DNA of 64,000 nucleotides, taken from assembly GCA_965222115.1 (NCBI GenBank), contig CBDCTJ010000007.1, positions 1,152,001-1,216,000 on the forward strand, read 5' to 3'. The position numbers and the translations under genes were made by a program. The stretch is from Planctomycetota bacterium (lineage in GTDB: Bacteria > Planctomycetota > PLA2 > JAEUHO01). The notes beneath the pieces are model-generated. The model did not search any database. It was not told the origin of the DNA and saw nothing but the letters and a program-made list of their open reading frames with translations. Positions 1-64,000 of this stretch are shown piece after piece (the stretch's first letter is position 1; every line of letters begins with the position of its first letter).

Positions 1-250
1 TGGGGTACTTACGAATGAAGCGAAGTCGAAGTACTGCTCCGAGTACACAGAGGGCGACAAAGCCGTATGATGCAATCGGGAATTCGCTGTGGAGCGGGGT
101 AGCAAATACCGCGAGGAGTCCAAGCGCCGGGTACGTGAGCATGGCACCTTTGGATCGACGTGCCATTTCGACGTCGGCTTCCCACGCGATACGCGTACGC
201 GCGCTCGCGTCATCGGAGACATACCGGGGGTGGGAGGGTAGGGGCGTCAT
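1..250 (-). CDS. Partial (runs off left edge) membrane protein, possibly the N-terminal sensor region of a signalling protein
   Basis: ATG at 250 opens a frame with no stop to the edge: MTPLPSHPRY...RRSKGAMLTYPALGLLAVFATPLHSEFPIASYGFVALCVLGAVLRLRFIRKYP, with two hydrophobic helices. Not in the ORF track because it is truncated. Confidence 0.55.
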   Translation of the reverse strand, partial: MTPLPSHPRYVSDDASARTRIAWEADVEMARRSKGAMLTYPALGLLAVFATPLHSEFPIASYGFVALCVLGAVLRLRFIRKYP

Positions 251-390
251 GGCGGAGAGTGCCCTGACATTATCGACCGCCTCGAGAGAACTTCTGGACC
301 CCCGTTTGGCATCGAGGGCGAATTCCGCGTCTATGCCAGGTGTGTCTAGCAACGGGCGCAACGCAGCGTGCCAGCGTCGCCAAAAATGAA

Positions 391-423
391 CATCGCGCGC
401 GAGCCGTGGGCTCGCGCGCGATG
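391..423 (-). terminator. Rho-independent terminator-like hairpin downstream of the beta-barrel gene
   Basis: Perfect 15-bp stem CATCGCGCGCGAGCC-gtg-GGCTCGCGCGCGATG, followed on the minus strand by TTCATTTTT. Confidence 0.75.
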
Positions 424-484
424 CGGTTGTTTTGGGTGCTCGCGACTCGTGGTCGATTGACCAATCGCGCGTGCGTGAAGACCC

Positions 485-2182
485 TTAGAAGTTCACTTCA
501 AGTCCCACGAACACGCTGTGGATCAAGAGCTGATCGGTCTCGTGCTGGGCCTGGACGGCACCGCTGTTGGCCTTCGAAAAGTCCATGGCGTCGTTTGCGC
601 GGCTGACACCGTCGAGGAACAACAAGTTGTAGCCCGCGGTGAGCGTAAGACGGTTCGTGATGCGCCAACGTGCACCGATGTCGATGTCGGCACCAAAGAC
701 AACTTCGTCCTCTTCGGAGGTTGCTGTATGCATGCCACCACTGAAGATGTCGTTGTCGGTGACGGTGAGGTCGCGATTCAAGTTACCCGCGAGACCCTTA
801 AGGCTCGCCTGCAACTCGAACGTGGGCGAAAGCTCCCAGTGCATGACCGCACCGATCTGGAGACCGATGAACGTGTTCTCAACGTCACTTGCTACGAACG
901 CGCCGGGGCCGCCAGCGCCAATGCCAGCGATGGGCGCCTGTGCGAAGTCGATGCGCGCCTCTTCATTGAACTGAAGGTAGCGAGCGCCAACGAGCCAGTC
1001 CCAGCGGTAGCAACCGGAGCAGTGCATCTCGGTAATGAAGCTGGCTTCACCGCCAAATGCCTCAGCCTCAGACGAGAACGTGGCGGCAACGGGGTTGCTT
1101 TCACCGATCGGAATGTGACCACCGGCTGCAAACGCGTCGGGGGGCGCGAATCCGAATACGCCCGTGGACGTGATTTCATCGTCCCAGGAGCCATAGTAGG
1201 TGCCGCCCACTTCGATCCACTCAAGCGGTCCGAGGCAGTGCTTTACGAATGCACGACCGCCAAAGGACGGTTCGTAGTCGAGTTGATCCCACTCCCACTG
1301 TTGGGGGTTGCCGAATGCAGGCGTACCCACGAGACCCTCGGGGGAATCGAGGTAGGAGAAAAGGCCTTCCACGCGAATGGTGGTGCAGCCATAGCGGCGT
1401 CCGCAGCGATCGACGGCAAAGCAGCAGTCGTCGCGCTTCTGTCCACATGCGGGCTGGCAGTTGTTGTTGGTGGTACCAACGACATTGCTAGATGGTGCCG
1501 CGGTGCGACGCTGAAGTACGGGGGCGGGCGCTGCAGGCTCGACGGGTGCCGGTGCCACGTAGTTTTCTGCATACGGCGCGGCGTAGGGCATTGCAGGTGC
1601 CGGCATGGGCGCTGGGTAGGCCATGCCGCCATCCATTGGCATGCCACCCATTGGCATACCTTCCATGGGCATCGGATAGCTCTCTACGTATCCGCCGGAC
1701 ATGCCGCCTTCAATGACTGGGGCGCCCTCCATAGGAACCGAAACGGGCGGACTCACTGCGCCATCGGCGGGTGCAGCACCTTCCGGCGGAGGCGCATCTT
1801 CATACGCGCCACTGTAGTACCCACCGTTTGAAGGCGGGGCGGCTGGCGTGCCGGTGTAATAGCCGGGCGTCGTGTTGCCCGACGTGGATCCAGTCGTGGG
1901 GAATCCCGTTGCTGGAACACCCGCTGCAGTTCCTGGTGTAACAGACCCAGGCGACGTGAATACCCCGGAGTTGCCAACACCCGCGCTGGGTGCTGCTACG
2001 CCCGAGTTATCCTCGATGCCAATGCGACCGGTTGGGGAAAGTCCAAGCCCTGAAGAGTCTGCACCTGTGGCATTCTCAGCGGGATTAGGAACACTAAACT
2101 CATCGGCCGATGCCGTCTGCATCGTCGAAAACGCTGCAAGTGCAAACACTGCACAAGCAACTCCTAAGTAGCGAAAACGCAT
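485..2182 (-). CDS. BBP7-like outer-membrane beta-barrel protein with long Pro/Gly-rich N-terminal region
   Basis: Signal peptide from ATG 2182 (MRFRYLGVACAVFALAAF...ASA), low-complexity linker, then amphipathic strands (DWLVGARYLQFNE, ENTFIGLQIG, LTAGYNLLFLDGVSRA) and a C-terminal Phe (GLEVNF). Confidence 0.75.
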   Translation of the reverse strand: MRFRYLGVACAVFALAAFSTMQTASADEFSVPNPAENATGADSSGLGLSPTGRIGIEDNSGVAAPSAGVGNSGVFTSPGSVTPGTAAGVPATGFPTTGSTSGNTTPGYYTGTPAAPPSNGGYYSGAYEDAPPPEGAAPADGAVSPPVSVPMEGAPVIEGGMSGGYVESYPMPMEGMPMGGMPMDGGMAYPAPMPAPAMPYAAPYAENYVAPAPVEPAAPAPVLQRRTAAPSSNVVGTTNNNCQPACGQKRDDCCFAVDRCGRRYGCTTIRVEGLFSYLDSPEGLVGTPAFGNPQQWEWDQLDYEPSFGGRAFVKHCLGPLEWIEVGGTYYGSWDDEITSTGVFGFAPPDAFAAGGHIPIGESNPVAATFSSEAEAFGGEASFITEMHCSGCYRWDWLVGARYLQFNEEARIDFAQAPIAGIGAGGPGAFVASDVENTFIGLQIGAVMHWELSPTFELQASLKGLAGNLNRDLTVTDNDIFSGGMHTATSEEDEVVFGADIDIGARWRITNRLTLTAGYNLLFLDGVSRANDAMDFSKANSGAVQAQHETDQLLIHSVFVGLEVNF

Positions 2183-2457
2183 ACGTATTACCCTCCGTAC
2201 CAACACATACACCGCCGTCGTTTGTAGGTGCAGGTGTAGGCTAAGCTTCTCGGCGCCTCCTCCGCAAGGTTGCCGAACACAAAGTGTAGTTCGGCTAGGC
2301 GACGGTGAACAACAGGTTCCAAGCCCTAGCAATCACGAAAAACGACGGCTTTTTAAGTCGATCTGGACCAAGTAGAAGCACTTTGTATGCAAATTGGGAA
2401 TCAGAATTCCCACATATAGACCTGGTGTTGAATTGTTGTGCAATTGTTGCGCTGTTG

Positions 2458-3477
2458 TCAGTCTACATATCCTCGTAGCGAAGACCATAAGCCACTACAC
2501 AACAAACGGAAGCGGCGAAACGGCAAGTCGCTGCCGATACATATGCGGGGCAGCGTCAGTGGTGGTGTGTGCTTCGTTGCGAGCCCTTCGCTTGTTGTTA
2601 CGGCCCATGGCACGTTCTGTGCGCGCAATACGTCTTGCGCGCGTACATCGAAGTCTTCGGGCCTCCCGTTTGGATAGGCGAATACCGGCGAAACGCCGTC
2701 CGTCTGTGAGCGTATTGTTTCAATACTCTCTACAATTTCTTTATGAACATCTTCCTTACATTCAAGCCGCGAGAGTATTGGATGTGTCATGGTGTGTCCA
2801 CCGAAGCGAATCAAGTCATTTGTGCGGAGTGTCGCAACGTCGCTCCAGTCCATGAGTTGAAAGTGTTCATGGGTTGGCTCGTGCTCCACGTTCAACTCAT
2901 CTTCAAGCTGATGGACCAGCGACGCCCACGTGTGCACCGGTTGCCTCTTGAGTGCGCCGAGACACTTGTGAATTGCTTGCCCGCGAGACGCGTCGCTTTC
3001 GAGCGACAATTCGCCAAGCCCCAGGCATGTCGCATCGACGCGGTTGCGTTTGGATTGGTGTACTGCTAGATACACGCGATCCGGCCACAACACGCGCGAC
3101 GTTCCGATGGCGCCAGCGGCCAGGAAGATGGTTGCCGGTAGATTCAGGTCTCGAAGAACCGGCGCCGCCAACGTCGCATTGTTTCGAAAGCCGTCATCGA
3201 ACGTAATAGCTGCCGCACGCGGAGGCAGCCTGTCATGGGTCATGGCCTCCAGCGCGTCGTCAAGGTGCATGACGTGGTAGCGCTTGGCAATCCATGCAAG
3301 CTGTTGTCGGAAGGCGTGTACGGGAAGCTGATGCCAGCAAAACGGTGTGAGGCGTTCCCGGACCACACCGTGATACATCAAGATCAGTAGCTTGTTCCGA
3401 TTGCGGAAGCGAAACCACCGCTCAGCACCCAGTCCGCACAACAGCGCATCCAGCGTGGCGGCCAGTGCGCGTTTCAT
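2458..3477 (-). CDS. Polysaccharide deacetylase (NodB/CE4 family)
   Basis: ILMYHGV, ITFDDGF, GGHTMTHPIL and FAYPNG motifs; ATG 3477 overlaps the upstream TGA (ATGA). Confidence 0.9.
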   Translation of the reverse strand: MKRALAATLDALLCGLGAERWFRFRNRNKLLILMYHGVVRERLTPFCWHQLPVHAFRQQLAWIAKRYHVMHLDDALEAMTHDRLPPRAAAITFDDGFRNNATLAAPVLRDLNLPATIFLAAGAIGTSRVLWPDRVYLAVHQSKRNRVDATCLGLGELSLESDASRGQAIHKCLGALKRQPVHTWASLVHQLEDELNVEHEPTHEHFQLMDWSDVATLRTNDLIRFGGHTMTHPILSRLECKEDVHKEIVESIETIRSQTDGVSPVFAYPNGRPEDFDVRAQDVLRAQNVPWAVTTSEGLATKHTPPLTLPRICIGSDLPFRRFRLLCSGLWSSLRGYVD

Positions 3478-4715
3478 GCAGCCGCACCGTTTGCGCCCGT
3501 GCGCTGCTCGTGTCGATCCATGGCCGCCATCCATGCGTCGTGCTGTAAGGGCGCAATGACGTCCCACTCGTAGCGTTGCATGACGCGTTCTCGCCCGCGA
3601 GTCATCTGTCGCAGTGCTTCGCCTGGTCCATTCAGCATTTGAACCACGGCGGTTGCAAAAGACGCCGCCTCGTCGGCGCGCGCAATACCGTCGCCGAGCG
3701 CAAGCCCCTCAGCGCCAATTGACGTGGACACAACCGGCGCGTCCATTGCAAGTGCCTCGCAGATTTTTAACCGTGACCCCCCGCCGATGCGCAGGGGCAC
3801 CACGAAGGCAGACGTGGCGGCCATATAAGGACGAACATCCGGCACGCTGCCATGCACAGTGACGCCGTCCTTTGCTTCGGCTTGCTCAACGAGCCAACGG
3901 GGTGGATTGCGACCTACGATCGAAAAGCGCGTTGACGGGCGTACGGTGCTAATCGACGGGTAGACCTCGTTTAGAAACCACACGAGGCCGTCCTGATTCG
4001 GTCGCCAGTCCAATGCGCCAACGAAAAGCATGTTGTCGGGATCACGCTCGGCACCGGGTGGGCGCGCAAAGTAGTTGGCGTTCACGCCGTTGGGGACCAC
4101 CGTAACGTGTGGCTGACCGGTCCACGAAGCGATGCGATCGCCGTCGTGTTCACTCACGGCCGTTACGGCGTCGGCTGCTCCGAGCGCGCGCTCTTCAAAT
4201 CGATGCACCTTCTTGTGCTGCATACCAATGTAGCGTCGCCGTGCAAACGACGTTTCATTCTCGTGGTAGCGCTTCCAAATGTCGGCTTCGATGTTGTGCG
4301 CCGAGATACAGACCGGGACCGTTGCATCTGTGGGCACATTGGCCACCAGCGGCGTCCACTCCACATGAATCAAGTCGGGCTTCAGCGTGTGCAGGGCGTC
4401 GTGGACGGCGCGTTTCATGACCGACGTGCGATGACCCATCACCATGTAGGGCACCGGCAAAAGTACATTGCGGCCAAGGTCCCAGGCAAAGCGCAGGCCG
4501 TGTTTGACCAACGGGCGACGTGGGACTGGAAGGAGTGAGAGTCCGGCGCGCTTGGCTTGGTCGATGGCTTCATCCGGTAGCGGCGACTCGACGTGATAGG
4601 CGAGTGTAATTTCAAACTGGTCGGTAAGCCGCGCGAGCAGTTCCGAGGTGCGAATCCGTTTGCCCGAGTCGGCCGGATACGGCAGCGCTTCGTCTATGAC
4701 CAACACACGTTTCAT
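3474..4715 (-). CDS. Glycosyltransferase family 4 (PEP-CTERM-system sugar transferase type)
   Basis: LPYPADSGKRIR, VVPNGV, FVGALDWRPNQDG, VPLRIGGGSRLKICEALAM and PVVSTSIGAEG. Confidence 0.9.
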   Translation of the reverse strand: MKRVLVIDEALPYPADSGKRIRTSELLARLTDQFEITLAYHVESPLPDEAIDQAKRAGLSLLPVPRRPLVKHGLRFAWDLGRNVLLPVPYMVMGHRTSVMKRAVHDALHTLKPDLIHVEWTPLVANVPTDATVPVCISAHNIEADIWKRYHENETSFARRRYIGMQHKKVHRFEERALGAADAVTAVSEHDGDRIASWTGQPHVTVVPNGVNANYFARPPGAERDPDNMLFVGALDWRPNQDGLVWFLNEVYPSISTVRPSTRFSIVGRNPPRWLVEQAEAKDGVTVHGSVPDVRPYMAATSAFVVPLRIGGGSRLKICEALAMDAPVVSTSIGAEGLALGDGIARADEAASFATAVVQMLNGPGEALRQMTRGRERVMQRYEWDVIAPLQHDAWMAAMDRHEQRTGANGAAA

Positions 4716-6139
4716 GGGGAAGGCGTCTCCGGGGCAATTTCTGTGTCAAGGCGGCAAATGCAGTAGCGCATTTTGCCATTGGGCTCCGGCTGGAGCTGAT
4801 CCACGGCGTGTGTGCGGATCACCACTTCACCTCCGCATGCGTCGTCAATGTGGTCCACAAAATTGTTCAAATCCACGGGCTTGAAGTCGGTGCCTGGCAC
4901 GTAATACAGATCGATCGCGCCGAGCTCTTCTTGGACAATCTGCGCATCCACGATGCCGCCGGCGTCGTGGTGCAATCCACGCACGTCGAGCAGCACGCCC
5001 AACACGCGACGACCGCTTGGCATGATGAACGCGTCTGTCGAGCGCCCCTCCAGCGAAGTCAGCACAGGTCGCGCATCACCGCAAGGGCAGGGTTCGTCCG
5101 AGACACGTCCCCAGTCGCCCACCTCATAGCGAATCAGTGGCATGGCGCGATTGCAGAGGTCCGTGATCAGCAGATTGCCGTCGGCCGCGGTTTCGAGGTA
5201 CACAGTTGGCGTGTTGATGTGCAACTGTCCGTGCGTGCGGCATTCGGCGGCGACCCAACCGACTTCACGGGAGCCGTAGAATGTGGTTACGTCACCTCCA
5301 AAGGCACGCCGAATGCGCAGGCGTTGGTCCTCATACGTGGGTTCGGCCGTGAGTATGACGAGGGGAATCTTGACGCGCTCCCCGCGCGCGATTAGCCAGC
5401 GCGCCATGAGGTCGGCAGCGCTGGGGTAAGCTTGAAGCACTTCCGGGCGGAACCGTTTCAGTCGCTTCACGTATTTTGCGATGAGTTCGTCATCCATGAT
5501 CCCCGCGGGCAAATAGATTGTTCGAAGGATCAAGCGATTGAGCACGAATTGCTTAATGCGCCTCAGCAGCGACCGTGCGCCCTTGGGGAGATCTTGCGCG
5601 GCGCCCCATAGGTAGGCGACGCGATCACCGAGACCCCACCCCATGAGGCGGCGCATCGCTTCGGCCGAAGCGTTCTTGTCACGGATGGCTTCAAGGTTTT
5701 GAAAAAAAGGCGTGGGCGTTGACGTCGTCCCGCCGGTCGCGGCTCGCACAATCACGCGCCTAGGAAACGACGTCGATATGAGTGCCTCGATGTGGTGCCG
5801 TACGTCCGCTTTGCGGAGTCGGGGAAATGATGCAAGCACCCGTTCCGGGTCGCCGTTCGACGCATCTACGCCTCGTTCGCGTAGCGCATAGCGGTAGTAA
5901 GGAACCGTCGTCACCGCATGCAGAAGCATTGACCGCAATGCGTTACGTTGCACGTCGCGCTGTCGGTCGGATGACGATGTCAGCACGTTAGTGAACCGAC
6001 GAACATGCGGATGCCACGTGCCGCCTTGAACAATGCGTTCGTAGAGGGGGCGAACGAACGACCCAAAGAAGTGTCCGCGTCGCGTACGATGGAGCGCGGG
6101 TCCTCTGGCGCGCGCGCGCAATTCTACGTGCTCATGCAT
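4712..6139 (-). CDS. CapK / phenylacetate-CoA-ligase-like adenylate-forming enzyme (copy 1)
   Basis: TGGTTSTP loop, QAYPS, FYGSREVG, MPLIRYEVGD, EGRSTD, NGKMRY. Start is uncertain among 6139/6148/6151. Confidence 0.85.
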   Translation of the reverse strand: MHEHVELRARARGPALHRTRRGHFFGSFVRPLYERIVQGGTWHPHVRRFTNVLTSSSDRQRDVQRNALRSMLLHAVTTVPYYRYALRERGVDASNGDPERVLASFPRLRKADVRHHIEALISTSFPRRVIVRAATGGTTSTPTPFFQNLEAIRDKNASAEAMRRLMGWGLGDRVAYLWGAAQDLPKGARSLLRRIKQFVLNRLILRTIYLPAGIMDDELIAKYVKRLKRFRPEVLQAYPSAADLMARWLIARGERVKIPLVILTAEPTYEDQRLRIRRAFGGDVTTFYGSREVGWVAAECRTHGQLHINTPTVYLETAADGNLLITDLCNRAMPLIRYEVGDWGRVSDEPCPCGDARPVLTSLEGRSTDAFIMPSGRRVLGVLLDVRGLHHDAGGIVDAQIVQEELGAIDLYYVPGTDFKPVDLNNFVDHIDDACGGEVVIRTHAVDQLQPEPNGKMRYCICRLDTEIAPETPSP

Positions 6140-7538
6140 TTCGGGCATCATCAACCGCTGCCACCGGAGGGGGGGGAACAAGACATTTCGCGTATCGCAC
6201 TTTGCCGTTCGAATCCGGCTGCAACCTGACAACTTCGTGCATACGGACATCGACCTCCCCGCCACAAAACGCATGTAGACGGTTGTGGAGGGCCATGCGG
6301 TGGTGCGGTTCGTATCTGGGTCCGGGAACGAAGTAGACATCCAGGGCCGTGAGCTCGCGCTGGACGATTTGGGCATCCAAGATGCCCTGCCCCATATGTG
6401 ATACGCCGCGCACGTCGATTGCACAGCCCAGGACTCGAGTGCCACTCGGCATGATGAACACGTCGGTGGTTCGCCCCGTGAGCGACTTGAGTACCGGACG
6501 GGGATTGCCACACGGGCAGGGTGCGTTGCAGAGGGTGCCCATGTCACCCGTACGATACCGAATGAAGGGCATGGCTCGATTGTGTAGGTCGGTAGCAATC
6601 AGCTCGCCGCGGTCACTTGTCTCCAACCAGACGCCGGCCGTATTGATGTGCAGTCGATGGTGGGTTGGGCATTCTTCCGCAATCCACCCCAATTCCCGGG
6701 AACCATAAAATGTGAGGACGTTCGCGTTGAACTCCCGGGCGACACGCGCGCGCTGGTCCTCAAATATCTGCTCTGCGGTGAGAACCACCAGGGGTACGTT
6801 CAAGCGCCGATCGGCCGCCAAGAGGTACCGGGCAAGCAAGTCGGCGGCGCTTCCGTACGCCTGCATTACGCGCGGGCGAAATGCATCTATCTTTCTGATG
6901 TGTTCTCTCAGTATGGCATCGTCCATGGACGCGGCAGACAGGTACAGCGCGTGATCCACGAGGCGACTCTTAAGTACATGCTTGAGTTGCCGCAGTCCCT
7001 TTCGTGCCCCTTGCGGCAAGTCCTGGGCCGCGCCCCATAGAAACGCCACCCGGTCGTGCCGTTGCCATCCCATGCAAGCACGAAGCGCGTCACTCATCGC
7101 GTTCTTATTTAGAATTGCGTAATCGTCTTGGAAGTAAGGAAGGGGTACTGAAGTCGTTCCCCCGGTTCGAAACTGACGCACGCGGTGGGAAGGGTAGATC
7201 GGCGAGCGCAAATCCTCAGCATGGGCGCGGATATCGAGCCGAGATATCGTCGGCAGCGCGCCGAGCACAAGCTCGGGCGAGTCATGCCACGGATCCACGC
7301 CGGCACGCATCATGCGCAACCCATGCAGCGGGACGTATCGGTACGCGTACTGCAACAAGCTCGCTAAGTCCCGCCGCGCCCTGTGCTGTTGCTCATCGCG
7401 CGAAAGCCGGTATCGGTACTTGTAGCCCGCCACAAGCGAGGACCAACGCGAGCGGTGAAGTAGCGAACCCCAACGCTCCATGCGGCGTATAGCGCGGTCC
7501 CAAGTTTGCCGTTCGCGCTCGTGTACCAGCATGTTCAT
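6132..7538 (-). CDS. CapK / phenylacetate-CoA-ligase-like adenylate-forming enzyme (copy 2)
   Basis: TGGTTSVP, FYGSRELG, MPFIRYRTGD, GRTTD, NGKVRY; ATG 7538 follows the upstream stop at 7541. Confidence 0.85.
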   Translation of the reverse strand: MNMLVHERERQTWDRAIRRMERWGSLLHRSRWSSLVAGYKYRYRLSRDEQQHRARRDLASLLQYAYRYVPLHGLRMMRAGVDPWHDSPELVLGALPTISRLDIRAHAEDLRSPIYPSHRVRQFRTGGTTSVPLPYFQDDYAILNKNAMSDALRACMGWQRHDRVAFLWGAAQDLPQGARKGLRQLKHVLKSRLVDHALYLSAASMDDAILREHIRKIDAFRPRVMQAYGSAADLLARYLLAADRRLNVPLVVLTAEQIFEDQRARVAREFNANVLTFYGSRELGWIAEECPTHHRLHINTAGVWLETSDRGELIATDLHNRAMPFIRYRTGDMGTLCNAPCPCGNPRPVLKSLTGRTTDVFIMPSGTRVLGCAIDVRGVSHMGQGILDAQIVQRELTALDVYFVPGPRYEPHHRMALHNRLHAFCGGEVDVRMHEVVRLQPDSNGKVRYAKCLVPPPPVAAVDDARNA

Positions 7539-7540
7539 CG

Positions 7541-8653
7541 CTAGGCGTCTCTGCTGTCTGTCGCGGCCGGATACGTCGTTATCCACCCCTTGAGGTATCC
7601 CATGCCAAGCCCCGTGTGAGTCACGAAAAACGCCACGGGCAGCAAGGGCAAAAGCGCCCATCCGCGTTTGCTCGCAGTATGGATCGACGCAACCAGCGAA
7701 AGTAGCGCATACAGAGCGTAGGGCGCCACACCTAACCAACGCCATGGCGACGGGAGGAACCATGCCATCGCCACGGCAATCGGTATGCCGAGCACGAAGC
7801 CAAGCGGAATCAGCGACTCGATCTGAAAGGCGGAGCGGTGCTTTCGATGCAGGCGCGCGCGACCGAGGCCGTAGCGATGCATTTGCTTGTAGAGTGCGCG
7901 AAACGAACTACGCGGTTCGTATTCGACCGCCAGCGCGGGACTGGTATAGCAGTCGAGTCCTGCTTGCTCACAGCGGTAGTTGAACTCCACATCTTCACAC
8001 GCGTCAAAACGCGTGTCGAAGTTGCCGACCTTCTCAAACGTACGGCGGTGGTACATGGCCCCCGAACTGGTGGGGGCGACTTTGCGCTCGCTGTTGTCGT
8101 AGATTGTGCTGTGAACACTGTGGCCAAATGGTGATGTGCGTGCCGCGGCAACTGCACGTGCAGTCATTCCGTCTTGGCTTGGCACCAATGGCTGCGGGCG
8201 CGAAAGGCAGTCAGCGCCCGTTCGCTCAAAGAGATCGACCATATCGGCAAGCAGGGTGCGACTGGGTAGGTGGCAATGACCATCGATAATGGCCACGTAG
8301 GTGCCGCGCGAGTGCTCCACGCCGAGCGCACGTGCTGCCGAGGAGAGTCTCTTGGGGTTGTTGAGCACCCGCACGCGCGAATCGCGAGTCGCCACGCGTT
8401 TCACGCGCTCCACGGTGTTGTCGGTGCTCTCTCCATCCACGACCAGGACCTCAAGCGTGAGTGCGCCGAGTTCTTGCGAAAGAACCTCACCGAGCACGGC
8501 TTCGATATGTGCCGCTTCGTTGCGAACCGGCATGACAACCGTGATGTCCACAGGCGTACCATCGGAATTGGCAGCCGGGCTAGACGAAGTCAATGAGGCC
8601 TCGTGGGCGTTTGGTGAAAGGGAGGTGTCAGGCACGGGGCAACGGCTCCGCAT
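7541..8653 (-). CDS. Glycosyltransferase family 2 (ExoA-like)
   Basis: VVMPVRNEAAHI, VVDGESTDNT, IIDGH, GNFD...CEDVEFNYR, QMHRYGLGRARL and C-terminal TM helices. Start may be GTG 8635. Confidence 0.9.
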   Translation of the reverse strand: MRSRCPVPDTSLSPNAHEASLTSSSPAANSDGTPVDITVVMPVRNEAAHIEAVLGEVLSQELGALTLEVLVVDGESTDNTVERVKRVATRDSRVRVLNNPKRLSSAARALGVEHSRGTYVAIIDGHCHLPSRTLLADMVDLFERTGADCLSRPQPLVPSQDGMTARAVAAARTSPFGHSVHSTIYDNSERKVAPTSSGAMYHRRTFEKVGNFDTRFDACEDVEFNYRCEQAGLDCYTSPALAVEYEPRSSFRALYKQMHRYGLGRARLHRKHRSAFQIESLIPLGFVLGIPIAVAMAWFLPSPWRWLGVAPYALYALLSLVASIHTASKRGWALLPLLPVAFFVTHTGLGMGYLKGWITTYPAATDSRDA

Positions 8654-8801
8654 TGGAAATCGACTCCGAAATGGATTCGCCTCCGAATGACGCGTGTCTC
8701 CTTAGAGGATAGGCGATTCGTTGAGGGAATCCCGCTGTTCGGTCGATAGAAGCAGGTAGACCCTCATCGACCATGCTGCCCTGTTCCCTGAGAGTTCCGC
8801 G

Positions 8802-10208
8802 GTGATCCGCGAACCGTCCCTACGCACTTCCGGAGACCGCGTGTCCGTTTCAAGGCTCACTTGGCATCTTACCCATGGGCGGTGGAATCCCGGTTGGCGC
8901 AAACGCCTAAGGGAGATCCGGCGTGTCTCTCGCAAGGACACCGATGCCTTTGCCACGTGGCAGTCCTCGCGCATTGAGCAACACTTAACGTGGGTGCGTG
9001 ACCACATGCCTTACTTTCGTGATGCAGCGCCCACGCCTAACACAGCGCTCGCGCTTAACACATTATCGGCATGGCCAATTCTTTCGCGCGCGAATGTGCA
9101 AGAACACCGCGAAGCGCTTCGCGATTTTTCCCGCGGGCCCGAGACTCTAAACGTTGACGCCACCGGCGGATCCACGGGCGAACCCGTCCGGTTCTATAAC
9201 GATGCCGACTATCAATGCGCCACCTTTGCATCGGAACTGCTGCTTTACGAGTGGTGGGGTGTGAAGCCCTGGTCGCGGCTCGCTGTGATTTGGGGCGATG
9301 ACCGCGAACTCGCGTCGGTTTCGAAGATAGAACAGTGGATCGAACGACTCCTCGGACGTATTCACCTAAACGCGTTCGATGTGTCGCCGGAGGATCTTGC
9401 GGCATTTCGAGCCAAGTTGGTGAAGCATCGTCCTGCGGTTGTGCAGGGTTACGCCACCGCCCTTGAGTTGGTTGCCTCGTATCTGGTTGAGCAGGACGAG
9501 ATTCGGGTGCGCCCGTCCTTTATTCGTTCCGCCGCCGAATCGCTGTTGCCCGCGCAGCGCGATGTGATTGCGCGCGCATGGGGTCGACCCGTCTGTGATG
9601 TCTACGGTTCGAGAGAGAGCGCGAGTCTCGCGGCGCAGTGTCGTCATGGCGGCTTCCATGTGCTTGCGCACGGTAAAGTAATTGAGCTTGTTGATGACCG
9701 GGGCAGCGCCGTGCCGCCGGGCGAACCCGGGCGCGTATTGATTACCGATCTCACGAACCGCGCCTTTGGGTTTGTGCGTTATGAAAATGGTGATGTGGCG
9801 TCGTGGTCCAAGGAAACACGTTGCGCCTGCGGATCGCCTTATCCCATGCTCGAAAAAATTTATGGACGCACGAGCGACTTTATTACGACACCCGATGGGC
9901 GTCGGATTCACGGTGAGTGGTTCACTCATTTGTTTTACGATGTCGAGGCGGTTTCGCGCTTTCAACTCGTCCAGACCGGCACCCATCGCATCGAACTTTT
10001 GACGGAAGGCCCGGCGCAAGAGGACACGCTGGCACCGATTCTTGCGACTATGCGCGAGCGGCTTGGGCCCGACGTCGCAATAGCGTGGCGTCGCGTGGAC
10101 CAGATCCCGCGCACCACATCGGGCAAGCACCGATTCACAATTTCACACGTTCCCTATTTGCACGCCGACGTCTCATCGTCCAGACAAGCTGCAACGGAGT
10201 CTCCGTGA
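8802..10208 (+). CDS. CapK / phenylacetate-CoA-ligase-like adenylate-forming enzyme (copy 3)
   Basis: TGGSTGEP, QGYATAL, YGSRES, FVRYENGD, GRTSD, TSGKHRF. Confidence 0.88.
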   Translation: MIREPSLRTSGDRVSVSRLTWHLTHGRWNPGWRKRLREIRRVSRKDTDAFATWQSSRIEQHLTWVRDHMPYFRDAAPTPNTALALNTLSAWPILSRANVQEHREALRDFSRGPETLNVDATGGSTGEPVRFYNDADYQCATFASELLLYEWWGVKPWSRLAVIWGDDRELASVSKIEQWIERLLGRIHLNAFDVSPEDLAAFRAKLVKHRPAVVQGYATALELVASYLVEQDEIRVRPSFIRSAAESLLPAQRDVIARAWGRPVCDVYGSRESASLAAQCRHGGFHVLAHGKVIELVDDRGSAVPPGEPGRVLITDLTNRAFGFVRYENGDVASWSKETRCACGSPYPMLEKIYGRTSDFITTPDGRRIHGEWFTHLFYDVEAVSRFQLVQTGTHRIELLTEGPAQEDTLAPILATMRERLGPDVAIAWRRVDQIPRTTSGKHRFTISHVPYLHADVSSSRQAATESP

Positions 10209-12418
10209 GCGACGCTCCCAAGAAACTGCTGATGCTCTGCGACGTGTTCGGTGGTGCCCACGGGGGCACCGAAGGGCAGATGGTGGCGTTGGCGCGCGGA
10301 CTGCCATCTCCGTGGACCGCAACGTTGTGGGTATTACAGGATTCCGATTACTTGGCCAGTCACCCGTTTCCTTGTTCGTGGCGCGCCATGAACATACCCG
10401 CAACCAAGAATCCTGCATACCCCCGTTGGCTAAAACGCGAAGCCCGTCGCATTGCCGAGCAAGACTTTGACTTGATCCACGCGTTTCACTCCGACACCTG
10501 CGTGGTAGCGCCGATCTTGGGACGCTTGGCCGGTGTGCCGGTGATTACGTCACGTCGCGATCAGGGCTATTGGCAAACACGTCGCATGATCAGCGTCTTG
10601 CGTCGTGCCAACCGCGCGGCGGCACGCATCATTAGCAACAGCGACGCGGTCGCGCGCCGAACCATCGACATTGAACACGCGCTGCCCACGCAGCTGGCCG
10701 TCGTAGGCAACGGCCACGATCCTGCGCGCTTTGAAACACCCCCCGATGTGTCGCTTCGTGAGCGGCTAAACATTCCGAACGATGCACAATTGATTGGACT
10801 CGTCGCCAACTATCGACCACTCAAGCGGCAGATCGATCTTATTGACGCGCTTGCGAACCTGCGCGACGATCATCCGACGGCTTACGTTCTCTTCGTAGGA
10901 ACGGGTGGTGGCATGCACACGCTGCTCAAGCGAGCACGCGAATGTTCTCTGTTGGACCGCATTCGCGTTCATCCCGTGCGCGGCGATGTCGTGCCGGTGG
11001 TGAAGAACTTAGACATTGGCGTGCTCTGCTCGGAGAGCGAAGGGCTCTCCAATGCAATCATTGAATACATGGCGTGTCGCTTGCCGGTGGTGGCCACGAA
11101 TGTGGGCGGCAATCCCGAACTGGTCACTGACGGAGAGAACGGTTTGCTCTATGCGCCCGGCGACGTGGATCAGTTGGCGTCGGCGCTTGCGCGCTTGCTG
11201 AGCAACGAACGCGAACGCACCGCCATGGGGGATGCATCGCGCCGTCGCTTTGATGAGCGATATACGCTTAGGCGCATGCTTCACGACACTGTGGCCACGT
11301 ACGAAGACGTGCTTCAAGAACGGAAGCAACCTGCAATCGATCTATGGTCATGGCGAGAGGTCGTCACGGAGCAAGGCCTGGACGCTATTGAAGACGAATG
11401 GCGAGCGCTGGCAGGGGAAGGGCAGTTCTTCTGTGGCCCGTCGTGGGTGCGCACGTGGCTACGCACCGGGGATCATCGCCCCAGCGTGTGGATTGCTCGT
11501 GATGCATCGGGCGCGGTGTGTGGCGTGATGCCGCTTACGCGTTCGTCGCGAGGCACGCTCCGATTTTGTGGACAAGAACGAGGCGCCGATCACTTGGATG
11601 TGGTTGCGCCCATCGAGCAGCGCGCAGCCATCGCCTATTCGTGGCTCAAGCAGATGGCCGTGACACCCGGTTGGACGCGCATGGTGCTCGAACACGTACC
11701 CGAGGGCGCCGCGTTGCGCCGTGCGTTGCGCTTGCATCAGGGCAAGATTCCCTATGGGGAGCGTCGTGCCACCGTGTGTCCGTACATCGATACGACCACT
11801 TCGTGGGACGAGTTCTTGATCCAGAAGTTTAGCCGTAAGCGTCGTCACGAGTTGCGGCGTGTACTCCGGCGTTTTGAGGAACGTGAGGGCACGCGGGTGG
11901 TGTACGCCACCACGCCAGAAGAGACCACGTCACTTCTGGATGTGTTGTTCACGCTCCACCGCGCCCGGTTTACCGATCAGGGCAAAGAGACATCTTTTGA
12001 GGGCGACGAGGTCGCGGCATTTCATCGCGCGCTGGCCACTACACTTGTCACGCGCGACGAGCTGTTCTTGGCCGCGCTCTACGACGGCGATAAGCCATTG
12101 GCCTGCTACTATGGATTTCGTGATGGCGACAAGATGTACCACTTTCAAAGTGGCATCGCCTCCATCGAACGTGGGACGAGCCCCGGCACCATTCTTCGCG
12201 CCATCGTCTTGCGCGACATGGTCTTTGGGTCGGGCTTACGCGAGTTTGACTTTCTCGACGGCGATGAGGCCTACAAGTTTCAGTGGGCCACCGGCGTGCG
12301 CGGACTCTACGACCTACACATTGCGCGCCCCAGTCGTCGTGGGCGCGCACGCGTCTTACTGGGCGGCATCAAAGAACTCGCCAAGGACGAGGTCAAGCAC
12401 ATGCTGGGCCGCAAGTAG
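10205..12418 (+). CDS. Fusion: GT4 glycosyltransferase + CelD/BcsL-like GNAT acyltransferase
   Basis: GTG 10205 overlaps the upstream TGA. N-half has GGTE, SESEGLSNAIIEYMA and PVVATNVGGNPE; C-half has SRKRRHELRR, FTLHRARF, SPGTIL and FDFLDGDEAYKFQWA. Confidence 0.88.
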   Translation: MSDAPKKLLMLCDVFGGAHGGTEGQMVALARGLPSPWTATLWVLQDSDYLASHPFPCSWRAMNIPATKNPAYPRWLKREARRIAEQDFDLIHAFHSDTCVVAPILGRLAGVPVITSRRDQGYWQTRRMISVLRRANRAAARIISNSDAVARRTIDIEHALPTQLAVVGNGHDPARFETPPDVSLRERLNIPNDAQLIGLVANYRPLKRQIDLIDALANLRDDHPTAYVLFVGTGGGMHTLLKRARECSLLDRIRVHPVRGDVVPVVKNLDIGVLCSESEGLSNAIIEYMACRLPVVATNVGGNPELVTDGENGLLYAPGDVDQLASALARLLSNERERTAMGDASRRRFDERYTLRRMLHDTVATYEDVLQERKQPAIDLWSWREVVTEQGLDAIEDEWRALAGEGQFFCGPSWVRTWLRTGDHRPSVWIARDASGAVCGVMPLTRSSRGTLRFCGQERGADHLDVVAPIEQRAAIAYSWLKQMAVTPGWTRMVLEHVPEGAALRRALRLHQGKIPYGERRATVCPYIDTTTSWDEFLIQKFSRKRRHELRRVLRRFEEREGTRVVYATTPEETTSLLDVLFTLHRARFTDQGKETSFEGDEVAAFHRALATTLVTRDELFLAALYDGDKPLACYYGFRDGDKMYHFQSGIASIERGTSPGTILRAIVLRDMVFGSGLREFDFLDGDEAYKFQWATGVRGLYDLHIARPSRRGRARVLLGGIKELAKDEVKHMLGRK

Positions 12419-12436
12419 TCGTCGCGACTAGTCGCG

Positions 12437-12901
12437 TTACTCGGCGGGTTTGGTCTCTTCGGCCTTGGGCGTATCGGGCGCGGTTGCTGCCGAAGCAAGT
12501 TTTTTGGCGAGATCGGGATTGCTCGTAAGCATGCAAGCGCCCCAGCCCGCTAGGCTTGCGAGGAAGTAGAACCAAAATCCAATTCCGTTTGAGCCACCAG
12601 CGATGAGGCCTGCAATACAGAATATGGACGATACAAAGAACACCAGCGTGGCCACGGTTACGTGTCGCCCGGCGCTCATATCGAGCCACTCGGTCTTACC
12701 TAAGAACAAACCTCCAGAGACGAGGGTTACAAGTGAGGCGAACAGCAACAAAAACGCTCCACCTGGAGGCCCACCAATAAAGTGAATCCACCTCGTCTTG
12801 TCGTTTCCAGCCGGAACTGTGGCAATGGGAAGAACGAGTGCTGACACCAACATGACCAGGGCACAGATCGCCATCACCATGATCAGAAATTTGCGATTCA
12901 T
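12437..12901 (-). CDS. Hypothetical four-TM membrane protein
   Basis: AAGGAG RBS before ATG 12901; four hydrophobic segments and a charged tail. Confidence 0.7.
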   Translation of the reverse strand: MNRKFLIMVMAICALVMLVSALVLPIATVPAGNDKTRWIHFIGGPPGGAFLLLFASLVTLVSGGLFLGKTEWLDMSAGRHVTVATLVFFVSSIFCIAGLIAGGSNGIGFWFYFLASLAGWGACMLTSNPDLAKKLASAATAPDTPKAEETKPAE

Positions 12902-12941
12902 ATCGGGGCTCCTTCCAGGTTCGCCGGGATACTTCGGGGAC

Positions 12942-13019
12942 TCCAAGCTTGCACAACGATTCGTGGAATTGCAAAGCTTACTCGCCCACCGTCAAGAAGC
13001 TCGATTCTACGTCTTCCAC
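12942..13019 (-). pseudogene. Probable remnant of a Doc/Fic toxin N-terminus
   Basis: GTG overlapping the antitoxin stop (TAGTG) reads VEDVESSFLTVGE*ALQFHESLCKLG, resembling Doc N-termini (FLTxxEVLxIH). Internal TAA; no HPFxxGNxR motif follows. Confidence 0.45.
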
Positions 13020-13243
13020 TACTCCGCCAACTTCTTCAAAGCCCCGTGATACGTCTCATTGATCTTCAGGAGCGACGACTGGAGCTGCTGCGCGCGCTCG
13101 TCGTCTACTGGTGTAATGACGAGACGGCCGTCCTCGGCGGTGATCGAAAGAGTCGTGGTGTCGTCGATCCCAAGTCTCTCCAACATGGCCCCGTCAATGA
13201 TTAGTGCTAGGCCATCGCCGTGTTTGGTCAGTCGCTTGATCAT
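13019..13243 (-). CDS. AbrB/MazE-fold antitoxin (addiction-module antidote type, usually paired with Doc)
   Basis: MIKRLTKHGDGLALIID...LGIDDTTTLSITAEDGRLVITPV...YHGALKKLAE; GGGAG RBS before ATG 13243. Confidence 0.8.
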   Translation of the reverse strand: MIKRLTKHGDGLALIIDGAMLERLGIDDTTTLSITAEDGRLVITPVDDERAQQLQSSLLKINETYHGALKKLAE

Positions 13244-13294
13244 CGAGGTCTCCCTGCGAATGCGAAACATCGTAGCACCCGTCGATCTGAGTGC

Positions 13295-14458
13295 TTACCG
13301 AACGTCTCGGTTAGCGAGTGTTCGATACAGCGCCTCGAGTTTTCGTGACTGCACGGCTGCGTCGTAGCGATTTCGTACGCGTTCAAAGGCCGTGTCGCCA
13401 AGATTGGCTCGTTCCACGTCTTCTCGGGCGAGGCGTTCTAGGACGGTTGCAAGCGCACGCGCATCGCCCGCTGGGACCATGGCGCCCGCTGCGCCGTGAT
13501 CCAGTGCCCTCGGCAAACCACCCACACGACTGGCAACAATGGCGCGTCGCGCTGCCATGGCTTCGAGTACAGCCAAGGGCAAACCTTCGCGGTGGGAAGG
13601 AAGCGCGAAAATGTCGGCGGCGCCGAGGCAGGCGGCGGGGTCTTTGCGCCAACCGGCGAAGGTCGTTACAGCATCAATGCCCACCTCGCCTGCGAGGAGT
13701 TCGAGACGCTCTCGCTCCATGCCATCACCGACCAGCACGAGGCGCACGTTGAGTGACGATGCGCGCGCATGAACCAAGCCCACAGCCTCCACAAGTACGG
13801 CATGACCCTTCTCCGGACTCAAGCGTCCGAGCGAAAGTACAACGATGTCCTGTTCACGGGTGCCGAAGGAAGCTCGCGTGCCCGCGCGATCGAGTGCGGC
13901 CTTGTTTGCCACGTCGTCCACATCGATGGCGTTCTCGACGCAGTGAAGTTGATCCGAACGCAGCCCGTCGCGCTCCAGCCGCAAGGCGAGCGCTTCGCTC
14001 ACGGCAATCACCGCGTCGAATTTCTTGAGGCTCTTGCGGTCCAGTGCCTCGAAGATGCGGATCTTCCAGTTCTCCCCCGTGTAGCCGTGAACCAACGCCA
14101 CCGTCGGCGTTTTGGCGCCGCGCGTGGCTTGGCGCGCAATAAGGTTGGCTTTGTAGTCGTGACACACCAGTACATCTTGCGGGTGACGTTGGAGCCATTC
14201 GCGCAAGCGACGAACGATACGCCGGTCATAGCTAGTGCGCTGTGGGATCGCAAACGTGTCTACGCCATGCGCTTCGAGTGCCTTGAGAAGTTCGCTCGTG
14301 CTTCCCTCGCGAACGAAACTTGCCACCGTCATATGAACGTCGGGTGAAGCCAGGCGACATTGATTGAGAATCAGTCGTTCGGGCCCGCCAAAGATGTCGG
14401 CATTTCGCACATGGAGCACACGGAGGCGCGCATCGCCGGTGGTTGTCGTGGGCGTCAT
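13295..14458 (-). CDS. Glycosyltransferase family 4
   Basis: GGPER, CHDYKA, LGRLSPEKGH, LPSHREGLPLAVLEAMA, SRVGG. Confidence 0.9.
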   Translation of the reverse strand: MTPTTTTGDARLRVLHVRNADIFGGPERLILNQCRLASPDVHMTVASFVREGSTSELLKALEAHGVDTFAIPQRTSYDRRIVRRLREWLQRHPQDVLVCHDYKANLIARQATRGAKTPTVALVHGYTGENWKIRIFEALDRKSLKKFDAVIAVSEALALRLERDGLRSDQLHCVENAIDVDDVANKAALDRAGTRASFGTREQDIVVLSLGRLSPEKGHAVLVEAVGLVHARASSLNVRLVLVGDGMERERLELLAGEVGIDAVTTFAGWRKDPAACLGAADIFALPSHREGLPLAVLEAMAARRAIVASRVGGLPRALDHGAAGAMVPAGDARALATVLERLAREDVERANLGDTAFERVRNRYDAAVQSRKLEALYRTLANRDVR

Positions 14459-16767
14459 CGTCCGCGATCCTCCTCGGGCATGGAGAGGGGGACCGCAGCA
14501 GACACCGCGGACGCGTTCAAGCTGTGATCGACAGTGCCAGCCGTAACCCGATACGTTCGTCCGGGTTCCAAACCACCAAGTTCGATGACGGACTCAGATG
14601 ATGTGCCCACCAGTCGTCCATCCAGCCACACGCGGTAGGCGCGAACACCCACATTGTCTCGAGCACCATCCAAGGACACCGTGGCCACCGACGCCGAAAG
14701 GGGTACGGCGCGCACGCGCGTTGGTGCGGCGGGCGGTTTTGTATCCGATGTTGCGCCACTTGATTCGTCAAGCGTCACGTAGAGCGCGGTGGTGCCACGA
14801 ATGCGGTGTTTCCCCTTGTAACTGTGCGTGCCATGGCTGACGGCGAGTTGAAATGGAGGCTCATGGGTTACGGATGGTCCTTTGCCAATGTCGGCAAATC
14901 GCACGACGAGTTGGGCCGTGCCTTGATGATTGGCTGTGGCATCCACGACCTGTTTCCCGCTCGCGGACCGCACGCGAATACGCGCACCCTGCACCGGCGT
15001 TCCGGATTTCGACATCACCCGCACCGTGATGGTTGCCTCGCGCGCGCTGTGAAACGGGCCCGGGCTTGCCCACTGCGATCCCGACGTAATCGAAACATCG
15101 GTGTCGGCGTCGCGAATGATGTGGCCGCGGCTGGGTTGGTCGCCTGAGTTGTCCCAGCGCTCAAACTCGGGTCGATGACGCTTTCCCTTACCCGCATCGC
15201 GCCGCCAAACGTTGTCTTGAATTCGAGCGCCCCGTCCGGCTCCCCAAGCGCGATGAATGTATTCATCCGTCGCCAGAAACACATTGTGACGGAGATCGAT
15301 GACCGACGCATCTCGTGGGGGGGCTGCATCGGGGCCTTCGGTCCAGCTAAGCGCGCGCGCTGGAAACGGGTCGTGCGTAGAGCGCGCGCGAAACACGTTG
15401 TGATGCACGCGTGTATGTCGAGCGGGCCCCAAGGCAATATCGAGCGCGTACGCTCCGCCATGGTCCGCATCCCCCAGGGCGTCCACGGTGTTGTGATGGA
15501 TGTGTGCGTGGCTTCCACGTTCGATCTTGATGCCGTGCGTCCAATGCAGATCGGGGTATTCCGGATTGGGTCGATCGCTGGCATGAACGCGGTTGTGGTG
15601 CACATGGGCGTAGTGGCCAAAGTTGTCCTCGCCGTCAATATGAATGCCCCGCGACTCGCCGCGCAGTTCATTTTCGTACACGTCGGCGTGGGGTTTGTGA
15701 ATGCCAATCATGTAGGCGTTGGCCACGCGCGACACCGTGCCCAATACCCGATTGTGGTGTATCAAGAACGCGCCGTTGGTAGTCTTCCCTTGCACTTTGA
15801 TGCCCCATTGAGGCGAGGCGGTCACGAGATTTTGGTCAACTTCGCAGGCGCCGACAATGCCCTCCATCCAGATGGCCGCTACGCCGGGATAACTTCGATC
15901 GGTTACCGTTTTGGTGCGACATGCGATGCGGCAGTGATCCACACGCACATCGCCTTTGGGTTCTTCGTAGATGACGATGCCGCTTGTGTCCGGCCCCGAC
16001 ACGTTGATGGTAAGCGCACTCAAGCGGATGTGGTGCCCGCCTCGAAACTGCACGGCGGGACATTCACGTCCTTTGCCGGCTTGCTCGAGTGTTCCGTTGC
16101 ACACCACGGAGCTGCCGGGGTCGTAGAGGTACTCCGAAAACACCCCACACGCGCCCTTTGAACCGCTGGTGCCATAGCGCACGCAGTGTCCGTTTAGGTC
16201 AAGCGTGACGTCGGGCGCGGCGATAGTGAACGCTGTGCCCTTGCAAGTTATGTCTTTCGTGAGCACATAGCGCGTGTCACGCGTCGTCAATTTCATGGGT
16301 TTGTTGACGGTGACGGTGTTCTTGCGTTGCGGATACATGAGCGTTCCAGGCACACGCGCCGATATTGCGCGGCTCCAAGGACCCGTTCGCCTGCTGTCGG
16401 CGATTCGAAGCATCAATTGAAGCGTTCGTCCCGCTTCAAGCGGTCCAATCTCCAGCGCGAAATGCTGGTCTTCACCGATCGCACTTCGGACGGGAACGCG
16501 AAGCAACTTCTTGTCCTGCACGTTTCCGGCGAGCGACATGTGTTGCACGGATGCGCGCACATCAAAGGTTGGCTTGGCCAGGTCTCCGTGTACGTCAAAC
16601 GTCAAGACGACGAATCCAGCGTCTTCACTCGTACCTGTCGCAAGATTGCGAATCGTAGGCGCGGTAGCGATCGGCGATCGCGCAGCCGCGAGTGGGGGCG
16701 AGAGGGTGAGCCCGATCGCCAAGAAGATCCACCCTGCGCATTGACTGTGGCGGTACCTCCGATTCAT
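14455..16767 (-). CDS. Secreted right-handed beta-helix (pectin-lyase-like fold) protein with C-terminal fibronectin type III domain
   Basis: Signal peptide from ATG 16767 (ATGA overlap). YVLTKDI...VTLDLNGH, repeated IHHN/VHHN/VYEN coils, and DTKPPAAP...DNVGVRAYRV...GLEPGRTYRV (FN3). Confidence 0.75.
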   Translation of the reverse strand: MNRRYRHSQCAGWIFLAIGLTLSPPLAAARSPIATAPTIRNLATGTSEDAGFVVLTFDVHGDLAKPTFDVRASVQHMSLAGNVQDKKLLRVPVRSAIGEDQHFALEIGPLEAGRTLQLMLRIADSRRTGPWSRAISARVPGTLMYPQRKNTVTVNKPMKLTTRDTRYVLTKDITCKGTAFTIAAPDVTLDLNGHCVRYGTSGSKGACGVFSEYLYDPGSSVVCNGTLEQAGKGRECPAVQFRGGHHIRLSALTINVSGPDTSGIVIYEEPKGDVRVDHCRIACRTKTVTDRSYPGVAAIWMEGIVGACEVDQNLVTASPQWGIKVQGKTTNGAFLIHHNRVLGTVSRVANAYMIGIHKPHADVYENELRGESRGIHIDGEDNFGHYAHVHHNRVHASDRPNPEYPDLHWTHGIKIERGSHAHIHHNTVDALGDADHGGAYALDIALGPARHTRVHHNVFRARSTHDPFPARALSWTEGPDAAPPRDASVIDLRHNVFLATDEYIHRAWGAGRGARIQDNVWRRDAGKGKRHRPEFERWDNSGDQPSRGHIIRDADTDVSITSGSQWASPGPFHSAREATITVRVMSKSGTPVQGARIRVRSASGKQVVDATANHQGTAQLVVRFADIGKGPSVTHEPPFQLAVSHGTHSYKGKHRIRGTTALYVTLDESSGATSDTKPPAAPTRVRAVPLSASVATVSLDGARDNVGVRAYRVWLDGRLVGTSSESVIELGGLEPGRTYRVTAGTVDHSLNASAVSAAVPLSMPEEDRGR

Positions 16768-17711
16768 GCCATGACCGACGCACCGTCCGACAATGCGTGC
16801 TCGCCCGTAATCAGTGACTGCACGTCGCGCGGTCCCGATGTCGTGCTCTTTGCCGCGAGAGCAAGCACGTCGCGCATGGTGCCAAATCGATAGCGCTTGA
16901 GCAGGCGCTCCAGTCGACCGGCCATTTTGTGGAGTCCCACGTAGTGGCGGAACGTCGTGGCGCGTCCCGCGCCAGACATACGCGGTTGATCGGGATCGAC
17001 TTCCCACGGATGGAGATACACTACCGCGGGTTGCCCTCTGCGATTGGCCCGCGATATCGCGCGTCGCATGAGGGCGGGCGGCAAGACGCGCATCCATCCA
17101 CCGCCCGCCACCGGCAAGTTCTTACCCCACATGCGAAGCGTGGTCATGGGGAACTCCCAAATCGCGTGGCCTTGTAATGTCTTGAGATGGACCGGGAAGC
17201 GCGGGAAGGTGGGAATGCCGTAGCGATCGTGGCGCACCGGGAAAATGCTGCTGCTGTAGGTATAGCCCTCTTCGGCCAATACATCGAGTGCCCAGATTGA
17301 CTGTGGACACACCGAGAAGCTCGGCGCGCGAAACCCGTCGATCGCTACATCGGTGGCTTGGGTGAGTGCTTCTTTCGCGCGCCTTAAGTCGGCGCGAAAC
17401 GCGTCTGGCGTCATGCTGTTAACAAGACGGTGTTCATAACCATGCGAAGCCACTTCGTGTCCTGCATCAGCAATGGCTCGAATGAGCGACGGGTATCGCT
17501 CGGCGACCCAACCCAGCGTAAAGAACGTGGCCTTCGTGTCGTATTTCGCAAAGAGCGCAAGCAGCCGTTCGGTGTTGGCTTCCACGCGGCACTCGTAGTC
17601 GTTCCATGTGCCGCGGTCCACTAGATGTTCAAACGCCGAAACCTGGAAGTAGTCCTCCACGTCGACGGACATGGCATTCAGCGGCCGCGCGTCATGCGTT
17701 TTGTCAATCAT
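16764..17711 (-). CDS. XrtA/PEP-CTERM-type polysaccharide deacetylase (DUF3473-containing)
   Basis: NAMSVDVEDYFQVSAF, ATFFTLGWVAERYP, HEVASHGYEH, GFRAPSFS, YLHPWEVDPDQPR. Confidence 0.92.
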   Translation of the reverse strand: MIDKTHDARPLNAMSVDVEDYFQVSAFEHLVDRGTWNDYECRVEANTERLLALFAKYDTKATFFTLGWVAERYPSLIRAIADAGHEVASHGYEHRLVNSMTPDAFRADLRRAKEALTQATDVAIDGFRAPSFSVCPQSIWALDVLAEEGYTYSSSIFPVRHDRYGIPTFPRFPVHLKTLQGHAIWEFPMTTLRMWGKNLPVAGGGWMRVLPPALMRRAISRANRRGQPAVVYLHPWEVDPDQPRMSGAGRATTFRHYVGLHKMAGRLERLLKRYRFGTMRDVLALAAKSTTSGPRDVQSLITGEHALSDGASVMA

Positions 17712-19087
17712 GTGGGCCTCATTTCGTCAGGCTCCCATCCATCCAGTCGCTCCAGCGCACGTCGTTCTTCGGATCGACACGAGACGGCCACGACCAGCAA
17801 AGCCGGAACCCAATACCAATTCGACCGCTCCAGGTTGTGGGCGCCCAAGCCCGACACAAACAACAAGCCCAACGTGAAGATGAGCGTAAAGCACAACTTG
17901 GCAACGGCGATGTCCCATGCCGTTCCGCGCCGCTTTCGCCGCCGCATTTCGCGCCACCCCAGTAGCACGGCGCTGATCAGAAAGCCGAAAAACGTGAGCG
18001 TTCCGAGAAATCCGCGGGTAGCCAGTGCGTGGCCCACGAGGTTGTGGGGCATGAGTTTGTCGCCGTCCACGCGGCGCACGCGATAGGTTGTCCAATTTCC
18101 TGGACCCACACCCAATACCGGATTGTCTTTGAAGATTTCAAAGCCCACCTTGTAGCCATCGATGCGGCCAACCGTGGACGCATCACTTTCATACGTCTGG
18201 GAATCTGCCACCGATGCGACGCGTTTGAGCTGGGCGGGGCTCAGTGTGCCCACGAGCGCGATGCCCAGCCCCACGATGGCAGCCAGCATGATTCGCCGTG
18301 GCCAACCCTTCGGCACGATCATGAAGCTCCACAGGAGCGTGAGCACCGTAAGAATGAGGGCCGAGCGACTTGAGGTTTTAAAGACACAAAATAGCGAACC
18401 CAACATGTACCCCGTGGCACAGATACGGATGAAGATACTGCTCGTGTGTACGAGGACCCAGATCATGATCGGCATCGCGAAAACGATCGATGCCCCAAAC
18501 GAGTTGGGGTCGGCATTGGAGAGACCCGCACCGAGCATGCGCGGCACGCCCTGCTGGAAGTCCATTCGGCCGCCGTAAAACTCGCGAACGGAAATCACCA
18601 TGTAGAGACCGACGGCCGCACAGACGATCAGCAGGAAGAACAATAGTTGCCGGCGGGTCTGAACGATGTTAATGATCAGAAAGTAGGACACGATGGTCGT
18701 CAAGTGCCGAATGTGTTCTTCCTTCGCAATGGGAAAGTCGAAGGCCCATAGTGCTGAGAAGCTTGTGGCGAGAATAAACGCCAAGAGCCAAATGGACGTG
18801 CCCCACCGAATACTCAGTGCGCGCCCTTCCTGGACGCTGCGTGCGATTCCCGTGCCAACGGTGACTGCCAGAAGCACCACACCCAACAAGAAGCGCGGTC
18901 GCGCATCGCCGATGCTTGGGTAGTGCTCATCGATAAAACTCAGCGCCAAGAACATGTAGATCGCAAGCAGCCAGAAATACGGCGTCAGTCCGGTCAGTCG
19001 GGTTGCGGCGTACGGAAAGAAGCCACGGTAGGGAGGCGGCGTCCATGGCGCGTCGGCGCGTAGCAATGTGGGCAGTTTGGTCGTCAT
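17708..19087 (-). CDS. O-antigen ligase family protein / Wzy-type polymerase
   Basis: About 10-12 TM segments, ADPNSFG, TSSRSA, S..GR, NPVLGVGPGNW and PHN (Wzy_C-like). Confidence 0.85.
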   Translation of the reverse strand: MTTKLPTLLRADAPWTPPPYRGFFPYAATRLTGLTPYFWLLAIYMFLALSFIDEHYPSIGDARPRFLLGVVLLAVTVGTGIARSVQEGRALSIRWGTSIWLLAFILATSFSALWAFDFPIAKEEHIRHLTTIVSYFLIINIVQTRRQLLFFLLIVCAAVGLYMVISVREFYGGRMDFQQGVPRMLGAGLSNADPNSFGASIVFAMPIMIWVLVHTSSIFIRICATGYMLGSLFCVFKTSSRSALILTVLTLLWSFMIVPKGWPRRIMLAAIVGLGIALVGTLSPAQLKRVASVADSQTYESDASTVGRIDGYKVGFEIFKDNPVLGVGPGNWTTYRVRRVDGDKLMPHNLVGHALATRGFLGTLTFFGFLISAVLLGWREMRRRKRRGTAWDIAVAKLCFTLIFTLGLLFVSGLGAHNLERSNWYWVPALLVVAVSCRSEERRALERLDGWEPDEMRPT

Positions 19088-20766
19088 GCGCGCGTTGCCT
19101 CCACGCCCACAACTTCCGTTGCGGATTCCGGGAGCACATCAGGCGATCCTTCTAGGCTTGTAGGGGATGGCGTGGGACACGCGAGTGCCGGCAACAGCTT
19201 CATGAGGCCGAACGCCAATCCCGTGAAACACACCACGCTACCTACCGCCGCACCGATAAGCGCCCACCATCCGTAGGAATGTTCGGGTGGACAAGCCGTG
19301 CGCAGGATCAACCATGTCAACACGCCCGCCACGAGCGGCACGATCCAAACGCGCGCGACGTAGCGCAACAGCGACATCTCGTGACTCTTACACGCCCACC
19401 ACGGCATGAGCAGCGCGTGGACGAAGAACGCGGGAATTGCGGTTCCCAGAGCAACCCCTTCAATGCCGTAGGGACCAACCAACGCCACACTCAAAGAGAT
19501 GTTGGCAACGGCTTCCACAATCGAAAAGGTGGCCAGCGATCCCATGCGACCCAGGCCTTGGTGGGCAGCAACGATGGGAAAACTCGCAATCGGTGCCACG
19601 GCGCCAAGTGCCATGATGAGCAGCGCCGTACGACCTTCGAGGCGAAATGTGTTGTCGCCATGCATCCACGTTTCTAGAAATGCACCGCCCAGCACGATCA
19701 AGTACACGAGAATTGGACCCGCAAACACGAGCATGTTTCGCGCGCCGGTGGTGAGCAGATGTCGAATGCCCTCGTGGTCGCCACGCGCATGGCGTGCGCC
19801 CAACTCCGGCATAAGAACGCGTCCCATGGCCCATAGCAATGCGCGCGCGTGGAAAGCAAGACGCGCTGCGCGATCAAAGTAGGTGACGGCCAATGTGCTG
19901 ACGCCTGTGCCAATGATGATGGCGTCGGTTTCATAGGTCATATGCAGGGCAAGGGCCACCACGATATTGAAGCCGCCGTACTTGAGCAGCCCGCCTGTAC
20001 TTCCTTTGGACGCCAACCGCGGTGCGATTCGCATGGCGGGCACTTCGCGAAATGCACGGCGCGTCTTCCACACCATTTCAACGGCCTCAGCCGCCACATT
20101 GACCAATGCAAGCGCAATGAGCGGTGAACCAAGCGTTCCCTGGTGAGCGAGTGCGAGCACCGATACAACACCGATGGTTCGCAGCACGAGAATGACGCAA
20201 TCGATGCGACACGTAATGTCGTAGCGCTGTTTGCCAATTAATCCCGCGGTGAACGCATTCCACGGAAGCGCAAAGGCCATGCCCGCACCCGCTATCCAAA
20301 GCGCAGTCGTGGCCTCCTCGCGATGTTCCAATGCCACGTTAAACCACTCGGCCAAGTTCGGCGCCAAGATCGCAGTGCCCGTCAGGATGAATAGCGCACC
20401 CGTACAAAGCGTCAGAAACGCGCTGTTGACGTAGCGATTGATGGATTTCGAATCTGCGAGTGCGTCGTGCTTGGCGATAAAATGCACAATGGCGGGGCGA
20501 ATGCCCAAGTCGGCGATGTTGAGGTAGCCCGTTAGGCCGTTGATGATGGCCCAAACACCAAACAGACTCTTGCCCAGCATCTCGACCACGTAGGGCGAGA
20601 CCAGCAAGAGCGCGAGCGCATTGATCAGATACGCGGCCCAGTTCCAGGTGGCGTTGCGCGCCAATACGCGTCGTGACGACCCCTTCTTGCCGGCAATATG
20701 GCGCATGATGCGGCCGCGATGCCGCTCGGGGGCCTCGACGTTGGCGGGGGGTTGTTCCTCGGTCAT
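19084..20766 (-). CDS. wzx: Wzx-type oligosaccharide flippase
   Basis: LARNATWNW...LG...FGVW...DLGI, about 14 TM segments, NISLSVALVGPYGIEGVALGTAI. Confidence 0.85.
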   Translation of the reverse strand: MTEEQPPANVEAPERHRGRIMRHIAGKKGSSRRVLARNATWNWAAYLINALALLLVSPYVVEMLGKSLFGVWAIINGLTGYLNIADLGIRPAIVHFIAKHDALADSKSINRYVNSAFLTLCTGALFILTGTAILAPNLAEWFNVALEHREEATTALWIAGAGMAFALPWNAFTAGLIGKQRYDITCRIDCVILVLRTIGVVSVLALAHQGTLGSPLIALALVNVAAEAVEMVWKTRRAFREVPAMRIAPRLASKGSTGGLLKYGGFNIVVALALHMTYETDAIIIGTGVSTLAVTYFDRAARLAFHARALLWAMGRVLMPELGARHARGDHEGIRHLLTTGARNMLVFAGPILVYLIVLGGAFLETWMHGDNTFRLEGRTALLIMALGAVAPIASFPIVAAHQGLGRMGSLATFSIVEAVANISLSVALVGPYGIEGVALGTAIPAFFVHALLMPWWACKSHEMSLLRYVARVWIVPLVAGVLTWLILRTACPPEHSYGWWALIGAAVGSVVCFTGLAFGLMKLLPALACPTPSPTSLEGSPDVLPESATEVVGVEATRA

Positions 20767-21215
20767 CGCGTCGCGAATCGCTCCTAGCCCAGGCTAGCCC
20801 AAATCGTTCATGAACTGACGTAAGTCGCGTGTTTTGCGCTCGTTTTCGATTCCAGTCCATTGGCGCGGCGACGTGCCCTGAACCTCAACCTATATAGAGC
20901 CCATCGACCAGCCAGCGCACATCGTTAAGTCCCGCCCCCATGGTCCCCGAATCGCCTCAAGCGCCGAAGATTGCACCGATGGACCTTTACTCCGATCGCG
21001 GAATCGTCCGATAGTGCGCCCGTGGCTTGTGGGTTCCCCCTCGGGATCCGTGCGCCACAGGCACCGTGAGGGTTGGCCATGCGACGCCACCGAGTGATCT
21101 TGGTGGGTTTCCGTATGGTGGTGGAGGCTTAGCAAGCCGCCATCACGCCGCCGCCTACAATACGACAACCGAACGCGCGGCGGGTTCCCCCCGCTTGCGG
21201 AGGCCTGCTTTTACT

Positions 21216-22160
21216 ATGCGCACCTGTGTTACCGGCGGAGCGGGATTCATCGGATCCACGCTCGTTGATCGCCTCGTCCGCGACGGCCACGATGTCGTTG
21301 TGTTGGATGACCTCAGTACGGGCCGACTCGAAAACCTCGCGTTCGCGCGTCAGCATATTGAGTTTATCGAGGGCGACCTGCGCGATGAGGCCACCGTGAG
21401 GCGCGCCGTGAAGGGTTGCGAAGTCGTCTTTCATCAGGCGGCGCTGGCCGCCGTGGCGCGCAGCGTCGAGAAGCCCGAGCTGGTCACCGATGTCAATGTT
21501 CGCGGAACGGTGAACGTGCTTGTGGCGGCGCGCGATGCGGGCGCCCGTCGTGTGGTGATGGCCAGCTCGTCATCGGTCTATGGCGATACGCCCGAGTTGC
21601 CCAAGCACGAGGCGATGACGCTTTCTCCACGTAGTCCCTATGCGGCGTCCAAAGCGTGCGGCGAGGCCTACTTTGAAGCATTCCAGGCGTCCTACGGTTT
21701 GGAGACGGTTCCGCTGCGCTACTTCAATGTCTATGGACTCCGCCAGTCACCGCGTTCGCTTTATGCCGCCGTGGTGCCGCTATTCGTTGAGGCCTTTTCC
21801 CTCGGTCGTCAACCCACGATCTACGGCGACGGTGAACAGACACGCGACTTTACGTTTATCGAAGACGTCGTGGAAGCCAACTGGAAGGCCGCGACCATGC
21901 CGCGCGCACCCGAGGGCCCCATGAATATTGGCGGGGGCGCTCGCATCAGCATCAATGAACTCGCGCGCACGATCGCCGCTTCGTTTGGCGTGCCGTGCGA
22001 GCCCGTCTATGAACCCACGCGGGTCGGCGATGTTCGTGATTCCCTGGCCGACATCACCCACGCGCGAACGCGTCTTGAATGGGAGCCGCAAACGGCACTT
22101 GCCGATGGCATCGCGGTGCTTGTGGACGCTGCCAAAGGCGCCGTGTCCTCCGCGACCTAA
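21216..22160 (+). CDS. NAD-dependent UDP-sugar 4-epimerase (WbpP/GalE-like SDR)
   Basis: VTGGAGFIGS, ASSSSVYGD, PRSPYAASK, LRYFNVYG, YGDGEQTRDFTFI. Confidence 0.92.
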   Translation: MRTCVTGGAGFIGSTLVDRLVRDGHDVVVLDDLSTGRLENLAFARQHIEFIEGDLRDEATVRRAVKGCEVVFHQAALAAVARSVEKPELVTDVNVRGTVNVLVAARDAGARRVVMASSSSVYGDTPELPKHEAMTLSPRSPYAASKACGEAYFEAFQASYGLETVPLRYFNVYGLRQSPRSLYAAVVPLFVEAFSLGRQPTIYGDGEQTRDFTFIEDVVEANWKAATMPRAPEGPMNIGGGARISINELARTIAASFGVPCEPVYEPTRVGDVRDSLADITHARTRLEWEPQTALADGIAVLVDAAKGAVSSAT

Positions 22161-22232
22161 CGCATACGTCAAACCAACCTGAAGCGAATCAACCGTACCT
22201 ACCCACATACCACGAAGGACAGCGAGGAACCC

Positions 22233-23648
22233 ATGAGCGAAACAACGGCCGCTGCGCGCCTCAACGCCATGCGCGAGAAGATTCGTTCGCGCACGCTGCG
22301 CTACGGCGTGATTGGCATGGGATACGTGGGCCTGCCCCTGGCAGTCGAGTTTGCCAAACAGGGCGTCGATGTCACCGGCTTTGAAGTCGATACCGACAAG
22401 GTCAAAGCCCTCCGCGCAGGCACGTCCTATATTCCCGATGTACCGAGCGACGACGTAGCCGCCTTGGTCCAGGCGGAAACGTTGCGCGCCACACTCGACT
22501 TTGGCCTTCTCGCCGACATGGATGTCATCAGCATTTGTGTCCCCACACCGCTTTCCAAGAGCCGTGATCCCGATCTTAGTTACGTTGATGCCGCCACCAA
22601 GTGCGTCGAAGCCACGCTCAAGTCCGGTCAACTTGTGATTCTTGAAAGCACGACCTATCCGGGCATGACTGAGGAGTACATTCTTCCGCGATTGGAAGCG
22701 TGTGGCTACGAGGTTGGTGGTGAGTTTTGGCTAGCGTTTTCGCCCGAGCGCGTGGACCCGGCCAACGACACCTACGGCATCAAGAACACGCCCAAGGTCG
22801 TGGGCGGCGTCGGCGATGCTTCCACCGAACTTGCAACGTCGTTTTACGAGATCGCCATCGATCACGTGCACTCGGTGAGTTCTGCAGCGGCGGCCGAGAT
22901 GGTGAAGTTGCTGGAAAACACCTTCCGTAGCGTCAACATTGGTTTGGTCAATGAAGTCGCCATGATGTGTGACAAGCTCGGCCTCAATGCCCGAGAAATC
23001 ATCCGCGCGGCGGCCACGAAGCCCTTTGGTTTTATGCGCTTCGAACCCGGCCCCGGCATCGGCGGTCACTGCATTCCGCTCGATCCGATCTATCTCTCGT
23101 GGAAGTTGCGCACACTTGACTACCGCGCCCGATTCGTCGAGCTGGCCCAAGACGTCAATACGTCCATGCCCGAGTACCTCGTAGACCGCGTGGCGCGTGC
23201 CCTGAATGAGCGCGAGCGAAGCGTGCGCGGCTCGAATATTGTTGTTGTTGGGGTGGCCTACAAGAAGGACGTAGACGACACCCGGGAATCGCCTGCCTTG
23301 GACGTCATGGGACGATTGATTGAGTCCGGGGCTCTTGTGTCCTACATCGATCCCTTTGTAGACTCTGTGCGTGTCGGAGACCGCGAGCTGCGAGCGGTAC
23401 CGTGTAGTGAAGCCGTGCTGTCGAATGCGGACCTTGTAGTTGTGACGACCGATCACACGAATATCGATTGGCCCCTGATTGGGCGATGCGCCACCACCAT
23501 CGTGGACGCGCGTGGCGTCGTCCCACGCGATGGCGTGACGGGCGTTCTTTGGCCTTTGAGCGGTCAACCCACACGCGGTTCCGGCAACGTCGCCTCCACG
23601 AACAGCACAACCCATCGCACCGGCAAGGCCGTGGGCGCGGAGTCGTAG
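22233..23648 (+). CDS. UDP-N-acetylhexosamine 6-dehydrogenase (WbpA/WbpO/WecC family)
   Basis: GMGYVGLPLA, ICVPTP, LESTTYPG, SPERVDP, KLLENTFR, PGPGIGGHCIPLDP, GVAYKKDVDDTRESP. Confidence 0.93.
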   Translation: MSETTAAARLNAMREKIRSRTLRYGVIGMGYVGLPLAVEFAKQGVDVTGFEVDTDKVKALRAGTSYIPDVPSDDVAALVQAETLRATLDFGLLADMDVISICVPTPLSKSRDPDLSYVDAATKCVEATLKSGQLVILESTTYPGMTEEYILPRLEACGYEVGGEFWLAFSPERVDPANDTYGIKNTPKVVGGVGDASTELATSFYEIAIDHVHSVSSAAAAEMVKLLENTFRSVNIGLVNEVAMMCDKLGLNAREIIRAAATKPFGFMRFEPGPGIGGHCIPLDPIYLSWKLRTLDYRARFVELAQDVNTSMPEYLVDRVARALNERERSVRGSNIVVVGVAYKKDVDDTRESPALDVMGRLIESGALVSYIDPFVDSVRVGDRELRAVPCSEAVLSNADLVVVTTDHTNIDWPLIGRCATTIVDARGVVPRDGVTGVLWPLSGQPTRGSGNVASTNSTTHRTGKAVGAES

Positions 23649-23649
23649 C

Positions 23650-25275
23650 GTGAGTTGGTTTTCTCGATCATCCGGGCACTTGATTGCTTCGCTGTGGAAG
23701 TATCGCTGGACCTATTTGGTCCCCATTGCCACGTTGCTGCTTCCGGCCACGATTTACGCCCTTCGCTTGCCACCCACGTATGACGCCGAGGCGTTTGTGC
23801 AGGTCACCGAGATGCGCGACGCCGATCGCCGCTCAGATGTCGTTGCCCACCGCTCCATGTCCGACAACAAGCTCGTTTCCTTGGCGCGTAACAAGATTCT
23901 CAAGACCGAGAACCTCAAGGCGCTCGTCCCGTGGTTGGCCCCGGAGGGTTCCGAAGACGACAAGAACCTCCTTCTCGAACTCGCGGAACGCGTGGAGTAC
24001 GACCGCCTGGGACCGCAACTCTTCAAGATCAAGATCACCGACGAGGATCCTTTGGTGGCCAAGAATGCGGTAAACGCGCTGGTGTACAAGTTCGCCGAAG
24101 GTGAGCGCGCCGGTCCTCTCGCCAAAGCCAAGAGTAGCGAAGAGTTCTTCCGCGAACAACGAGACGCCGCCAGCAAAGAAGCCGAGAGGGCTGGCAAGGC
24201 CGTCCACACGTTTCTAAAGTCACATCCCGATGTCCAGGAAGGTCAGCGCGAGTTTCTCGACAAACAGCTCCAGTCCACACAGACGCAGATCCAGAACCTG
24301 CTAACCCTCGCCAGCACGTACAAGGCACAAGAAGAAGAGTATCGGCGCAAACTCACGGGCGGGGAAGGGGCTGCGTCGAATCAAAAGACGCGCCCGGATT
24401 CAACGGAAGAGATTCGTCTCAAGGGACAGCTCAAGAACATTCAAGACGGCCTGGGCAAGGCCAAGTTCGAATTGGCGCGGACTTCGGCACGTTTTCCCGA
24501 GAAGAGTAGACGTGTGCGCATTGCACGCCAAGACTTGGAGCGCCTCGAGCGCGAAGAGGGCCGTATCGTTGGCAAGCTCGATGAAGAGCGAAAGCGCCAG
24601 GACAAACTTTGGAAAGCCAAGATCCGCCAGGAGAGTACGGGGAGCCGAAACGCTTTGGAAAAGCAGCTTGCACGAGCGGAGAAGGACTTCGAGAACACCC
24701 AGGCGGATCTCATCGTCCTTCGCGAACGGGCGGCATCGCTTCGCAAACGCGTCATTGCCATCCCGACCTTGGCGCTCAAGCTGAATCCACTCAAGGCCGA
24801 GTTTGCCCTCAAGCAGAAAGACCTCGTCGAAGTTACGCAGAAGCACTTGGCGGCTCTGCAGGACCTCAAATACTACAAAGAGGCCAAGTCCGACTTCGTT
24901 ACGCCGTATACCGTGACCCAAGAAGCCGTAGCGCCGGCCAAGCCCAGCGGACCGTCGCGTATGAAGTATCTGCTTTCGGCGTTGGTCCTTGGTGGACTCT
25001 TGGGCTACGGCATCATGCTGCTGCGCCGCAAGTTTGACGAGGGATCGGATGTTACCCCCGACGACATTGCTGGGCTGCTTCCGGGCGCATTGGTTGTATC
25101 CGTGCCGCGCCTCGGTAGCGCGCCAAGGCGCAAGTCGGGTGGGTTGATGCTCGACGTGGTCTGCGCCACGTGGGTGGGCGCGTTGATGGGCATCACCGTG
25201 CTTGCCATCGCCGTCCACAAACACTTGATTGATGGCCCACCCTTTATTCGATCGCTGATTGGAATGGATGTATGA
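23650..25275 (+). CDS. Polysaccharide co-polymerase / chain-length determinant (GumC/Wzc N-terminal type)
   Basis: N-terminal TM + PPTYDAEA, long coiled coil, VAPAKPSGPSR + TM, and a further C-terminal TM. Confidence 0.85.
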   Translation: MSWFSRSSGHLIASLWKYRWTYLVPIATLLLPATIYALRLPPTYDAEAFVQVTEMRDADRRSDVVAHRSMSDNKLVSLARNKILKTENLKALVPWLAPEGSEDDKNLLLELAERVEYDRLGPQLFKIKITDEDPLVAKNAVNALVYKFAEGERAGPLAKAKSSEEFFREQRDAASKEAERAGKAVHTFLKSHPDVQEGQREFLDKQLQSTQTQIQNLLTLASTYKAQEEEYRRKLTGGEGAASNQKTRPDSTEEIRLKGQLKNIQDGLGKAKFELARTSARFPEKSRRVRIARQDLERLEREEGRIVGKLDEERKRQDKLWKAKIRQESTGSRNALEKQLARAEKDFENTQADLIVLRERAASLRKRVIAIPTLALKLNPLKAEFALKQKDLVEVTQKHLAALQDLKYYKEAKSDFVTPYTVTQEAVAPAKPSGPSRMKYLLSALVLGGLLGYGIMLLRRKFDEGSDVTPDDIAGLLPGALVVSVPRLGSAPRRKSGGLMLDVVCATWVGALMGITVLAIAVHKHLIDGPPFIRSLIGMDV

Positions 25276-26039
25276 GCAACGTCTACGATCACCCATCGGG
25301 TCCCCAATCGCCCGCCAACACGGCGCTGGCGCCGCTTGGTAATGGCGGCGGACTGCTCGCGCTGCAGGAAGACAGAGAGCGATTCGTTCAAGTCAATGAC
25401 CCGGACCGTTTTTCGACGGATGGCTACTTGCGATTGACGGCACACATTCTCATGCAGAGTCAGCGCCAGCAGTTTCGAACCATTGGCGTGATTAGCTCAC
25501 GCGATGGCGAGGGGCGCTCAGCGGCGGCCGCCAATCTGAGCGTGTGTTTGGCGCGCGCGCGCGGACGCACCGGCAACGTGCTTTTGGTAGATGGTGACGC
25601 ACGGCGTCGCACATTGAGTCGCCTCTTGTGTGGTCGTCATGAGCAAAACCGGACCGACGTCTATTACGAGGATCCGGGCGATACGGCCAAGCATCCTGAG
25701 ATCTTTACAACATCATTTCCCGGTCTCGACATTATGACGGCGCCGGAAGCGGCGGATGCGCTGACGATTCATGATCCCGCGGCCTGGGCGCATACGTTTC
25801 ATGAGCTGAAGTTTAAATATGCCCAAATCGTCATCGATTGTCCGTCCATCCTCGACAACCCCGAGGGTATGGTCCTGCGAGACTGCGTAGAGGAACTCGT
25901 GCTCGTTGTTGAGTCCGGGCAGACCTCAAAGAAAACCATCGAACGCGCCCTTGGTGGTGTTCGGCGTCGCGTCATCGGAGTCATTCTCAACGGTGGTGTG
26001 AAGCGACGGCAAGCCAAGAAAGCAACTTCGTCCCGATAG
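25272..26039 (+). CDS. CpsD/CapB-family BY-kinase-like P-loop protein (degenerate)
   Basis: ISSRDGEGRS (Walker A with K replaced by R), VLLVDGD, IVIDCP, VIGVILN; ATGA coupling to the co-polymerase. Confidence 0.82.
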   Translation: MSNVYDHPSGPQSPANTALAPLGNGGGLLALQEDRERFVQVNDPDRFSTDGYLRLTAHILMQSQRQQFRTIGVISSRDGEGRSAAAANLSVCLARARGRTGNVLLVDGDARRRTLSRLLCGRHEQNRTDVYYEDPGDTAKHPEIFTTSFPGLDIMTAPEAADALTIHDPAAWAHTFHELKFKYAQIVIDCPSILDNPEGMVLRDCVEELVLVVESGQTSKKTIERALGGVRRRVIGVILNGGVKRRQAKKATSSR

Positions 26040-26128
26040 CCGGGCCACGAAATATTCGATAAGAGTGCTAGCCCGGCGGCGCGTGCGTACGATCCTGCCG
26101 ATTCCCACCCCAGTAGTTTTCCACCCGA

Positions 26129-27571
26129 ATGACACCAGTTACTGCTGCTACCGCGACCGCTTCTGAGTCAGCGTCTTCGACGCGAGAGAGCGCGCGTGCC
26201 GTTTTCCGGGCAGCACCCATACCGCCGCAAGCACGTCCCATGTCCCCGGCACGTCCTTCCGCAGTCTTGATTCCACCTATAGTGGTGTATCTGGCGTCCA
26301 TCGGTGTTGTTGCACTCGTCCACGGCATACTCGTGTCTAAAGTGTCGGTGCTCACCGTGGCGCGCGCCATGTTCATTGTGGCGGTGACCATTCCGTCGCT
26401 CTACGTGGTCCGATCCATCATCGTGGGCCTTCGCGGTCAACGCTGGTGCGACGCGCTTTTACCCGCCGTTGCTGCCATCTTCATCGTGTTACTCGATCTG
26501 CTCATCCCAGGCTTCATGCTGAACTGGCCTACGGCTGCGCTCCTGTTCGTGCTGTCACTTTCGGCTGGACCGCTTACGCGCATTTGGCAACAGTGGTGGG
26601 TTCGACATCGTCCTGCCCGCGTAACACTGTTGGCATCCACCGAGTGGGGAGCCGATGAGGCCACGCGCCGGTTGGAACTCGTCCCCGGACTCGTCGTGAC
26701 CGGCGTCGTAATCCCCGGTTGCGATCCAGCATCGGCGCAACGCATCTTGCGACGACCCGTATCGGGCGATATCTCAGATCTATCCGAGGACATGGATATC
26801 GAGAAACGGCTCATCGTCTCCTGCCCATCCCGCGATACCAACGTCAACTCCACAATTGCCCGACTGGTGGCTCGCGGTCATACCATTAGTAGCGAATCGG
26901 CGGTCTTGCGCGCCGCGGAAGGGCGCATCGACACCGACTTAGCCAATCCTCTGAGCTTGCTCTTGGGCCGCCCCCGCCACTGGTTCAGCAATGCGGCCTC
27001 ACGCGTCATGGACGTGCTGTTGTCATTTGTAATGTTGATTGTGCTCGCGCCGCTTTTTGCCATCGTGGCGCTGGCGATATTGATCGAGGACGGTCGCCCC
27101 ATCTTCTACCACCAGCGTCGTACCGGCCTGCGCGGTAGGCTGTTTGATGTGATCAAGTTCCGCAGCATGTATCGGGATGCCGAAAGTCGTTCCGGTCCTG
27201 TGTGGGCGGCAGAGAATGATCCCCGCATCACCAACGTGGGGCGCCTGCTGCGCCGCACGCGTATCGACGAACTCCCCCAATTGTTCAACGTACTTGTTGG
27301 CCAAATGGCGCTCGTCGGTCCGCGTCCCGAGCGTCCTCATTTCTTCGACATCTTGCGCCGCGACGTACCACTCTTTGAACTGCGAACGATCGTGCGCCCC
27401 GGCATTACCGGCTGGGCACAAATCCGTGCGCCGTATGCGGCCGGCCCCGAAGACGCGCGCTACAAGCTCGAATACGATCTCTACTACGTGAACCGTCGCT
27501 CCCCTTGGTTTGACTTAGCTATCCTCTTCGAAACAGTGGGTGTTGCGTTCTCGGGCAGAGGCGCCCGCTAG
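26129..27571 (+). CDS. Priming phosphoglycosyltransferase (WcaJ/WbaP-type sugar transferase)
   Basis: RVMDVLLS, KFRSM, DPRITNVGRLLRRTRIDELPQLFNVL, LVGPRPERP, RPGITGWAQ, KLEYDLYY. Confidence 0.93.
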   Translation: MTPVTAATATASESASSTRESARAVFRAAPIPPQARPMSPARPSAVLIPPIVVYLASIGVVALVHGILVSKVSVLTVARAMFIVAVTIPSLYVVRSIIVGLRGQRWCDALLPAVAAIFIVLLDLLIPGFMLNWPTAALLFVLSLSAGPLTRIWQQWWVRHRPARVTLLASTEWGADEATRRLELVPGLVVTGVVIPGCDPASAQRILRRPVSGDISDLSEDMDIEKRLIVSCPSRDTNVNSTIARLVARGHTISSESAVLRAAEGRIDTDLANPLSLLLGRPRHWFSNAASRVMDVLLSFVMLIVLAPLFAIVALAILIEDGRPIFYHQRRTGLRGRLFDVIKFRSMYRDAESRSGPVWAAENDPRITNVGRLLRRTRIDELPQLFNVLVGQMALVGPRPERPHFFDILRRDVPLFELRTIVRPGITGWAQIRAPYAAGPEDARYKLEYDLYYVNRRSPWFDLAILFETVGVAFSGRGAR

Positions 27572-27811
27572 CCCGGATGTTGCACGAACCAAGGTGAATC
27601 GCGCGGTTCTCGCTGGTCTTCGTCCCCAATCTCATTGCGGAGAACCGCTCAGCGATGCTTTTGGCATCGCCTCGGAACCACCGCTTCGAGCTTAGACCCG
27701 AATCCTCACCGAGAACACCTTGTCATTCCTCGTTCGCATGGAGTTCGATCACAAGTCGCCAGGCGACAACTCCTTGCGTTGCCCGGACGCGCGCTTCGTG
27801 CAACATCCGGG
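27572..27811. mobile_element. MITE (non-autonomous IS derivative), 240 bp
   Basis: Perfect 17-bp terminal inverted repeats CCCGGATGTTGCACGAA (27572-27588) / TTCGTGCAACATCCGGG (27795-27811), flanked on both sides by CTAG (27568-27571, 27812-27815). No transposase ORF. Confidence 0.85.
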
Positions 27812-27955
27812 CTAGGTGGCGAGACATCAAGGGTTGATCTCCGCGGACGTGGTGAATGCGCCAACGGCGCGGGCTCTCCTCGGATCTTGAAACGACGTGT
27901 GGAGAGGGACAAAGACTGTCAACTCAAGGGGAAGATGCGCGGTACAGGGTCCGAA

Positions 27956-28663
27956 TTATGAGGTTCTTGATGCGTTCACACTGGGCACCTTGCGAGCAAG
28001 CGTCGCCTGCTGCATGAAGAGGCGGGAGAGTCCCATCCAGCGTAGCACCCGCTCAATCACACCCATTCCAGGGAGGGTGACCGGAAGCGGCATGTAGCGC
28101 TTTGCGGTCACGACCTCAAATCCCGCCTTCTCCAGGTGAGCTCGGGTCCTGGCCAGCGTCCACCGGTTGGGTAGCCATCGAGGATCGAAGTGACCCCGCC
28201 ATACCCCCAAGCGCAGCCCCATCGGTGTTGGGTCCGCGACGATGATGTGTCCGCCGGGCACAATCACGCTATGACAGGCAGCGAGTGCTGCGCGAGCGTC
28301 AGGGATGTGCTTGAGGGTCGCGACGATCGTAACCGCATCGAAGTGTTCACGCTCAAACGTCATTTCTTCCACCCGACTACACACGACGTTTAGGCCCTGT
28401 TCGCGAGCCACCTCAACGAGGTCCTCACTCGCTTCGAGCCCCGTCAGGGAAATGCCTCGGAACGCATCGCGGAAGACGTGGAGCATTGTTCCGTCGGCTG
28501 TGCCAACGTCGAGGAGACATGCGCCGAATTTTCGCGGCGGTTGCGCCGCGAACCCCTGGCGTAGATACGCGATCACCGTTTCCGCGCGGCGGCGGAATCC
28601 ATCTCGAAAGATCCGCGAGGTCTTTCGCATTTCGTGATAGCGGTCAAAGTCTTTAGCAGTCAT
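27956..28663 (-). CDS. Class I SAM-dependent methyltransferase
   Basis: LLDVGTADG motif I, FDAV...LKHIPD, VPGGHIIV. Start ATG 28663 is assumed. Confidence 0.85.
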   Translation of the reverse strand: MTAKDFDRYHEMRKTSRIFRDGFRRRAETVIAYLRQGFAAQPPRKFGACLLDVGTADGTMLHVFRDAFRGISLTGLEASEDLVEVAREQGLNVVCSRVEEMTFEREHFDAVTIVATLKHIPDARAALAACHSVIVPGGHIIVADPTPMGLRLGVWRGHFDPRWLPNRWTLARTRAHLEKAGFEVVTAKRYMPLPVTLPGMGVIERVLRWMGLSRLFMQQATLARKVPSVNASRTS

Positions 28664-28814
28664 GACCCTCCAGTCGACAAAATCCTCGCTACGCGAAAGA
28701 GCCATGTGCTCGCGAACTCGCAAGAGTGTCCCATGCGCTAGGGCAAGGTCTCTTCGAATGCCTGGGACCCCCACATCAGAGGACGATCAACAGCGGTTGT
28801 GGACTAGTACATGC

Positions 28815-30227
28815 TCACACTACGTGGGTTTTCCAGGTGCCGCGGGCGAACCAGTAGATGACGAAGGACGCGCGGACGATGGCGGTGAGGCAGATGACCC
28901 ACCAGAGGGCGGTGACGTTGCCCGGCCAGTGGGTGACGGCCCACCAGGCGAGTGGAATGCGCAAGAGTGAGAACGCGACGCGAATGACCATGGGCGGCAG
29001 CGTGAGGCCCGCCCCGCCAAATGCACCGCCGAGGGTGAGTTCGAAGGCCTGCGGGACCATGCAAAACGACACCGTGAAGATATAGGACGTGGCAAGTAGG
29101 AGCGTTTCGGCGTCGATGGTGCCGGCTTCATTGCGAGGCGCGAAAACGTTAGCGATCCACTCCGGTCGAAACACCATCACGATCGACCATATGAATGTAA
29201 CAAGTCCGCACTGCCGCGCGCAGCGCCATGCCGCAAGGTTGGCGCCCGTTACGTCGCCGGCACCCAGGTGGCGCCCCACAAGCGATGCCGCAGCTGCAGA
29301 CCAACCTATGCCCAGCACATACGCCACACCTTCGCCCGTATGACCAATTCCTAATGCCGCTTGTGCCGGTGGGCCGCCCGCGAACTCCGCCGCGTTCAAT
29401 ATGACCAGATACACGATGTTGAAGCACATTCCCGCGATGGCAGTTGGTAGGCCTACGCGTGTCATGCGACCAAGCACTGCGAGATCGAGTCCCCACGGCC
29501 CCATTCGATCCACGAACGTACCCTCGTGAAAGCGCAAGTCGTCCGTTGACGGCTTCGACCCGCGAATCCAACCGCGTCGCCAAAGTGTAGTAACAATGAG
29601 CAACGCGCCCACGACATTGGCCACAACCGTTGCCCACGCCGCGCCCGCCACACCCAGTGCAGGAATGGGTCCCGCACCGAGAATCAACAGTGGGTCAAGC
29701 ACCGCGTTGATACACAGCGATACACACGCAAAGAGAAACGGCGTCTTTGTGTCGCCCTTGCCGCGAAAGATGCCGTCGCCCGCGATGTGAAGCAGAACCA
29801 ACGTCCCGCTAGTCCAGTAGATGCGTGCATACGGAAGTCCGTGCGCGCGCACCGCGTCGGTCGCATTGGCGCCATCAAAGAACAGCGGAACCAGCCACCA
29901 GCCAATCAGCGCCGACAACACGCCCACCACAAGTGCCCAGCGGAGTCCTTGACCAGCCACATACGCAGCGGCGTCCATGCGTTTCGCGCCGTCGTAGCGT
30001 CCCACCAGCGACGTCACGCCAATCCCAATGAGAAATCCCAGCCCTGTGAAGATCCACACTGATATGGAGCTCACGGTAATGCTGGCCACCGCGTCGGTAC
30101 CCACTTCGCGAATGAAGTAACCGTCTACTGCGCGGTGTACGAGCTGCAACACCGCGCTTCCCACGGCGGGTAACGCCAAGCGAATGATGTCGCGATGGCC
30201 GGTGCGCAGCGCGGCTTGTTGCGTCAT
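28815..30227 (-). CDS. MATE family efflux transporter
   Basis: RLALP, FRGKGDTKTP, INAVLDPLLI, LGVAGAAWATV, LVGRHLGAGD; 12 TM segments. Confidence 0.92.
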   Translation of the reverse strand: MTQQAALRTGHRDIIRLALPAVGSAVLQLVHRAVDGYFIREVGTDAVASITVSSISVWIFTGLGFLIGIGVTSLVGRYDGAKRMDAAAYVAGQGLRWALVVGVLSALIGWWLVPLFFDGANATDAVRAHGLPYARIYWTSGTLVLLHIAGDGIFRGKGDTKTPFLFACVSLCINAVLDPLLILGAGPIPALGVAGAAWATVVANVVGALLIVTTLWRRGWIRGSKPSTDDLRFHEGTFVDRMGPWGLDLAVLGRMTRVGLPTAIAGMCFNIVYLVILNAAEFAGGPPAQAALGIGHTGEGVAYVLGIGWSAAAASLVGRHLGAGDVTGANLAAWRCARQCGLVTFIWSIVMVFRPEWIANVFAPRNEAGTIDAETLLLATSYIFTVSFCMVPQAFELTLGGAFGGAGLTLPPMVIRVAFSLLRIPLAWWAVTHWPGNVTALWWVICLTAIVRASFVIYWFARGTWKTHVV

Positions 30228-30239
30228 CCCGTGCTCGAT

Positions 30240-31025
30240 CTACGCGGCTGAGGCTGTGTTGCCGTCATCGCCACGTGCGAACAACGCGCCAAGCGTTGTT
30301 GTGGCGAGCAAAGCACACAGAATCGACCACCCATAGACGGGCCACGTTGTTGCCGTGCCCACCACCGGATCGGCGCCCACCAATTTGTCGTGTAGCGAAG
30401 GCGCGAGTCCGGCGGCCACCGCTGCGGCAAGGAAGAGCGCGTTCGTGATGCGCCGCGACGTTGTTTCGCGCTTCGTGGCGTCGAGCATGAGCGGCGGTAG
30501 ACCAATCCACGCACACGCCACCGCCGGCAACATGGCGCCATGCACCGCAAGCGCCACGGCGCCAATGCACGCTGCGAGTCCCCGAAGGCGTGATACCGCA
30601 TTGTCGTGGCCCGGCGTTTGGAGTTTGGCGGTGTACCACGCATCCAGCAGCGCCAAGGCACCTAACGGGGCAAAGATGGGCACCCACACCTCGCGCAACT
30701 GACCACCGGGAATCCAAGGGTGATCCGTGGCCAACAGAAACGTCATAGCCGCTGCGATCAAGAATGCGCCGAAGGCTTCGCCCACTTGTAGTGCGCGTGC
30801 ACGCCGTGCCCACCAACACGTGAGCGCCAATGCAATCAACGCCACGAGCGAGAGTGCCGCGGGTGCGCCCGTGCGCATCGCACCGGTTTGATCGACCAAC
30901 TTGTCGCCCACCATGGCTTCGACCCACTGCGGAAGTACCCAGAGGCCTGCCAACAAGACAATCAGGGCCACGCGAATGCGGCCGCGCGCGTGTTGGGCAA
31001 TCTGGGCGGGTGACTGAACGGCCAT
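30240..31025 (-). CDS. Hypothetical polytopic membrane protein
   Basis: 261-aa ORF with about 8 hydrophobic segments, ending 12 bp before the MATE start. Confidence 0.7.
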   Translation of the reverse strand: MAVQSPAQIAQHARGRIRVALIVLLAGLWVLPQWVEAMVGDKLVDQTGAMRTGAPAALSLVALIALALTCWWARRARALQVGEAFGAFLIAAAMTFLLATDHPWIPGGQLREVWVPIFAPLGALALLDAWYTAKLQTPGHDNAVSRLRGLAACIGAVALAVHGAMLPAVACAWIGLPPLMLDATKRETTSRRITNALFLAAAVAAGLAPSLHDKLVGADPVVGTATTWPVYGWSILCALLATTTLGALFARGDDGNTASAA

Positions 31026-31086
31026 CGCGCACCATGGTCACTCACGGAACAGAAAAGCAAACAACTCCCCTGCCCGCGCGGCCTGA

Positions 31087-31923
31087 TTAACCCGTGGCCC
31101 GATTAACTCGTGGCAAGGTCCCCGCGACCGGCGCGATGGGTTCGTCGCTCGATTCCTTTCGAAAGCTCGCCAGCACCATCAACAGGCTGAGCCCAAGCAC
31201 GGTCCATGAAAGTGCCGCTGTCCCGCGACCGAATGGCCCCAGGGTGTCGATTTGTGGTTGCACAATTCGAAATCCGTGGCGTAGCGCGATGACCTGAAGG
31301 ATGGCGAGCGCCAAGAGGAGCATGGCGCACGCGCGGCGCGCCCCGGCACAAGAACGAGCGAGTTGCGCACCCGATGCGCTCACCGCCAGTAAGAGAAATG
31401 GCACCAGGAACTCGCCGCCCTGCCCGCCATCTCGCACGATGAGTTGCGAGGGTGCCATGAGCACCATCAAACACAAGCACAACCGAACGCCGCGCAAGAA
31501 GTTGGGTCGCAGCGGCTCCTCTTCGGCGCCCAGATTGCGCAACGCTTCCCAGACCGACAAACTCCCCAACAACACAAGCAACGCACACGCGATCACAAGT
31601 CCCATGCTATGCATCTCGCGATCCAGCCAAATCACACCCGCGGCATAGAACGCAATGAACGCATCGATGCCGGCCAGCAGCGCGCGCAGACCTCGAAGCC
31701 GCCGCGAGAGTGCCGCCGCGGCCGGCAATAGCACCAGCAAAAGGAGCGTGGGCACCAACACGTGGGCCTGACGAAACATCGGCGTGGCGGCGTCGGTTTG
31801 GTTGCTCGGTTCTAAAAGCGTGCCACTTGGGAGCACACAGCCGACCCACAAAAACGTTCCCGCCGCGGCTAAGGCGTAGGCCAACGCGGCAAAGGTCTTG
31901 GAGGGGGCGCATCGAACATCCAC
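31087..31923 (-). CDS. Hypothetical polytopic membrane protein
   Basis: About 8 hydrophobic segments; GTG 31923 taken as the start (uncertain). Confidence 0.65.
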   Translation of the reverse strand: MDVRCAPSKTFAALAYALAAAGTFLWVGCVLPSGTLLEPSNQTDAATPMFRQAHVLVPTLLLLVLLPAAAALSRRLRGLRALLAGIDAFIAFYAAGVIWLDREMHSMGLVIACALLVLLGSLSVWEALRNLGAEEEPLRPNFLRGVRLCLCLMVLMAPSQLIVRDGGQGGEFLVPFLLLAVSASGAQLARSCAGARRACAMLLLALAILQVIALRHGFRIVQPQIDTLGPFGRGTAALSWTVLGLSLLMVLASFRKESSDEPIAPVAGTLPRVNRATG

Positions 31924-32072
31924 GGATCTCAGCGTATCTCCAACTGAACCACGCCGTAGCAAACGGAACTCAAACGAGACGACGAAATCGGCGTGCCCGT
32001 TCCTGCGCGGCCCGCGATGTCGCGTATTGTGCGTGCCACGCAACGTGGGGTTGCGCATTTGGACCTGCCGCC

Positions 32073-32402
32073 ATGATGTATCGAGTCAACGTCGGTCAAG
32101 ACGAGTACATCGGGTCCGCCGAGGAAGTTGTTGAGTTTCTTCGACGCACCGAGGGCGCGCCACCTAGCGCCAACGCACACGAATACATGCTGGCGGTCGC
32201 AAAGCGTCTCCAAACGGCCATGGATGTTGGGGGTGTCGATACTGAATCGCCCGAGGCGTTTCTCGATTCCCTGGCGTCGCGAGGCGTCTTGCGCGTTTCT
32301 GTAGGACCCGAGCCGTCCACGGAACGTGTGACCGTGGATGAAGCCCTTGGCGATGGTCCTATTGCCTTCGGCCCCGGCGTGGATCCTGACGAGATTCCGT
32401 AA
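32073..32402 (+). CDS. Small acidic hypothetical protein
   Basis: MMYRVNVGQDEYIGSAEEVVEFLRR...GVDPDEIP; natural composition, 19 bp before the CPBP gene. Confidence 0.6.
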   Translation: MMYRVNVGQDEYIGSAEEVVEFLRRTEGAPPSANAHEYMLAVAKRLQTAMDVGGVDTESPEAFLDSLASRGVLRVSVGPEPSTERVTVDEALGDGPIAFGPGVDPDEIP

Positions 32403-32421
32403 GTGCGATTAGGCTTCGCCC

Positions 32422-33396
32422 GTGGAGCCGAACCGAATCCAGCATTCGCAGTCATTTCAACCCGCGAAACGGCCGCGCGCGTGGCCACGCGTCGTGTTGG
32501 TACTCGTCGCGATGGCGGGCGCGATTGTTGGCGCTGCCTATCTCGCGGCCCCGGTCAATGAGTGGTTGCAAGTAAATGAATGGCGATCACCTTCGCCCGG
32601 TGAGGAAACGCGCGAGTTCCTAAAAGTCTTCCGTCGCTTGCTACTCATTCCACTAATCGCGATTTTGGTCCTCGCGTGCCGTCCGTGGCGTGACGGCGAT
32701 CTTGCAAGCTATGGACTTTGTCCAACATTGCCGCGGATTCGACAGCTCGGCGTGGGCTACGGTTCTACACTGCTCACCGCGATTCTCACCGTGCTCGTGC
32801 TCATGGCACTTGGCGTCCTGCGCCTTGAAGATCCACCTCGGATCGGCACGTTCGCGTCACGCAGTATCAAGTATGTGCTCACGGGACTATTGGTAGCGGT
32901 TCTTGAAGAGACGTTCTTTCGCGGATGGCTTCATCGGAGACTGTCGAAGCACATGAACACGGTGCGTGCGGCGGCACTGGGCGCTGCCATCTACGCCGCC
33001 GTCCATGCGTTTCGCCCCGGCAAGCTCAACCAAGACGTCACGCTCGATGCGAGCGGCGCGCTATCGGCGTTTCAATCTTGGGTTACGCGTCTTGGCGATC
33101 TGCAGAACTTTGGCCCAACGTTGCTAGGGCTGTTTCTGTTCGGACTGCTGCTTATCGCGCTCTGCAAGCGGACCGGATCGCTTTGGACATCGATTGGCGT
33201 CCACGCCGCGGGCATTTACGCCATGAATGTGCACGGGAGCCTCACTGAACGGGTGGTCCGAGAACCGTGGGCGGGCAGCAAGAAGCTGTTCAATGGCGTC
33301 CCCGGTATGGTCCTGCTCTTGTTGGCACTTTGGTGGGTGACCAGAAATGAGGGTGATCGCGAGACTGCCCGTGACGCGGCGGGTAGACTCACTTAA
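32422..33396 (+). CDS. CPBP (Abi/CAAX) intramembrane glutamic endopeptidase
   Basis: VAVLEETFFRG, IYAAVH, TGSLWTSIGVHAAG. Confidence 0.9.
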   Translation: MEPNRIQHSQSFQPAKRPRAWPRVVLVLVAMAGAIVGAAYLAAPVNEWLQVNEWRSPSPGEETREFLKVFRRLLLIPLIAILVLACRPWRDGDLASYGLCPTLPRIRQLGVGYGSTLLTAILTVLVLMALGVLRLEDPPRIGTFASRSIKYVLTGLLVAVLEETFFRGWLHRRLSKHMNTVRAAALGAAIYAAVHAFRPGKLNQDVTLDASGALSAFQSWVTRLGDLQNFGPTLLGLFLFGLLLIALCKRTGSLWTSIGVHAAGIYAMNVHGSLTERVVREPWAGSKKLFNGVPGMVLLLLALWWVTRNEGDRETARDAAGRLT

Positions 33397-35669
33397 TGCA
33401 TCGCGCGCTCGCCCTCATTGTGGTTCTCGCTTTGGCCGCGGTCGCTTGGTTCCTCGTCGATAGCGGTATGCTCGGCGATCTGGTTGGCAGCAACACGGAT
33501 CATGTAACCCATACCGTGAGTGCTGATTTCCTCACCGGTGAAAACGATGGCGACGCTGACAAGCCGGGGGTCATGTTGCAGGGATTCGGGCCGGCCGTAT
33601 CCACAAGCGAGAAGGACGCCAAACTCAGCAGCCTTGAGGCACTTCTCAATGCAGGCGAATCGTTTGCCAAAGGCGCAACCGGCGCCAAGGTTCCGTTTCG
33701 CGCGTACGTCGTCGATGTTGATGGCGATCCCGTGGCCGAAGTTGACATCACCATTGACGGCACCGAACACAAGTCGCGCACGGTTACGAAGTCCGATGAG
33801 CAGGGTGCGTTTGAGGTTGAGCTTCCCGCCGGTCGTTACGACCTCCTATTTGAATCCGAGTCGGCGGGTGCGCTTGCGGTTCGCAACTACATCGTTGATG
33901 GCGCCAAGGATCAAACCAAAGAGTTTACCCTTCGAGATCGTGCCACGGTGCGTGTGTTTGCGAAGCAAGGCGGGAAGCCTCTGTCGGGCGCAAGAGTCAT
34001 GGTGCAACGGTATCGACCCAAACGCATCGCAGCGGTAAAGAACGCCGTGTCACGCCCGACAGTGATAAACGGTGCCGGATCCGGAGTTGAACCGGAGTTT
34101 CCCATAGGCTCGCCGGCTGCTAGATTTACGGACGCGTCGGGTAAAGTGACATACGAAGGTCTTCCCATTGACCGGTACGAGATATCGATTTCGACGTCAC
34201 CAAGCGCAGGCGACGAGGATCCCGGCGGGCCAACTCAGTCCGTCACCCGCTGGATCAAGGGCACGGTGGACATTTACCTCAATGTTCCCAAGTCGGCCAA
34301 GCTCAAGGGGAGCGTACGGGCCAGCAAAGAAGGGCCGCGGATTCCGGCAACGCTGCTTCTAAAGACCAAGGCTCGCGGCACATCCGGTGTGCTGGCTTCG
34401 ACGTTTTCAATTGAGCCCAACAGCGATTTTGAGATTGATGTCCCCTCTGGAAAGGTTGAATCGATATCGGTGGTTGCCGATGGGTACGCCTCGTGGCCCG
34501 AGCCGCATAAGCGAAAGAGTATCTATCGCAAACTGTATGCACTTCGTCGCGGCAAACCCGCTCGACTCGACGTGATTTTGAGCAAGGGACGCGCGATCAC
34601 CGGCAAGGTGCTCACGCAAGAAGGCGATCCTGTTTCGGGCGTCACGCTGCGATTCAAGGGCCGGTACGCCGAGATGGCCGTAGAGGCAACGAGCGACAAA
34701 GAAGGTCTCTACTCGGTGGGCGAACTCACGGCCGATCGCTATGAAATGAGCATCGTAAATCGCGGTGTATATCCAATCGCAGATCAACGCTCCGTAGTCA
34801 AGCTACCGCGAGGTCAAGACAAGCCATTTGAATTCGATGTGAAGGTGGCACCGGCGCGCACGTTGCGTGGACGCGTACTCGATGCCGATGGTGAGCCACA
34901 GCCCGCCGCGCGTGTATGGATTGTGGGCGGTGGTCGCAGTGTTCGCAACGCCAGGAACATTGGTCGCGATCTTGAAACGTTTACCGATGCCAAGGGTCGC
35001 TTCGCGCTGGCCGAACTGCATCCGGAGCGCAGCGTGTTCTTGCGCGCTGCCGTAGGCGAACTTCAAGCCACGCCCATTTCGATTCCCGCACGTCGCGCTG
35101 CCCCCGATCCCTTGCAGTTGGTGTTGGAGCCTGCTGAGACCATTCACGGCGTTGTGACCGATGGGCATGGCCACCGCGTACCCGGCGTGCGCATCCGTTT
35201 TCGACCGATGACGGGCGATGGCCGCACGGGCAAGGCCGCCTACACCAATACAAAAGGCGAGTTTACGACCAGGAATTTCATTCCCGGCGATTGGCGCGCC
35301 GAAGTCTCCAAGCGCCGTTACTTGAAGACACCTCACAAAGTATTTCGCGTTCACTCTGGTGGCGGCGACACACGGTTGGATCTCGAAATCAATCCCGGCA
35401 TGATTTTCTCGGGGCGCGTGAGGGACATTCACTCCTCCATGCTTCAAGGCGTTCGCGTCTCGGCACGCATGATGAAGAAGAACGGACGCCCGGGTCGCTC
35501 GATGGCGTCGGGGACTACCGACAACTTCGGCAACTTTCGCTTAACCGGCATCAAACCCACGGGTGCGCAGTTCATGCTCGTCTTCTACAAGCGCGGCTAC
35601 AAGACCGTGCGCCTCAAGAATCAACGCGGGCCCCAAGATCGTATCGATGTAGGTATGCAGCGAAACTAG
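33396..35669 (+). CDS. Membrane-anchored protein with multiple carboxypeptidase-regulatory-like (transthyretin-fold) domains
   Basis: N-terminal TM and repeated G.V.D..G.P..G..V...T...G.F....L..G.Y units; TAATG coupling to the CPBP gene. Confidence 0.8.
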   Translation: MHRALALIVVLALAAVAWFLVDSGMLGDLVGSNTDHVTHTVSADFLTGENDGDADKPGVMLQGFGPAVSTSEKDAKLSSLEALLNAGESFAKGATGAKVPFRAYVVDVDGDPVAEVDITIDGTEHKSRTVTKSDEQGAFEVELPAGRYDLLFESESAGALAVRNYIVDGAKDQTKEFTLRDRATVRVFAKQGGKPLSGARVMVQRYRPKRIAAVKNAVSRPTVINGAGSGVEPEFPIGSPAARFTDASGKVTYEGLPIDRYEISISTSPSAGDEDPGGPTQSVTRWIKGTVDIYLNVPKSAKLKGSVRASKEGPRIPATLLLKTKARGTSGVLASTFSIEPNSDFEIDVPSGKVESISVVADGYASWPEPHKRKSIYRKLYALRRGKPARLDVILSKGRAITGKVLTQEGDPVSGVTLRFKGRYAEMAVEATSDKEGLYSVGELTADRYEMSIVNRGVYPIADQRSVVKLPRGQDKPFEFDVKVAPARTLRGRVLDADGEPQPAARVWIVGGGRSVRNARNIGRDLETFTDAKGRFALAELHPERSVFLRAAVGELQATPISIPARRAAPDPLQLVLEPAETIHGVVTDGHGHRVPGVRIRFRPMTGDGRTGKAAYTNTKGEFTTRNFIPGDWRAEVSKRRYLKTPHKVFRVHSGGGDTRLDLEINPGMIFSGRVRDIHSSMLQGVRVSARMMKKNGRPGRSMASGTTDNFGNFRLTGIKPTGAQFMLVFYKRGYKTVRLKNQRGPQDRIDVGMQRN

Positions 35670-35671
35670 GC

Positions 35672-37387
35672 ATGGCGCGCTTCGTCGTCATCCCTGGATT
35701 CCTTGCGTTGGCCTTACTGATGTGGTCGTTGTTGAATCAGGATTCAGCGCAAGACCTCTCCAATGCTAGTGAAACGCTAGAGGAGGCGAATGCTGAGGCA
35801 AATTCAGTACGGCTGAAGGGCCGCCGAAAACGGGAGGCGGACGCCCGACCCATGACTGCAAATCAAGTCGCCGAAACAGTGCCGCCAATTAATGCGGGAG
35901 ATTTGCCATTGACCGGCGCCACTGTGCCGTTTCACGCGCGCGTTGTCGATGAGCGTGGCACTCCTGTTGATGACTGCGAAGTGGAGGCATGGTCAGCATG
36001 CAGATTCAACTGGGTAACACCAGGTGAGTCAATGCGCGCCAATTCGAAGGGAAACGTGGAGGGGGACTTAGAATCCGGTCGCTACGACCTTTGGTTCCGC
36101 TCGCCAACGCTCGGGACGCTATTCGTGCAAGATTACGTTCACGATGGCGCGCAAGAAAATGTTCTAGACGTTCGCCTAATAGACCGTCTAGGTATTCGCG
36201 TGCTGGTGAAGGAATCGGGGACACCTTCGCCTGGCATCACTGTCCATGTGGCGCGACTTCGTGGCGATGATGACCCTAGAAGAATCGTGTACAACCATGT
36301 CACCAGATCGGTGATGAACCTCGACGACCCCGACTTCTTCTTTGGACCAAGTAGATTAAACGAACATGGGGAAACGGACGCCAATGGAATAGCGACCTTC
36401 CATCGAATTCCCAAGGGCACATATCGAGTAACGGTGTTTTCAAAATCTGCAGGGTTGTTCGTAGATGATCCTCCCTCGTGTGTCGCCTATCGCCGGCTCA
36501 CGGACCAACCTGTCGAATTGAGCATGTCTCTACCACGCTTTTCAAAAGTACGCGGATGCGTACGTGCGATTGAAGAGGTCCCCTACGCAACCGCAAACCT
36601 AGTCGTTCAGACTCGCGTCGAAGAAGACGACTCATTGTGGAGTGCATCTCAGTTGGTGGCCATCGGCGACGATTTCGAAATGAGCGTACCTGTCGGCCGC
36701 GTGGCGTCCGTTCGGGTGAACGCCGAGGGCTTTGCGGCGTGGCCCGCGCCAGAGTGGCGCGGTCTGATTAAGAGCAAGCTTTCGAGTATGCTTCGTGGCG
36801 AAGACAGGCGCCTGGACGTGGACCTGAGCAAGGGGCACAAGCTCGTGGGAACCGCGCTAACGTCCATTGGCGACCCCGTTCCGGCGGTTTACTTGCGGTT
36901 GACGGGGCACGAATCGGGCGAAGTTGCCACGACGTCCACCGACGCAGATGGTGTATTTAGAGTCGAGGGTCTGAATCCAGATCGCTACAGCATTCGCATT
37001 ACTACGCCTCGCATATTGCCTCTCCAGGATCAACAAGCGTTTGTGACGGTTCCCTCCGGCGCGGGCGAACCCACCGAGTTCAACATCCGCGTCGCGCGTG
37101 CAACGACACTCCAAGGCATCGTTGTGAATTCCGATGGCACACCCCAACCCGCCGCGCGGGTGTGGATCGTCGCTCGCGAGGCCTACCTGCGCGAGTTGAA
37201 GAAATCACGAAACCGCCGACTCGAAGCATTCACGGATGCAAGCGGTCACTTCGCCTTCGACGAGATTCATCCGCAGCGCGACATGCTGCTTTGCGCCGAA
37301 ATCGGCAATCGTCGATCAGCCCAGGTCCCCATCAAAGCCGGACGAGCAAAGGACAAGCTCCTACGCATCGAGCTTCCCTCAAAGTAG
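35672..37387 (+). CDS. Shorter paralog of the preceding carboxypeptidase-regulatory-like domain protein
   Basis: Shares GAxVPFxAxVVD, GRYDLxF, RLDVxLSKG, PQPAARVWIV and FTDAxGxFAxxExHPxR with 33396-35669; lacks its last two domains. Confidence 0.8.
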   Translation: MARFVVIPGFLALALLMWSLLNQDSAQDLSNASETLEEANAEANSVRLKGRRKREADARPMTANQVAETVPPINAGDLPLTGATVPFHARVVDERGTPVDDCEVEAWSACRFNWVTPGESMRANSKGNVEGDLESGRYDLWFRSPTLGTLFVQDYVHDGAQENVLDVRLIDRLGIRVLVKESGTPSPGITVHVARLRGDDDPRRIVYNHVTRSVMNLDDPDFFFGPSRLNEHGETDANGIATFHRIPKGTYRVTVFSKSAGLFVDDPPSCVAYRRLTDQPVELSMSLPRFSKVRGCVRAIEEVPYATANLVVQTRVEEDDSLWSASQLVAIGDDFEMSVPVGRVASVRVNAEGFAAWPAPEWRGLIKSKLSSMLRGEDRRLDVDLSKGHKLVGTALTSIGDPVPAVYLRLTGHESGEVATTSTDADGVFRVEGLNPDRYSIRITTPRILPLQDQQAFVTVPSGAGEPTEFNIRVARATTLQGIVVNSDGTPQPAARVWIVAREAYLRELKKSRNRRLEAFTDASGHFAFDEIHPQRDMLLCAEIGNRRSAQVPIKAGRAKDKLLRIELPSK

Positions 37388-37397
37388 TCCCGAACCC

Positions 37398-37508
37398 CGC
37401 AAAAAGGTGCCGCACAAAAAGTGCCGGGAGCGAACTGTGAAATACACAAAAAGTGCCGGGAGCGAATTGTGGAACTCACGAAGAGTACCGGGAGCGAATT
37501 CGTGGGTT
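37398..37508. repeat. Intergenic tandem repeat, 32-bp unit x3 plus a partial copy
   Basis: Units start at 37413, 37445 and 37477 (CACAAAAAGTGCCGGGAGCGAAcTGTG... / CACAAAAAGTGCCGGGAGCGAAtTGTG... / CACGAAGAGTACCGGGAGCGAATTcGTG...), preceded by CGCAAAAAGGTGCCG. Confidence 0.85.
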
Positions 37509-38127
37509 ACTTGCTCGAGAGGCGGGCGAGGTTGTGGCGGGCGGCGAAGTTGTTGGGCTCGACGCGTAGGGCGTGCTGGAAGTACTCATGGGCGGCCTGC
37601 TTGTCGCCGCGCATGGCGGCGTGGAGGCCCAGGCCGTTGTAGGGAGCCGCGCGCTTGGGGTTGAGCTGAATCGACTGCTTGTAATAGGACACCGCTTCTT
37701 CGGCGGTTGCCGCGCTACGGCCCTGAAGGAAGAGTTGATGGGCAGCGTCGGGCGATGCTTCACTGTGGCCTGCGACTTCGGCATTGACTTGCGGACGAGT
37801 GCGGTAGGTTTCACGCGCCTGCATCGATTGGGGCGGCGCGTCGTAACCGCGCTCCCAGAAACTCGCGGATTCGGTGTCGGATCCAAACACACTTCCGCGA
37901 CCGCGTTCGCGACCATCGCAGATGTAATCGCCCACGAGATAGCCGCCAATGGCGCCCGCAGCAACGCCGATGCCTGCGCCCGGCCATCCGCCGATGAGGC
38001 CGCCAACCACGCCGCCGCCCGTGGCGCCCATGAGCGTGCCGGAAAGGCGCTCATTCATCTGGCAACCGGGGGCCGCTGCGAGGCTGAGGAGCATGACGCC
38101 CAGAATGAGGATGGTTGTGGCACGCAT
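37507..38127 (-). CDS. Lipoprotein with glycine-zipper and C-terminal TPR
   Basis: Signal ending AAPGC, GATGGGVVGGLIGG...GAIGGYLVG, and YYKQSIQLNPKRAAPYNGLG...ALRVEPNNFAARHNL. Confidence 0.8.
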   Translation of the reverse strand: MRATTILILGVMLLSLAAAPGCQMNERLSGTLMGATGGGVVGGLIGGWPGAGIGVAAGAIGGYLVGDYICDGRERGRGSVFGSDTESASFWERGYDAPPQSMQARETYRTRPQVNAEVAGHSEASPDAAHQLFLQGRSAATAEEAVSYYKQSIQLNPKRAAPYNGLGLHAAMRGDKQAAHEYFQHALRVEPNNFAARHNLARLSSK

Positions 38128-38243
38128 AGATCGCTCCCAGAGGCATCGGCAGGGTTTAGTCCCTGTTAGGGAAATCGGTTGCAATCGGCCTCCGCCACAC
38201 CCCGGCCCAGCCCAAATCCGGTCGTCTCGACTCCGGACGTAGG

Positions 38244-39143
38244 ATGACCACCATGTGCGCGCGGCTCGTTTCGGCCCTCTTCAGTTGCCTGGCCCTCACG
38301 ACGCTAGCGGCCTGCGCGGAAGTGGACGAGGTCTGGCGCTTCCGCGACGGCGGCGGCGGTCGTTACCAACTCACGGTTCGCTACAACGGCGATCTCCTTC
38401 GCCAGATTCGCGAGGTCGTAGGCGAGGCTCGCCTGCGCCAACTCTCACCTCGGCCCCTGCCATTCGATGTCGCAATCTGGCGTCGCACACTGGCACGCGT
38501 CAAGGGACTCAATGTCAAGTCGTGCGAAGAAAAGACGCTCGACGGCGGCATGATTGAACTGAGTGCCGATGTCGAGTTTGACTCCTTGCGGGCTATGTTG
38601 CACTGGGAGTTCCTAAGCTGTCGTACAACGTCGTTGGTGAATGCCGAGGTCGATGGTGAGACGCGTCAGACACTCACCATGAACCCATTGGCGCGCTTAC
38701 CTGTGTTGCGCACCGGTCTTTCGTGGTGGCGTTTGACTGAGAAATCGAATGACGAAAAACGGACGTCGGCCGAGGGTGCTACCGACGATAAGGATGAACT
38801 GCCGACCTCCGTTGGCGCACGTCGAACGGCCCGCGCGGCGGTGAAATTGCCCGCCCACACCGTCGCGATGCTGCGCCAGATGATTGCCCCGCATTTGAAG
38901 CAGATTCGCCTGTCTACCACCTTTCATGTGCCCGGCACGTGGACGGATCGAGGACGTGGCGCAGCCGATGAAGAAGGTGGTACGCGCGCGACGTTTACTG
39001 CTCCACATATCATCGCGGCCATGCCGCCGCAGTTACGCATGACGTGGCGGCCCACGTCATTTGCCAAAATTGCCCCGCTACACCACATGGGTGACGTGCG
39101 TGACGGTAAACAGAAATCGACCAGCGAAAGCGAAGCCAAGTGA
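38244..39143 (+). CDS. Hypothetical lipoprotein
   Basis: Lipobox LAAC, followed by an E.W.F..DGGG.Y strand pattern; GTGA coupling to the next gene. Confidence 0.7.
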   Translation: MTTMCARLVSALFSCLALTTLAACAEVDEVWRFRDGGGGRYQLTVRYNGDLLRQIREVVGEARLRQLSPRPLPFDVAIWRRTLARVKGLNVKSCEEKTLDGGMIELSADVEFDSLRAMLHWEFLSCRTTSLVNAEVDGETRQTLTMNPLARLPVLRTGLSWWRLTEKSNDEKRTSAEGATDDKDELPTSVGARRTARAAVKLPAHTVAMLRQMIAPHLKQIRLSTTFHVPGTWTDRGRGAADEEGGTRATFTAPHIIAAMPPQLRMTWRPTSFAKIAPLHHMGDVRDGKQKSTSESEAK

Positions 39144-39547
39144 GAGACCACGAGCGAAATAAGATCGTTGGGCTACCGGGTCTCGAGGTCGTGGTGTACT
39201 CCACCGGGCCCGAATGCACCCTGTGTCAACACGTTCTCGATTTGCTCGATGCGTTGCGAGCGCGACTCGCGATCCGCTTCGAGCTACAGATTCGCGTCGT
39301 CGAACTTTCCCTTTCCGAGTCTTTGGCACCTCCCGATGCGCGAGATGCCGCTCTGGAACCCGATTTCGTGTTTCGCGCCCCCGTCGTGATGGTGGCGGGC
39401 CGCGTCGTGCTTGAGGGGCGTATTTCGCGCGAATCGCTCATTGCGGCGCTCAGTGAGGTGAATTCGTCCTTCGCCCGGGCTGTCGCCGCCATCCCGTCAA
39501 ATGCGGCCTGTGGGCCCGGTGCCCCCCGCGTCGATGAGAGGATCTGA
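39140..39547 (+). CDS. Glutaredoxin-like protein
   Basis: VVVYSTGPECTLC (CxxC) and RAPVVMVAG (cis-Pro segment). Confidence 0.7.
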   Translation: MRDHERNKIVGLPGLEVVVYSTGPECTLCQHVLDLLDALRARLAIRFELQIRVVELSLSESLAPPDARDAALEPDFVFRAPVVMVAGRVVLEGRISRESLIAALSEVNSSFARAVAAIPSNAACGPGAPRVDERI

Positions 39548-39731
39548 TCGATGCAAGGTTTCGCCGTTGCCTATAAACGAATGAATCGCAGAGCAATGAT
39601 TCGCAGCAGTTGGATTCCATTGGGCGCTTTGGGCGTCGATGGTTGCGCGTTCGGCGCCGCGAGCGCTGGGTTTGGCGGGCACCTTGAGCAGAGCCGTATC
39701 AACCGACGTCGTCCACGGAGAGCACGACGCT

Positions 39732-42700
39732 ATGGAAATTGACCCCATCAAAGCCGCGCTCGCGCGCACCTTGGGTATGACAGTCCCACAAGTTGGCGAG
39801 GCCGCCACGCGCGCGGACCGCGCATTGCGTGCAAGTGGTCCATTGCAGTTTGACAAGGACGGTGCACTCGTGGGCCAGCCCAAGTTGGCACCCACGCGCG
39901 TTCACGATCAGCCATCAGACACGTCCGATGCACCGAGTACGGAAGAGGCCGAGCCGACTGAAACCCAGGCGGCATCGAGTTGGCAAGACGTCGTAACTTC
40001 GCGCGTAGAGGCAAGTGGTGAACCGTCATCGACAAAGCGGGAGTCGCCGAAGAAGGCAGTATTGCCGCCGCGACTTGGCGCTACTACGCTCGGAGGGGCG
40101 GACACAAGCTCGATTGGGGCAACGGGCGTCAACGACCGTGAAGCGAGCCCGCTTGCCAATGACCCGTTTTGGCGCGTTCACACCGACGTATCTTCCGAGG
40201 AAGCGTCATTGGGTGGGGACGCGCCCGGCGAGTTGCAGTCGAAATCTAGCACCGATGAGCCAAGGGTTAAAGGGAAAGAGTACGTTAGCTTTGCCAGCCT
40301 AGCGCGTGCGTCGCGCGACGTCGATGCCAATGATGTAGATTCCGAAGGCGACGATAAAGGTTCCGATCGACTCCCATCGTTCGATTTGCACAGAGCGATT
40401 GATTCTTCATTGACACCCGATGAGCCCGCGAAAGGTGAATCTGAGCATATCGCCGTTGATGACGTTCATGCTGGGCATGAAGACGGGAATTCAACTGATT
40501 TCTCGAGCGCTGTACTCGAAGACGTGCGTATAAGTGCCGAGGGTGCCGAAAAAGAATATTCTTCGTCCGTGCATGAAATCGAACAATCGCCAGCATTTGA
40601 CGACGAGCCATTCCCTTCCGAATCTCAGGATGACGCGTACGAGTTTGACCCGGCCGGAGATCCGCAATCTTCTGAAGCGGCGTCAGAAGAAGACGAGGCC
40701 GAGTCCTCCTCCACGACCACCGTGGATGTTGAGACTCACATCTCCGACCAAGTGTTCGTCCCGAGTGGACCGTTCCTCTATGGCGAAGCGCGTGAAGAGC
40801 GCAGCCTCCCGGCGTACTGGATCGACAAGTACCCCGTAACCAACGCCGACTACGAAGTGTTCGTGGAGGAAACCGGTCACCGCGCGCCGGCCTATTGGCC
40901 TCAGGGGCAGTTACCGCGCGCACTCCGCGACCATCCCGTGGTGGGCGTGGACTACTTCGATGCGTTGGCCTACGCCTCGTGGGTGGGCAAAGATCTCCCG
41001 TTTGAAGACGAGTGGGAACGCGCCGCGCGTGGTCGCGACGGTCGCATCTTCCCGTGGGGTAACGAGCCTGAACTCTCTGGCGCCAACACCGCGCGCGCCG
41101 GCGTTCGTTGCACAGTCACGGTGGACACGCACAAGATCAACATTTCGCCCGAGGGTTGCTGGGACATGGTTGGCAACTGTTGGGAACTCACACACAGTCC
41201 CGCGCCCGGTGGCGGCGTCGTGGTGCGCGGCGGTTCGTGGTACGACTTCGCGCTCTACGCCAAGACCTACTTCCGTTTCGCTTCTCGCCCCGACGTGTGC
41301 AATGGCACCATTGGATTCCGTTGTGTTCGCCGAGACCAGCCTCGAGACGACGCCCCGCGCGAGGTGCATCCCGGACACGTCGCCGACGAGATCAACAAAC
41401 GTCGCGGCAAGCGTCCCTTGGTGGATTGGACGTCGTTTAGCGCCGAGCGCCGCGACCTCGTGCCCGACTTTGCTCACCTTGCGCGCATTGAGGCCGAGTC
41501 CCGAGCTAGTGAGTTCGCGGAGCGTCCACTTCGTCCCACGCCTCAACACGATTCCGATTCCACGTACGTGTCGCCGCTTACGCCACAGGGCGTGAGGCGG
41601 GATCGCGACACGGTCGATTCATCGGTCACCGCAGAAATCAACGAGGACGGCGACAAGCGTGAAGCACACACAAGCAGTGACGCAGCAGATCGCGAAGAAC
41701 ACGCAAACAACGACTTCGTAGAACGTCGTGAAGACGAAGACGTCGATTCACAATCTCGTGGCGACACCTCGGATGACTTCGATCCAAGTGCCTTCGCTGG
41801 AGATGCGGCGCGCGAACACGAGCAAGTGCTTCACTCAGATGCTGAAGAAGACGAGGAAGAAGGGATGGACGCCAGTCCCTATCAACCTGCGCCCCCCGAG
41901 CCCGCCGCAACATCGCACGTAACGTCGCCTGAAGCGGATGCAGGGACCGATGCGTCGATCGACGAAGTACAATCTACGCAAGATGTATCCGACACGTCAG
42001 GGCACCGCGTAGAGCAGGATCACGACGAACGCGTGCATGTCGACGCGCACGGCGCCGCGTCGGTCGGTCGACGGTCGCCCACCGGTGCGTATGTGCCGTT
42101 GTCAGACGTTATGGCACAGAAGTCGGAGAAGACGCCCGAGGCTAGGGGGCCCTACGCGCCGGGTGCCGGTGGCATGAAACTTGGTGCCACGTCGTTGGAG
42201 GCAGGTCAAGCGTCGGGCATGTACGACGCCATCGACAACGCCATTCGCAAGACGGCCCACTATGACGTGGACGATACGGCGCAAGCCAAGACAACTCCCC
42301 TGTGGATGTGGGGGTTATTGGCATTGGCGTTTTTGCTGCTCGGATACTGGCTGTGGCAAACATTGGCGAGCCACGCGTCGGACACGACATCCGGTAGTCA
42401 GCACGCCAGCCTAGTAACCGAAGATTCGAACGAGGTGCCGGCACCGGCGAAGAATGAGCTGCCCAAGGTGCCGGATTGGGACACGCTTGCGACGGACGGT
42501 CAGTTGGCAAAGATGATCGATCTTGCGAATCGCGAAGAGTTCGAGCTGCTCAAGGACGGCGCTTGGATCTTTGTCTTTGTGGACCCGCAGTCCACGACGG
42601 GCGCCAAAACGATTACCGAATCGCATGCGGTTCACCGTCGCCTCGTTGGGTGGGGCATTCAAACCGCTATTGTGATTCCTCCGTCCGTGGCGGAGCGCGA

Positions 42701-43085
42701 AGATGGCGAAACCATGAGCGACGCCGAGCTCTCAAGGCAACTCTACGCCCACCGACACTTTCTGCGTGATGGCATCCATGTGATTCGCGACATCGAAACA
42801 GAAAGCAGTCCAAAGGGGGCGCTTTATAGCGCTTTCGGGACCAAGGGGAAGGCCAACTGTGCTTCGCTCGCAGTCGCTGGGCGCCTCACACAGCGCACGT
42901 GGTCAAGGGACGGGCAGCCTATGGCAGAGCGCGACTTCCATAGCCTGATGAAGCGTGCCCTAGTCGCCGTGGGTTGGGATGGTTCGCCAACGCCGAGCCC
43001 TGCGCCGGCCAGCAACGAGACGTCACGATGGTCAGACCCCGCAGATCCGTCGGTTGAAGACAGCAATATGCCTGGCGGTCGCTGA
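39732..43085 (+). CDS. Large acidic membrane protein with FGE-sulfatase (SUMF1-like) domain
   Basis: YWIDKYPVTNADY, HPVVGVDYFDALAYASW, LP.EDEWERAARG, DMVGNCWE, RGGSW, IGFRC, between D/E/S-rich tracts; one TM (LWMWGLLALAFLLLGYWLW). GGAG upstream of ATG 39732. Confidence 0.8.
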   Translation: MEIDPIKAALARTLGMTVPQVGEAATRADRALRASGPLQFDKDGALVGQPKLAPTRVHDQPSDTSDAPSTEEAEPTETQAASSWQDVVTSRVEASGEPSSTKRESPKKAVLPPRLGATTLGGADTSSIGATGVNDREASPLANDPFWRVHTDVSSEEASLGGDAPGELQSKSSTDEPRVKGKEYVSFASLARASRDVDANDVDSEGDDKGSDRLPSFDLHRAIDSSLTPDEPAKGESEHIAVDDVHAGHEDGNSTDFSSAVLEDVRISAEGAEKEYSSSVHEIEQSPAFDDEPFPSESQDDAYEFDPAGDPQSSEAASEEDEAESSSTTTVDVETHISDQVFVPSGPFLYGEAREERSLPAYWIDKYPVTNADYEVFVEETGHRAPAYWPQGQLPRALRDHPVVGVDYFDALAYASWVGKDLPFEDEWERAARGRDGRIFPWGNEPELSGANTARAGVRCTVTVDTHKINISPEGCWDMVGNCWELTHSPAPGGGVVVRGGSWYDFALYAKTYFRFASRPDVCNGTIGFRCVRRDQPRDDAPREVHPGHVADEINKRRGKRPLVDWTSFSAERRDLVPDFAHLARIEAESRASEFAERPLRPTPQHDSDSTYVSPLTPQGVRRDRDTVDSSVTAEINEDGDKREAHTSSDAADREEHANNDFVERREDEDVDSQSRGDTSDDFDPSAFAGDAAREHEQVLHSDAEEDEEEGMDASPYQPAPPEPAATSHVTSPEADAGTDASIDEVQSTQDVSDTSGHRVEQDHDERVHVDAHGAASVGRRSPTGAYVPLSDVMAQKSEKTPEARGPYAPGAGGMKLGATSLEAGQASGMYDAIDNAIRKTAHYDVDDTAQAKTTPLWMWGLLALAFLLLGYWLWQTLASHASDTTSGSQHASLVTEDSNEVPAPAKNELPKVPDWDTLATDGQLAKMIDLANREEFELLKDGAWIFVFVDPQSTTGAKTITESHAVHRRLVGWGIQTAIVIPPSVAEREDGETMSDAELSRQLYAHRHFLRDGIHVIRDIETESSPKGALYSAFGTKGKANCASLAVAGRLTQRTWSRDGQPMAERDFHSLMKRALVAVGWDGSPTPSPAPASNETSRWSDPADPSVEDSNMPGGR

Positions 43086-43093
43086 TCAGTTAG

Positions 43094-44425
43094 TCAGCTA
43101 ATCAATACGTCGTGCAAGCTGCGTACAACGTCGCGCTCATGTTCGCCGTCTACCACGATCTGTAGGTTCGTCTTGGTCGCTCCGTAAGAAATGGCGCGCA
43201 CTGCGACATCGAGATTGCCCACCGCGGTGAGCACCTGACCCGCCAAGCCGCTGGCTTGTTTCATGCGTTCGCCAATGGTGGCGATGAGCGCGTTGCCCGT
43301 CTTGACCGATACGCGTGAAAACGCTTTGAGTTCTTCGACGACGCGGTCCAATCCATCCGCGTTGTCCACCGACTCGGCGTTGTCTACGGATACCGTTACC
43401 GATACTTCGCTCGTGGCGATGAGGTCCACGATCACGTCATGGCGTTTGAACGCGTCGAACACGCGCGCCATGAAGCCCGATTGCCCCAGCATGCGGCCCG
43501 ACACAATGTTGACGAGCGTGATGTTGCTTTTGCTGGCCACGCACGTAGCGCGCGGTGCGTCCTTTTCGTGTGCGGGGCCAATCACCGTGCCTTCGGCGTC
43601 CGGGTCGAGTGTATTCAAAATGCGCACGGGGATGCCCTGTTCCACCGCGGGTTGAATGGTGGCGGGATGAATCACTTTGGCGCCGTAGTAAGCGAGTTCA
43701 CTCGCTTCGGCATACGTCAATCGCTTAACCGGGCGCGCGTCAGGCACAATGCGCGGGTCGGCGGTAAGCACGCCGCTCACGTCGGTCCAAATCTCGACTT
43801 CATCGGCACCGACAGCGCGTCCCACGATTGTGGCGGTGTAGTCCGATCCCGAGCGCCCCAAGGTGGTGACGTTGCCATCCTCGTCGCGGCCAAGAAAGCC
43901 AGTGACCACGGGCACACCCGCCACGGCCCTAAGTGAAGTCCTTAGGTTTTCGTAGGCTTGAGGGAGTGGTCGCGCGGCGGTATAGCGGGGCGTTGTTATA
44001 AGTCCGGCCTGATCGGCGTGTACCGCGGTGGCCAAAATGCCCTCGCGGTTGAGTACAGCCGTTATCGCCTTGACCGACATGCGTTCGCCAAAGGAAGCAA
44101 CTTGGTCCAAGCTTCGCGGCGTTAGCTCACCCAGCAACGCCAGACCTCGAAACATTTGATCGAGGCGTTCTAGATCGTCCTCAACCAAGGCGGTTGGAAG
44201 TGACAGCGCGTCCAAGAGTTCATACTCACGCGAACGCACGGTGGACAGGTCGGGCGAACCTGCTGCGGCATTGTGGGCGCCCGAGAGCAAGAGGTCGGTC
44301 ACGCCGCCGTGAGCCGAACACACAACGAGCGGGTTGCGATTGAGGCGCGAGCGAACCAGGGACACAACGGTGCCAATGCGCTTGCCATCGCCCAGGGATG
44401 TGCCGCCAAACTTCATGACCAGCAT
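43094..44425 (-). CDS. lysC: Aspartate kinase
   Basis: VMKFGGTS, VVCSA.GGVTD, SFGERMS, TTLGRSGSDYTA, IWTDVSGVLTADPR, ELAYYGAKVIHP and two ACT domains. Confidence 0.95.
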   Translation of the reverse strand: MLVMKFGGTSLGDGKRIGTVVSLVRSRLNRNPLVVCSAHGGVTDLLLSGAHNAAAGSPDLSTVRSREYELLDALSLPTALVEDDLERLDQMFRGLALLGELTPRSLDQVASFGERMSVKAITAVLNREGILATAVHADQAGLITTPRYTAARPLPQAYENLRTSLRAVAGVPVVTGFLGRDEDGNVTTLGRSGSDYTATIVGRAVGADEVEIWTDVSGVLTADPRIVPDARPVKRLTYAEASELAYYGAKVIHPATIQPAVEQGIPVRILNTLDPDAEGTVIGPAHEKDAPRATCVASKSNITLVNIVSGRMLGQSGFMARVFDAFKRHDVIVDLIATSEVSVTVSVDNAESVDNADGLDRVVEELKAFSRVSVKTGNALIATIGERMKQASGLAGQVLTAVGNLDVAVRAISYGATKTNLQIVVDGEHERDVVRSLHDVLIS

Positions 44426-44602
44426 GAGAGGCCCCTTGGGGTGAACGCCCACCCGCGTGAATCATCGTGGGAGGCGCGGCGAAAAGAAGCGAAACCTCCC
44501 GCGCTGGGTTGGCCGCAACTCTATGCCTTGGGGTCCACCCCGCCGAAAGGTCCGTTACGCTACCTGCTTGGCCCACGCGACTTTCCTTCGTACGGAGGCA
44601 CC

Positions 44603-45853
44603 ATGACCGATCCCCGGGCACGCGAGTTGATCTACGACTGGAATCAGCATGACGAAACGGCTGCCGCTCCGGCGCCGCGCTATGTACACGTGGACGACGA
44701 AACGCTGCGCGACGGACTACAGAGCCCATCGGTGCGCCATCCCCACAAAGACGAGATGGTGGAACTCCTGCATTGCATGGCCGACTTGGGCATTGAGTCG
44801 GTCAACATCGGTCTGCCGGGCGCAGGTCCGCACGTGTTTGAAACCACGATGCACTTGGCTCGCGAATTGGTGAAGCAAAAATTCGACATCTTGCCCAACT
44901 GCGCGGCGCGCACGTTGGTGCCCGACATTGAGCCCATCCTTAAAATCTCGCAGAAGGTGGGCACGCCCATTGAAGTGGCCATGTTCATTGGCTCGAGTCC
45001 TATTCGCATGGAAGTGGAAAATTGGGATGTCGATCACTTACTCAAGACGTCCGAGAAGGCTTTGCGCTACTGCGTGGATAACGACATGCCCATCATGTAC
45101 GTGACCGAAGACACCACGCGTACGCCGCCCGACATCGTACGACGGCTCTATACTCAGGCGATTGAGATGGGGGCCGGGCGCGTTGTGGTGTGCGACACGT
45201 GTGGTCACGCCACGCCGGATGGTGCGCGCGAACTCGTACGTTTTGTTCGCTCCGTTGCCAAAGATTGCGGCAAGCCCGACGTGCAGATCGACTGGCACGG
45301 TCATCAAGACCGTGGCCTTGGTGTCATCAATAGCTTGGCGGCCTATGAAGGTAGCGCCGATCGCCTGCACGCGTCGGGACTCGGCGTGGGCGAGCGCGCG
45401 GGCAATACGCCCATGGATCAGCTCTTGGTCAATCTCAAGTTGCTTGGCTACATCGCCCCCGATCGTGATCTCACCGGACTCGTGAAGTACATCCAATTGG
45501 TTTCGAAATACCTCAATGTTCCGGTGCCCAACAACTATCCCGTGGTTGGCAAAGACGCGTTTGAAACCGGCACGGGCGTACACGCGGCCGCCGTCATCAA
45601 GGCGCTAAAGCGTGGCGACAGCTACCTAGCCAACCGCGTGTATTCCGGCGTACCTGCCGATGACTTTGGCCTGTCGCAGCGCATCTTGGTTGGACCCATG
45701 AGCGGCAAGTCCAACGTGGTGTGGTGGTTGGAAGAAAACGGCCATGAAGCCACCGACGAACGCATTGAACAACTCTTCCGCGCCGCCAAAAACAGCAATC
45801 ACAACTTGAGCGACGAAGAGTGCGCCGAGGCCCTCGGCCTCGCCACGTCGTGA
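44603..45853 (+). CDS. LeuA-family DRE-TIM acetyl-CoA condensing enzyme (2-isopropylmalate/homocitrate/citramalate synthase-like), no C-terminal regulatory domain
   Basis: DETLRDGLQ, EDTTR, CDTCG, HGHQDRGLG, GVGERAGN, GVH, GPMSGKSNV; GGAGG RBS. Confidence 0.88.
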   Translation: MTDPRARELIYDWNQHDETAAAPAPRYVHVDDETLRDGLQSPSVRHPHKDEMVELLHCMADLGIESVNIGLPGAGPHVFETTMHLARELVKQKFDILPNCAARTLVPDIEPILKISQKVGTPIEVAMFIGSSPIRMEVENWDVDHLLKTSEKALRYCVDNDMPIMYVTEDTTRTPPDIVRRLYTQAIEMGAGRVVVCDTCGHATPDGARELVRFVRSVAKDCGKPDVQIDWHGHQDRGLGVINSLAAYEGSADRLHASGLGVGERAGNTPMDQLLVNLKLLGYIAPDRDLTGLVKYIQLVSKYLNVPVPNNYPVVGKDAFETGTGVHAAAVIKALKRGDSYLANRVYSGVPADDFGLSQRILVGPMSGKSNVVWWLEENGHEATDERIEQLFRAAKNSNHNLSDEECAEALGLATS

Positions 45854-46371
45854 CACAGTCACGGGGCCTGCCGAAGTACAACGTCGCGCACGAATTCGAG
45901 CGAGTGCGTCCACGTTGTTGTTCGATTTTGCATTGGCGGGACTTTTCGGAGACACGCCGGTGACGACAACCAGGCGAACGTCCTAGGTCGAGCAAGGTGG
46001 CGTATTGCAATGCCTGACACGCACCTATAGTGGTGCTGAAGCAGGCGGCATTGCGCCCATGGCATAGCAACGCGTACCAAACGTCGTGACGTGTTCGTTC
46101 GTAGCGCGTCACGTAGTGGGTGCGCCGTGTTGTTTGTCATGTTGTCGTGCAAAGTCATGTTGTGCAGCGCTCGGTGACGAAACGCAAGCGCGTTGTTCGC
46201 TGGCCGGTGCCATAACACAACGTAGATTTTGGCGCGCTCGAGTGCGAAGGCGCTGAATGTTCAGCACCGCGCATCCGAGCTTGTGTAGGAGGGTTCGCAC
46301 CAGCCGTATGCCGTTTGCGCTCTGTCGAGCGCCAGCCCATTCACTCGGTGCGACCAAGGAGGCAGTAGTTT

Positions 46372-47688
46372 ATGCAGAAGAGTCCGAAGCCGGCTCGTCT
46401 GGTGATGTTCGCGCTTGTTCCCGCAGCAGTCGTTGTGGCGTGGGCAGCCATGGGCTGTTCCGCTAAGAGCGACTTTTGGGATCGCAGTGGTGGTGCAACC
46501 ACGTACACGACCATGCCCCATCAATCCATGCCACGGGGGTCGCGTCCGTCGTATGGCATGCGCGAGGCGCCTCGACAGGCACCGCCTCCTGGCTGGGGCA
46601 TTCCGGAAGACGCCGCACGTCGCGGCGCGCGCCGTTCGGTTGCCCAAGCGCCCTCGGCGAACGCGGGCGATGAAGAGGCCCAAGTCTTGGCCCAAGTCAA
46701 CGCGATTCGTGCGCGTCGTGGCCTTCCTGCGCTCACCTACAACCCCAACCTGCATCAAGCGGCGCGCGAACACAGCTTGGAGCAAAAGCGCCATAACTAC
46801 ATGGGACACGGTTCACCCGATCCACGCCGTCGCACCCTTGCGCAGCGCATGAAGCTGGCTGGGTACTCCGGTCGCGCATTTGGCGAAGTGGTCGCTAAAG
46901 GATTTCGTTCCACATCGGGCGTGGTGCAGGGATGGATGAACAGTCCCAGCCACCGCGACATCTTGCTAGATCGCGAACTCACCGAAGCTGCGTTTAGTCG
47001 CGTCGGCACCTATTGGACCGGCAACTTCGGCCGGCCGTTCGCTCCAGGGGAGTCTCAGCGAGGCAGGTGGCATCGCGTGCCCGTTGGCATGGTGCACGAC
47101 ACACCTGCCGCGCCCGGGATGATGCCCGCGCATACGCCCACCCACTCGGCGCCAACGCCGGTCTATCGCCCGGTACCAAGTTGGCCTGCGCCGGTGCAGC
47201 GCCACGTTGCCTATACGTCGTCGCCAACGCCCTACACGTCTGTTCGTCGTCCCGCGTTTGCGCGCGCCCCCGCCGACTTTTATCGATCGGACTGGTCTAC
47301 TCAGCGCGGTTGGGGATCGGCCAAGCCCTATAGCACGGTCAAGAACGCCGACCACTCAGGGAGCGGCACCGATGTTGGTTGGGTGCCCACATCGGTAACG
47401 CCCGAATGGGGCGGGTCGGCCAAGCCGTTCCGCGCGTCCGGTTCGTCCAGTGATTGGGGTGATAGTGTGCCTTATCGAGCTGCGCACAACAGCCGTTCAT
47501 CATTTGGAGGTTCATTTGGCAGTGCGCCCTACAGTCCAGCGCCCGCGCCGGTGATGCGCGCGCCCGTATTGCAGCCTGCGCCGCAGTTGGTAGAGATCGT
47601 TCAGCCCGCTCCGCCGCCTGTGATCCGCAAGAAGCGATCCTGGCGTCGCTGCAGCCCGTCGCCCGTGCCTCCCGAGTGTAAGACCTGA
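46372..47688 (+). CDS. CAP (SCP) domain lipoprotein with low-complexity tail
   Basis: AAGGAGG RBS; lipobox-like AMGC; VNAIRARRGLPAL, AAREHS, MGH, GEVVA, WMNSPSHRDILL. Confidence 0.85.
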   Translation: MQKSPKPARLVMFALVPAAVVVAWAAMGCSAKSDFWDRSGGATTYTTMPHQSMPRGSRPSYGMREAPRQAPPPGWGIPEDAARRGARRSVAQAPSANAGDEEAQVLAQVNAIRARRGLPALTYNPNLHQAAREHSLEQKRHNYMGHGSPDPRRRTLAQRMKLAGYSGRAFGEVVAKGFRSTSGVVQGWMNSPSHRDILLDRELTEAAFSRVGTYWTGNFGRPFAPGESQRGRWHRVPVGMVHDTPAAPGMMPAHTPTHSAPTPVYRPVPSWPAPVQRHVAYTSSPTPYTSVRRPAFARAPADFYRSDWSTQRGWGSAKPYSTVKNADHSGSGTDVGWVPTSVTPEWGGSAKPFRASGSSSDWGDSVPYRAAHNSRSSFGGSFGSAPYSPAPAPVMRAPVLQPAPQLVEIVQPAPPPVIRKKRSWRRCSPSPVPPECKT

Positions 47689-47782
47689 AGTCGCTAATGC
47701 GTCCGGTTCGGACGCTACACATTTCACTCGGTTCGATACGCGGCGGCATCGATACGTTGCCGCTTGCGTCGCGTGAGGGTTC

Positions 47783-48598
47783 GTGAACGACCTTTCCACG
47801 CTCCCATTCTATATTGTCCACGCGTTTACCCACACGCGACACGCCGGGAATCCCGCGGCGGTCTGTTTGAATGAAGCATGGCTACCCGACGCCGTCATGC
47901 TTCGCATCGCCAAGGAGAACGGGTTTTCCGAAACCGCCTTCGCGATTCCTGGTGACGAAGACGGAGGGCGATGGGCGCTGCGTTGGTTCACGCCCAAAGT
48001 TGAAATGCCACTCTGCGGACACGCCACGTTGGCCACGGCATTCGTGCTCTTTCACGATGTCGAGACTGAACGCGAAGCGCTGGTGTTCGATACGGCCAGC
48101 GGGGAACTCCATGCGCGTATGGACGACGATCGAGTTGTCATCGACTTTCCTTCACGGATAGCACATTCGCTTCCTGAGCCTTCGTGGGTTCACGATTTCG
48201 CACCCAACGCTTCTCCATCCGACGTTCTTGAATGCGACGACGTAACAATGCTCGTGCTTTCGAGTGAACGCGACGTGCTAGCGTTCGCTCCTCGCTTCGA
48301 CGCGATCCCTCGCAATCAACATGCCGTTATTGTGACGGCCGAGGGTGAAGGCGATGTGGATTTCGTGTCGCGCTACTTTGCGCCGCATGTGGGCGTGCCC
48401 GAAGATCCCGTAACCGGCTCGGCGCACTGCGTGTTGACGCCCTACTGGGCAAAGCGCCTCGGCAAAGACACGTTGCGTGCACAACAACTGTCCGAGCGCG
48501 GCGGCGAAATCCGATGCACGTTGGCGGGCGATCGCGTGCATCTCGCTGGTCACGCCGTGTTGTATGTACGCGGTGAGCTGTCTACGTCAACGACGTAA
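47783..48598 (+). CDS. PhzF family isomerase
   Basis: AFT...GNPAAV, IAKENGFSETAF, LRWFTP..E..LCGHATLA, SRYFAP..GVPEDPVTGSAHC, QLSERGG. Confidence 0.93.
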   Translation: MNDLSTLPFYIVHAFTHTRHAGNPAAVCLNEAWLPDAVMLRIAKENGFSETAFAIPGDEDGGRWALRWFTPKVEMPLCGHATLATAFVLFHDVETEREALVFDTASGELHARMDDDRVVIDFPSRIAHSLPEPSWVHDFAPNASPSDVLECDDVTMLVLSSERDVLAFAPRFDAIPRNQHAVIVTAEGEGDVDFVSRYFAPHVGVPEDPVTGSAHCVLTPYWAKRLGKDTLRAQQLSERGGEIRCTLAGDRVHLAGHAVLYVRGELSTSTT

Positions 48599-48601
48599 CG
48601 A

Positions 48602-51600
48602 TTATTCCTTTTTCGGCTGATCGTCGGAGCGGTGGAACTTCTTCTGAAGTCGTTCGAGCATGCGCTGCATGCGTTCTTCCTCAGTCAGTACGCTCTCGTC
48701 GATGATCTGCGCTTCCTTGTCCTCAGGTGGATCTTCGGCCTTCAAGCTGATGGTGCGCGGCGTGTTCTTGTCGAAGCGCGGCCCGCGTCGCTTATCGCCG
48801 CGACCATAGCCAGAACTGCGGTCACGATCGAACTTGCCACCGCGACGACCCGGCTTGCTGTCACGCCCCGGCCGTCCGCGGCCCCGCCCTCGATTTGCAT
48901 TGTCATCGCGTCGCGTCCCGCCGTCCCGCCGCGAGCCGCCGTCGCGACGCTCGCCACCGCGTCCGCCGCCACTGCGACCGGCAAACATTTGACGTTCGCC
49001 GGCACCGGCGCCCGCGCGCTCGCGTGGTGGACCTCCGCGACCCGATCTTCCCTGGGGTCCTCTTTGAGATCCTCGACGAGGTCTGCGATCGGTTGCGCCG
49101 CGCCCGCGTCCTGGAGCGCGTCCCGCCCCCGGCTTGAGTGACAGTGTGATCCGTTTGCGTCCGGGCTCCACATCCACGACGTAGGCGTCTACGACTGCGC
49201 CCACCGGTGCAACCGTGGCGGGGTCCACGCCGGGGCGTCCCATGTGGGCCACCGGTATCAATGCTTCGGTGCCCATGCCCACATCAACAAACACGCCAAA
49301 GGGAGCGGCACGCAAGACACGTCCGTTCATGCGCAGGCCGGGTTTGAGATCGGCGAGCGTCATACCTTCGGGTGGGGGAATCATGGCGCGGTGTTGGGGG
49401 CGCGGATCTTTCATGCCCTCACCGAGTTGGAACAACACGTACCGCGCCGTTGCCTTCTCGTCGTCGTTGCTTGAAAGCTCGTCGACGTTGACACGGCGTC
49501 GTGCCTGCGGATCGTTGAACAACGTCGCCACATCAACGCCAGCCTGCTTGGCTATGGCCTCCACCAAGTCAAACTGCGACGGATGCAGTTGCGTGCGGTC
49601 ACGCAAGTCTTCCGCCTGGGGTAAGTAGAGGAAACCGACGGCTTGTTCCGCAATGCCCGGGCCCACATCCGTTGCGGCCGCGATCGAGGCCTTCTTTTCA
49701 ATCGGCGAGCGCTCTCCGCGCCACGCAACGAAACCCTTGGCGGCCTTGCGCGTGAAGCCCGGCACGCAGGCCATTAGGTCTTCGGACGCTTTGAGTGGAT
49801 TCACACCCACATGCGCCACGCAGCTATCGGTAACTTCACGCATCGCGGCGCGCAAGCGACCTTGATGAACATCGTGCACGTGGGGGCCGAGACCGAGGGC
49901 CTTGGGTTCAATCGATACGAGTTCCGAAATCGGATCCTGAAAGCGGCGCGCAATGGACAACGCCCCGCGCGCTTCGGCCGGTACAACCGGTCGCTCCGGA
50001 CACTCGAGCGGGCCCGACGATTCAAGCGCGCGTGTCCCGCCATCCGGAACCTCGTTGACGTCAATGGTAGCCGCGTCTTCCGTGCCCTCCTTGGGTGTGG
50101 CCGCTTCGCGCGCGAGAGAAACCGCTTCCGCACGACCCCCGCTCTTGCCCACCGCGATGGCTTGAACGTTGTAGGTGGCGAGTACGCCTCGCAACTCTTC
50201 CACACATGCTTCGCGTCCTGCAGTGGCCTCGTGTGGCAACTGGCCCGAGCCACTCGGGAGTCCCTGCTCGTCAATTGCACACCAGCGGTGACCGTTGGTG
50301 ACATCCGGGCGAATGCCAAGCGTCGTGATGGGCCCTGCATAGGGACCAAGCAAGAGGTTCTTGAGGTTGCGCTCGAACGTTTCCATGGCGAGCGCGTCGG
50401 CACGTGCCTTGTGCATGCTGCGCATTTCGCTCTGCATGAGTGGCTTGAGAATGCGGCGATAACCGTCTTCCACGGCCGCCTTCAAGAAGCCTTCAAACGG
50501 GTGGCTGTCCTTGATGACGTGTTTGTAGACCAGCGTGAGCGCGTCATCCTCGTTGGGCTCAATGCTCGCAACAACGCCGCGTTCCTTCTCCGCGCGTCGC
50601 ACGGCGAGCAACTTCATGGGCGTTACTTTGTCGAGCGGCATATCCATGCCAATTAGGCTCTTATGGCGTGGCAGCACGCCGCCTTCACCCTTTTCGCCCT
50701 TGCCCTTCTTGTCACCGCTTTTCTTGTCGTTGCGCTTGGCGACTCTTAGTCGCGCCGTACGCCGAAAGAGGTCGCGAATCTTGGCGCGTAGCGCGGCATC
50801 GATGCTGCAGTTCTCGGCAATAATGTCCCGTGCACCACCGAGTGCTTCGTCGAGCGTTGCGGGGGCTTCGCCTTCTTTGACAAAGGGTTGGGCCAGCTCA
50901 CTGAGCGGCTTACTTTCCGTTGCTTGCAAAATGGCATCGGCGAGTGGCTGCAGTCCCTGACCGCGAGCAACCATGGCACGGCTGGCCATCACCGGTAAAT
51001 AGGGCGCCGCAAAGTCCTCCATGGCTGCAATTTCGCTGGCCTGGTTCAGACCCTTCTGAACCTCGTCCGTAAGCGCGCCGCGTCGCTTGAGCAATTCGCG
51101 AATGGCGATGCGCGCTTCCTCTTCGCGTAGGGCCGCGCGGTAGTTGCGCCGCAAGTCGCGCAGGCGGCGTTCGTCCATGCCTTTGGTGTCGGCTCGGCGA
51201 AAGCGTGCGACATAGTTGAGATGTTGGCCCTCAAGCATGAGAGTGAGTGCGGCCTTGCGTGCTTCTTCGCTACCGCCCTTGCCCCTGCACGCACGTTCAA
51301 ACGCGCGCTGCTTCGCCTCGTCTTTGAACTCGGCGGGAATCGGTGGTGGCTCAGGGGCGCGAATAGGTGGGGGACGCCTGCGCGGGCGCTTCTTCTTTGC
51401 CTTCGCTTTGGGCTTTTCGTCGGTCTCCTCGTTTGTGGCATCCTGCTTGGCGTCAGACGCACTGCTCGCGCTCGATTCTTCGCCTGAATCGGTTGCGTTG
51501 GATGCGTCGGTTGCGTTGGATGTGCCGGTTGCGCTGGATGTATCGGGAGCCGGTGCAGCGTCTTGTTGCGGCGCACCTTCTTGCTGGGGCGTGTCTTCCT

Positions 51601-51847
51601 GAGTTGCGTCTGGCGTCACCGTGTCCGTTTCGGTCGCCGATGCGGGCACGGATTCGGGAGTTGATGGCGCTGTGTCTTGAGGGGCACGTTCAGCCGGTTC
51701 GTTCGCGGCCACGGGTTCCGGGGTGCGCGTTGGCTCCGGCGACTCGGGTGCGTGTTCCCCTTTGGCACTGTTTTCGTTCGACGGCACGTGTTCATTTGAA
51801 GGCACGTGTTCATTCGGAGGCAAGTGGGGAGCGGGTTCATCACTCAT
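48602..51847 (-). CDS. tex: Tex-like protein (Tex_N, YqgF-like, HhH, S1) with long disordered termini
   Basis: YVARFRR..TKGMDE, GARDIIAE, FERNLKNLLL, ALSIARRFQDP.SELV.IEPKALGLG..HDV, VGVN, and an S1 domain (FGVFVDVG...RITLSLK). Confidence 0.85.
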   Translation of the reverse strand: MSDEPAPHLPPNEHVPSNEHVPSNENSAKGEHAPESPEPTRTPEPVAANEPAERAPQDTAPSTPESVPASATETDTVTPDATQEDTPQQEGAPQQDAAPAPDTSSATGTSNATDASNATDSGEESSASSASDAKQDATNEETDEKPKAKAKKKRPRRRPPPIRAPEPPPIPAEFKDEAKQRAFERACRGKGGSEEARKAALTLMLEGQHLNYVARFRRADTKGMDERRLRDLRRNYRAALREEEARIAIRELLKRRGALTDEVQKGLNQASEIAAMEDFAAPYLPVMASRAMVARGQGLQPLADAILQATESKPLSELAQPFVKEGEAPATLDEALGGARDIIAENCSIDAALRAKIRDLFRRTARLRVAKRNDKKSGDKKGKGEKGEGGVLPRHKSLIGMDMPLDKVTPMKLLAVRRAEKERGVVASIEPNEDDALTLVYKHVIKDSHPFEGFLKAAVEDGYRRILKPLMQSEMRSMHKARADALAMETFERNLKNLLLGPYAGPITTLGIRPDVTNGHRWCAIDEQGLPSGSGQLPHEATAGREACVEELRGVLATYNVQAIAVGKSGGRAEAVSLAREAATPKEGTEDAATIDVNEVPDGGTRALESSGPLECPERPVVPAEARGALSIARRFQDPISELVSIEPKALGLGPHVHDVHQGRLRAAMREVTDSCVAHVGVNPLKASEDLMACVPGFTRKAAKGFVAWRGERSPIEKKASIAAATDVGPGIAEQAVGFLYLPQAEDLRDRTQLHPSQFDLVEAIAKQAGVDVATLFNDPQARRRVNVDELSSNDDEKATARYVLFQLGEGMKDPRPQHRAMIPPPEGMTLADLKPGLRMNGRVLRAAPFGVFVDVGMGTEALIPVAHMGRPGVDPATVAPVGAVVDAYVVDVEPGRKRITLSLKPGAGRAPGRGRGATDRRPRRGSQRGPQGRSGRGGPPRERAGAGAGERQMFAGRSGGGRGGERRDGGSRRDGGTRRDDNANRGRGRGRPGRDSKPGRRGGKFDRDRSSGYGRGDKRRGPRFDKNTPRTISLKAEDPPEDKEAQIIDESVLTEEERMQRMLERLQKKFHRSDDQPKKE

Positions 51848-52008
51848 AGCGAGAAGGTCCGGGTATGGAAATGGGGCGCCAACGAATTGCCGCGGGCCAT
51901 ACGCGGCGCATGCGTCGGGGAATCGTTTCTTTCATGACTCAACTAGCGCGTTGCACTGACGTGATTGGACCACAGGAGGTGCTGGGGCTCAAGCGGTGAC
52001 GTCAAACT

Positions 52009-52839
52009 CTACGATGAACCCAAAAATGGTCTCAAAAACGCTTGACTTGCGGCCGCCGTTGCTGGTGCGGAACTGGAGTGACGCGACAGTTCCACTTCCA
52101 GAGGACCGGAATACCCCACCTCCGCAAGTGCATCAAACAGCGCGTCAAAGTCAATCGCCCCATGACCGAACATGAGGTGGTCGTGCACGCCCTCCATGTG
52201 GTCATTGAGATGCACAACATCGAGATCACTTGCGAATTGCCTCACCCAGGTATGGGGTTGGCCTTCCCGAGTCGCTAAACAATGTCCCACGTCCAATGTG
52301 AGGCGAAAGGCCGGATGATCGACGGCGTCTCGAATGGATGGCCAGTCCTCGATGCGTTCAATGGCCATGCCGGGTTCGGGTTCAAACGCCAGCACAACGC
52401 CCAAGTCCGTTGCATACGCACAGAGAGCACGAAGACGTGGCACCAAACGATCGATGGCGGCTTCCACGGTGAGTTGTTCAGGCGCGGATCCCGACCACAA
52501 GCTCACCGAAGGAGCATCGAGATTCGCGGCGAGTTCGATCAATCGCTCCAAGAACGCTACACGCTTTGCTGCGTGCATCTCCTCGTCCAGCAATGTGGGC
52601 CAGTGTTTTCGATTCGGGTCCAGAACGAACCGAGCGCCCGACTCAATGACTACGGACAATTCATGAGCATCGCATGCGCGCTTGAACTGTTCTATGTCGG
52701 CTGCTGTGGATTGAAATGGGTCCAGATGGTGAACGTCGGGTGTGAGCGCAATGCCATCGTAGCCGAGGTCGGCCACGATCTTGACCACGTCGTGCAATCG
52801 ATGAAACGCAAAGCCGTTGGTGTTGTAGAAGAGCTTCAT
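52009..52839 (-). CDS. Sugar phosphate isomerase/epimerase (xylose-isomerase-like TIM barrel)
   Basis: YNTNGF..H...LGYDG.ALT.D.HHLDP, FEPEPGM, LTLDVGH, HLND...VHDHL, VELSRH. Confidence 0.85.
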   Translation of the reverse strand: MKLFYNTNGFAFHRLHDVVKIVADLGYDGIALTPDVHHLDPFQSTAADIEQFKRACDAHELSVVIESGARFVLDPNRKHWPTLLDEEMHAAKRVAFLERLIELAANLDAPSVSLWSGSAPEQLTVEAAIDRLVPRLRALCAYATDLGVVLAFEPEPGMAIERIEDWPSIRDAVDHPAFRLTLDVGHCLATREGQPHTWVRQFASDLDVVHLNDHMEGVHDHLMFGHGAIDFDALFDALAEVGYSGPLEVELSRHSSSAPATAAASQAFLRPFLGSS

Positions 52840-52861
52840 CGACTGTCGAACATGTGCAGGA

Positions 52862-53566
52862 CTACTTCTTCATGCGCAATTGCTTCTTCGCTAGCCCGTC
52901 GATTTCTCCGGCTTTGGCGGCGGGGCGCTCTTCCCTTTGAAAGTAGTGATTGCACACCTGCTCTTGATCCCAATCTTCTTCTTCGTTATGGGGCAAATGT
53001 TGGATGACTTCATCGTTCCAAATGTCTCTAGCTTCGGCGCAGATTTCAATGGCTTCGCTCAGCCCATCTTGCCACGCCTCAATGTTGCCTTCTCGTTTGG
53101 CGGCCATCGCCGCGTCGTATACACCTTGTGCCTTTTCGGCCAGGACCTTGATGCGCGCGGCCACTTCCTTGACTGTGGCGCGCATGGCGGCATCCACTTC
53201 GGGGGGCGGCGCACGTTTCGGCGTATTGTCCACCGGCTCCTCTTTCGGTTTGCCGGAGTCTGCCGTTAACTCGGTTGGCGACGTCGCGTTTGGATTCGGG
53301 CCCTTCTTCTTGTTGCCCGACATGATCAGAAATATGCCGACGACGCCGGCCAGCAGCAGTGCCGCAACGATCGTGGCGGTTGCGCCACCACCTCCTCCAC
53401 TACGACGCGGCGGAGGACGCCTACCGCCCGACGAACGACCGCGACCACCACTTGAGCGACTCCGCCCGCCACCACCGGACCGACCACTACCAGAGCGACT
53501 GCCGCCGGATCGGCTACGAGAACCGGAACCGGCGCGAGCGCGCGAGCGCGAACGATGGCTGCTCAT
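52862..53566 (-). CDS. Hypothetical bitopic membrane protein with Ser/Arg/Gly-rich N-terminus
   Basis: GAGGAG RBS; MSSHRSRSRARAGSGSRSRSGG..., one TM, then a helical C-domain. Confidence 0.7.
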   Translation of the reverse strand: MSSHRSRSRARAGSGSRSRSGGSRSGSGRSGGGGRSRSSGGRGRSSGGRRPPPRRSGGGGGATATIVAALLLAGVVGIFLIMSGNKKKGPNPNATSPTELTADSGKPKEEPVDNTPKRAPPPEVDAAMRATVKEVAARIKVLAEKAQGVYDAAMAAKREGNIEAWQDGLSEAIEICAEARDIWNDEVIQHLPHNEEEDWDQEQVCNHYFQREERPAAKAGEIDGLAKKQLRMKK

Positions 53567-53712
53567 ACGAAACTCCTCGGGTCGCCTATCGATTCGCGAC
53601 GGAGCGGGTTGTAACACGCGACCGGGTTCGTGGCCCGGCATGCGCGCTCGTAACGTGTACAGGCCCGCTGGATGGGCTCGAATTCGACCGCCGTGCGCGG
53701 TACAAGGCGGCG

Positions 53713-55080
53713 ATGCGTACCGCTCGTGACTATGCCGCTGATGCTCTTCTGCGTGTTGAGCGCGGCCATGGCTGGGTACAGGATCATCTCGCAACGGCTC
53801 GCGTCCATGTGCGTGACCCGCGCGACCGCGGTCTCATGACCGAACTGGCCTACGGTGTGATGCGACGCAGAGGTACGCTCGATGCCATCATCGGCCGCGT
53901 AAGCAAACGGCGCGTGCGCGATCTTCATGCCGCCGTCAAGACCGCGCTTCGCGTGGGCGCTTATCAACTTGTGTTTCTCGATGCTGTGCCTGCGCACGCG
54001 GCACTGGATCACGCGGCGGGTTGGGCCAAGCATCACGCCGGTTCAAGACGTGCGGGGTATGTCAATGCATGCATGCGTGCGCTTGTGACGTATGCCCCCG
54101 AGCGAAGCGACAAGCTTCGAAGTCGTGAACCCGATCAACGAATTGTTGATGTTCGACGCGACATCCCCCGCGGCGATGGATCTATGATTCGCTTGGCGCG
54201 TAGAGCGTTTCCGTCAGAAGCGCAGGGCGTGGTGCCCAGTTTGTCGGCACGCTACTCGTATCCTGCGTGGTTGGTGTCGCGCTGGATCAAGTCCATGGGG
54301 CGGAAGCGTTGCGAGACGCATCTCGCCGCAGGCCTAACGACGCCGCCCTTGACCTTCCGTCAGCGAGGAGGCGTCGACGCGTTGTTGGCGCGCGCCAAGG
54401 CACTGGACATTGACTTGGCGCCGGGTTCGCTCGAAGGGGCGTGGCGTGTGACGGGTCGGGTGGGGCAAGCAATGACACTGGTTCAAGAGGGATTGGCGTC
54501 GGTACAGGATGAAACCAGTCAGCGAGCCGTGCCACTGCTGAATCTGCAAGGCGGTGAATCTGTGCTCGACCTCTGCGCCGCTCCGGGCGGCAAGACGCAG
54601 CACATATTCGATTGCTTGCGCAGCGGTTGCGTTACGGCAAGTGACGTGAGTGAAGACAAGGTGAAGGAACTCGTCGCGCTCTCACCGCCGTCAAGCGACA
54701 TTCAGTACAGCGCCGTGTGCATTCCTCCCAAAGGAGCGATTCCGTTTCCTCCTGCATCATTCGACGCCATTTTGGTAGACGCGCCGTGTTCCAACACGGG
54801 CGTGCTTCGTAGACGTGTCGAGGCACGTTGGCGACTTCGGCATGGCGACGTGGAATCGTTGGCGACTCAGCAATTGGATCTGCTATCTCGTGCGTGGCCG
54901 CTGTTGCGATCGGGTGGACGGTTGGTCTACAGCACCTGTTCGGTTGAATCGCAGGAGAACGAAGATGTGACGCAGCGTTTCGTCACGACGTGCAACGACG
55001 CCGTGCTAGGTAAGGGGTACAGCGCGGTCGCTAGTGAGCGCGCAGATGGCGGGTTTGGCGTTCCCGTCCAAAAGATGTAG
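53713..55080 (+). CDS. rsmB: 16S rRNA m5C967 methyltransferase RsmB/Sun (NusB-like + MTase domains)
   Basis: ELAYGVMRRRGTLD, LRVGAYQL, VQDETSQ, LDLCAAPGGKT, ILVDAPCSNTG, LVYSTCS..ENE. Confidence 0.9.
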   Translation: MRTARDYAADALLRVERGHGWVQDHLATARVHVRDPRDRGLMTELAYGVMRRRGTLDAIIGRVSKRRVRDLHAAVKTALRVGAYQLVFLDAVPAHAALDHAAGWAKHHAGSRRAGYVNACMRALVTYAPERSDKLRSREPDQRIVDVRRDIPRGDGSMIRLARRAFPSEAQGVVPSLSARYSYPAWLVSRWIKSMGRKRCETHLAAGLTTPPLTFRQRGGVDALLARAKALDIDLAPGSLEGAWRVTGRVGQAMTLVQEGLASVQDETSQRAVPLLNLQGGESVLDLCAAPGGKTQHIFDCLRSGCVTASDVSEDKVKELVALSPPSSDIQYSAVCIPPKGAIPFPPASFDAILVDAPCSNTGVLRRRVEARWRLRHGDVESLATQQLDLLSRAWPLLRSGGRLVYSTCSVESQENEDVTQRFVTTCNDAVLGKGYSAVASERADGGFGVPVQKM

Positions 55081-55091
55081 CGGGGAAGCTG

Positions 55092-56636
55092 CTACTTGAC
55101 CGGTGGTGTATTGATTAACTTGAACATGCCGTCGTTTTGTTCGGCAAGTCGTTTCATAAATGCCGACGCGGACTGCGCGTTTTCCATGCCGGCGAACGCG
55201 ACCGGTGGGTCGCCGACGACGAGCGCGATGCAGTGAATGCGGATCTTTCGGAACCGGTTGCGTCGCGCGATATCGAGCAGAATGAGCTCGGGATCGATCA
55301 CCGGCCCCATGCTCGGGTAGCCATCCGAGAGAAAGAAGATCGTGTCCACATTGGGATCGGCGAGCGCCGTGTGGAGCGCTTCGATGGTATTGGTTCCGCC
55401 ACCGGGCTTATGTACGCGGGCGAATCGTTTTGCCCGTGCACGTGATCCGGGGAGCGCCTTCTTCAGGCTCGGCTGCCATGCGTTTACGCGGTTACTAAAC
55501 GTCAGCAAATTGAATTGCGTGGACTTGCGAAGTTTGTCGATCACCTTAAGCAACTCGGCTTTGGCCATCACCAGGCGCTTGTTCCACGCCATGCTGTTGC
55601 TCACATCAAGCACAAAGACAATGCGGTCGCTCCGCAATCCAATGCCGTGGTAGGTCGATTCTTCGGTGGGCGTCTTGGGGTCACGTTTGATGTCGGACTT
55701 TGGGCGGCCCGCGCGAGCTGTTTGCCACGCCTTCCACAACTCCACGTCCATGCCAATGTTGGCGCCCGAAATGTTCTTGAGCGCGCGGTGGTACGCATCG
55801 GCCAACCGTAGATCTTCTTCTCGAGCTTCATCCATCAAGGTAATGAGTTTCGAAACGGCGCTCTCGTCCCGAAGTGCGCCCAACGCCAGCGCGGCCTGCT
55901 CGCGAACGCGGGGTGAACGGTCCTTTAGGGCGCGCTTGAGAGCCGACGACGAGCGCGGGTGGGCCAAGAGGCCAAGTGCATGTGCTGCCACCATGCGGAG
56001 TCCCGTGTCTTCATCGAGGAGAATCGCTTCGAGGAGTACGCGGGCGCGCCGACTGCCAAGCATGCCAAGCGCCTCGATAGCCGAGGCCCGCACCGGTCGT
56101 GTGGCAGTGCTCATGACGATTTGCATGAGTGGCTTCGCGGCTTCCTTATCCCCCAACTGAGCCAGCGCGCGGATCGCTTCCTCCTTAACGTACGGCGTGG
56201 CGTGACGAAGCACGTGGGAACGCAGGTGGTGACGAGTTTCGGGGCGCCTTGCGGCGCGAAACACCTTATGAAGTAAGCCAACCAGACTTGCATTGCGACT
56301 CTGCTCGGCGAAACGAATTGCGGCCATAAGATCGTTGGGCGAACCGTTACGAACCTTGGCAGCGAGAATCACTGCGGCAAGATGTACGTCGCGACGGCTG
56401 TATTGATCCAAGTAGCGTTGAAGGCTCTCGTTGGCACGCTTGGATTTGTGATCTGCAATCTCATTCAACAGTGTGCCAATCGCGCTGTAGTTGGCGATGT
56501 GTTGCGCGACGATCAATGTAGCGACCTTGCTCTCAAGCTCATCGATTGGGCGCAGCGTCTTGGCCTGGGCACCTGTAGCAAAGACGGTAGCTAGAAGCCC
56601 ACACACAACGAGGGTTCGAATGCATCGCATGGGCAC
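55092..56636 (-). CDS. Secreted HEAT-repeat + VWA domain protein
   Basis: Signal peptide (AQA), HEAT units (VRASAIEALG, VREQAALALG), and MIDAS DVSNSM...GGTN...FLSDG. Confidence 0.85.
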   Translation of the reverse strand: MPMRCIRTLVVCGLLATVFATGAQAKTLRPIDELESKVATLIVAQHIANYSAIGTLLNEIADHKSKRANESLQRYLDQYSRRDVHLAAVILAAKVRNGSPNDLMAAIRFAEQSRNASLVGLLHKVFRAARRPETRHHLRSHVLRHATPYVKEEAIRALAQLGDKEAAKPLMQIVMSTATRPVRASAIEALGMLGSRRARVLLEAILLDEDTGLRMVAAHALGLLAHPRSSSALKRALKDRSPRVREQAALALGALRDESAVSKLITLMDEAREEDLRLADAYHRALKNISGANIGMDVELWKAWQTARAGRPKSDIKRDPKTPTEESTYHGIGLRSDRIVFVLDVSNSMAWNKRLVMAKAELLKVIDKLRKSTQFNLLTFSNRVNAWQPSLKKALPGSRARAKRFARVHKPGGGTNTIEALHTALADPNVDTIFFLSDGYPSMGPVIDPELILLDIARRNRFRKIRIHCIALVVGDPPVAFAGMENAQSASAFMKRLAEQNDGMFKLINTPPVK

Positions 56637-56639
56637 GGC

Positions 56640-58304
56640 TTAGTCCTTGATTACACGCACGCGAATGATCTTGTCGCAGCGTTCCAGGCGATCGGCAACC
56701 GCTTGGCCGCTGTAGACGCGACCGAAGCACGTGTACCCGCGTTCGGTAAACGCCGGCTGCGGTGCCGTCATGATGAAAAACTGGCTCCCGTTCTTTTCAC
56801 GCATGCCGCTTGCGAAGCCGACGGCGCCACGCCAAAAGCTGAAGCGCTTGTTGACTTCGCGATCGATCTCCTCGGGCGACGTGCCGCTTCCAGCGAAATC
56901 GCAACCTTGTTCGCGGCTGATGGGATCGCCTCCTTGCGCAAAGGCGTCACCGATCACGCGATGAAAGAGCGTGCCGTCATAAAACTTGCTGCGAACAAGG
57001 CTGAGGAAGTGCTTCACCGCCTTAGGAACGTCATCAGCATAGAGTTGCAGCACGATCACCCCGTGGGAGGTGACGATTTCTACAAGCGGCAGATCGTCGC
57101 GGGCGTTTAGTTGGGCTCGGGCAGCAGCCTCTTTGGCATGAGCAACGCCCTGGGCGCGTGCTTTCGCGGCTCGGGCCGTATAGTGCTGCACCGACTGCGG
57201 CGGGAGACCGGGACGCTTGCCCACCGCTTCCCAGGCCTTGGCGGCGTCTTCAAAACGTTCCATGGACTCAAGCACACGCGCTCGTTCGTAGCCCGCCTTG
57301 TGCCTCGCCGCCACGTCGTTGCTATGCGCCAATCCGTCGTACATCGCGAGCGCGGCTTCGAACTGGTTGATCCAGTGATGGCTCTGCGCTAGACAAAGAA
57401 GATCCTTGTTGGTGAGGGGTTCGCGCTCGCCCACCCAGGCAAGGTTGTCAAAGACCTCCGGCACAAAGTCCTTGTCTTCCTTGGCAGCGCCGCGCCACTC
57501 CTCTTGAACCAAACGTCGTGCCGCATGGGCGCGACTACCGCGATCGCTGATCTCTTTGTCCTCGGCGATGAGCTGCTTCCACTTCGTGGCGGAAATCGCG
57601 CCCGATCCCTTGGGATCACCGAACTCCGTGAGACGAATCCATGTGGCCGTAGATGCCAACCCTGCGGGCAATTCGGGTGGGCGTGATGACTTCAACTTGA
57701 GCGCGGCGGGCCATGTGTGGACATGGCCCAAACCACGTGCCCAAATGCACGCCATGCGTAAAGACTTCGTTGCGCCCATGGTCGGTTCGATGAGGCGCAA
57801 TGGAATGGCCATCTCCGTATAGCTGCGAAAGTCCCCAATTTTGGAACGCACCACCATCTTGTTCACCAGGCGTTCGATGCCGGGGTCACCGTAGCGACTC
57901 AGAATTACATGGCTGCGATCGTGTTCGAGGGGTTCATAGTTTAGCTCCACACTGCCCGGTGTGTTGGACGCGCCGTCGCGTTCATTGCTCGCGAAGTGGA
58001 GCATGAGATGTGTGCCCGTTGTCCATGTGCGTTCGAATACAAACGCGAGCATGAGCGTGCCTCGCATCTGCTTGATGGCGAGCGAGCCCACGCCCTTTGG
58101 GTGCTTGAGTGTGAGCGCGTCGCCCCACTCAGCGCTCGAAACCATGCCGTCGAGTTGAATAGGAATGCCTTTGGGCACGGCATGAGCTGGCGCCGTTGAC
58201 TCCGACGTTGCAGGCTCGTCCTTGGCGACCGAAGTCGTCGGGATCCATGCCAAGAGTACGAGCATGCAAAGCACTCGACATTTGATGAAATGGGGTCGCG
58301 GCAT
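56640..58304 (-). CDS. Secreted cyclophilin-type peptidyl-prolyl isomerase with N-terminal domain and TPR
   Basis: Signal peptide, IQLDG...AEWGDA, TPR-like helices, and FYDGTLFHRVI...QGGDP...NGSQFFI...YTCFGRV. Confidence 0.88.
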   Translation of the reverse strand: MPRPHFIKCRVLCMLVLLAWIPTTSVAKDEPATSESTAPAHAVPKGIPIQLDGMVSSAEWGDALTLKHPKGVGSLAIKQMRGTLMLAFVFERTWTTGTHLMLHFASNERDGASNTPGSVELNYEPLEHDRSHVILSRYGDPGIERLVNKMVVRSKIGDFRSYTEMAIPLRLIEPTMGATKSLRMACIWARGLGHVHTWPAALKLKSSRPPELPAGLASTATWIRLTEFGDPKGSGAISATKWKQLIAEDKEISDRGSRAHAARRLVQEEWRGAAKEDKDFVPEVFDNLAWVGEREPLTNKDLLCLAQSHHWINQFEAALAMYDGLAHSNDVAARHKAGYERARVLESMERFEDAAKAWEAVGKRPGLPPQSVQHYTARAAKARAQGVAHAKEAAARAQLNARDDLPLVEIVTSHGVIVLQLYADDVPKAVKHFLSLVRSKFYDGTLFHRVIGDAFAQGGDPISREQGCDFAGSGTSPEEIDREVNKRFSFWRGAVGFASGMREKNGSQFFIMTAPQPAFTERGYTCFGRVYSGQAVADRLERCDKIIRVRVIKD

Positions 58305-58376
58305 GGAGAAATCCTACTCGAAGTCTCTACGCCATAGGGCCCCGTTGCACCCGCTTGTGTCGCGCGAGTTTGGCGT

Positions 58377-59723
58377 ATGCTCGCGTCCATGAATGGTTCC
58401 GCACCCGAGATTCAGGCGATTCGTGACGAGTTTCCAGCACTCCGTCGGCTGCGACGTGGGATGCCGCCCATCTATCTGAATAGCACCTGCATGACGCTGC
58501 GACCCCAGCCGGTGATTGATGCCATCACCGAGTACTACACCATGTATCCAACGTGTGGCGGTGGGCGTGTGAGTGGCCCCCATGTTGCGGAGACCAGCTG
58601 GTTTCAGGGCGAGCTCCGTGAGCGCGAGTTGGCCTCTCGCGAGGCCGTGCGTGCGCTACTCAACGCGCGCGATGTGCGTGAGATCGTGTGGACGCGAAAC
58701 TCGACCGAGGCCATCAATATCGTGGCGTCGGGACTTGCGTTGGAGCCCGGCGATGAGGTACTGAGTGCGGAGCGCGAACATAACTCCAATCTCGTGCCGT
58801 GGCTTGAAGCGGAGCGTCGCCTCCGGTCACGCTCGGGCGATGCCCAATTGTCGTTACGCAAGACCTTTGATCTCGCGGCGGACGGTTCCTTTGATTTAGG
58901 AAGTGCACTTGCGGAAGTTACGCCGCGAACAAAAGTGATTGCTCTCGGTCACACCAGCAACTTGGATGGCACCACCATCACCGACGATGCGATCCGCGTG
59001 TTGAGCAAGCGCGTTCACGAAAACGGTGGCGTGTTTGTATTGGATGCGGCGCAGAGTGTGCCCCATCGCTCTGTGGATGTGCTTGACTTGGGTGTGGACT
59101 TTCTCGCGATGAGTCTTCACAAAATGTGCGGCCCCACCGGGATGGGTGTGCTCTACGGTCGTTACGATCAACTGTCTAAACTCGTGCCATTTGTGGTGGG
59201 GGGCGACACCGTTCGCGATACGTGGCAAGACCGCGTGGAGTATAAGGATCCACCGGGTCGCTTTGAAGCTGGGCTTCAGCACTATGCTGGTATCGCGGCC
59301 ACAGCATCAGCCGTCAACTACGTTTCAAAGCGCGTGGGCTACGAGTGGATCGAGTCGCAGGAACGGAAGCTCATGCAGCGTTTGGACGAGCGCTTGCGCC
59401 CGCTCGAGAACGATCATTTTTGGTTGTTGGGGGATCCAGATCCACTACGGCGCAGCGCGGTTACGACCATGGCGTCTGGTAGCGGTGCCATGATGAATGC
59501 GATTGAGCGAACGGCCGACCGCGAGGCCAACATTATGGTCCGGCGCGGCATGTTCTGTGTGAATGCCTATCTGCATAAGCGTTTCGCTCACGTAGGCAGC
59601 GAAGCGAATAACGTACGCGTTTCGGTCTACTTTTACAACACGCTTGACGAATGCGACGCCTTCTGTGACATCGTAGAGCGCATCGTGAAGGACCCTTTGG
59701 CGCATCTGGATGCGGGTGCGTAG
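58377..59723 (+). CDS. SufS-like cysteine desulfurase (aminotransferase class V), divergent
   Basis: IRDEFP, RNSTEAIN, EHNSN, DAAQSVPH, SLHKMCGPTG (PLP Lys), RFEAG, VRRGMFC, RVSVYFYNT. Confidence 0.88.
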   Translation: MLASMNGSAPEIQAIRDEFPALRRLRRGMPPIYLNSTCMTLRPQPVIDAITEYYTMYPTCGGGRVSGPHVAETSWFQGELRERELASREAVRALLNARDVREIVWTRNSTEAINIVASGLALEPGDEVLSAEREHNSNLVPWLEAERRLRSRSGDAQLSLRKTFDLAADGSFDLGSALAEVTPRTKVIALGHTSNLDGTTITDDAIRVLSKRVHENGGVFVLDAAQSVPHRSVDVLDLGVDFLAMSLHKMCGPTGMGVLYGRYDQLSKLVPFVVGGDTVRDTWQDRVEYKDPPGRFEAGLQHYAGIAATASAVNYVSKRVGYEWIESQERKLMQRLDERLRPLENDHFWLLGDPDPLRRSAVTTMASGSGAMMNAIERTADREANIMVRRGMFCVNAYLHKRFAHVGSEANNVRVSVYFYNTLDECDAFCDIVERIVKDPLAHLDAGA

Positions 59724-60203
59724 ATGAGCATTTCTGATGCCGTTCGGCGGTACTACGCGACAGAAATCTTTGGCGCGATGACGCGCGACGCGGCGCCGCC
59801 CAACTTTCGCCCGTTCAGTGAGCCGATAACCGGTTCGTCCACCATCAAGGGGTGTCGGGGCGAAGGCCGGGACCTACTAACGATTGAAGTTCACGAAGCG
59901 GGAGGTGTGCTCGACCGCGTACGTGCGTCATGTGGGCTTTGCGGGCCTGCGATGATGGTGGCGGCCGATGTGGTGGTGCGATTTGCGTCTGGGCAAAACG
60001 CCGACGAGACGCGTGCGCTTGATCCGCTGGCAGCGGAGGCGCTCCTACCCCTGTTCGACCTGCTCGGGGACGAAGGGCATGCGGAGGACGCGCGCGAGAA
60101 GTTTCAGTATGCGCTCGCGGCACTACAGAATGCCGCACGGGATTCGAGCGGCCTGCCGCCGTTGCCCACGCCCGATGTTGCGCCGCCTGCGGCGCGGCAC
60201 TGA
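59724..60203 (+). CDS. Divergent SufU/IscU (NifU_N)-like protein
   Basis: GCRGEGRD.L.I, CGLCGPAMMVAAD, REKFQYALAAL; starts immediately after the desulfurase stop. Confidence 0.65.
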   Translation: MSISDAVRRYYATEIFGAMTRDAAPPNFRPFSEPITGSSTIKGCRGEGRDLLTIEVHEAGGVLDRVRASCGLCGPAMMVAADVVVRFASGQNADETRALDPLAAEALLPLFDLLGDEGHAEDAREKFQYALAALQNAARDSSGLPPLPTPDVAPPAARH

Positions 60204-60234
60204 GCCCTTTTCCATATACGAGCCCTTTTCCGTA
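60202..60234. repeat. Short direct repeat upstream of cysS
   Basis: GAGCCCTTTTCC(A/G)TA at 60202 and 60220 (18-bp period). Confidence 0.6.
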
Positions 60235-60256
60235 ACCCCTCGCACAAGCAAGCACC

Positions 60257-61726
60257 ATGGCCGCCACCAAACCAACCCTCAATACGCAAAGCGCTTCGCG
60301 TTTGTCGCTGTATGACAGCCTCTCGCGCGCGACGGTTCCATTCGAACCGCAAGTTCCTGGAACAGCCCGTGTGTACAACTGCGGTCCCACCGTTTACAAC
60401 CACGTACACATTGGCAACTGGCTTGCCTTTTTGTGCTCTGATGTGCTAGTGCGTTGGCTCGCACTTACGAATCACGACGTTACGTACGTCCAGAACATTA
60501 CCGACATCGACGACAAGGTGATCCGCGATTGCCATGCGGCCGGGGAAGATCGCGCCACGTTCACATCGCGGTGGACGGCGGTGTTCTTTGATGGCATGCG
60601 TCGGCTTGGGTGCCGTATGCCCGACCACAGCCCGCGCGCAACCGATCACATCGATGGCATGGCGTCCATGATTCAGGCGTTGCTCGACAAGGACCATGCG
60701 TATCTCGCCGATGACGGCAGCATCTACTATCGCGTGACGTCTTTTGCGGACTACGGCAAGCTCGCGGGCTTGGATCTCAGCACGTTGAAAGACGGCGCGA
60801 GCGGTCGTGTATCCAACGACGAGTACGACAAGGATTCGGTTGCCGACTTTGCGCTGTGGAAAGCATATGCCGAGGCCGATGGCGATATTTTCTGGGAGCC
60901 CAGCTTCACGATCGATGGCAACGCACGGGTCGTTAAGGGTCGCCCCGGTTGGCACATCGAGTGCTCCGTAATGTCCACGGCCTTACTCGGCGAACAGATC
61001 GACATTCACACCGGTGGCATTGATCTCCGCTTTCCGCATCACCAAAACGAGATTGCACAGTCCGAGGCGGCTCTCGGTGTGACCCCGTTTGTTCGCGTGT
61101 GGATGCACAATCGCCACTTGCAAGTCGAAGGCGCGAAGATGTCCAAGAGTGCGGGCACCTTCATTACGTTGAAGCAACTGATTGATGAGTACGGCGACGC
61201 CGTTGTGGACTCGTTTCGCTATCTGGTGGTCACGTCACATTATCGGTCTTCGCTCGATTTCACGTTTGCTGGGCTGCGGGCGGCCTATAAGACGCTTGGC
61301 AATCTGCGGGAAGCGCGAGCGCGGTTGTTGACGCACGCCGGTGATGCGCAGGCCTCCGACTTTGCCGAGTCCTATCGCGTGACTTTCGTGGATGCAATGA
61401 ACGACGACCTCAACACGCCACGGGCCATTGGCGCCATTCATCAGGCAGTGGGCGCGGCGCTGAGTGCGATTGAGTCGAAGACGATCTCCCCCGAGGACGC
61501 TCGATCGGTGACCGATCTGTTGGCGCTTGCAGCCGAGGCGCTGGGGTTGCGACTTGAGCAACCCGAAGTCGTACTCACCGACGATGAGCAGCAGTTGGTT
61601 GATGCGCGCGCAGCCGCGCGAACTGCCAAGGAGTGGGCCGAGTCCGATCGTTTGCGCGACGTATTGGCCGAGCGGGGCGTCATCGTGAAAGACACGCCCA
61701 AGGGGCAAGAGATTCGTCGCGGTTAG
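60257..61726 (+). CDS. cysS: Cysteine--tRNA ligase
   Basis: CGPTVYNHVHIGN, QNITDIDDK, DFALWK, GRPGWHIECS, DLRFPHHQNE, KMSKS, DDLNTP, ESDRLRD. Confidence 0.96.
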   Translation: MAATKPTLNTQSASRLSLYDSLSRATVPFEPQVPGTARVYNCGPTVYNHVHIGNWLAFLCSDVLVRWLALTNHDVTYVQNITDIDDKVIRDCHAAGEDRATFTSRWTAVFFDGMRRLGCRMPDHSPRATDHIDGMASMIQALLDKDHAYLADDGSIYYRVTSFADYGKLAGLDLSTLKDGASGRVSNDEYDKDSVADFALWKAYAEADGDIFWEPSFTIDGNARVVKGRPGWHIECSVMSTALLGEQIDIHTGGIDLRFPHHQNEIAQSEAALGVTPFVRVWMHNRHLQVEGAKMSKSAGTFITLKQLIDEYGDAVVDSFRYLVVTSHYRSSLDFTFAGLRAAYKTLGNLREARARLLTHAGDAQASDFAESYRVTFVDAMNDDLNTPRAIGAIHQAVGAALSAIESKTISPEDARSVTDLLALAAEALGLRLEQPEVVLTDDEQQLVDARAAARTAKEWAESDRLRDVLAERGVIVKDTPKGQEIRRG

Positions 61727-61826
61727 TCGTCACTGTCGATTTTGTGAAAACACACGACTAAGGCCCTCGCAGACGCGTGGGTGAAGCACGCCTACAATCT
61801 CAGGTTCCCGCTGTTCAGGAGGCCTC

Positions 61827-63482
61827 GTGTTGTTTCAACGCCGTAATCTGAAAATCACTTCTACGTTTGTGACGATGCTTCTTGTAGCGAGCTCGTTGTC
61901 ACTACTGGGATCCAGTGCACCTACATGGGCAAAGGACGAAGTGTCCTTTGATATCGAATCCTGGGTAGACGAGTGGCGCGAGGCAGAGCCCGCAGAGCGC
62001 ATGGCGCTCACCCTCAAATTGAAGCGGGCCGGTGTGACTGCGACGGCATTGTCAAATGCGCTTCGCTCGATTCCACGCTTTGCATCCGACGAGCTCACTA
62101 CAGGCGAAACGGATACATGGACGGCTGAGTCGGGCGACGATCGCGAGCACACGCATTACCTCTATGTGCCCGTTAGTTACGAAGCCAAAAAGCCCATGCC
62201 CATGCTCGTGTGGCTCCACGGTGGAGTAACCATGCCGCGACCCAACATGGGACAGTTGGGCATCAATTACTTCAAAGAAGCCGCTGAAAAGGAAGGGTAT
62301 CTTTTGTTAGCGCCCTCGGCCGCGGGCGTGCCGTGGTGGACGGAAGGTGGCATCAAGGTGATTCGTGATGCCATGCGTTACGCGGCAGAGAACTACAACG
62401 TGGACGCGGATCGAACGGCGGCGGCTGGATTCTCCGATGGCGCAAGTGGTTGCTATCACCTGTTGCAGCATATGCCAGAGCCTTTCGGGTGTTTTATGGC
62501 GTTGCTTGGACACCCCTTGTTGACGCGCATGATGGGCGGGCCGGCGTTTGTAACAAACGCAACGTCGCGGCCGATCTACGCGGTCAATGGCGGAAAGGAC
62601 CGCTTGTATCCTTCCGCTCGCATGAAGCCGTTCGTGGATTCCTTGAAGGACGCCGGCGCTGACGTCACGTGGCTGGACTTGCCGGAAGAAGGGCATCGCC
62701 CCGCAGCCTTTGTTCCGCGTTGGGATACGTGGTCGGCGTATTGGAAAGAACATCCGCGTTCGCTCGACGCGAAGTCGATTCAGTGGGAGACCGCCAAACC
62801 CGAATTGACGGGTCGCTTTGATTGGGTGGAAATTCTGTCGGTGAGACCCGCCGCCGGTGACTCCGAGGATGGTGAGGCGAAATCAAACGTATTGCCACTA
62901 CCGGATCTAGCACAATCGAAACAGCGCCCAAAATTGGGCGTAAACATCGATACCAAGTTTGAAGGCGAGGGTCTTCGCGTATCGGGTGTAACTAAGGGAA
63001 TGGCAGCCGCCGAAAGCGGCGTCAAAGTGGGCGATGTACTCGTGAAGGTAGACGACGTGGAACTGAAGACGCTCCAAGACGCGCGTAAACTTGCCGCTAT
63101 GCTTCAAGAACTCTATGACGCAGACCGCGCGGGCACATTCACCTTTATGCGCGACGGCGAGACCATTGAGCTTGAGATTCGTCCCGCAATACCACCGAAG
63201 CCATCGCGTGGCTTTGGCGACGGCAAGCCCTCGGGGCGCATCGAGGCGACCATCAAGGCTCCCAATCACATCGTCGTCACAACCAAGGGGGTCGCTCAGT
63301 GTCGTCTGCACCTCCGCGGTCCCCACATTGATATCTCGAAGCCTGTGCGCGTAACGCTGAATGGCCGTGACGTTTGGAACAAGCCTGTGCAGCAAACGGT
63401 TGAGTATTTGCTCTCCGAGGACGCGCGCTCCCTAGGAACCACGGCGCATCCTTTCGAAGCGTCGATCCTGTTGACGCCCTAA
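61827..63482 (+). CDS. Secreted alpha/beta-hydrolase (esterase/peptidase-like) with PDZ domain
   Basis: AGGAGG RBS, signal peptide, VWLHGG, GFSDGA nucleophile elbow, NGGKDRLY, GH, and a PDZ segment (KLGV...GLRV..V..G.AA..SGVKVGDVL). Confidence 0.8.
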   Translation: MLFQRRNLKITSTFVTMLLVASSLSLLGSSAPTWAKDEVSFDIESWVDEWREAEPAERMALTLKLKRAGVTATALSNALRSIPRFASDELTTGETDTWTAESGDDREHTHYLYVPVSYEAKKPMPMLVWLHGGVTMPRPNMGQLGINYFKEAAEKEGYLLLAPSAAGVPWWTEGGIKVIRDAMRYAAENYNVDADRTAAAGFSDGASGCYHLLQHMPEPFGCFMALLGHPLLTRMMGGPAFVTNATSRPIYAVNGGKDRLYPSARMKPFVDSLKDAGADVTWLDLPEEGHRPAAFVPRWDTWSAYWKEHPRSLDAKSIQWETAKPELTGRFDWVEILSVRPAAGDSEDGEAKSNVLPLPDLAQSKQRPKLGVNIDTKFEGEGLRVSGVTKGMAAAESGVKVGDVLVKVDDVELKTLQDARKLAAMLQELYDADRAGTFTFMRDGETIELEIRPAIPPKPSRGFGDGKPSGRIEATIKAPNHIVVTTKGVAQCRLHLRGPHIDISKPVRVTLNGRDVWNKPVQQTVEYLLSEDARSLGTTAHPFEASILLTP

Positions 63483-63532
63483 ACATACCCCTTGGTGCCA
63501 GGCACCCCGATGTGCCCCTTACGAGGAGAGCC

Positions 63533-64000
63533 ATGCACAAGCGACTCGTTGCCGCCGCCGTCCTGTTGTTCCTCCTCGCGCCACCGCTGCACGCAAAAGA
63601 AAAGACTCGCAAACCCACATTCGACAAGAAGGCGCTTACGTCACTCGCAGCGCGCTGGTTCAACGCTCGCCCCAAGACGCAGTTTTTCAACTGGAAACGC
63701 AAGCCCCGTCAGGCACTTTTGAAAGAGCTCGACGCGCTCGGCGAGGTCCCGCGCGGCAAGACCAAGGCAGTCATCGATCTATTGATGAAGGCCGCGCGTC
63801 GCGCTGTGCCTCCGCTGAAGGGCACGCTTGAATCGCCGTACGGTCCGGTCACGTGGATTCAAAAGGGCAAAGGCGGAGCGAAGAAGGGCCTCGTGCTTGG
63901 TCTTCACGGTGGTGGGCCCGGATCGGGAAGCGCCAAAGAGGCAGCGGGTAACTGGCCCGTGACGGGGCAGCTAGCAATCTATCCGCAGGCCGTGCGACTC
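63533..64000 (+). CDS. Partial secreted alpha/beta-hydrolase-like protein (runs off right edge)
   Basis: GAGGAG RBS; MHKRLVAAAVLLFLLAPPLHA signal; GLVLGLHGGG; IYPQA. Confidence 0.7.
   Translation, partial: MHKRLVAAAVLLFLLAPPLHAKEKTRKPTFDKKALTSLAARWFNARPKTQFFNWKRKPRQALLKELDALGEVPRGKTKAVIDLLMKAARRAVPPLKGTLESPYGPVTWIQKGKGGAKKGLVLGLHGGGPGSGSAKEAAGNWPVTGQLAIYPQAVRL

Follow-up and report, generated by a model that had tools for sequence, protein, structure and literature searches.

Within the window (the whole 64,000-nucleotide stretch of planctomycete DNA that was analysed), a polysaccharide gene cluster probably attaches amino acids to its polymer by two routes, one drawing on ATP and the other on charged tRNA. 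We read it, with a probability of about 0.5, as an exopolysaccharide or capsule pathway of the Wzx/Wzy type in which two independent routes of amino-acid tailoring operate in the cytoplasm. Each route has a known precedent, and the combination of gene copies and fusions found here is a new arrangement.

The locus contains three intact CapK_C ligases, two CE4 deacetylases, a GT4-GNAT fusion and a HexNAc-type dehydrogenase with a C4-epimerase. Open frames were found for every gene listed in an earlier note on this DNA. Likely start sites were set from 4-nt stop/start overlaps and homologue lengths, the longest ORFs being too long in several genes. The features are as follows.

2458..3477, minus strand: CE4a, IcaB/PgaB-like polysaccharide de-N-acetylase (PF01522, E 2e-14; best NCBIfam match PgaB/IcaB, below cut-off; TFDDG and HxxxH; no signal peptide seen in the sequence)
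3474..4715, minus: GT4 glycosyltransferase, TIGR03087-like (203 bits, cut-off 317)
4712..6151, minus: ligase 1, CapK_C/VpsH-family adenylating enzyme, 479 aa (PF27533; 28% identity to VpsH over 411 aa; tandem duplicate of ligase 2)
6132..7538, minus: ligase 2, CapK_C/VpsH family, 468 aa (motifs and VpsH match; directly after the GT2)
7541..8653, minus: GT2 with C-terminal membrane helices (PF00535; hydrophobic segments at 281 and 306)
8802..10208, plus: ligase 3, CapK_C/VpsH family, 468 aa (separate, older lineage; coupled to the GT4-FemX fusion)
10205..12418, plus: GT4 with FemX-like tandem GNAT (Acetyltransf_6), 737 aa (predicted aminoacyl-tRNA transferase)
12437..12901, minus: small membrane protein with three hydrophobic segments (no family match; locus membership unsure)
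13295..14458, minus: GT4 glycosyltransferase (profile matches; EX7E motif)
14455..16767, minus: beta-helix, Ig-like and FN3 protein, 770 aa, probably secreted (ESM Atlas matches and homologues)
16764..17711, minus: CE4b, XrtA-system polysaccharide deacetylase (TIGR03006, 391.7 bits, cut-off 276.2)
17708..19087, minus: Wzy-like polymerase/O-antigen ligase family (PF04932)
19084..20766, minus: Wzx flippase (PF13440, PF01943)
21216..22160, plus: UDP-HexNAc(A) C4-epimerase, TviC/WbpP/WbgU-like (TviC 199 bits, below cut-off; WbpP E 7e-62, WbgU E 4e-58)
22233..23648, plus: UDP-HexNAc 6-dehydrogenase (TIGR03026, 401 bits)
23650..25275, plus: chain-length determinant, Wzz/Wzc N-terminal part (Pfam and NCBIfam profile matches)
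25272..26039, plus: tyrosine autokinase-like protein (TIGR03018 and TIGR01007, both below cut-off)
26129..27571, plus: initiating polyprenyl phosphoglycosyltransferase (TIGR03025, 309.5 bits, cut-off 295.55)
27956..28663, minus: SAM methyltransferase (Pfam match; probably belongs to the neighbouring MATE operon and not to the EPS locus)

The initiating transferase, Wzx, Wzy, chain-length regulator and kinase of a Wzx/Wzy-dependent pathway are all present, and no Wza was found within the window. The TIGR03006 score of CE4b, above its cut-off, is an XrtA-associated trait. None of TIGR03087, 03088, 03097, 03007, 03018, 03013 and 03019 was above cut-off in the window, TIGR03019 not being hit at all, and neither an exosortase nor PEP-CTERM substrates were found among the window ORFs scanned. 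The two deacetylases of the earlier note both keep their metal-binding motifs, and the fusion of a GNAT to a GT4 that it described is confirmed. Its dehydrogenase and epimerase pair is likewise present. By its PDB matches the dehydrogenase is HexNAc-type (ManNAc-type E 3e-65 and Cap5O E 4e-58, versus 2e-37 for UDP-glucose dehydrogenase), its substrate being either the ManNAc or the GlcNAc form.

The methyltransferase that had been counted as flanking this module is present, but nothing ties it to the EPS locus: it is encoded on the opposite strand, 384 bp beyond the final EPS gene and co-oriented with a MATE transporter, and related loci gave weak matches to it of 24-33 bits. Its membership of the module is unsupported. 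A 770-aa beta-helix/FN3 gene inside the wzx-wzy operon had been overlooked. Its product gave no Pfam match at 1e-4, has about 18 long homologues at 35-75% identity and matches beta-helix clusters of the ESM Atlas at 0.81, which is a lead only; it is a candidate lyase/hydrolase or polymer-binding protein.

All three ligases retain the P-loop, YGSRE, RYxxGD, GRxxD, the C-terminal GK lysine and the Cys/His cluster. Because all adenylation motifs are kept, no copy looks dead; dead copies, which the earlier note had considered for two of the three, are rejected, and its three CapK-like genes in one Wzx/Wzy cluster are borne out. PF27533 (CapK_C) is annotated on all three in the precomputed ESM atlas. 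Ligases 1-3 match Vibrio cholerae VpsH with 132, 114 and 134 bits across most of their length (25-28% identity), versus 34-76 bits for four PaaK-type proteins. With these four as outgroups, trees place the three ligases together with VpsH and apart from PaaK (support 99 and 100). VpsH lies on a sister branch outside the 31-row clade that holds the window ligases, so that orthology to VpsH was not found; given this position and the low identity, its function is transferable at family level only.

The automatic names of these genes are "phenylacetate-CoA ligase", the closest solved folds are CoA ligases, and the top Foldseek matches are PaaK1 and PaaK2, as would be expected of catabolic phenylacetate-CoA ligases or F390 synthetases lying by chance within a polysaccharide cluster. 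This explanation has a negligible probability. It is contradicted by the tree, by TIGR02155 (PaaK) scores of 23-52 bits against a cut-off of 646 (E. coli PaaK reaches 790) and by TIGR03335 (F390 synthetase), which gave 17.7 bits or no hit against 458.7. The PaaK motif YGYGxFTGG is missing from the window ligases and there are no paa genes in the region scanned. PaaK or F390 identity is rejected on the missing motif and these two profiles. In a further F390 synthetase test, TIGR02304, the ligases reached 45-68 bits (cut-off 251.9).

For the predicted structure of ligase 1 (pLDDT 89.7), the best matches are the PaaK-like short ANL enzymes (Z 23.6-26.7), the amide ligase ClxA among them; next come EhpF and GH3 amido synthetases (Z 14-16), other ANL enzymes giving 12.4 or less. 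ClxA/ClxC, NatL2 and AjiA1 share this structural subclass with the window ligases (Z 23.6-25.2; PMC9400959, PMC12519233). Enzymes of the ClxA/ClxC type are CoA-independent, adenylate their substrate and then form the amide or ester directly, with paralogues acting in sequence (PMC9400959, PMC12519233). They differ in their aryl-acid substrates, in belonging to natural-product pathways and in an identity of about 20%. The three ligases and VpsH carry a basic amphipathic N-terminal extension that PaaK lacks, which fits a substrate at the membrane surface.

The statement that the role of CapK is not established is out of date. According to the available part of a 2026 report, vpsH of V. cholerae is genetically required for glycine on a lipid-linked uronate disaccharide, the glycine-free disaccharide builds up in a vpsH vpsI double mutant, and the glycine of VPS sits on a uronic acid residue; in that part of the text, the activation chemistry of VpsH is left open by its authors (PMC13463779). 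This glycine genetics makes the amidation idea the likely one of the two alternatives in the earlier note, and uronate adenylation and amidation are supported by homology to VpsH as well as by the genetic result. The first route, an ATP-dependent amidation of carboxyl groups by the ligases, is therefore considered likely, by analogy to VpsH, from which alone the genetics comes. VpsH resembles the window ligases in its CapK_C family, fold class and motifs and has no signal peptide. The vps genes likewise form a Wzx/Wzy cluster with a HexNAc dehydrogenase, but VpsH is a single copy. A vps-like cluster among the related loci (L002) has WecB/WecC and, unlike the window, no annotated CE4 or FemX gene.

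At least 569 relatives of the window ligases were found. Using a profile from a 29-sequence ligase alignment, with neighbour genes called by a codon model, a sample of 78 related loci was obtained, 66 from non-Poribacteria and 12 from Poribacteria, 37 being complete. Neighbour counts are lower bounds, since, of 269 unlabelled genes lying no more than 4 kb from a ligase, 237 were Pfam-scanned (594 are unlabelled overall). Glycosyltransferases lie near 54 of the 66 non-Poribacteria ligase loci and none was detected near the 12 Poribacteria members, which indicates that the CapK_C family is not glycan-linked everywhere. Two or more near-full ligase copies occur in 12 of the 78 loci, so that multiple ligases are not rare. 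Three copies occur in 2 loci, each with one copy that is broken or cut. An Acetyltransf_6 GNAT, whose co-occurrence the earlier note had proposed to check, was found near only 5 of the 78 ligase loci.

Ligases 1 and 2 are 51% identical and tree neighbours (support 86-90); ligase 3 shares 29% identity with ligase 1 and 52% with a relative, L006_1075. Monophyly of the three is rejected (p-AU 1.7e-51), and the AU test rules out a local triplication of one gene. A somewhat unlikely possibility is that there are two ligase activities only, ligases 1 and 2 being lineage-specific duplicates that are redundant or act as a heterodimer on one reaction: their pocket-region motifs are nearly identical, and most relatives show one copy at this position, often fused to GT2. 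However, a second genome keeps both intact on contigs of the same size (P0004, 71% to ligase 1; P0030, 65% to ligase 2), and their retention of every motif at 49% divergence suggests that selection acts on each. Ligase-glycosyltransferase fusions were found in L004, L006, L026, P0022, P0031 and P0032, and in L006, P0022, P0031 and P0032 a ligase-2-type ligase is fused to a homologue of the GT2. Ligases 1 and 2 travel with GT2 and ligase 3, translationally coupled to the GT4-GNAT gene, with GT4-FemX; the two types therefore probably act at different assembly steps.

The second route rests on the model of the GNAT domain (pLDDT 96.6). Its top structural match is FemX (4II9; Z 20.9, rmsd 3.7, 300 residues aligned), which also ranks first in Foldseek, and its top eight matches are all aminoacyl-tRNA transferases (FemX, FemA, Sbb17, MprF; Z 16.9-20.9), other GNATs, including tandem ones, giving 14.1 or less. 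There is no match in PDB at the sequence level. The only NCBIfam match of the domain is a weak one to BspF (20 bits versus 775). The fusion family is conserved (57 clusters): a basic helix of net charge +3 to +9 is present in all 55 members compared, YK at 312-313 in 54 and K313 in all 55, the lysine being tentatively equated, by position and motif, with FemX Lys305. A basic helix and a catalytic lysine are hallmarks of FemX in the available text of PMC12945691. The domain is thus a predicted FemX-type aminoacyl-tRNA transferase.

This prediction bears on the other alternative of the earlier note, in which the GNAT would move acyl groups, activated by the ligases as acyl-CoA or acyl-AMP starting from small acids, onto amines freed by the deacetylases. 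The coupling of ligase 3 to the GT4-GNAT gene is in its favour, as are the CoA ligases among the nearest folds and the finding that 9 of 14 ligase-1/2-clade proteins (contigs of at least 8 kb) sit on contigs sized exactly like one with a fusion match. But the FemX-like Z score, set against 14.1 or less for other GNATs, makes acyl transfer unlikely; an acetyl-CoA motif is fixed at no single position (9 of 55 members at the best one), and the scarcity of Acetyltransf_6 near ligases, with none annotated in the vps-like L002, also disfavours what we hold to be a very doubtful alternative.

In a further, unlikely, reading the polarity is reversed: one or more of the ligases would activate a free acid by adenylation and pass it directly to a sugar amine exposed by one of the two CE4 enzymes, the glycan being the nucleophile. 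There are two deacetylases for one FemX domain, CE4 genes lie near 18 of 78 ligase loci versus 6 for a nucleotide-sugar dehydrogenase (within 10 kb; 3 of the 37 complete loci, and one of the 6 probably an epimerase cross-match), ClxA-type ligases couple free acids to amines, and ligase 3 has a sequence unlike that of the other two ligases near the YGSRE and WG motifs. The position of the VPS glycine on the uronic acid argues against it, as do three loci in which the ligase is fused to an aspartate-decarboxylase-like domain, which point to a small amine as co-substrate.

In the preferred reading, the initiating transferase would start a repeat unit on undecaprenyl-PP, to which one GT2 and three GT4 domains contribute; judging from the gene families, the unit would contain a HexNAc uronic acid supplied by the dehydrogenase and the epimerase. 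Using ATP, the CapK/VpsH-type ligases would adenylate a carboxyl group of this lipid-linked unit, most probably C6 of the uronate, and couple it straight to an amino acid or small amine with no part played by CoA, adenylation being suggested by motifs and fold. A CE4 would strip off an N-acetyl group, and the amine so exposed would receive an amino acid that the FemX-like domain takes from aminoacyl-tRNA, at the step of the GT4 to which this domain is fused. We regard this tRNA-dependent N-aminoacylation as moderately probable from the fold and by analogy to VimE/VimA. The resulting polymer would bear amino acids in both carboxamide and N-linkage, besides some free amines, tuning charge and cohesion. 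Against this reading stand the few ligase loci with a nucleotide-sugar dehydrogenase nearby, the Poribacteria members with no glycosyltransferase detected and the CoA ligases among the closest solved folds, and one locus-encoded uronate may not need three ligases.

A deacetylase-plus-GNAT logic has already been proposed for VimE/VimA (PMC7468200) and, in the available text, for HfsH/HfsK (PMC5362036). VimE and VimA of Porphyromonas/Tannerella resemble the window, by description, in combining a CE4 with a Fem-related GNAT that puts an amino acid onto the amine of an amino-uronic sugar, VimA setting Ser versus Gly alongside VimE (PMC7468200). They differ in that the GNAT stands alone and the product anchors T9SS cargo; the word "tRNA" is absent from the text of that paper (PMC7468200). 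The diamino sugar of the Vim pathway needs WbpB/E/D, which were not found in the window locus. Caulobacter HfsH and HfsK likewise pair a deacetylase with a tandem GNAT (nearest structure FemX) on an exopolysaccharide, but HfsK has no glycosyltransferase fusion and, in the available text, no CapK partner is described (PMC5362036).

To call the cluster an undescribed system was an overstatement, since a one-CapK version is tabulated for Rubrivivax gelatinosus (psc1), Thauera MZ1T and Rhodoferax, with CapL, an XrtA deacetylase, a second deacetylase, a FemAB-related gene and Wzx/Wzy (PMC3684757). These clusters differ in having one CapK (likened by name), a stand-alone FemAB of the TIGR03019 type and several asparagine-synthase genes; the Rubrivivax capK was a transposon hit in a biofilm screen (PMC3684757). 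Exosortase, Wza and asparagine synthase are absent among the window locus genes scanned. What looks undescribed is the conserved GT4-FemX fusion family, the GT2-ligase fusions and the tandem ligase duplication: neither a GT4-FemX fusion nor a multi-CapK cluster is described in the titles and abstract openings of the literature searched, and a keyword search for CapK with capsule or taurine found nothing. The host is seemingly uncultured, and the same gene set is available in cultured models, which limits the value of this particular locus.

A more speculative and distinctly improbable proposal is a ribosome-free peptide assembly line on the glycan. GT4-FemX would first add a sugar to the lipid-linked repeat and next an amino acid taken from charged tRNA; the three ligases, working one after another like ClxA and ClxC, would either extend the uronate with di- or tripeptide side chains or form an amide bond between the uronate and the tRNA-derived amino group. 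If true, a peptide-bearing exopolysaccharide would be conserved across an uncultured planctomycete lineage, and the fusion would be the first of a glycosyltransferase to a tRNA-dependent transferase among the literature and database matches found.

The attachment of amino acids to bacterial exopolysaccharides is partly known, with genetics but no enzymology for VpsH, and in the available text of the literature cited the amino-acid donor is not demonstrated for HfsK, VimA and the PEP-CTERM FemAB proteins. The GT4-FemX fusion would tie a tRNA-type transferase to a single, defined step in the cytoplasm. For one ligase type, the GT2-ligase fusions indicate at which step the acceptor is likely to arise; for another ligase subclade, the decarboxylase fusions point to a candidate amine. 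Thousands of polysaccharide-cluster genes named "phenylacetate-CoA ligase" are probably mislabelled.

The EPS locus comprises 18 genes in four blocks within 2458-27571, with overlaps of mostly 4 nt. The gene list that an earlier note had drawn up for this locus is borne out by Pfam and NCBIfam:

Block A, minus strand: GT2 glycosyltransferase (7541-8653), ligase 2 (6132-7538), ligase 1 (4712-6151), GT4 glycosyltransferase, CE4a polysaccharide deacetylase (2458-3477)
Block B, plus strand: ligase 3 (8802-10208), GT4-FemX fusion of a glycosyltransferase and a FemX-like tandem GNAT (10205-12418)
Block C, minus strand: wzx, wzy, CE4b polysaccharide deacetylase (16764-17711), beta-helix gene (14455-16767), GT4 glycosyltransferase
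Block D, plus strand: epimerase, dehydrogenase, chain-length protein, kinase, initiating transferase
Between blocks: one small membrane gene

The methyltransferase described in that note as flanking the module sits outside the locus, in the same orientation as a MATE gene. The GC content of the locus is about 60%, flat, and matches the remainder of the window. Planctomycetota is the phylum of three named homologues of the GT4-FemX fusion and also of the two genome loci nearest to this one, which makes a planctomycete host probable.

Other genes of the window were also recorded. A BBP7 beta-barrel porin gene (485-2182, minus strand) lies 275 bp beyond CE4a on the same strand and could be an export partner for a locus without Wza. 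The beta-helix gene, inside the wzx-wzy operon, encodes a probably secreted 770-aa beta-helix/Ig/FN3 protein that has about 18 long homologues (35-75% identity) and gave nothing at 1e-4 in a Pfam scan; it may be a novel polysaccharide lyase or polysaccharide-binding protein. The plus-strand region 32422-37387 encodes a CPBP/Rce1-like intramembrane protease that weakly matches sortase families and, after it, two proteins that are membrane-anchored and bear carboxypeptidase-regulatory-like repeats.

CapK is linked to the type 1 capsule of Staphylococcus aureus. All three ligases carry PF27533, named CapK_C in the Atlas, and each retains the full set of adenylation motifs, so that the sequences do not bear out the possibility that two of them are catalytically dead. 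Most of the ligase length aligns with V. cholerae VpsH at 114-134 bits (using a sequence obtained via the syntenic Vibrio homologue P0266, which may differ from the strain of PMC13463779), as against 34-76 bits with four PaaK-type proteins. A grouping with catabolic PaaK, also considered previously, is contradicted by a 171-row FastTree and a 42-row IQ-TREE, both of which, on a sample collected with window-derived queries and biased toward the relatives of these ligases, unite VpsH and the three ligases in one clade apart from PaaK. The window ligases are CapK_C members, neither PaaK nor VpsH orthologues, VpsH being their sister branch.

Ligases 1 and 2 share 51% identity, are neighbours in the tree and are both retained in a second genome. 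Ligase 3 represents a distinct lineage, and monophyly of the three is rejected (AU test, p-AU 1.7e-51). It has counterparts at loci L006 and L058, both of which contain a ligase-1/2-side copy as well. On these relationships, two ligase types form the conserved unit and the third copy arose by a later duplication.

With respect to function, a V. cholerae vpsH vpsI double mutant builds up a lipid-linked hexose-HexNAcA disaccharide without glycine; the same source points out the resemblance of VpsH to CapK and acyl-CoA ligases and leaves the activation chemistry open (PMC13463779). The best structural matches of the ligase 1 model (pLDDT 89.7) are PaaK-like enzymes, followed by GH3 amido synthetases. 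Within the PaaK-like group, ClxA and NatL2 convert adenylates into amides or esters (PMC9400959, PMC12519233). At their N termini the ligases also carry a basic amphipathic extension that PaaK lacks and that would fit action at the membrane face. Four relatives have a homologue of the window GT2 joined in one protein with a ligase-1/2-type domain.

Among 78 genome loci with a related ligase (41 of them shorter than 20 kb), glycosyltransferases were detected near the ligase in 54, CE4s in 18 and dehydrogenases in six. A Poribacteria clade of 12 members (L009-L015, L017, L020, L022, L034, L040) had no glycosyltransferase detected near the ligase; a sulfatase precedes the ligase in all eight loci whose upstream gene was scanned, and an ARMT1-like gene follows it in four. 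This clade likely has a different role. The scarcity of dehydrogenases and the absence of detected glycosyltransferases from these 12 loci weigh against a universal uronate role for the family. Asparagine-synthase-like genes (nine loci) and heparinase-like lyases (four loci) hint at uronates where they occur. In three loci the ligase is fused to an aspartate-decarboxylase-like domain (L028 9884-11602, L036 9860-11584, L037 9866-11584), and in L028 a second, stand-alone decarboxylase gene adjoins the fusion, a pattern that points to beta-alanine, or an amine resembling it, as the co-substrate. Possible amine-supply genes are the serine-hydroxymethyltransferase-like and ATP-grasp genes after the ligase in L048 (13315-15948), the TPP-enzyme genes beside it in L049 and L060, and a class III aminotransferase in L060. 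Seven loci of different phyla (L018, L031, L042, L044, L047, L066, L067) have a PGA_cap (CapA-like) gene no more than 4 kb from the ligase. In L026 (1-7770), a 2590-aa open frame adjoining a flagellar cap gene combines a ligase domain with several domains each of the GT2 and GT4 types.

The tailoring module is real, intact and conserved. It had been put forward as a candidate for an undescribed system, but CapK and CapL already appear together with two deacetylases and a FemAB-related gene in a table for Rubrivivax psc1, a set conserved in Thauera and Rhodoferax (PMC3684757). The Desulfuromonadales locus L029 likewise contains almost the entire module, although with a single ligase and an unfused GNAT. 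At least two near-full ligase copies are present in 12 of the 78 loci, and three only in L033 and L063, one copy being broken or cut in each. Screening of the open-access literature by title and abstract start found no GT4-FemX fusion, GT2-ligase fusion or three-ligase cluster.

The GT4-FemX fusion (737 aa) belongs to a conserved family: GT4 and Acetyltransf_6 domains occur together in 57 of the 119 non-self matches among those listed, at 41-74% identity. Of 14 ligase-1/2-clade proteins on contigs of at least 8 kb, nine lie on a contig of exactly the same length as that of a fusion match, with which they are probably co-located. Longer versions (P0094, P0098, P0109) have an additional N-terminal domain of about 330 aa, and P0109 a further GNAT. 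The GNAT domain is modelled as a tandem GNAT (pLDDT 96.6) whose top eight structural matches are FemX, FemA, Sbb17 and MprF (Z 16.9-20.9; Foldseek concordant), whereas other GNATs reach at most 14.1, except one function-unknown protein at 16.7. In this domain the family conserves a YK motif as well as a basic helix, and no acetyl-CoA motif was found at a fixed position. FemX itself relies on a basic helix together with a lysine; its relative Orf11 transfers glycine from tRNA to streptothrisamine (PMC12945691). With an aminoacyl-tRNA donor, which requires no ligase, the ligase route and the FemX-like GNAT route would be uncoupled.

There are precedents for the pairing of a deacetylase with such a GNAT. 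VimA, together with the CE4 VimE, determines whether Ser or Gly is placed on an amino-uronic sugar (PMC7468200), and the FemX-like HfsK has been proposed to acylate amines exposed by HfsH (PMC5362036); the available text of these sources does not demonstrate tRNA use for either protein. By analogy, the predicted working of the module would resemble that of VpsH plus VimE/VimA.
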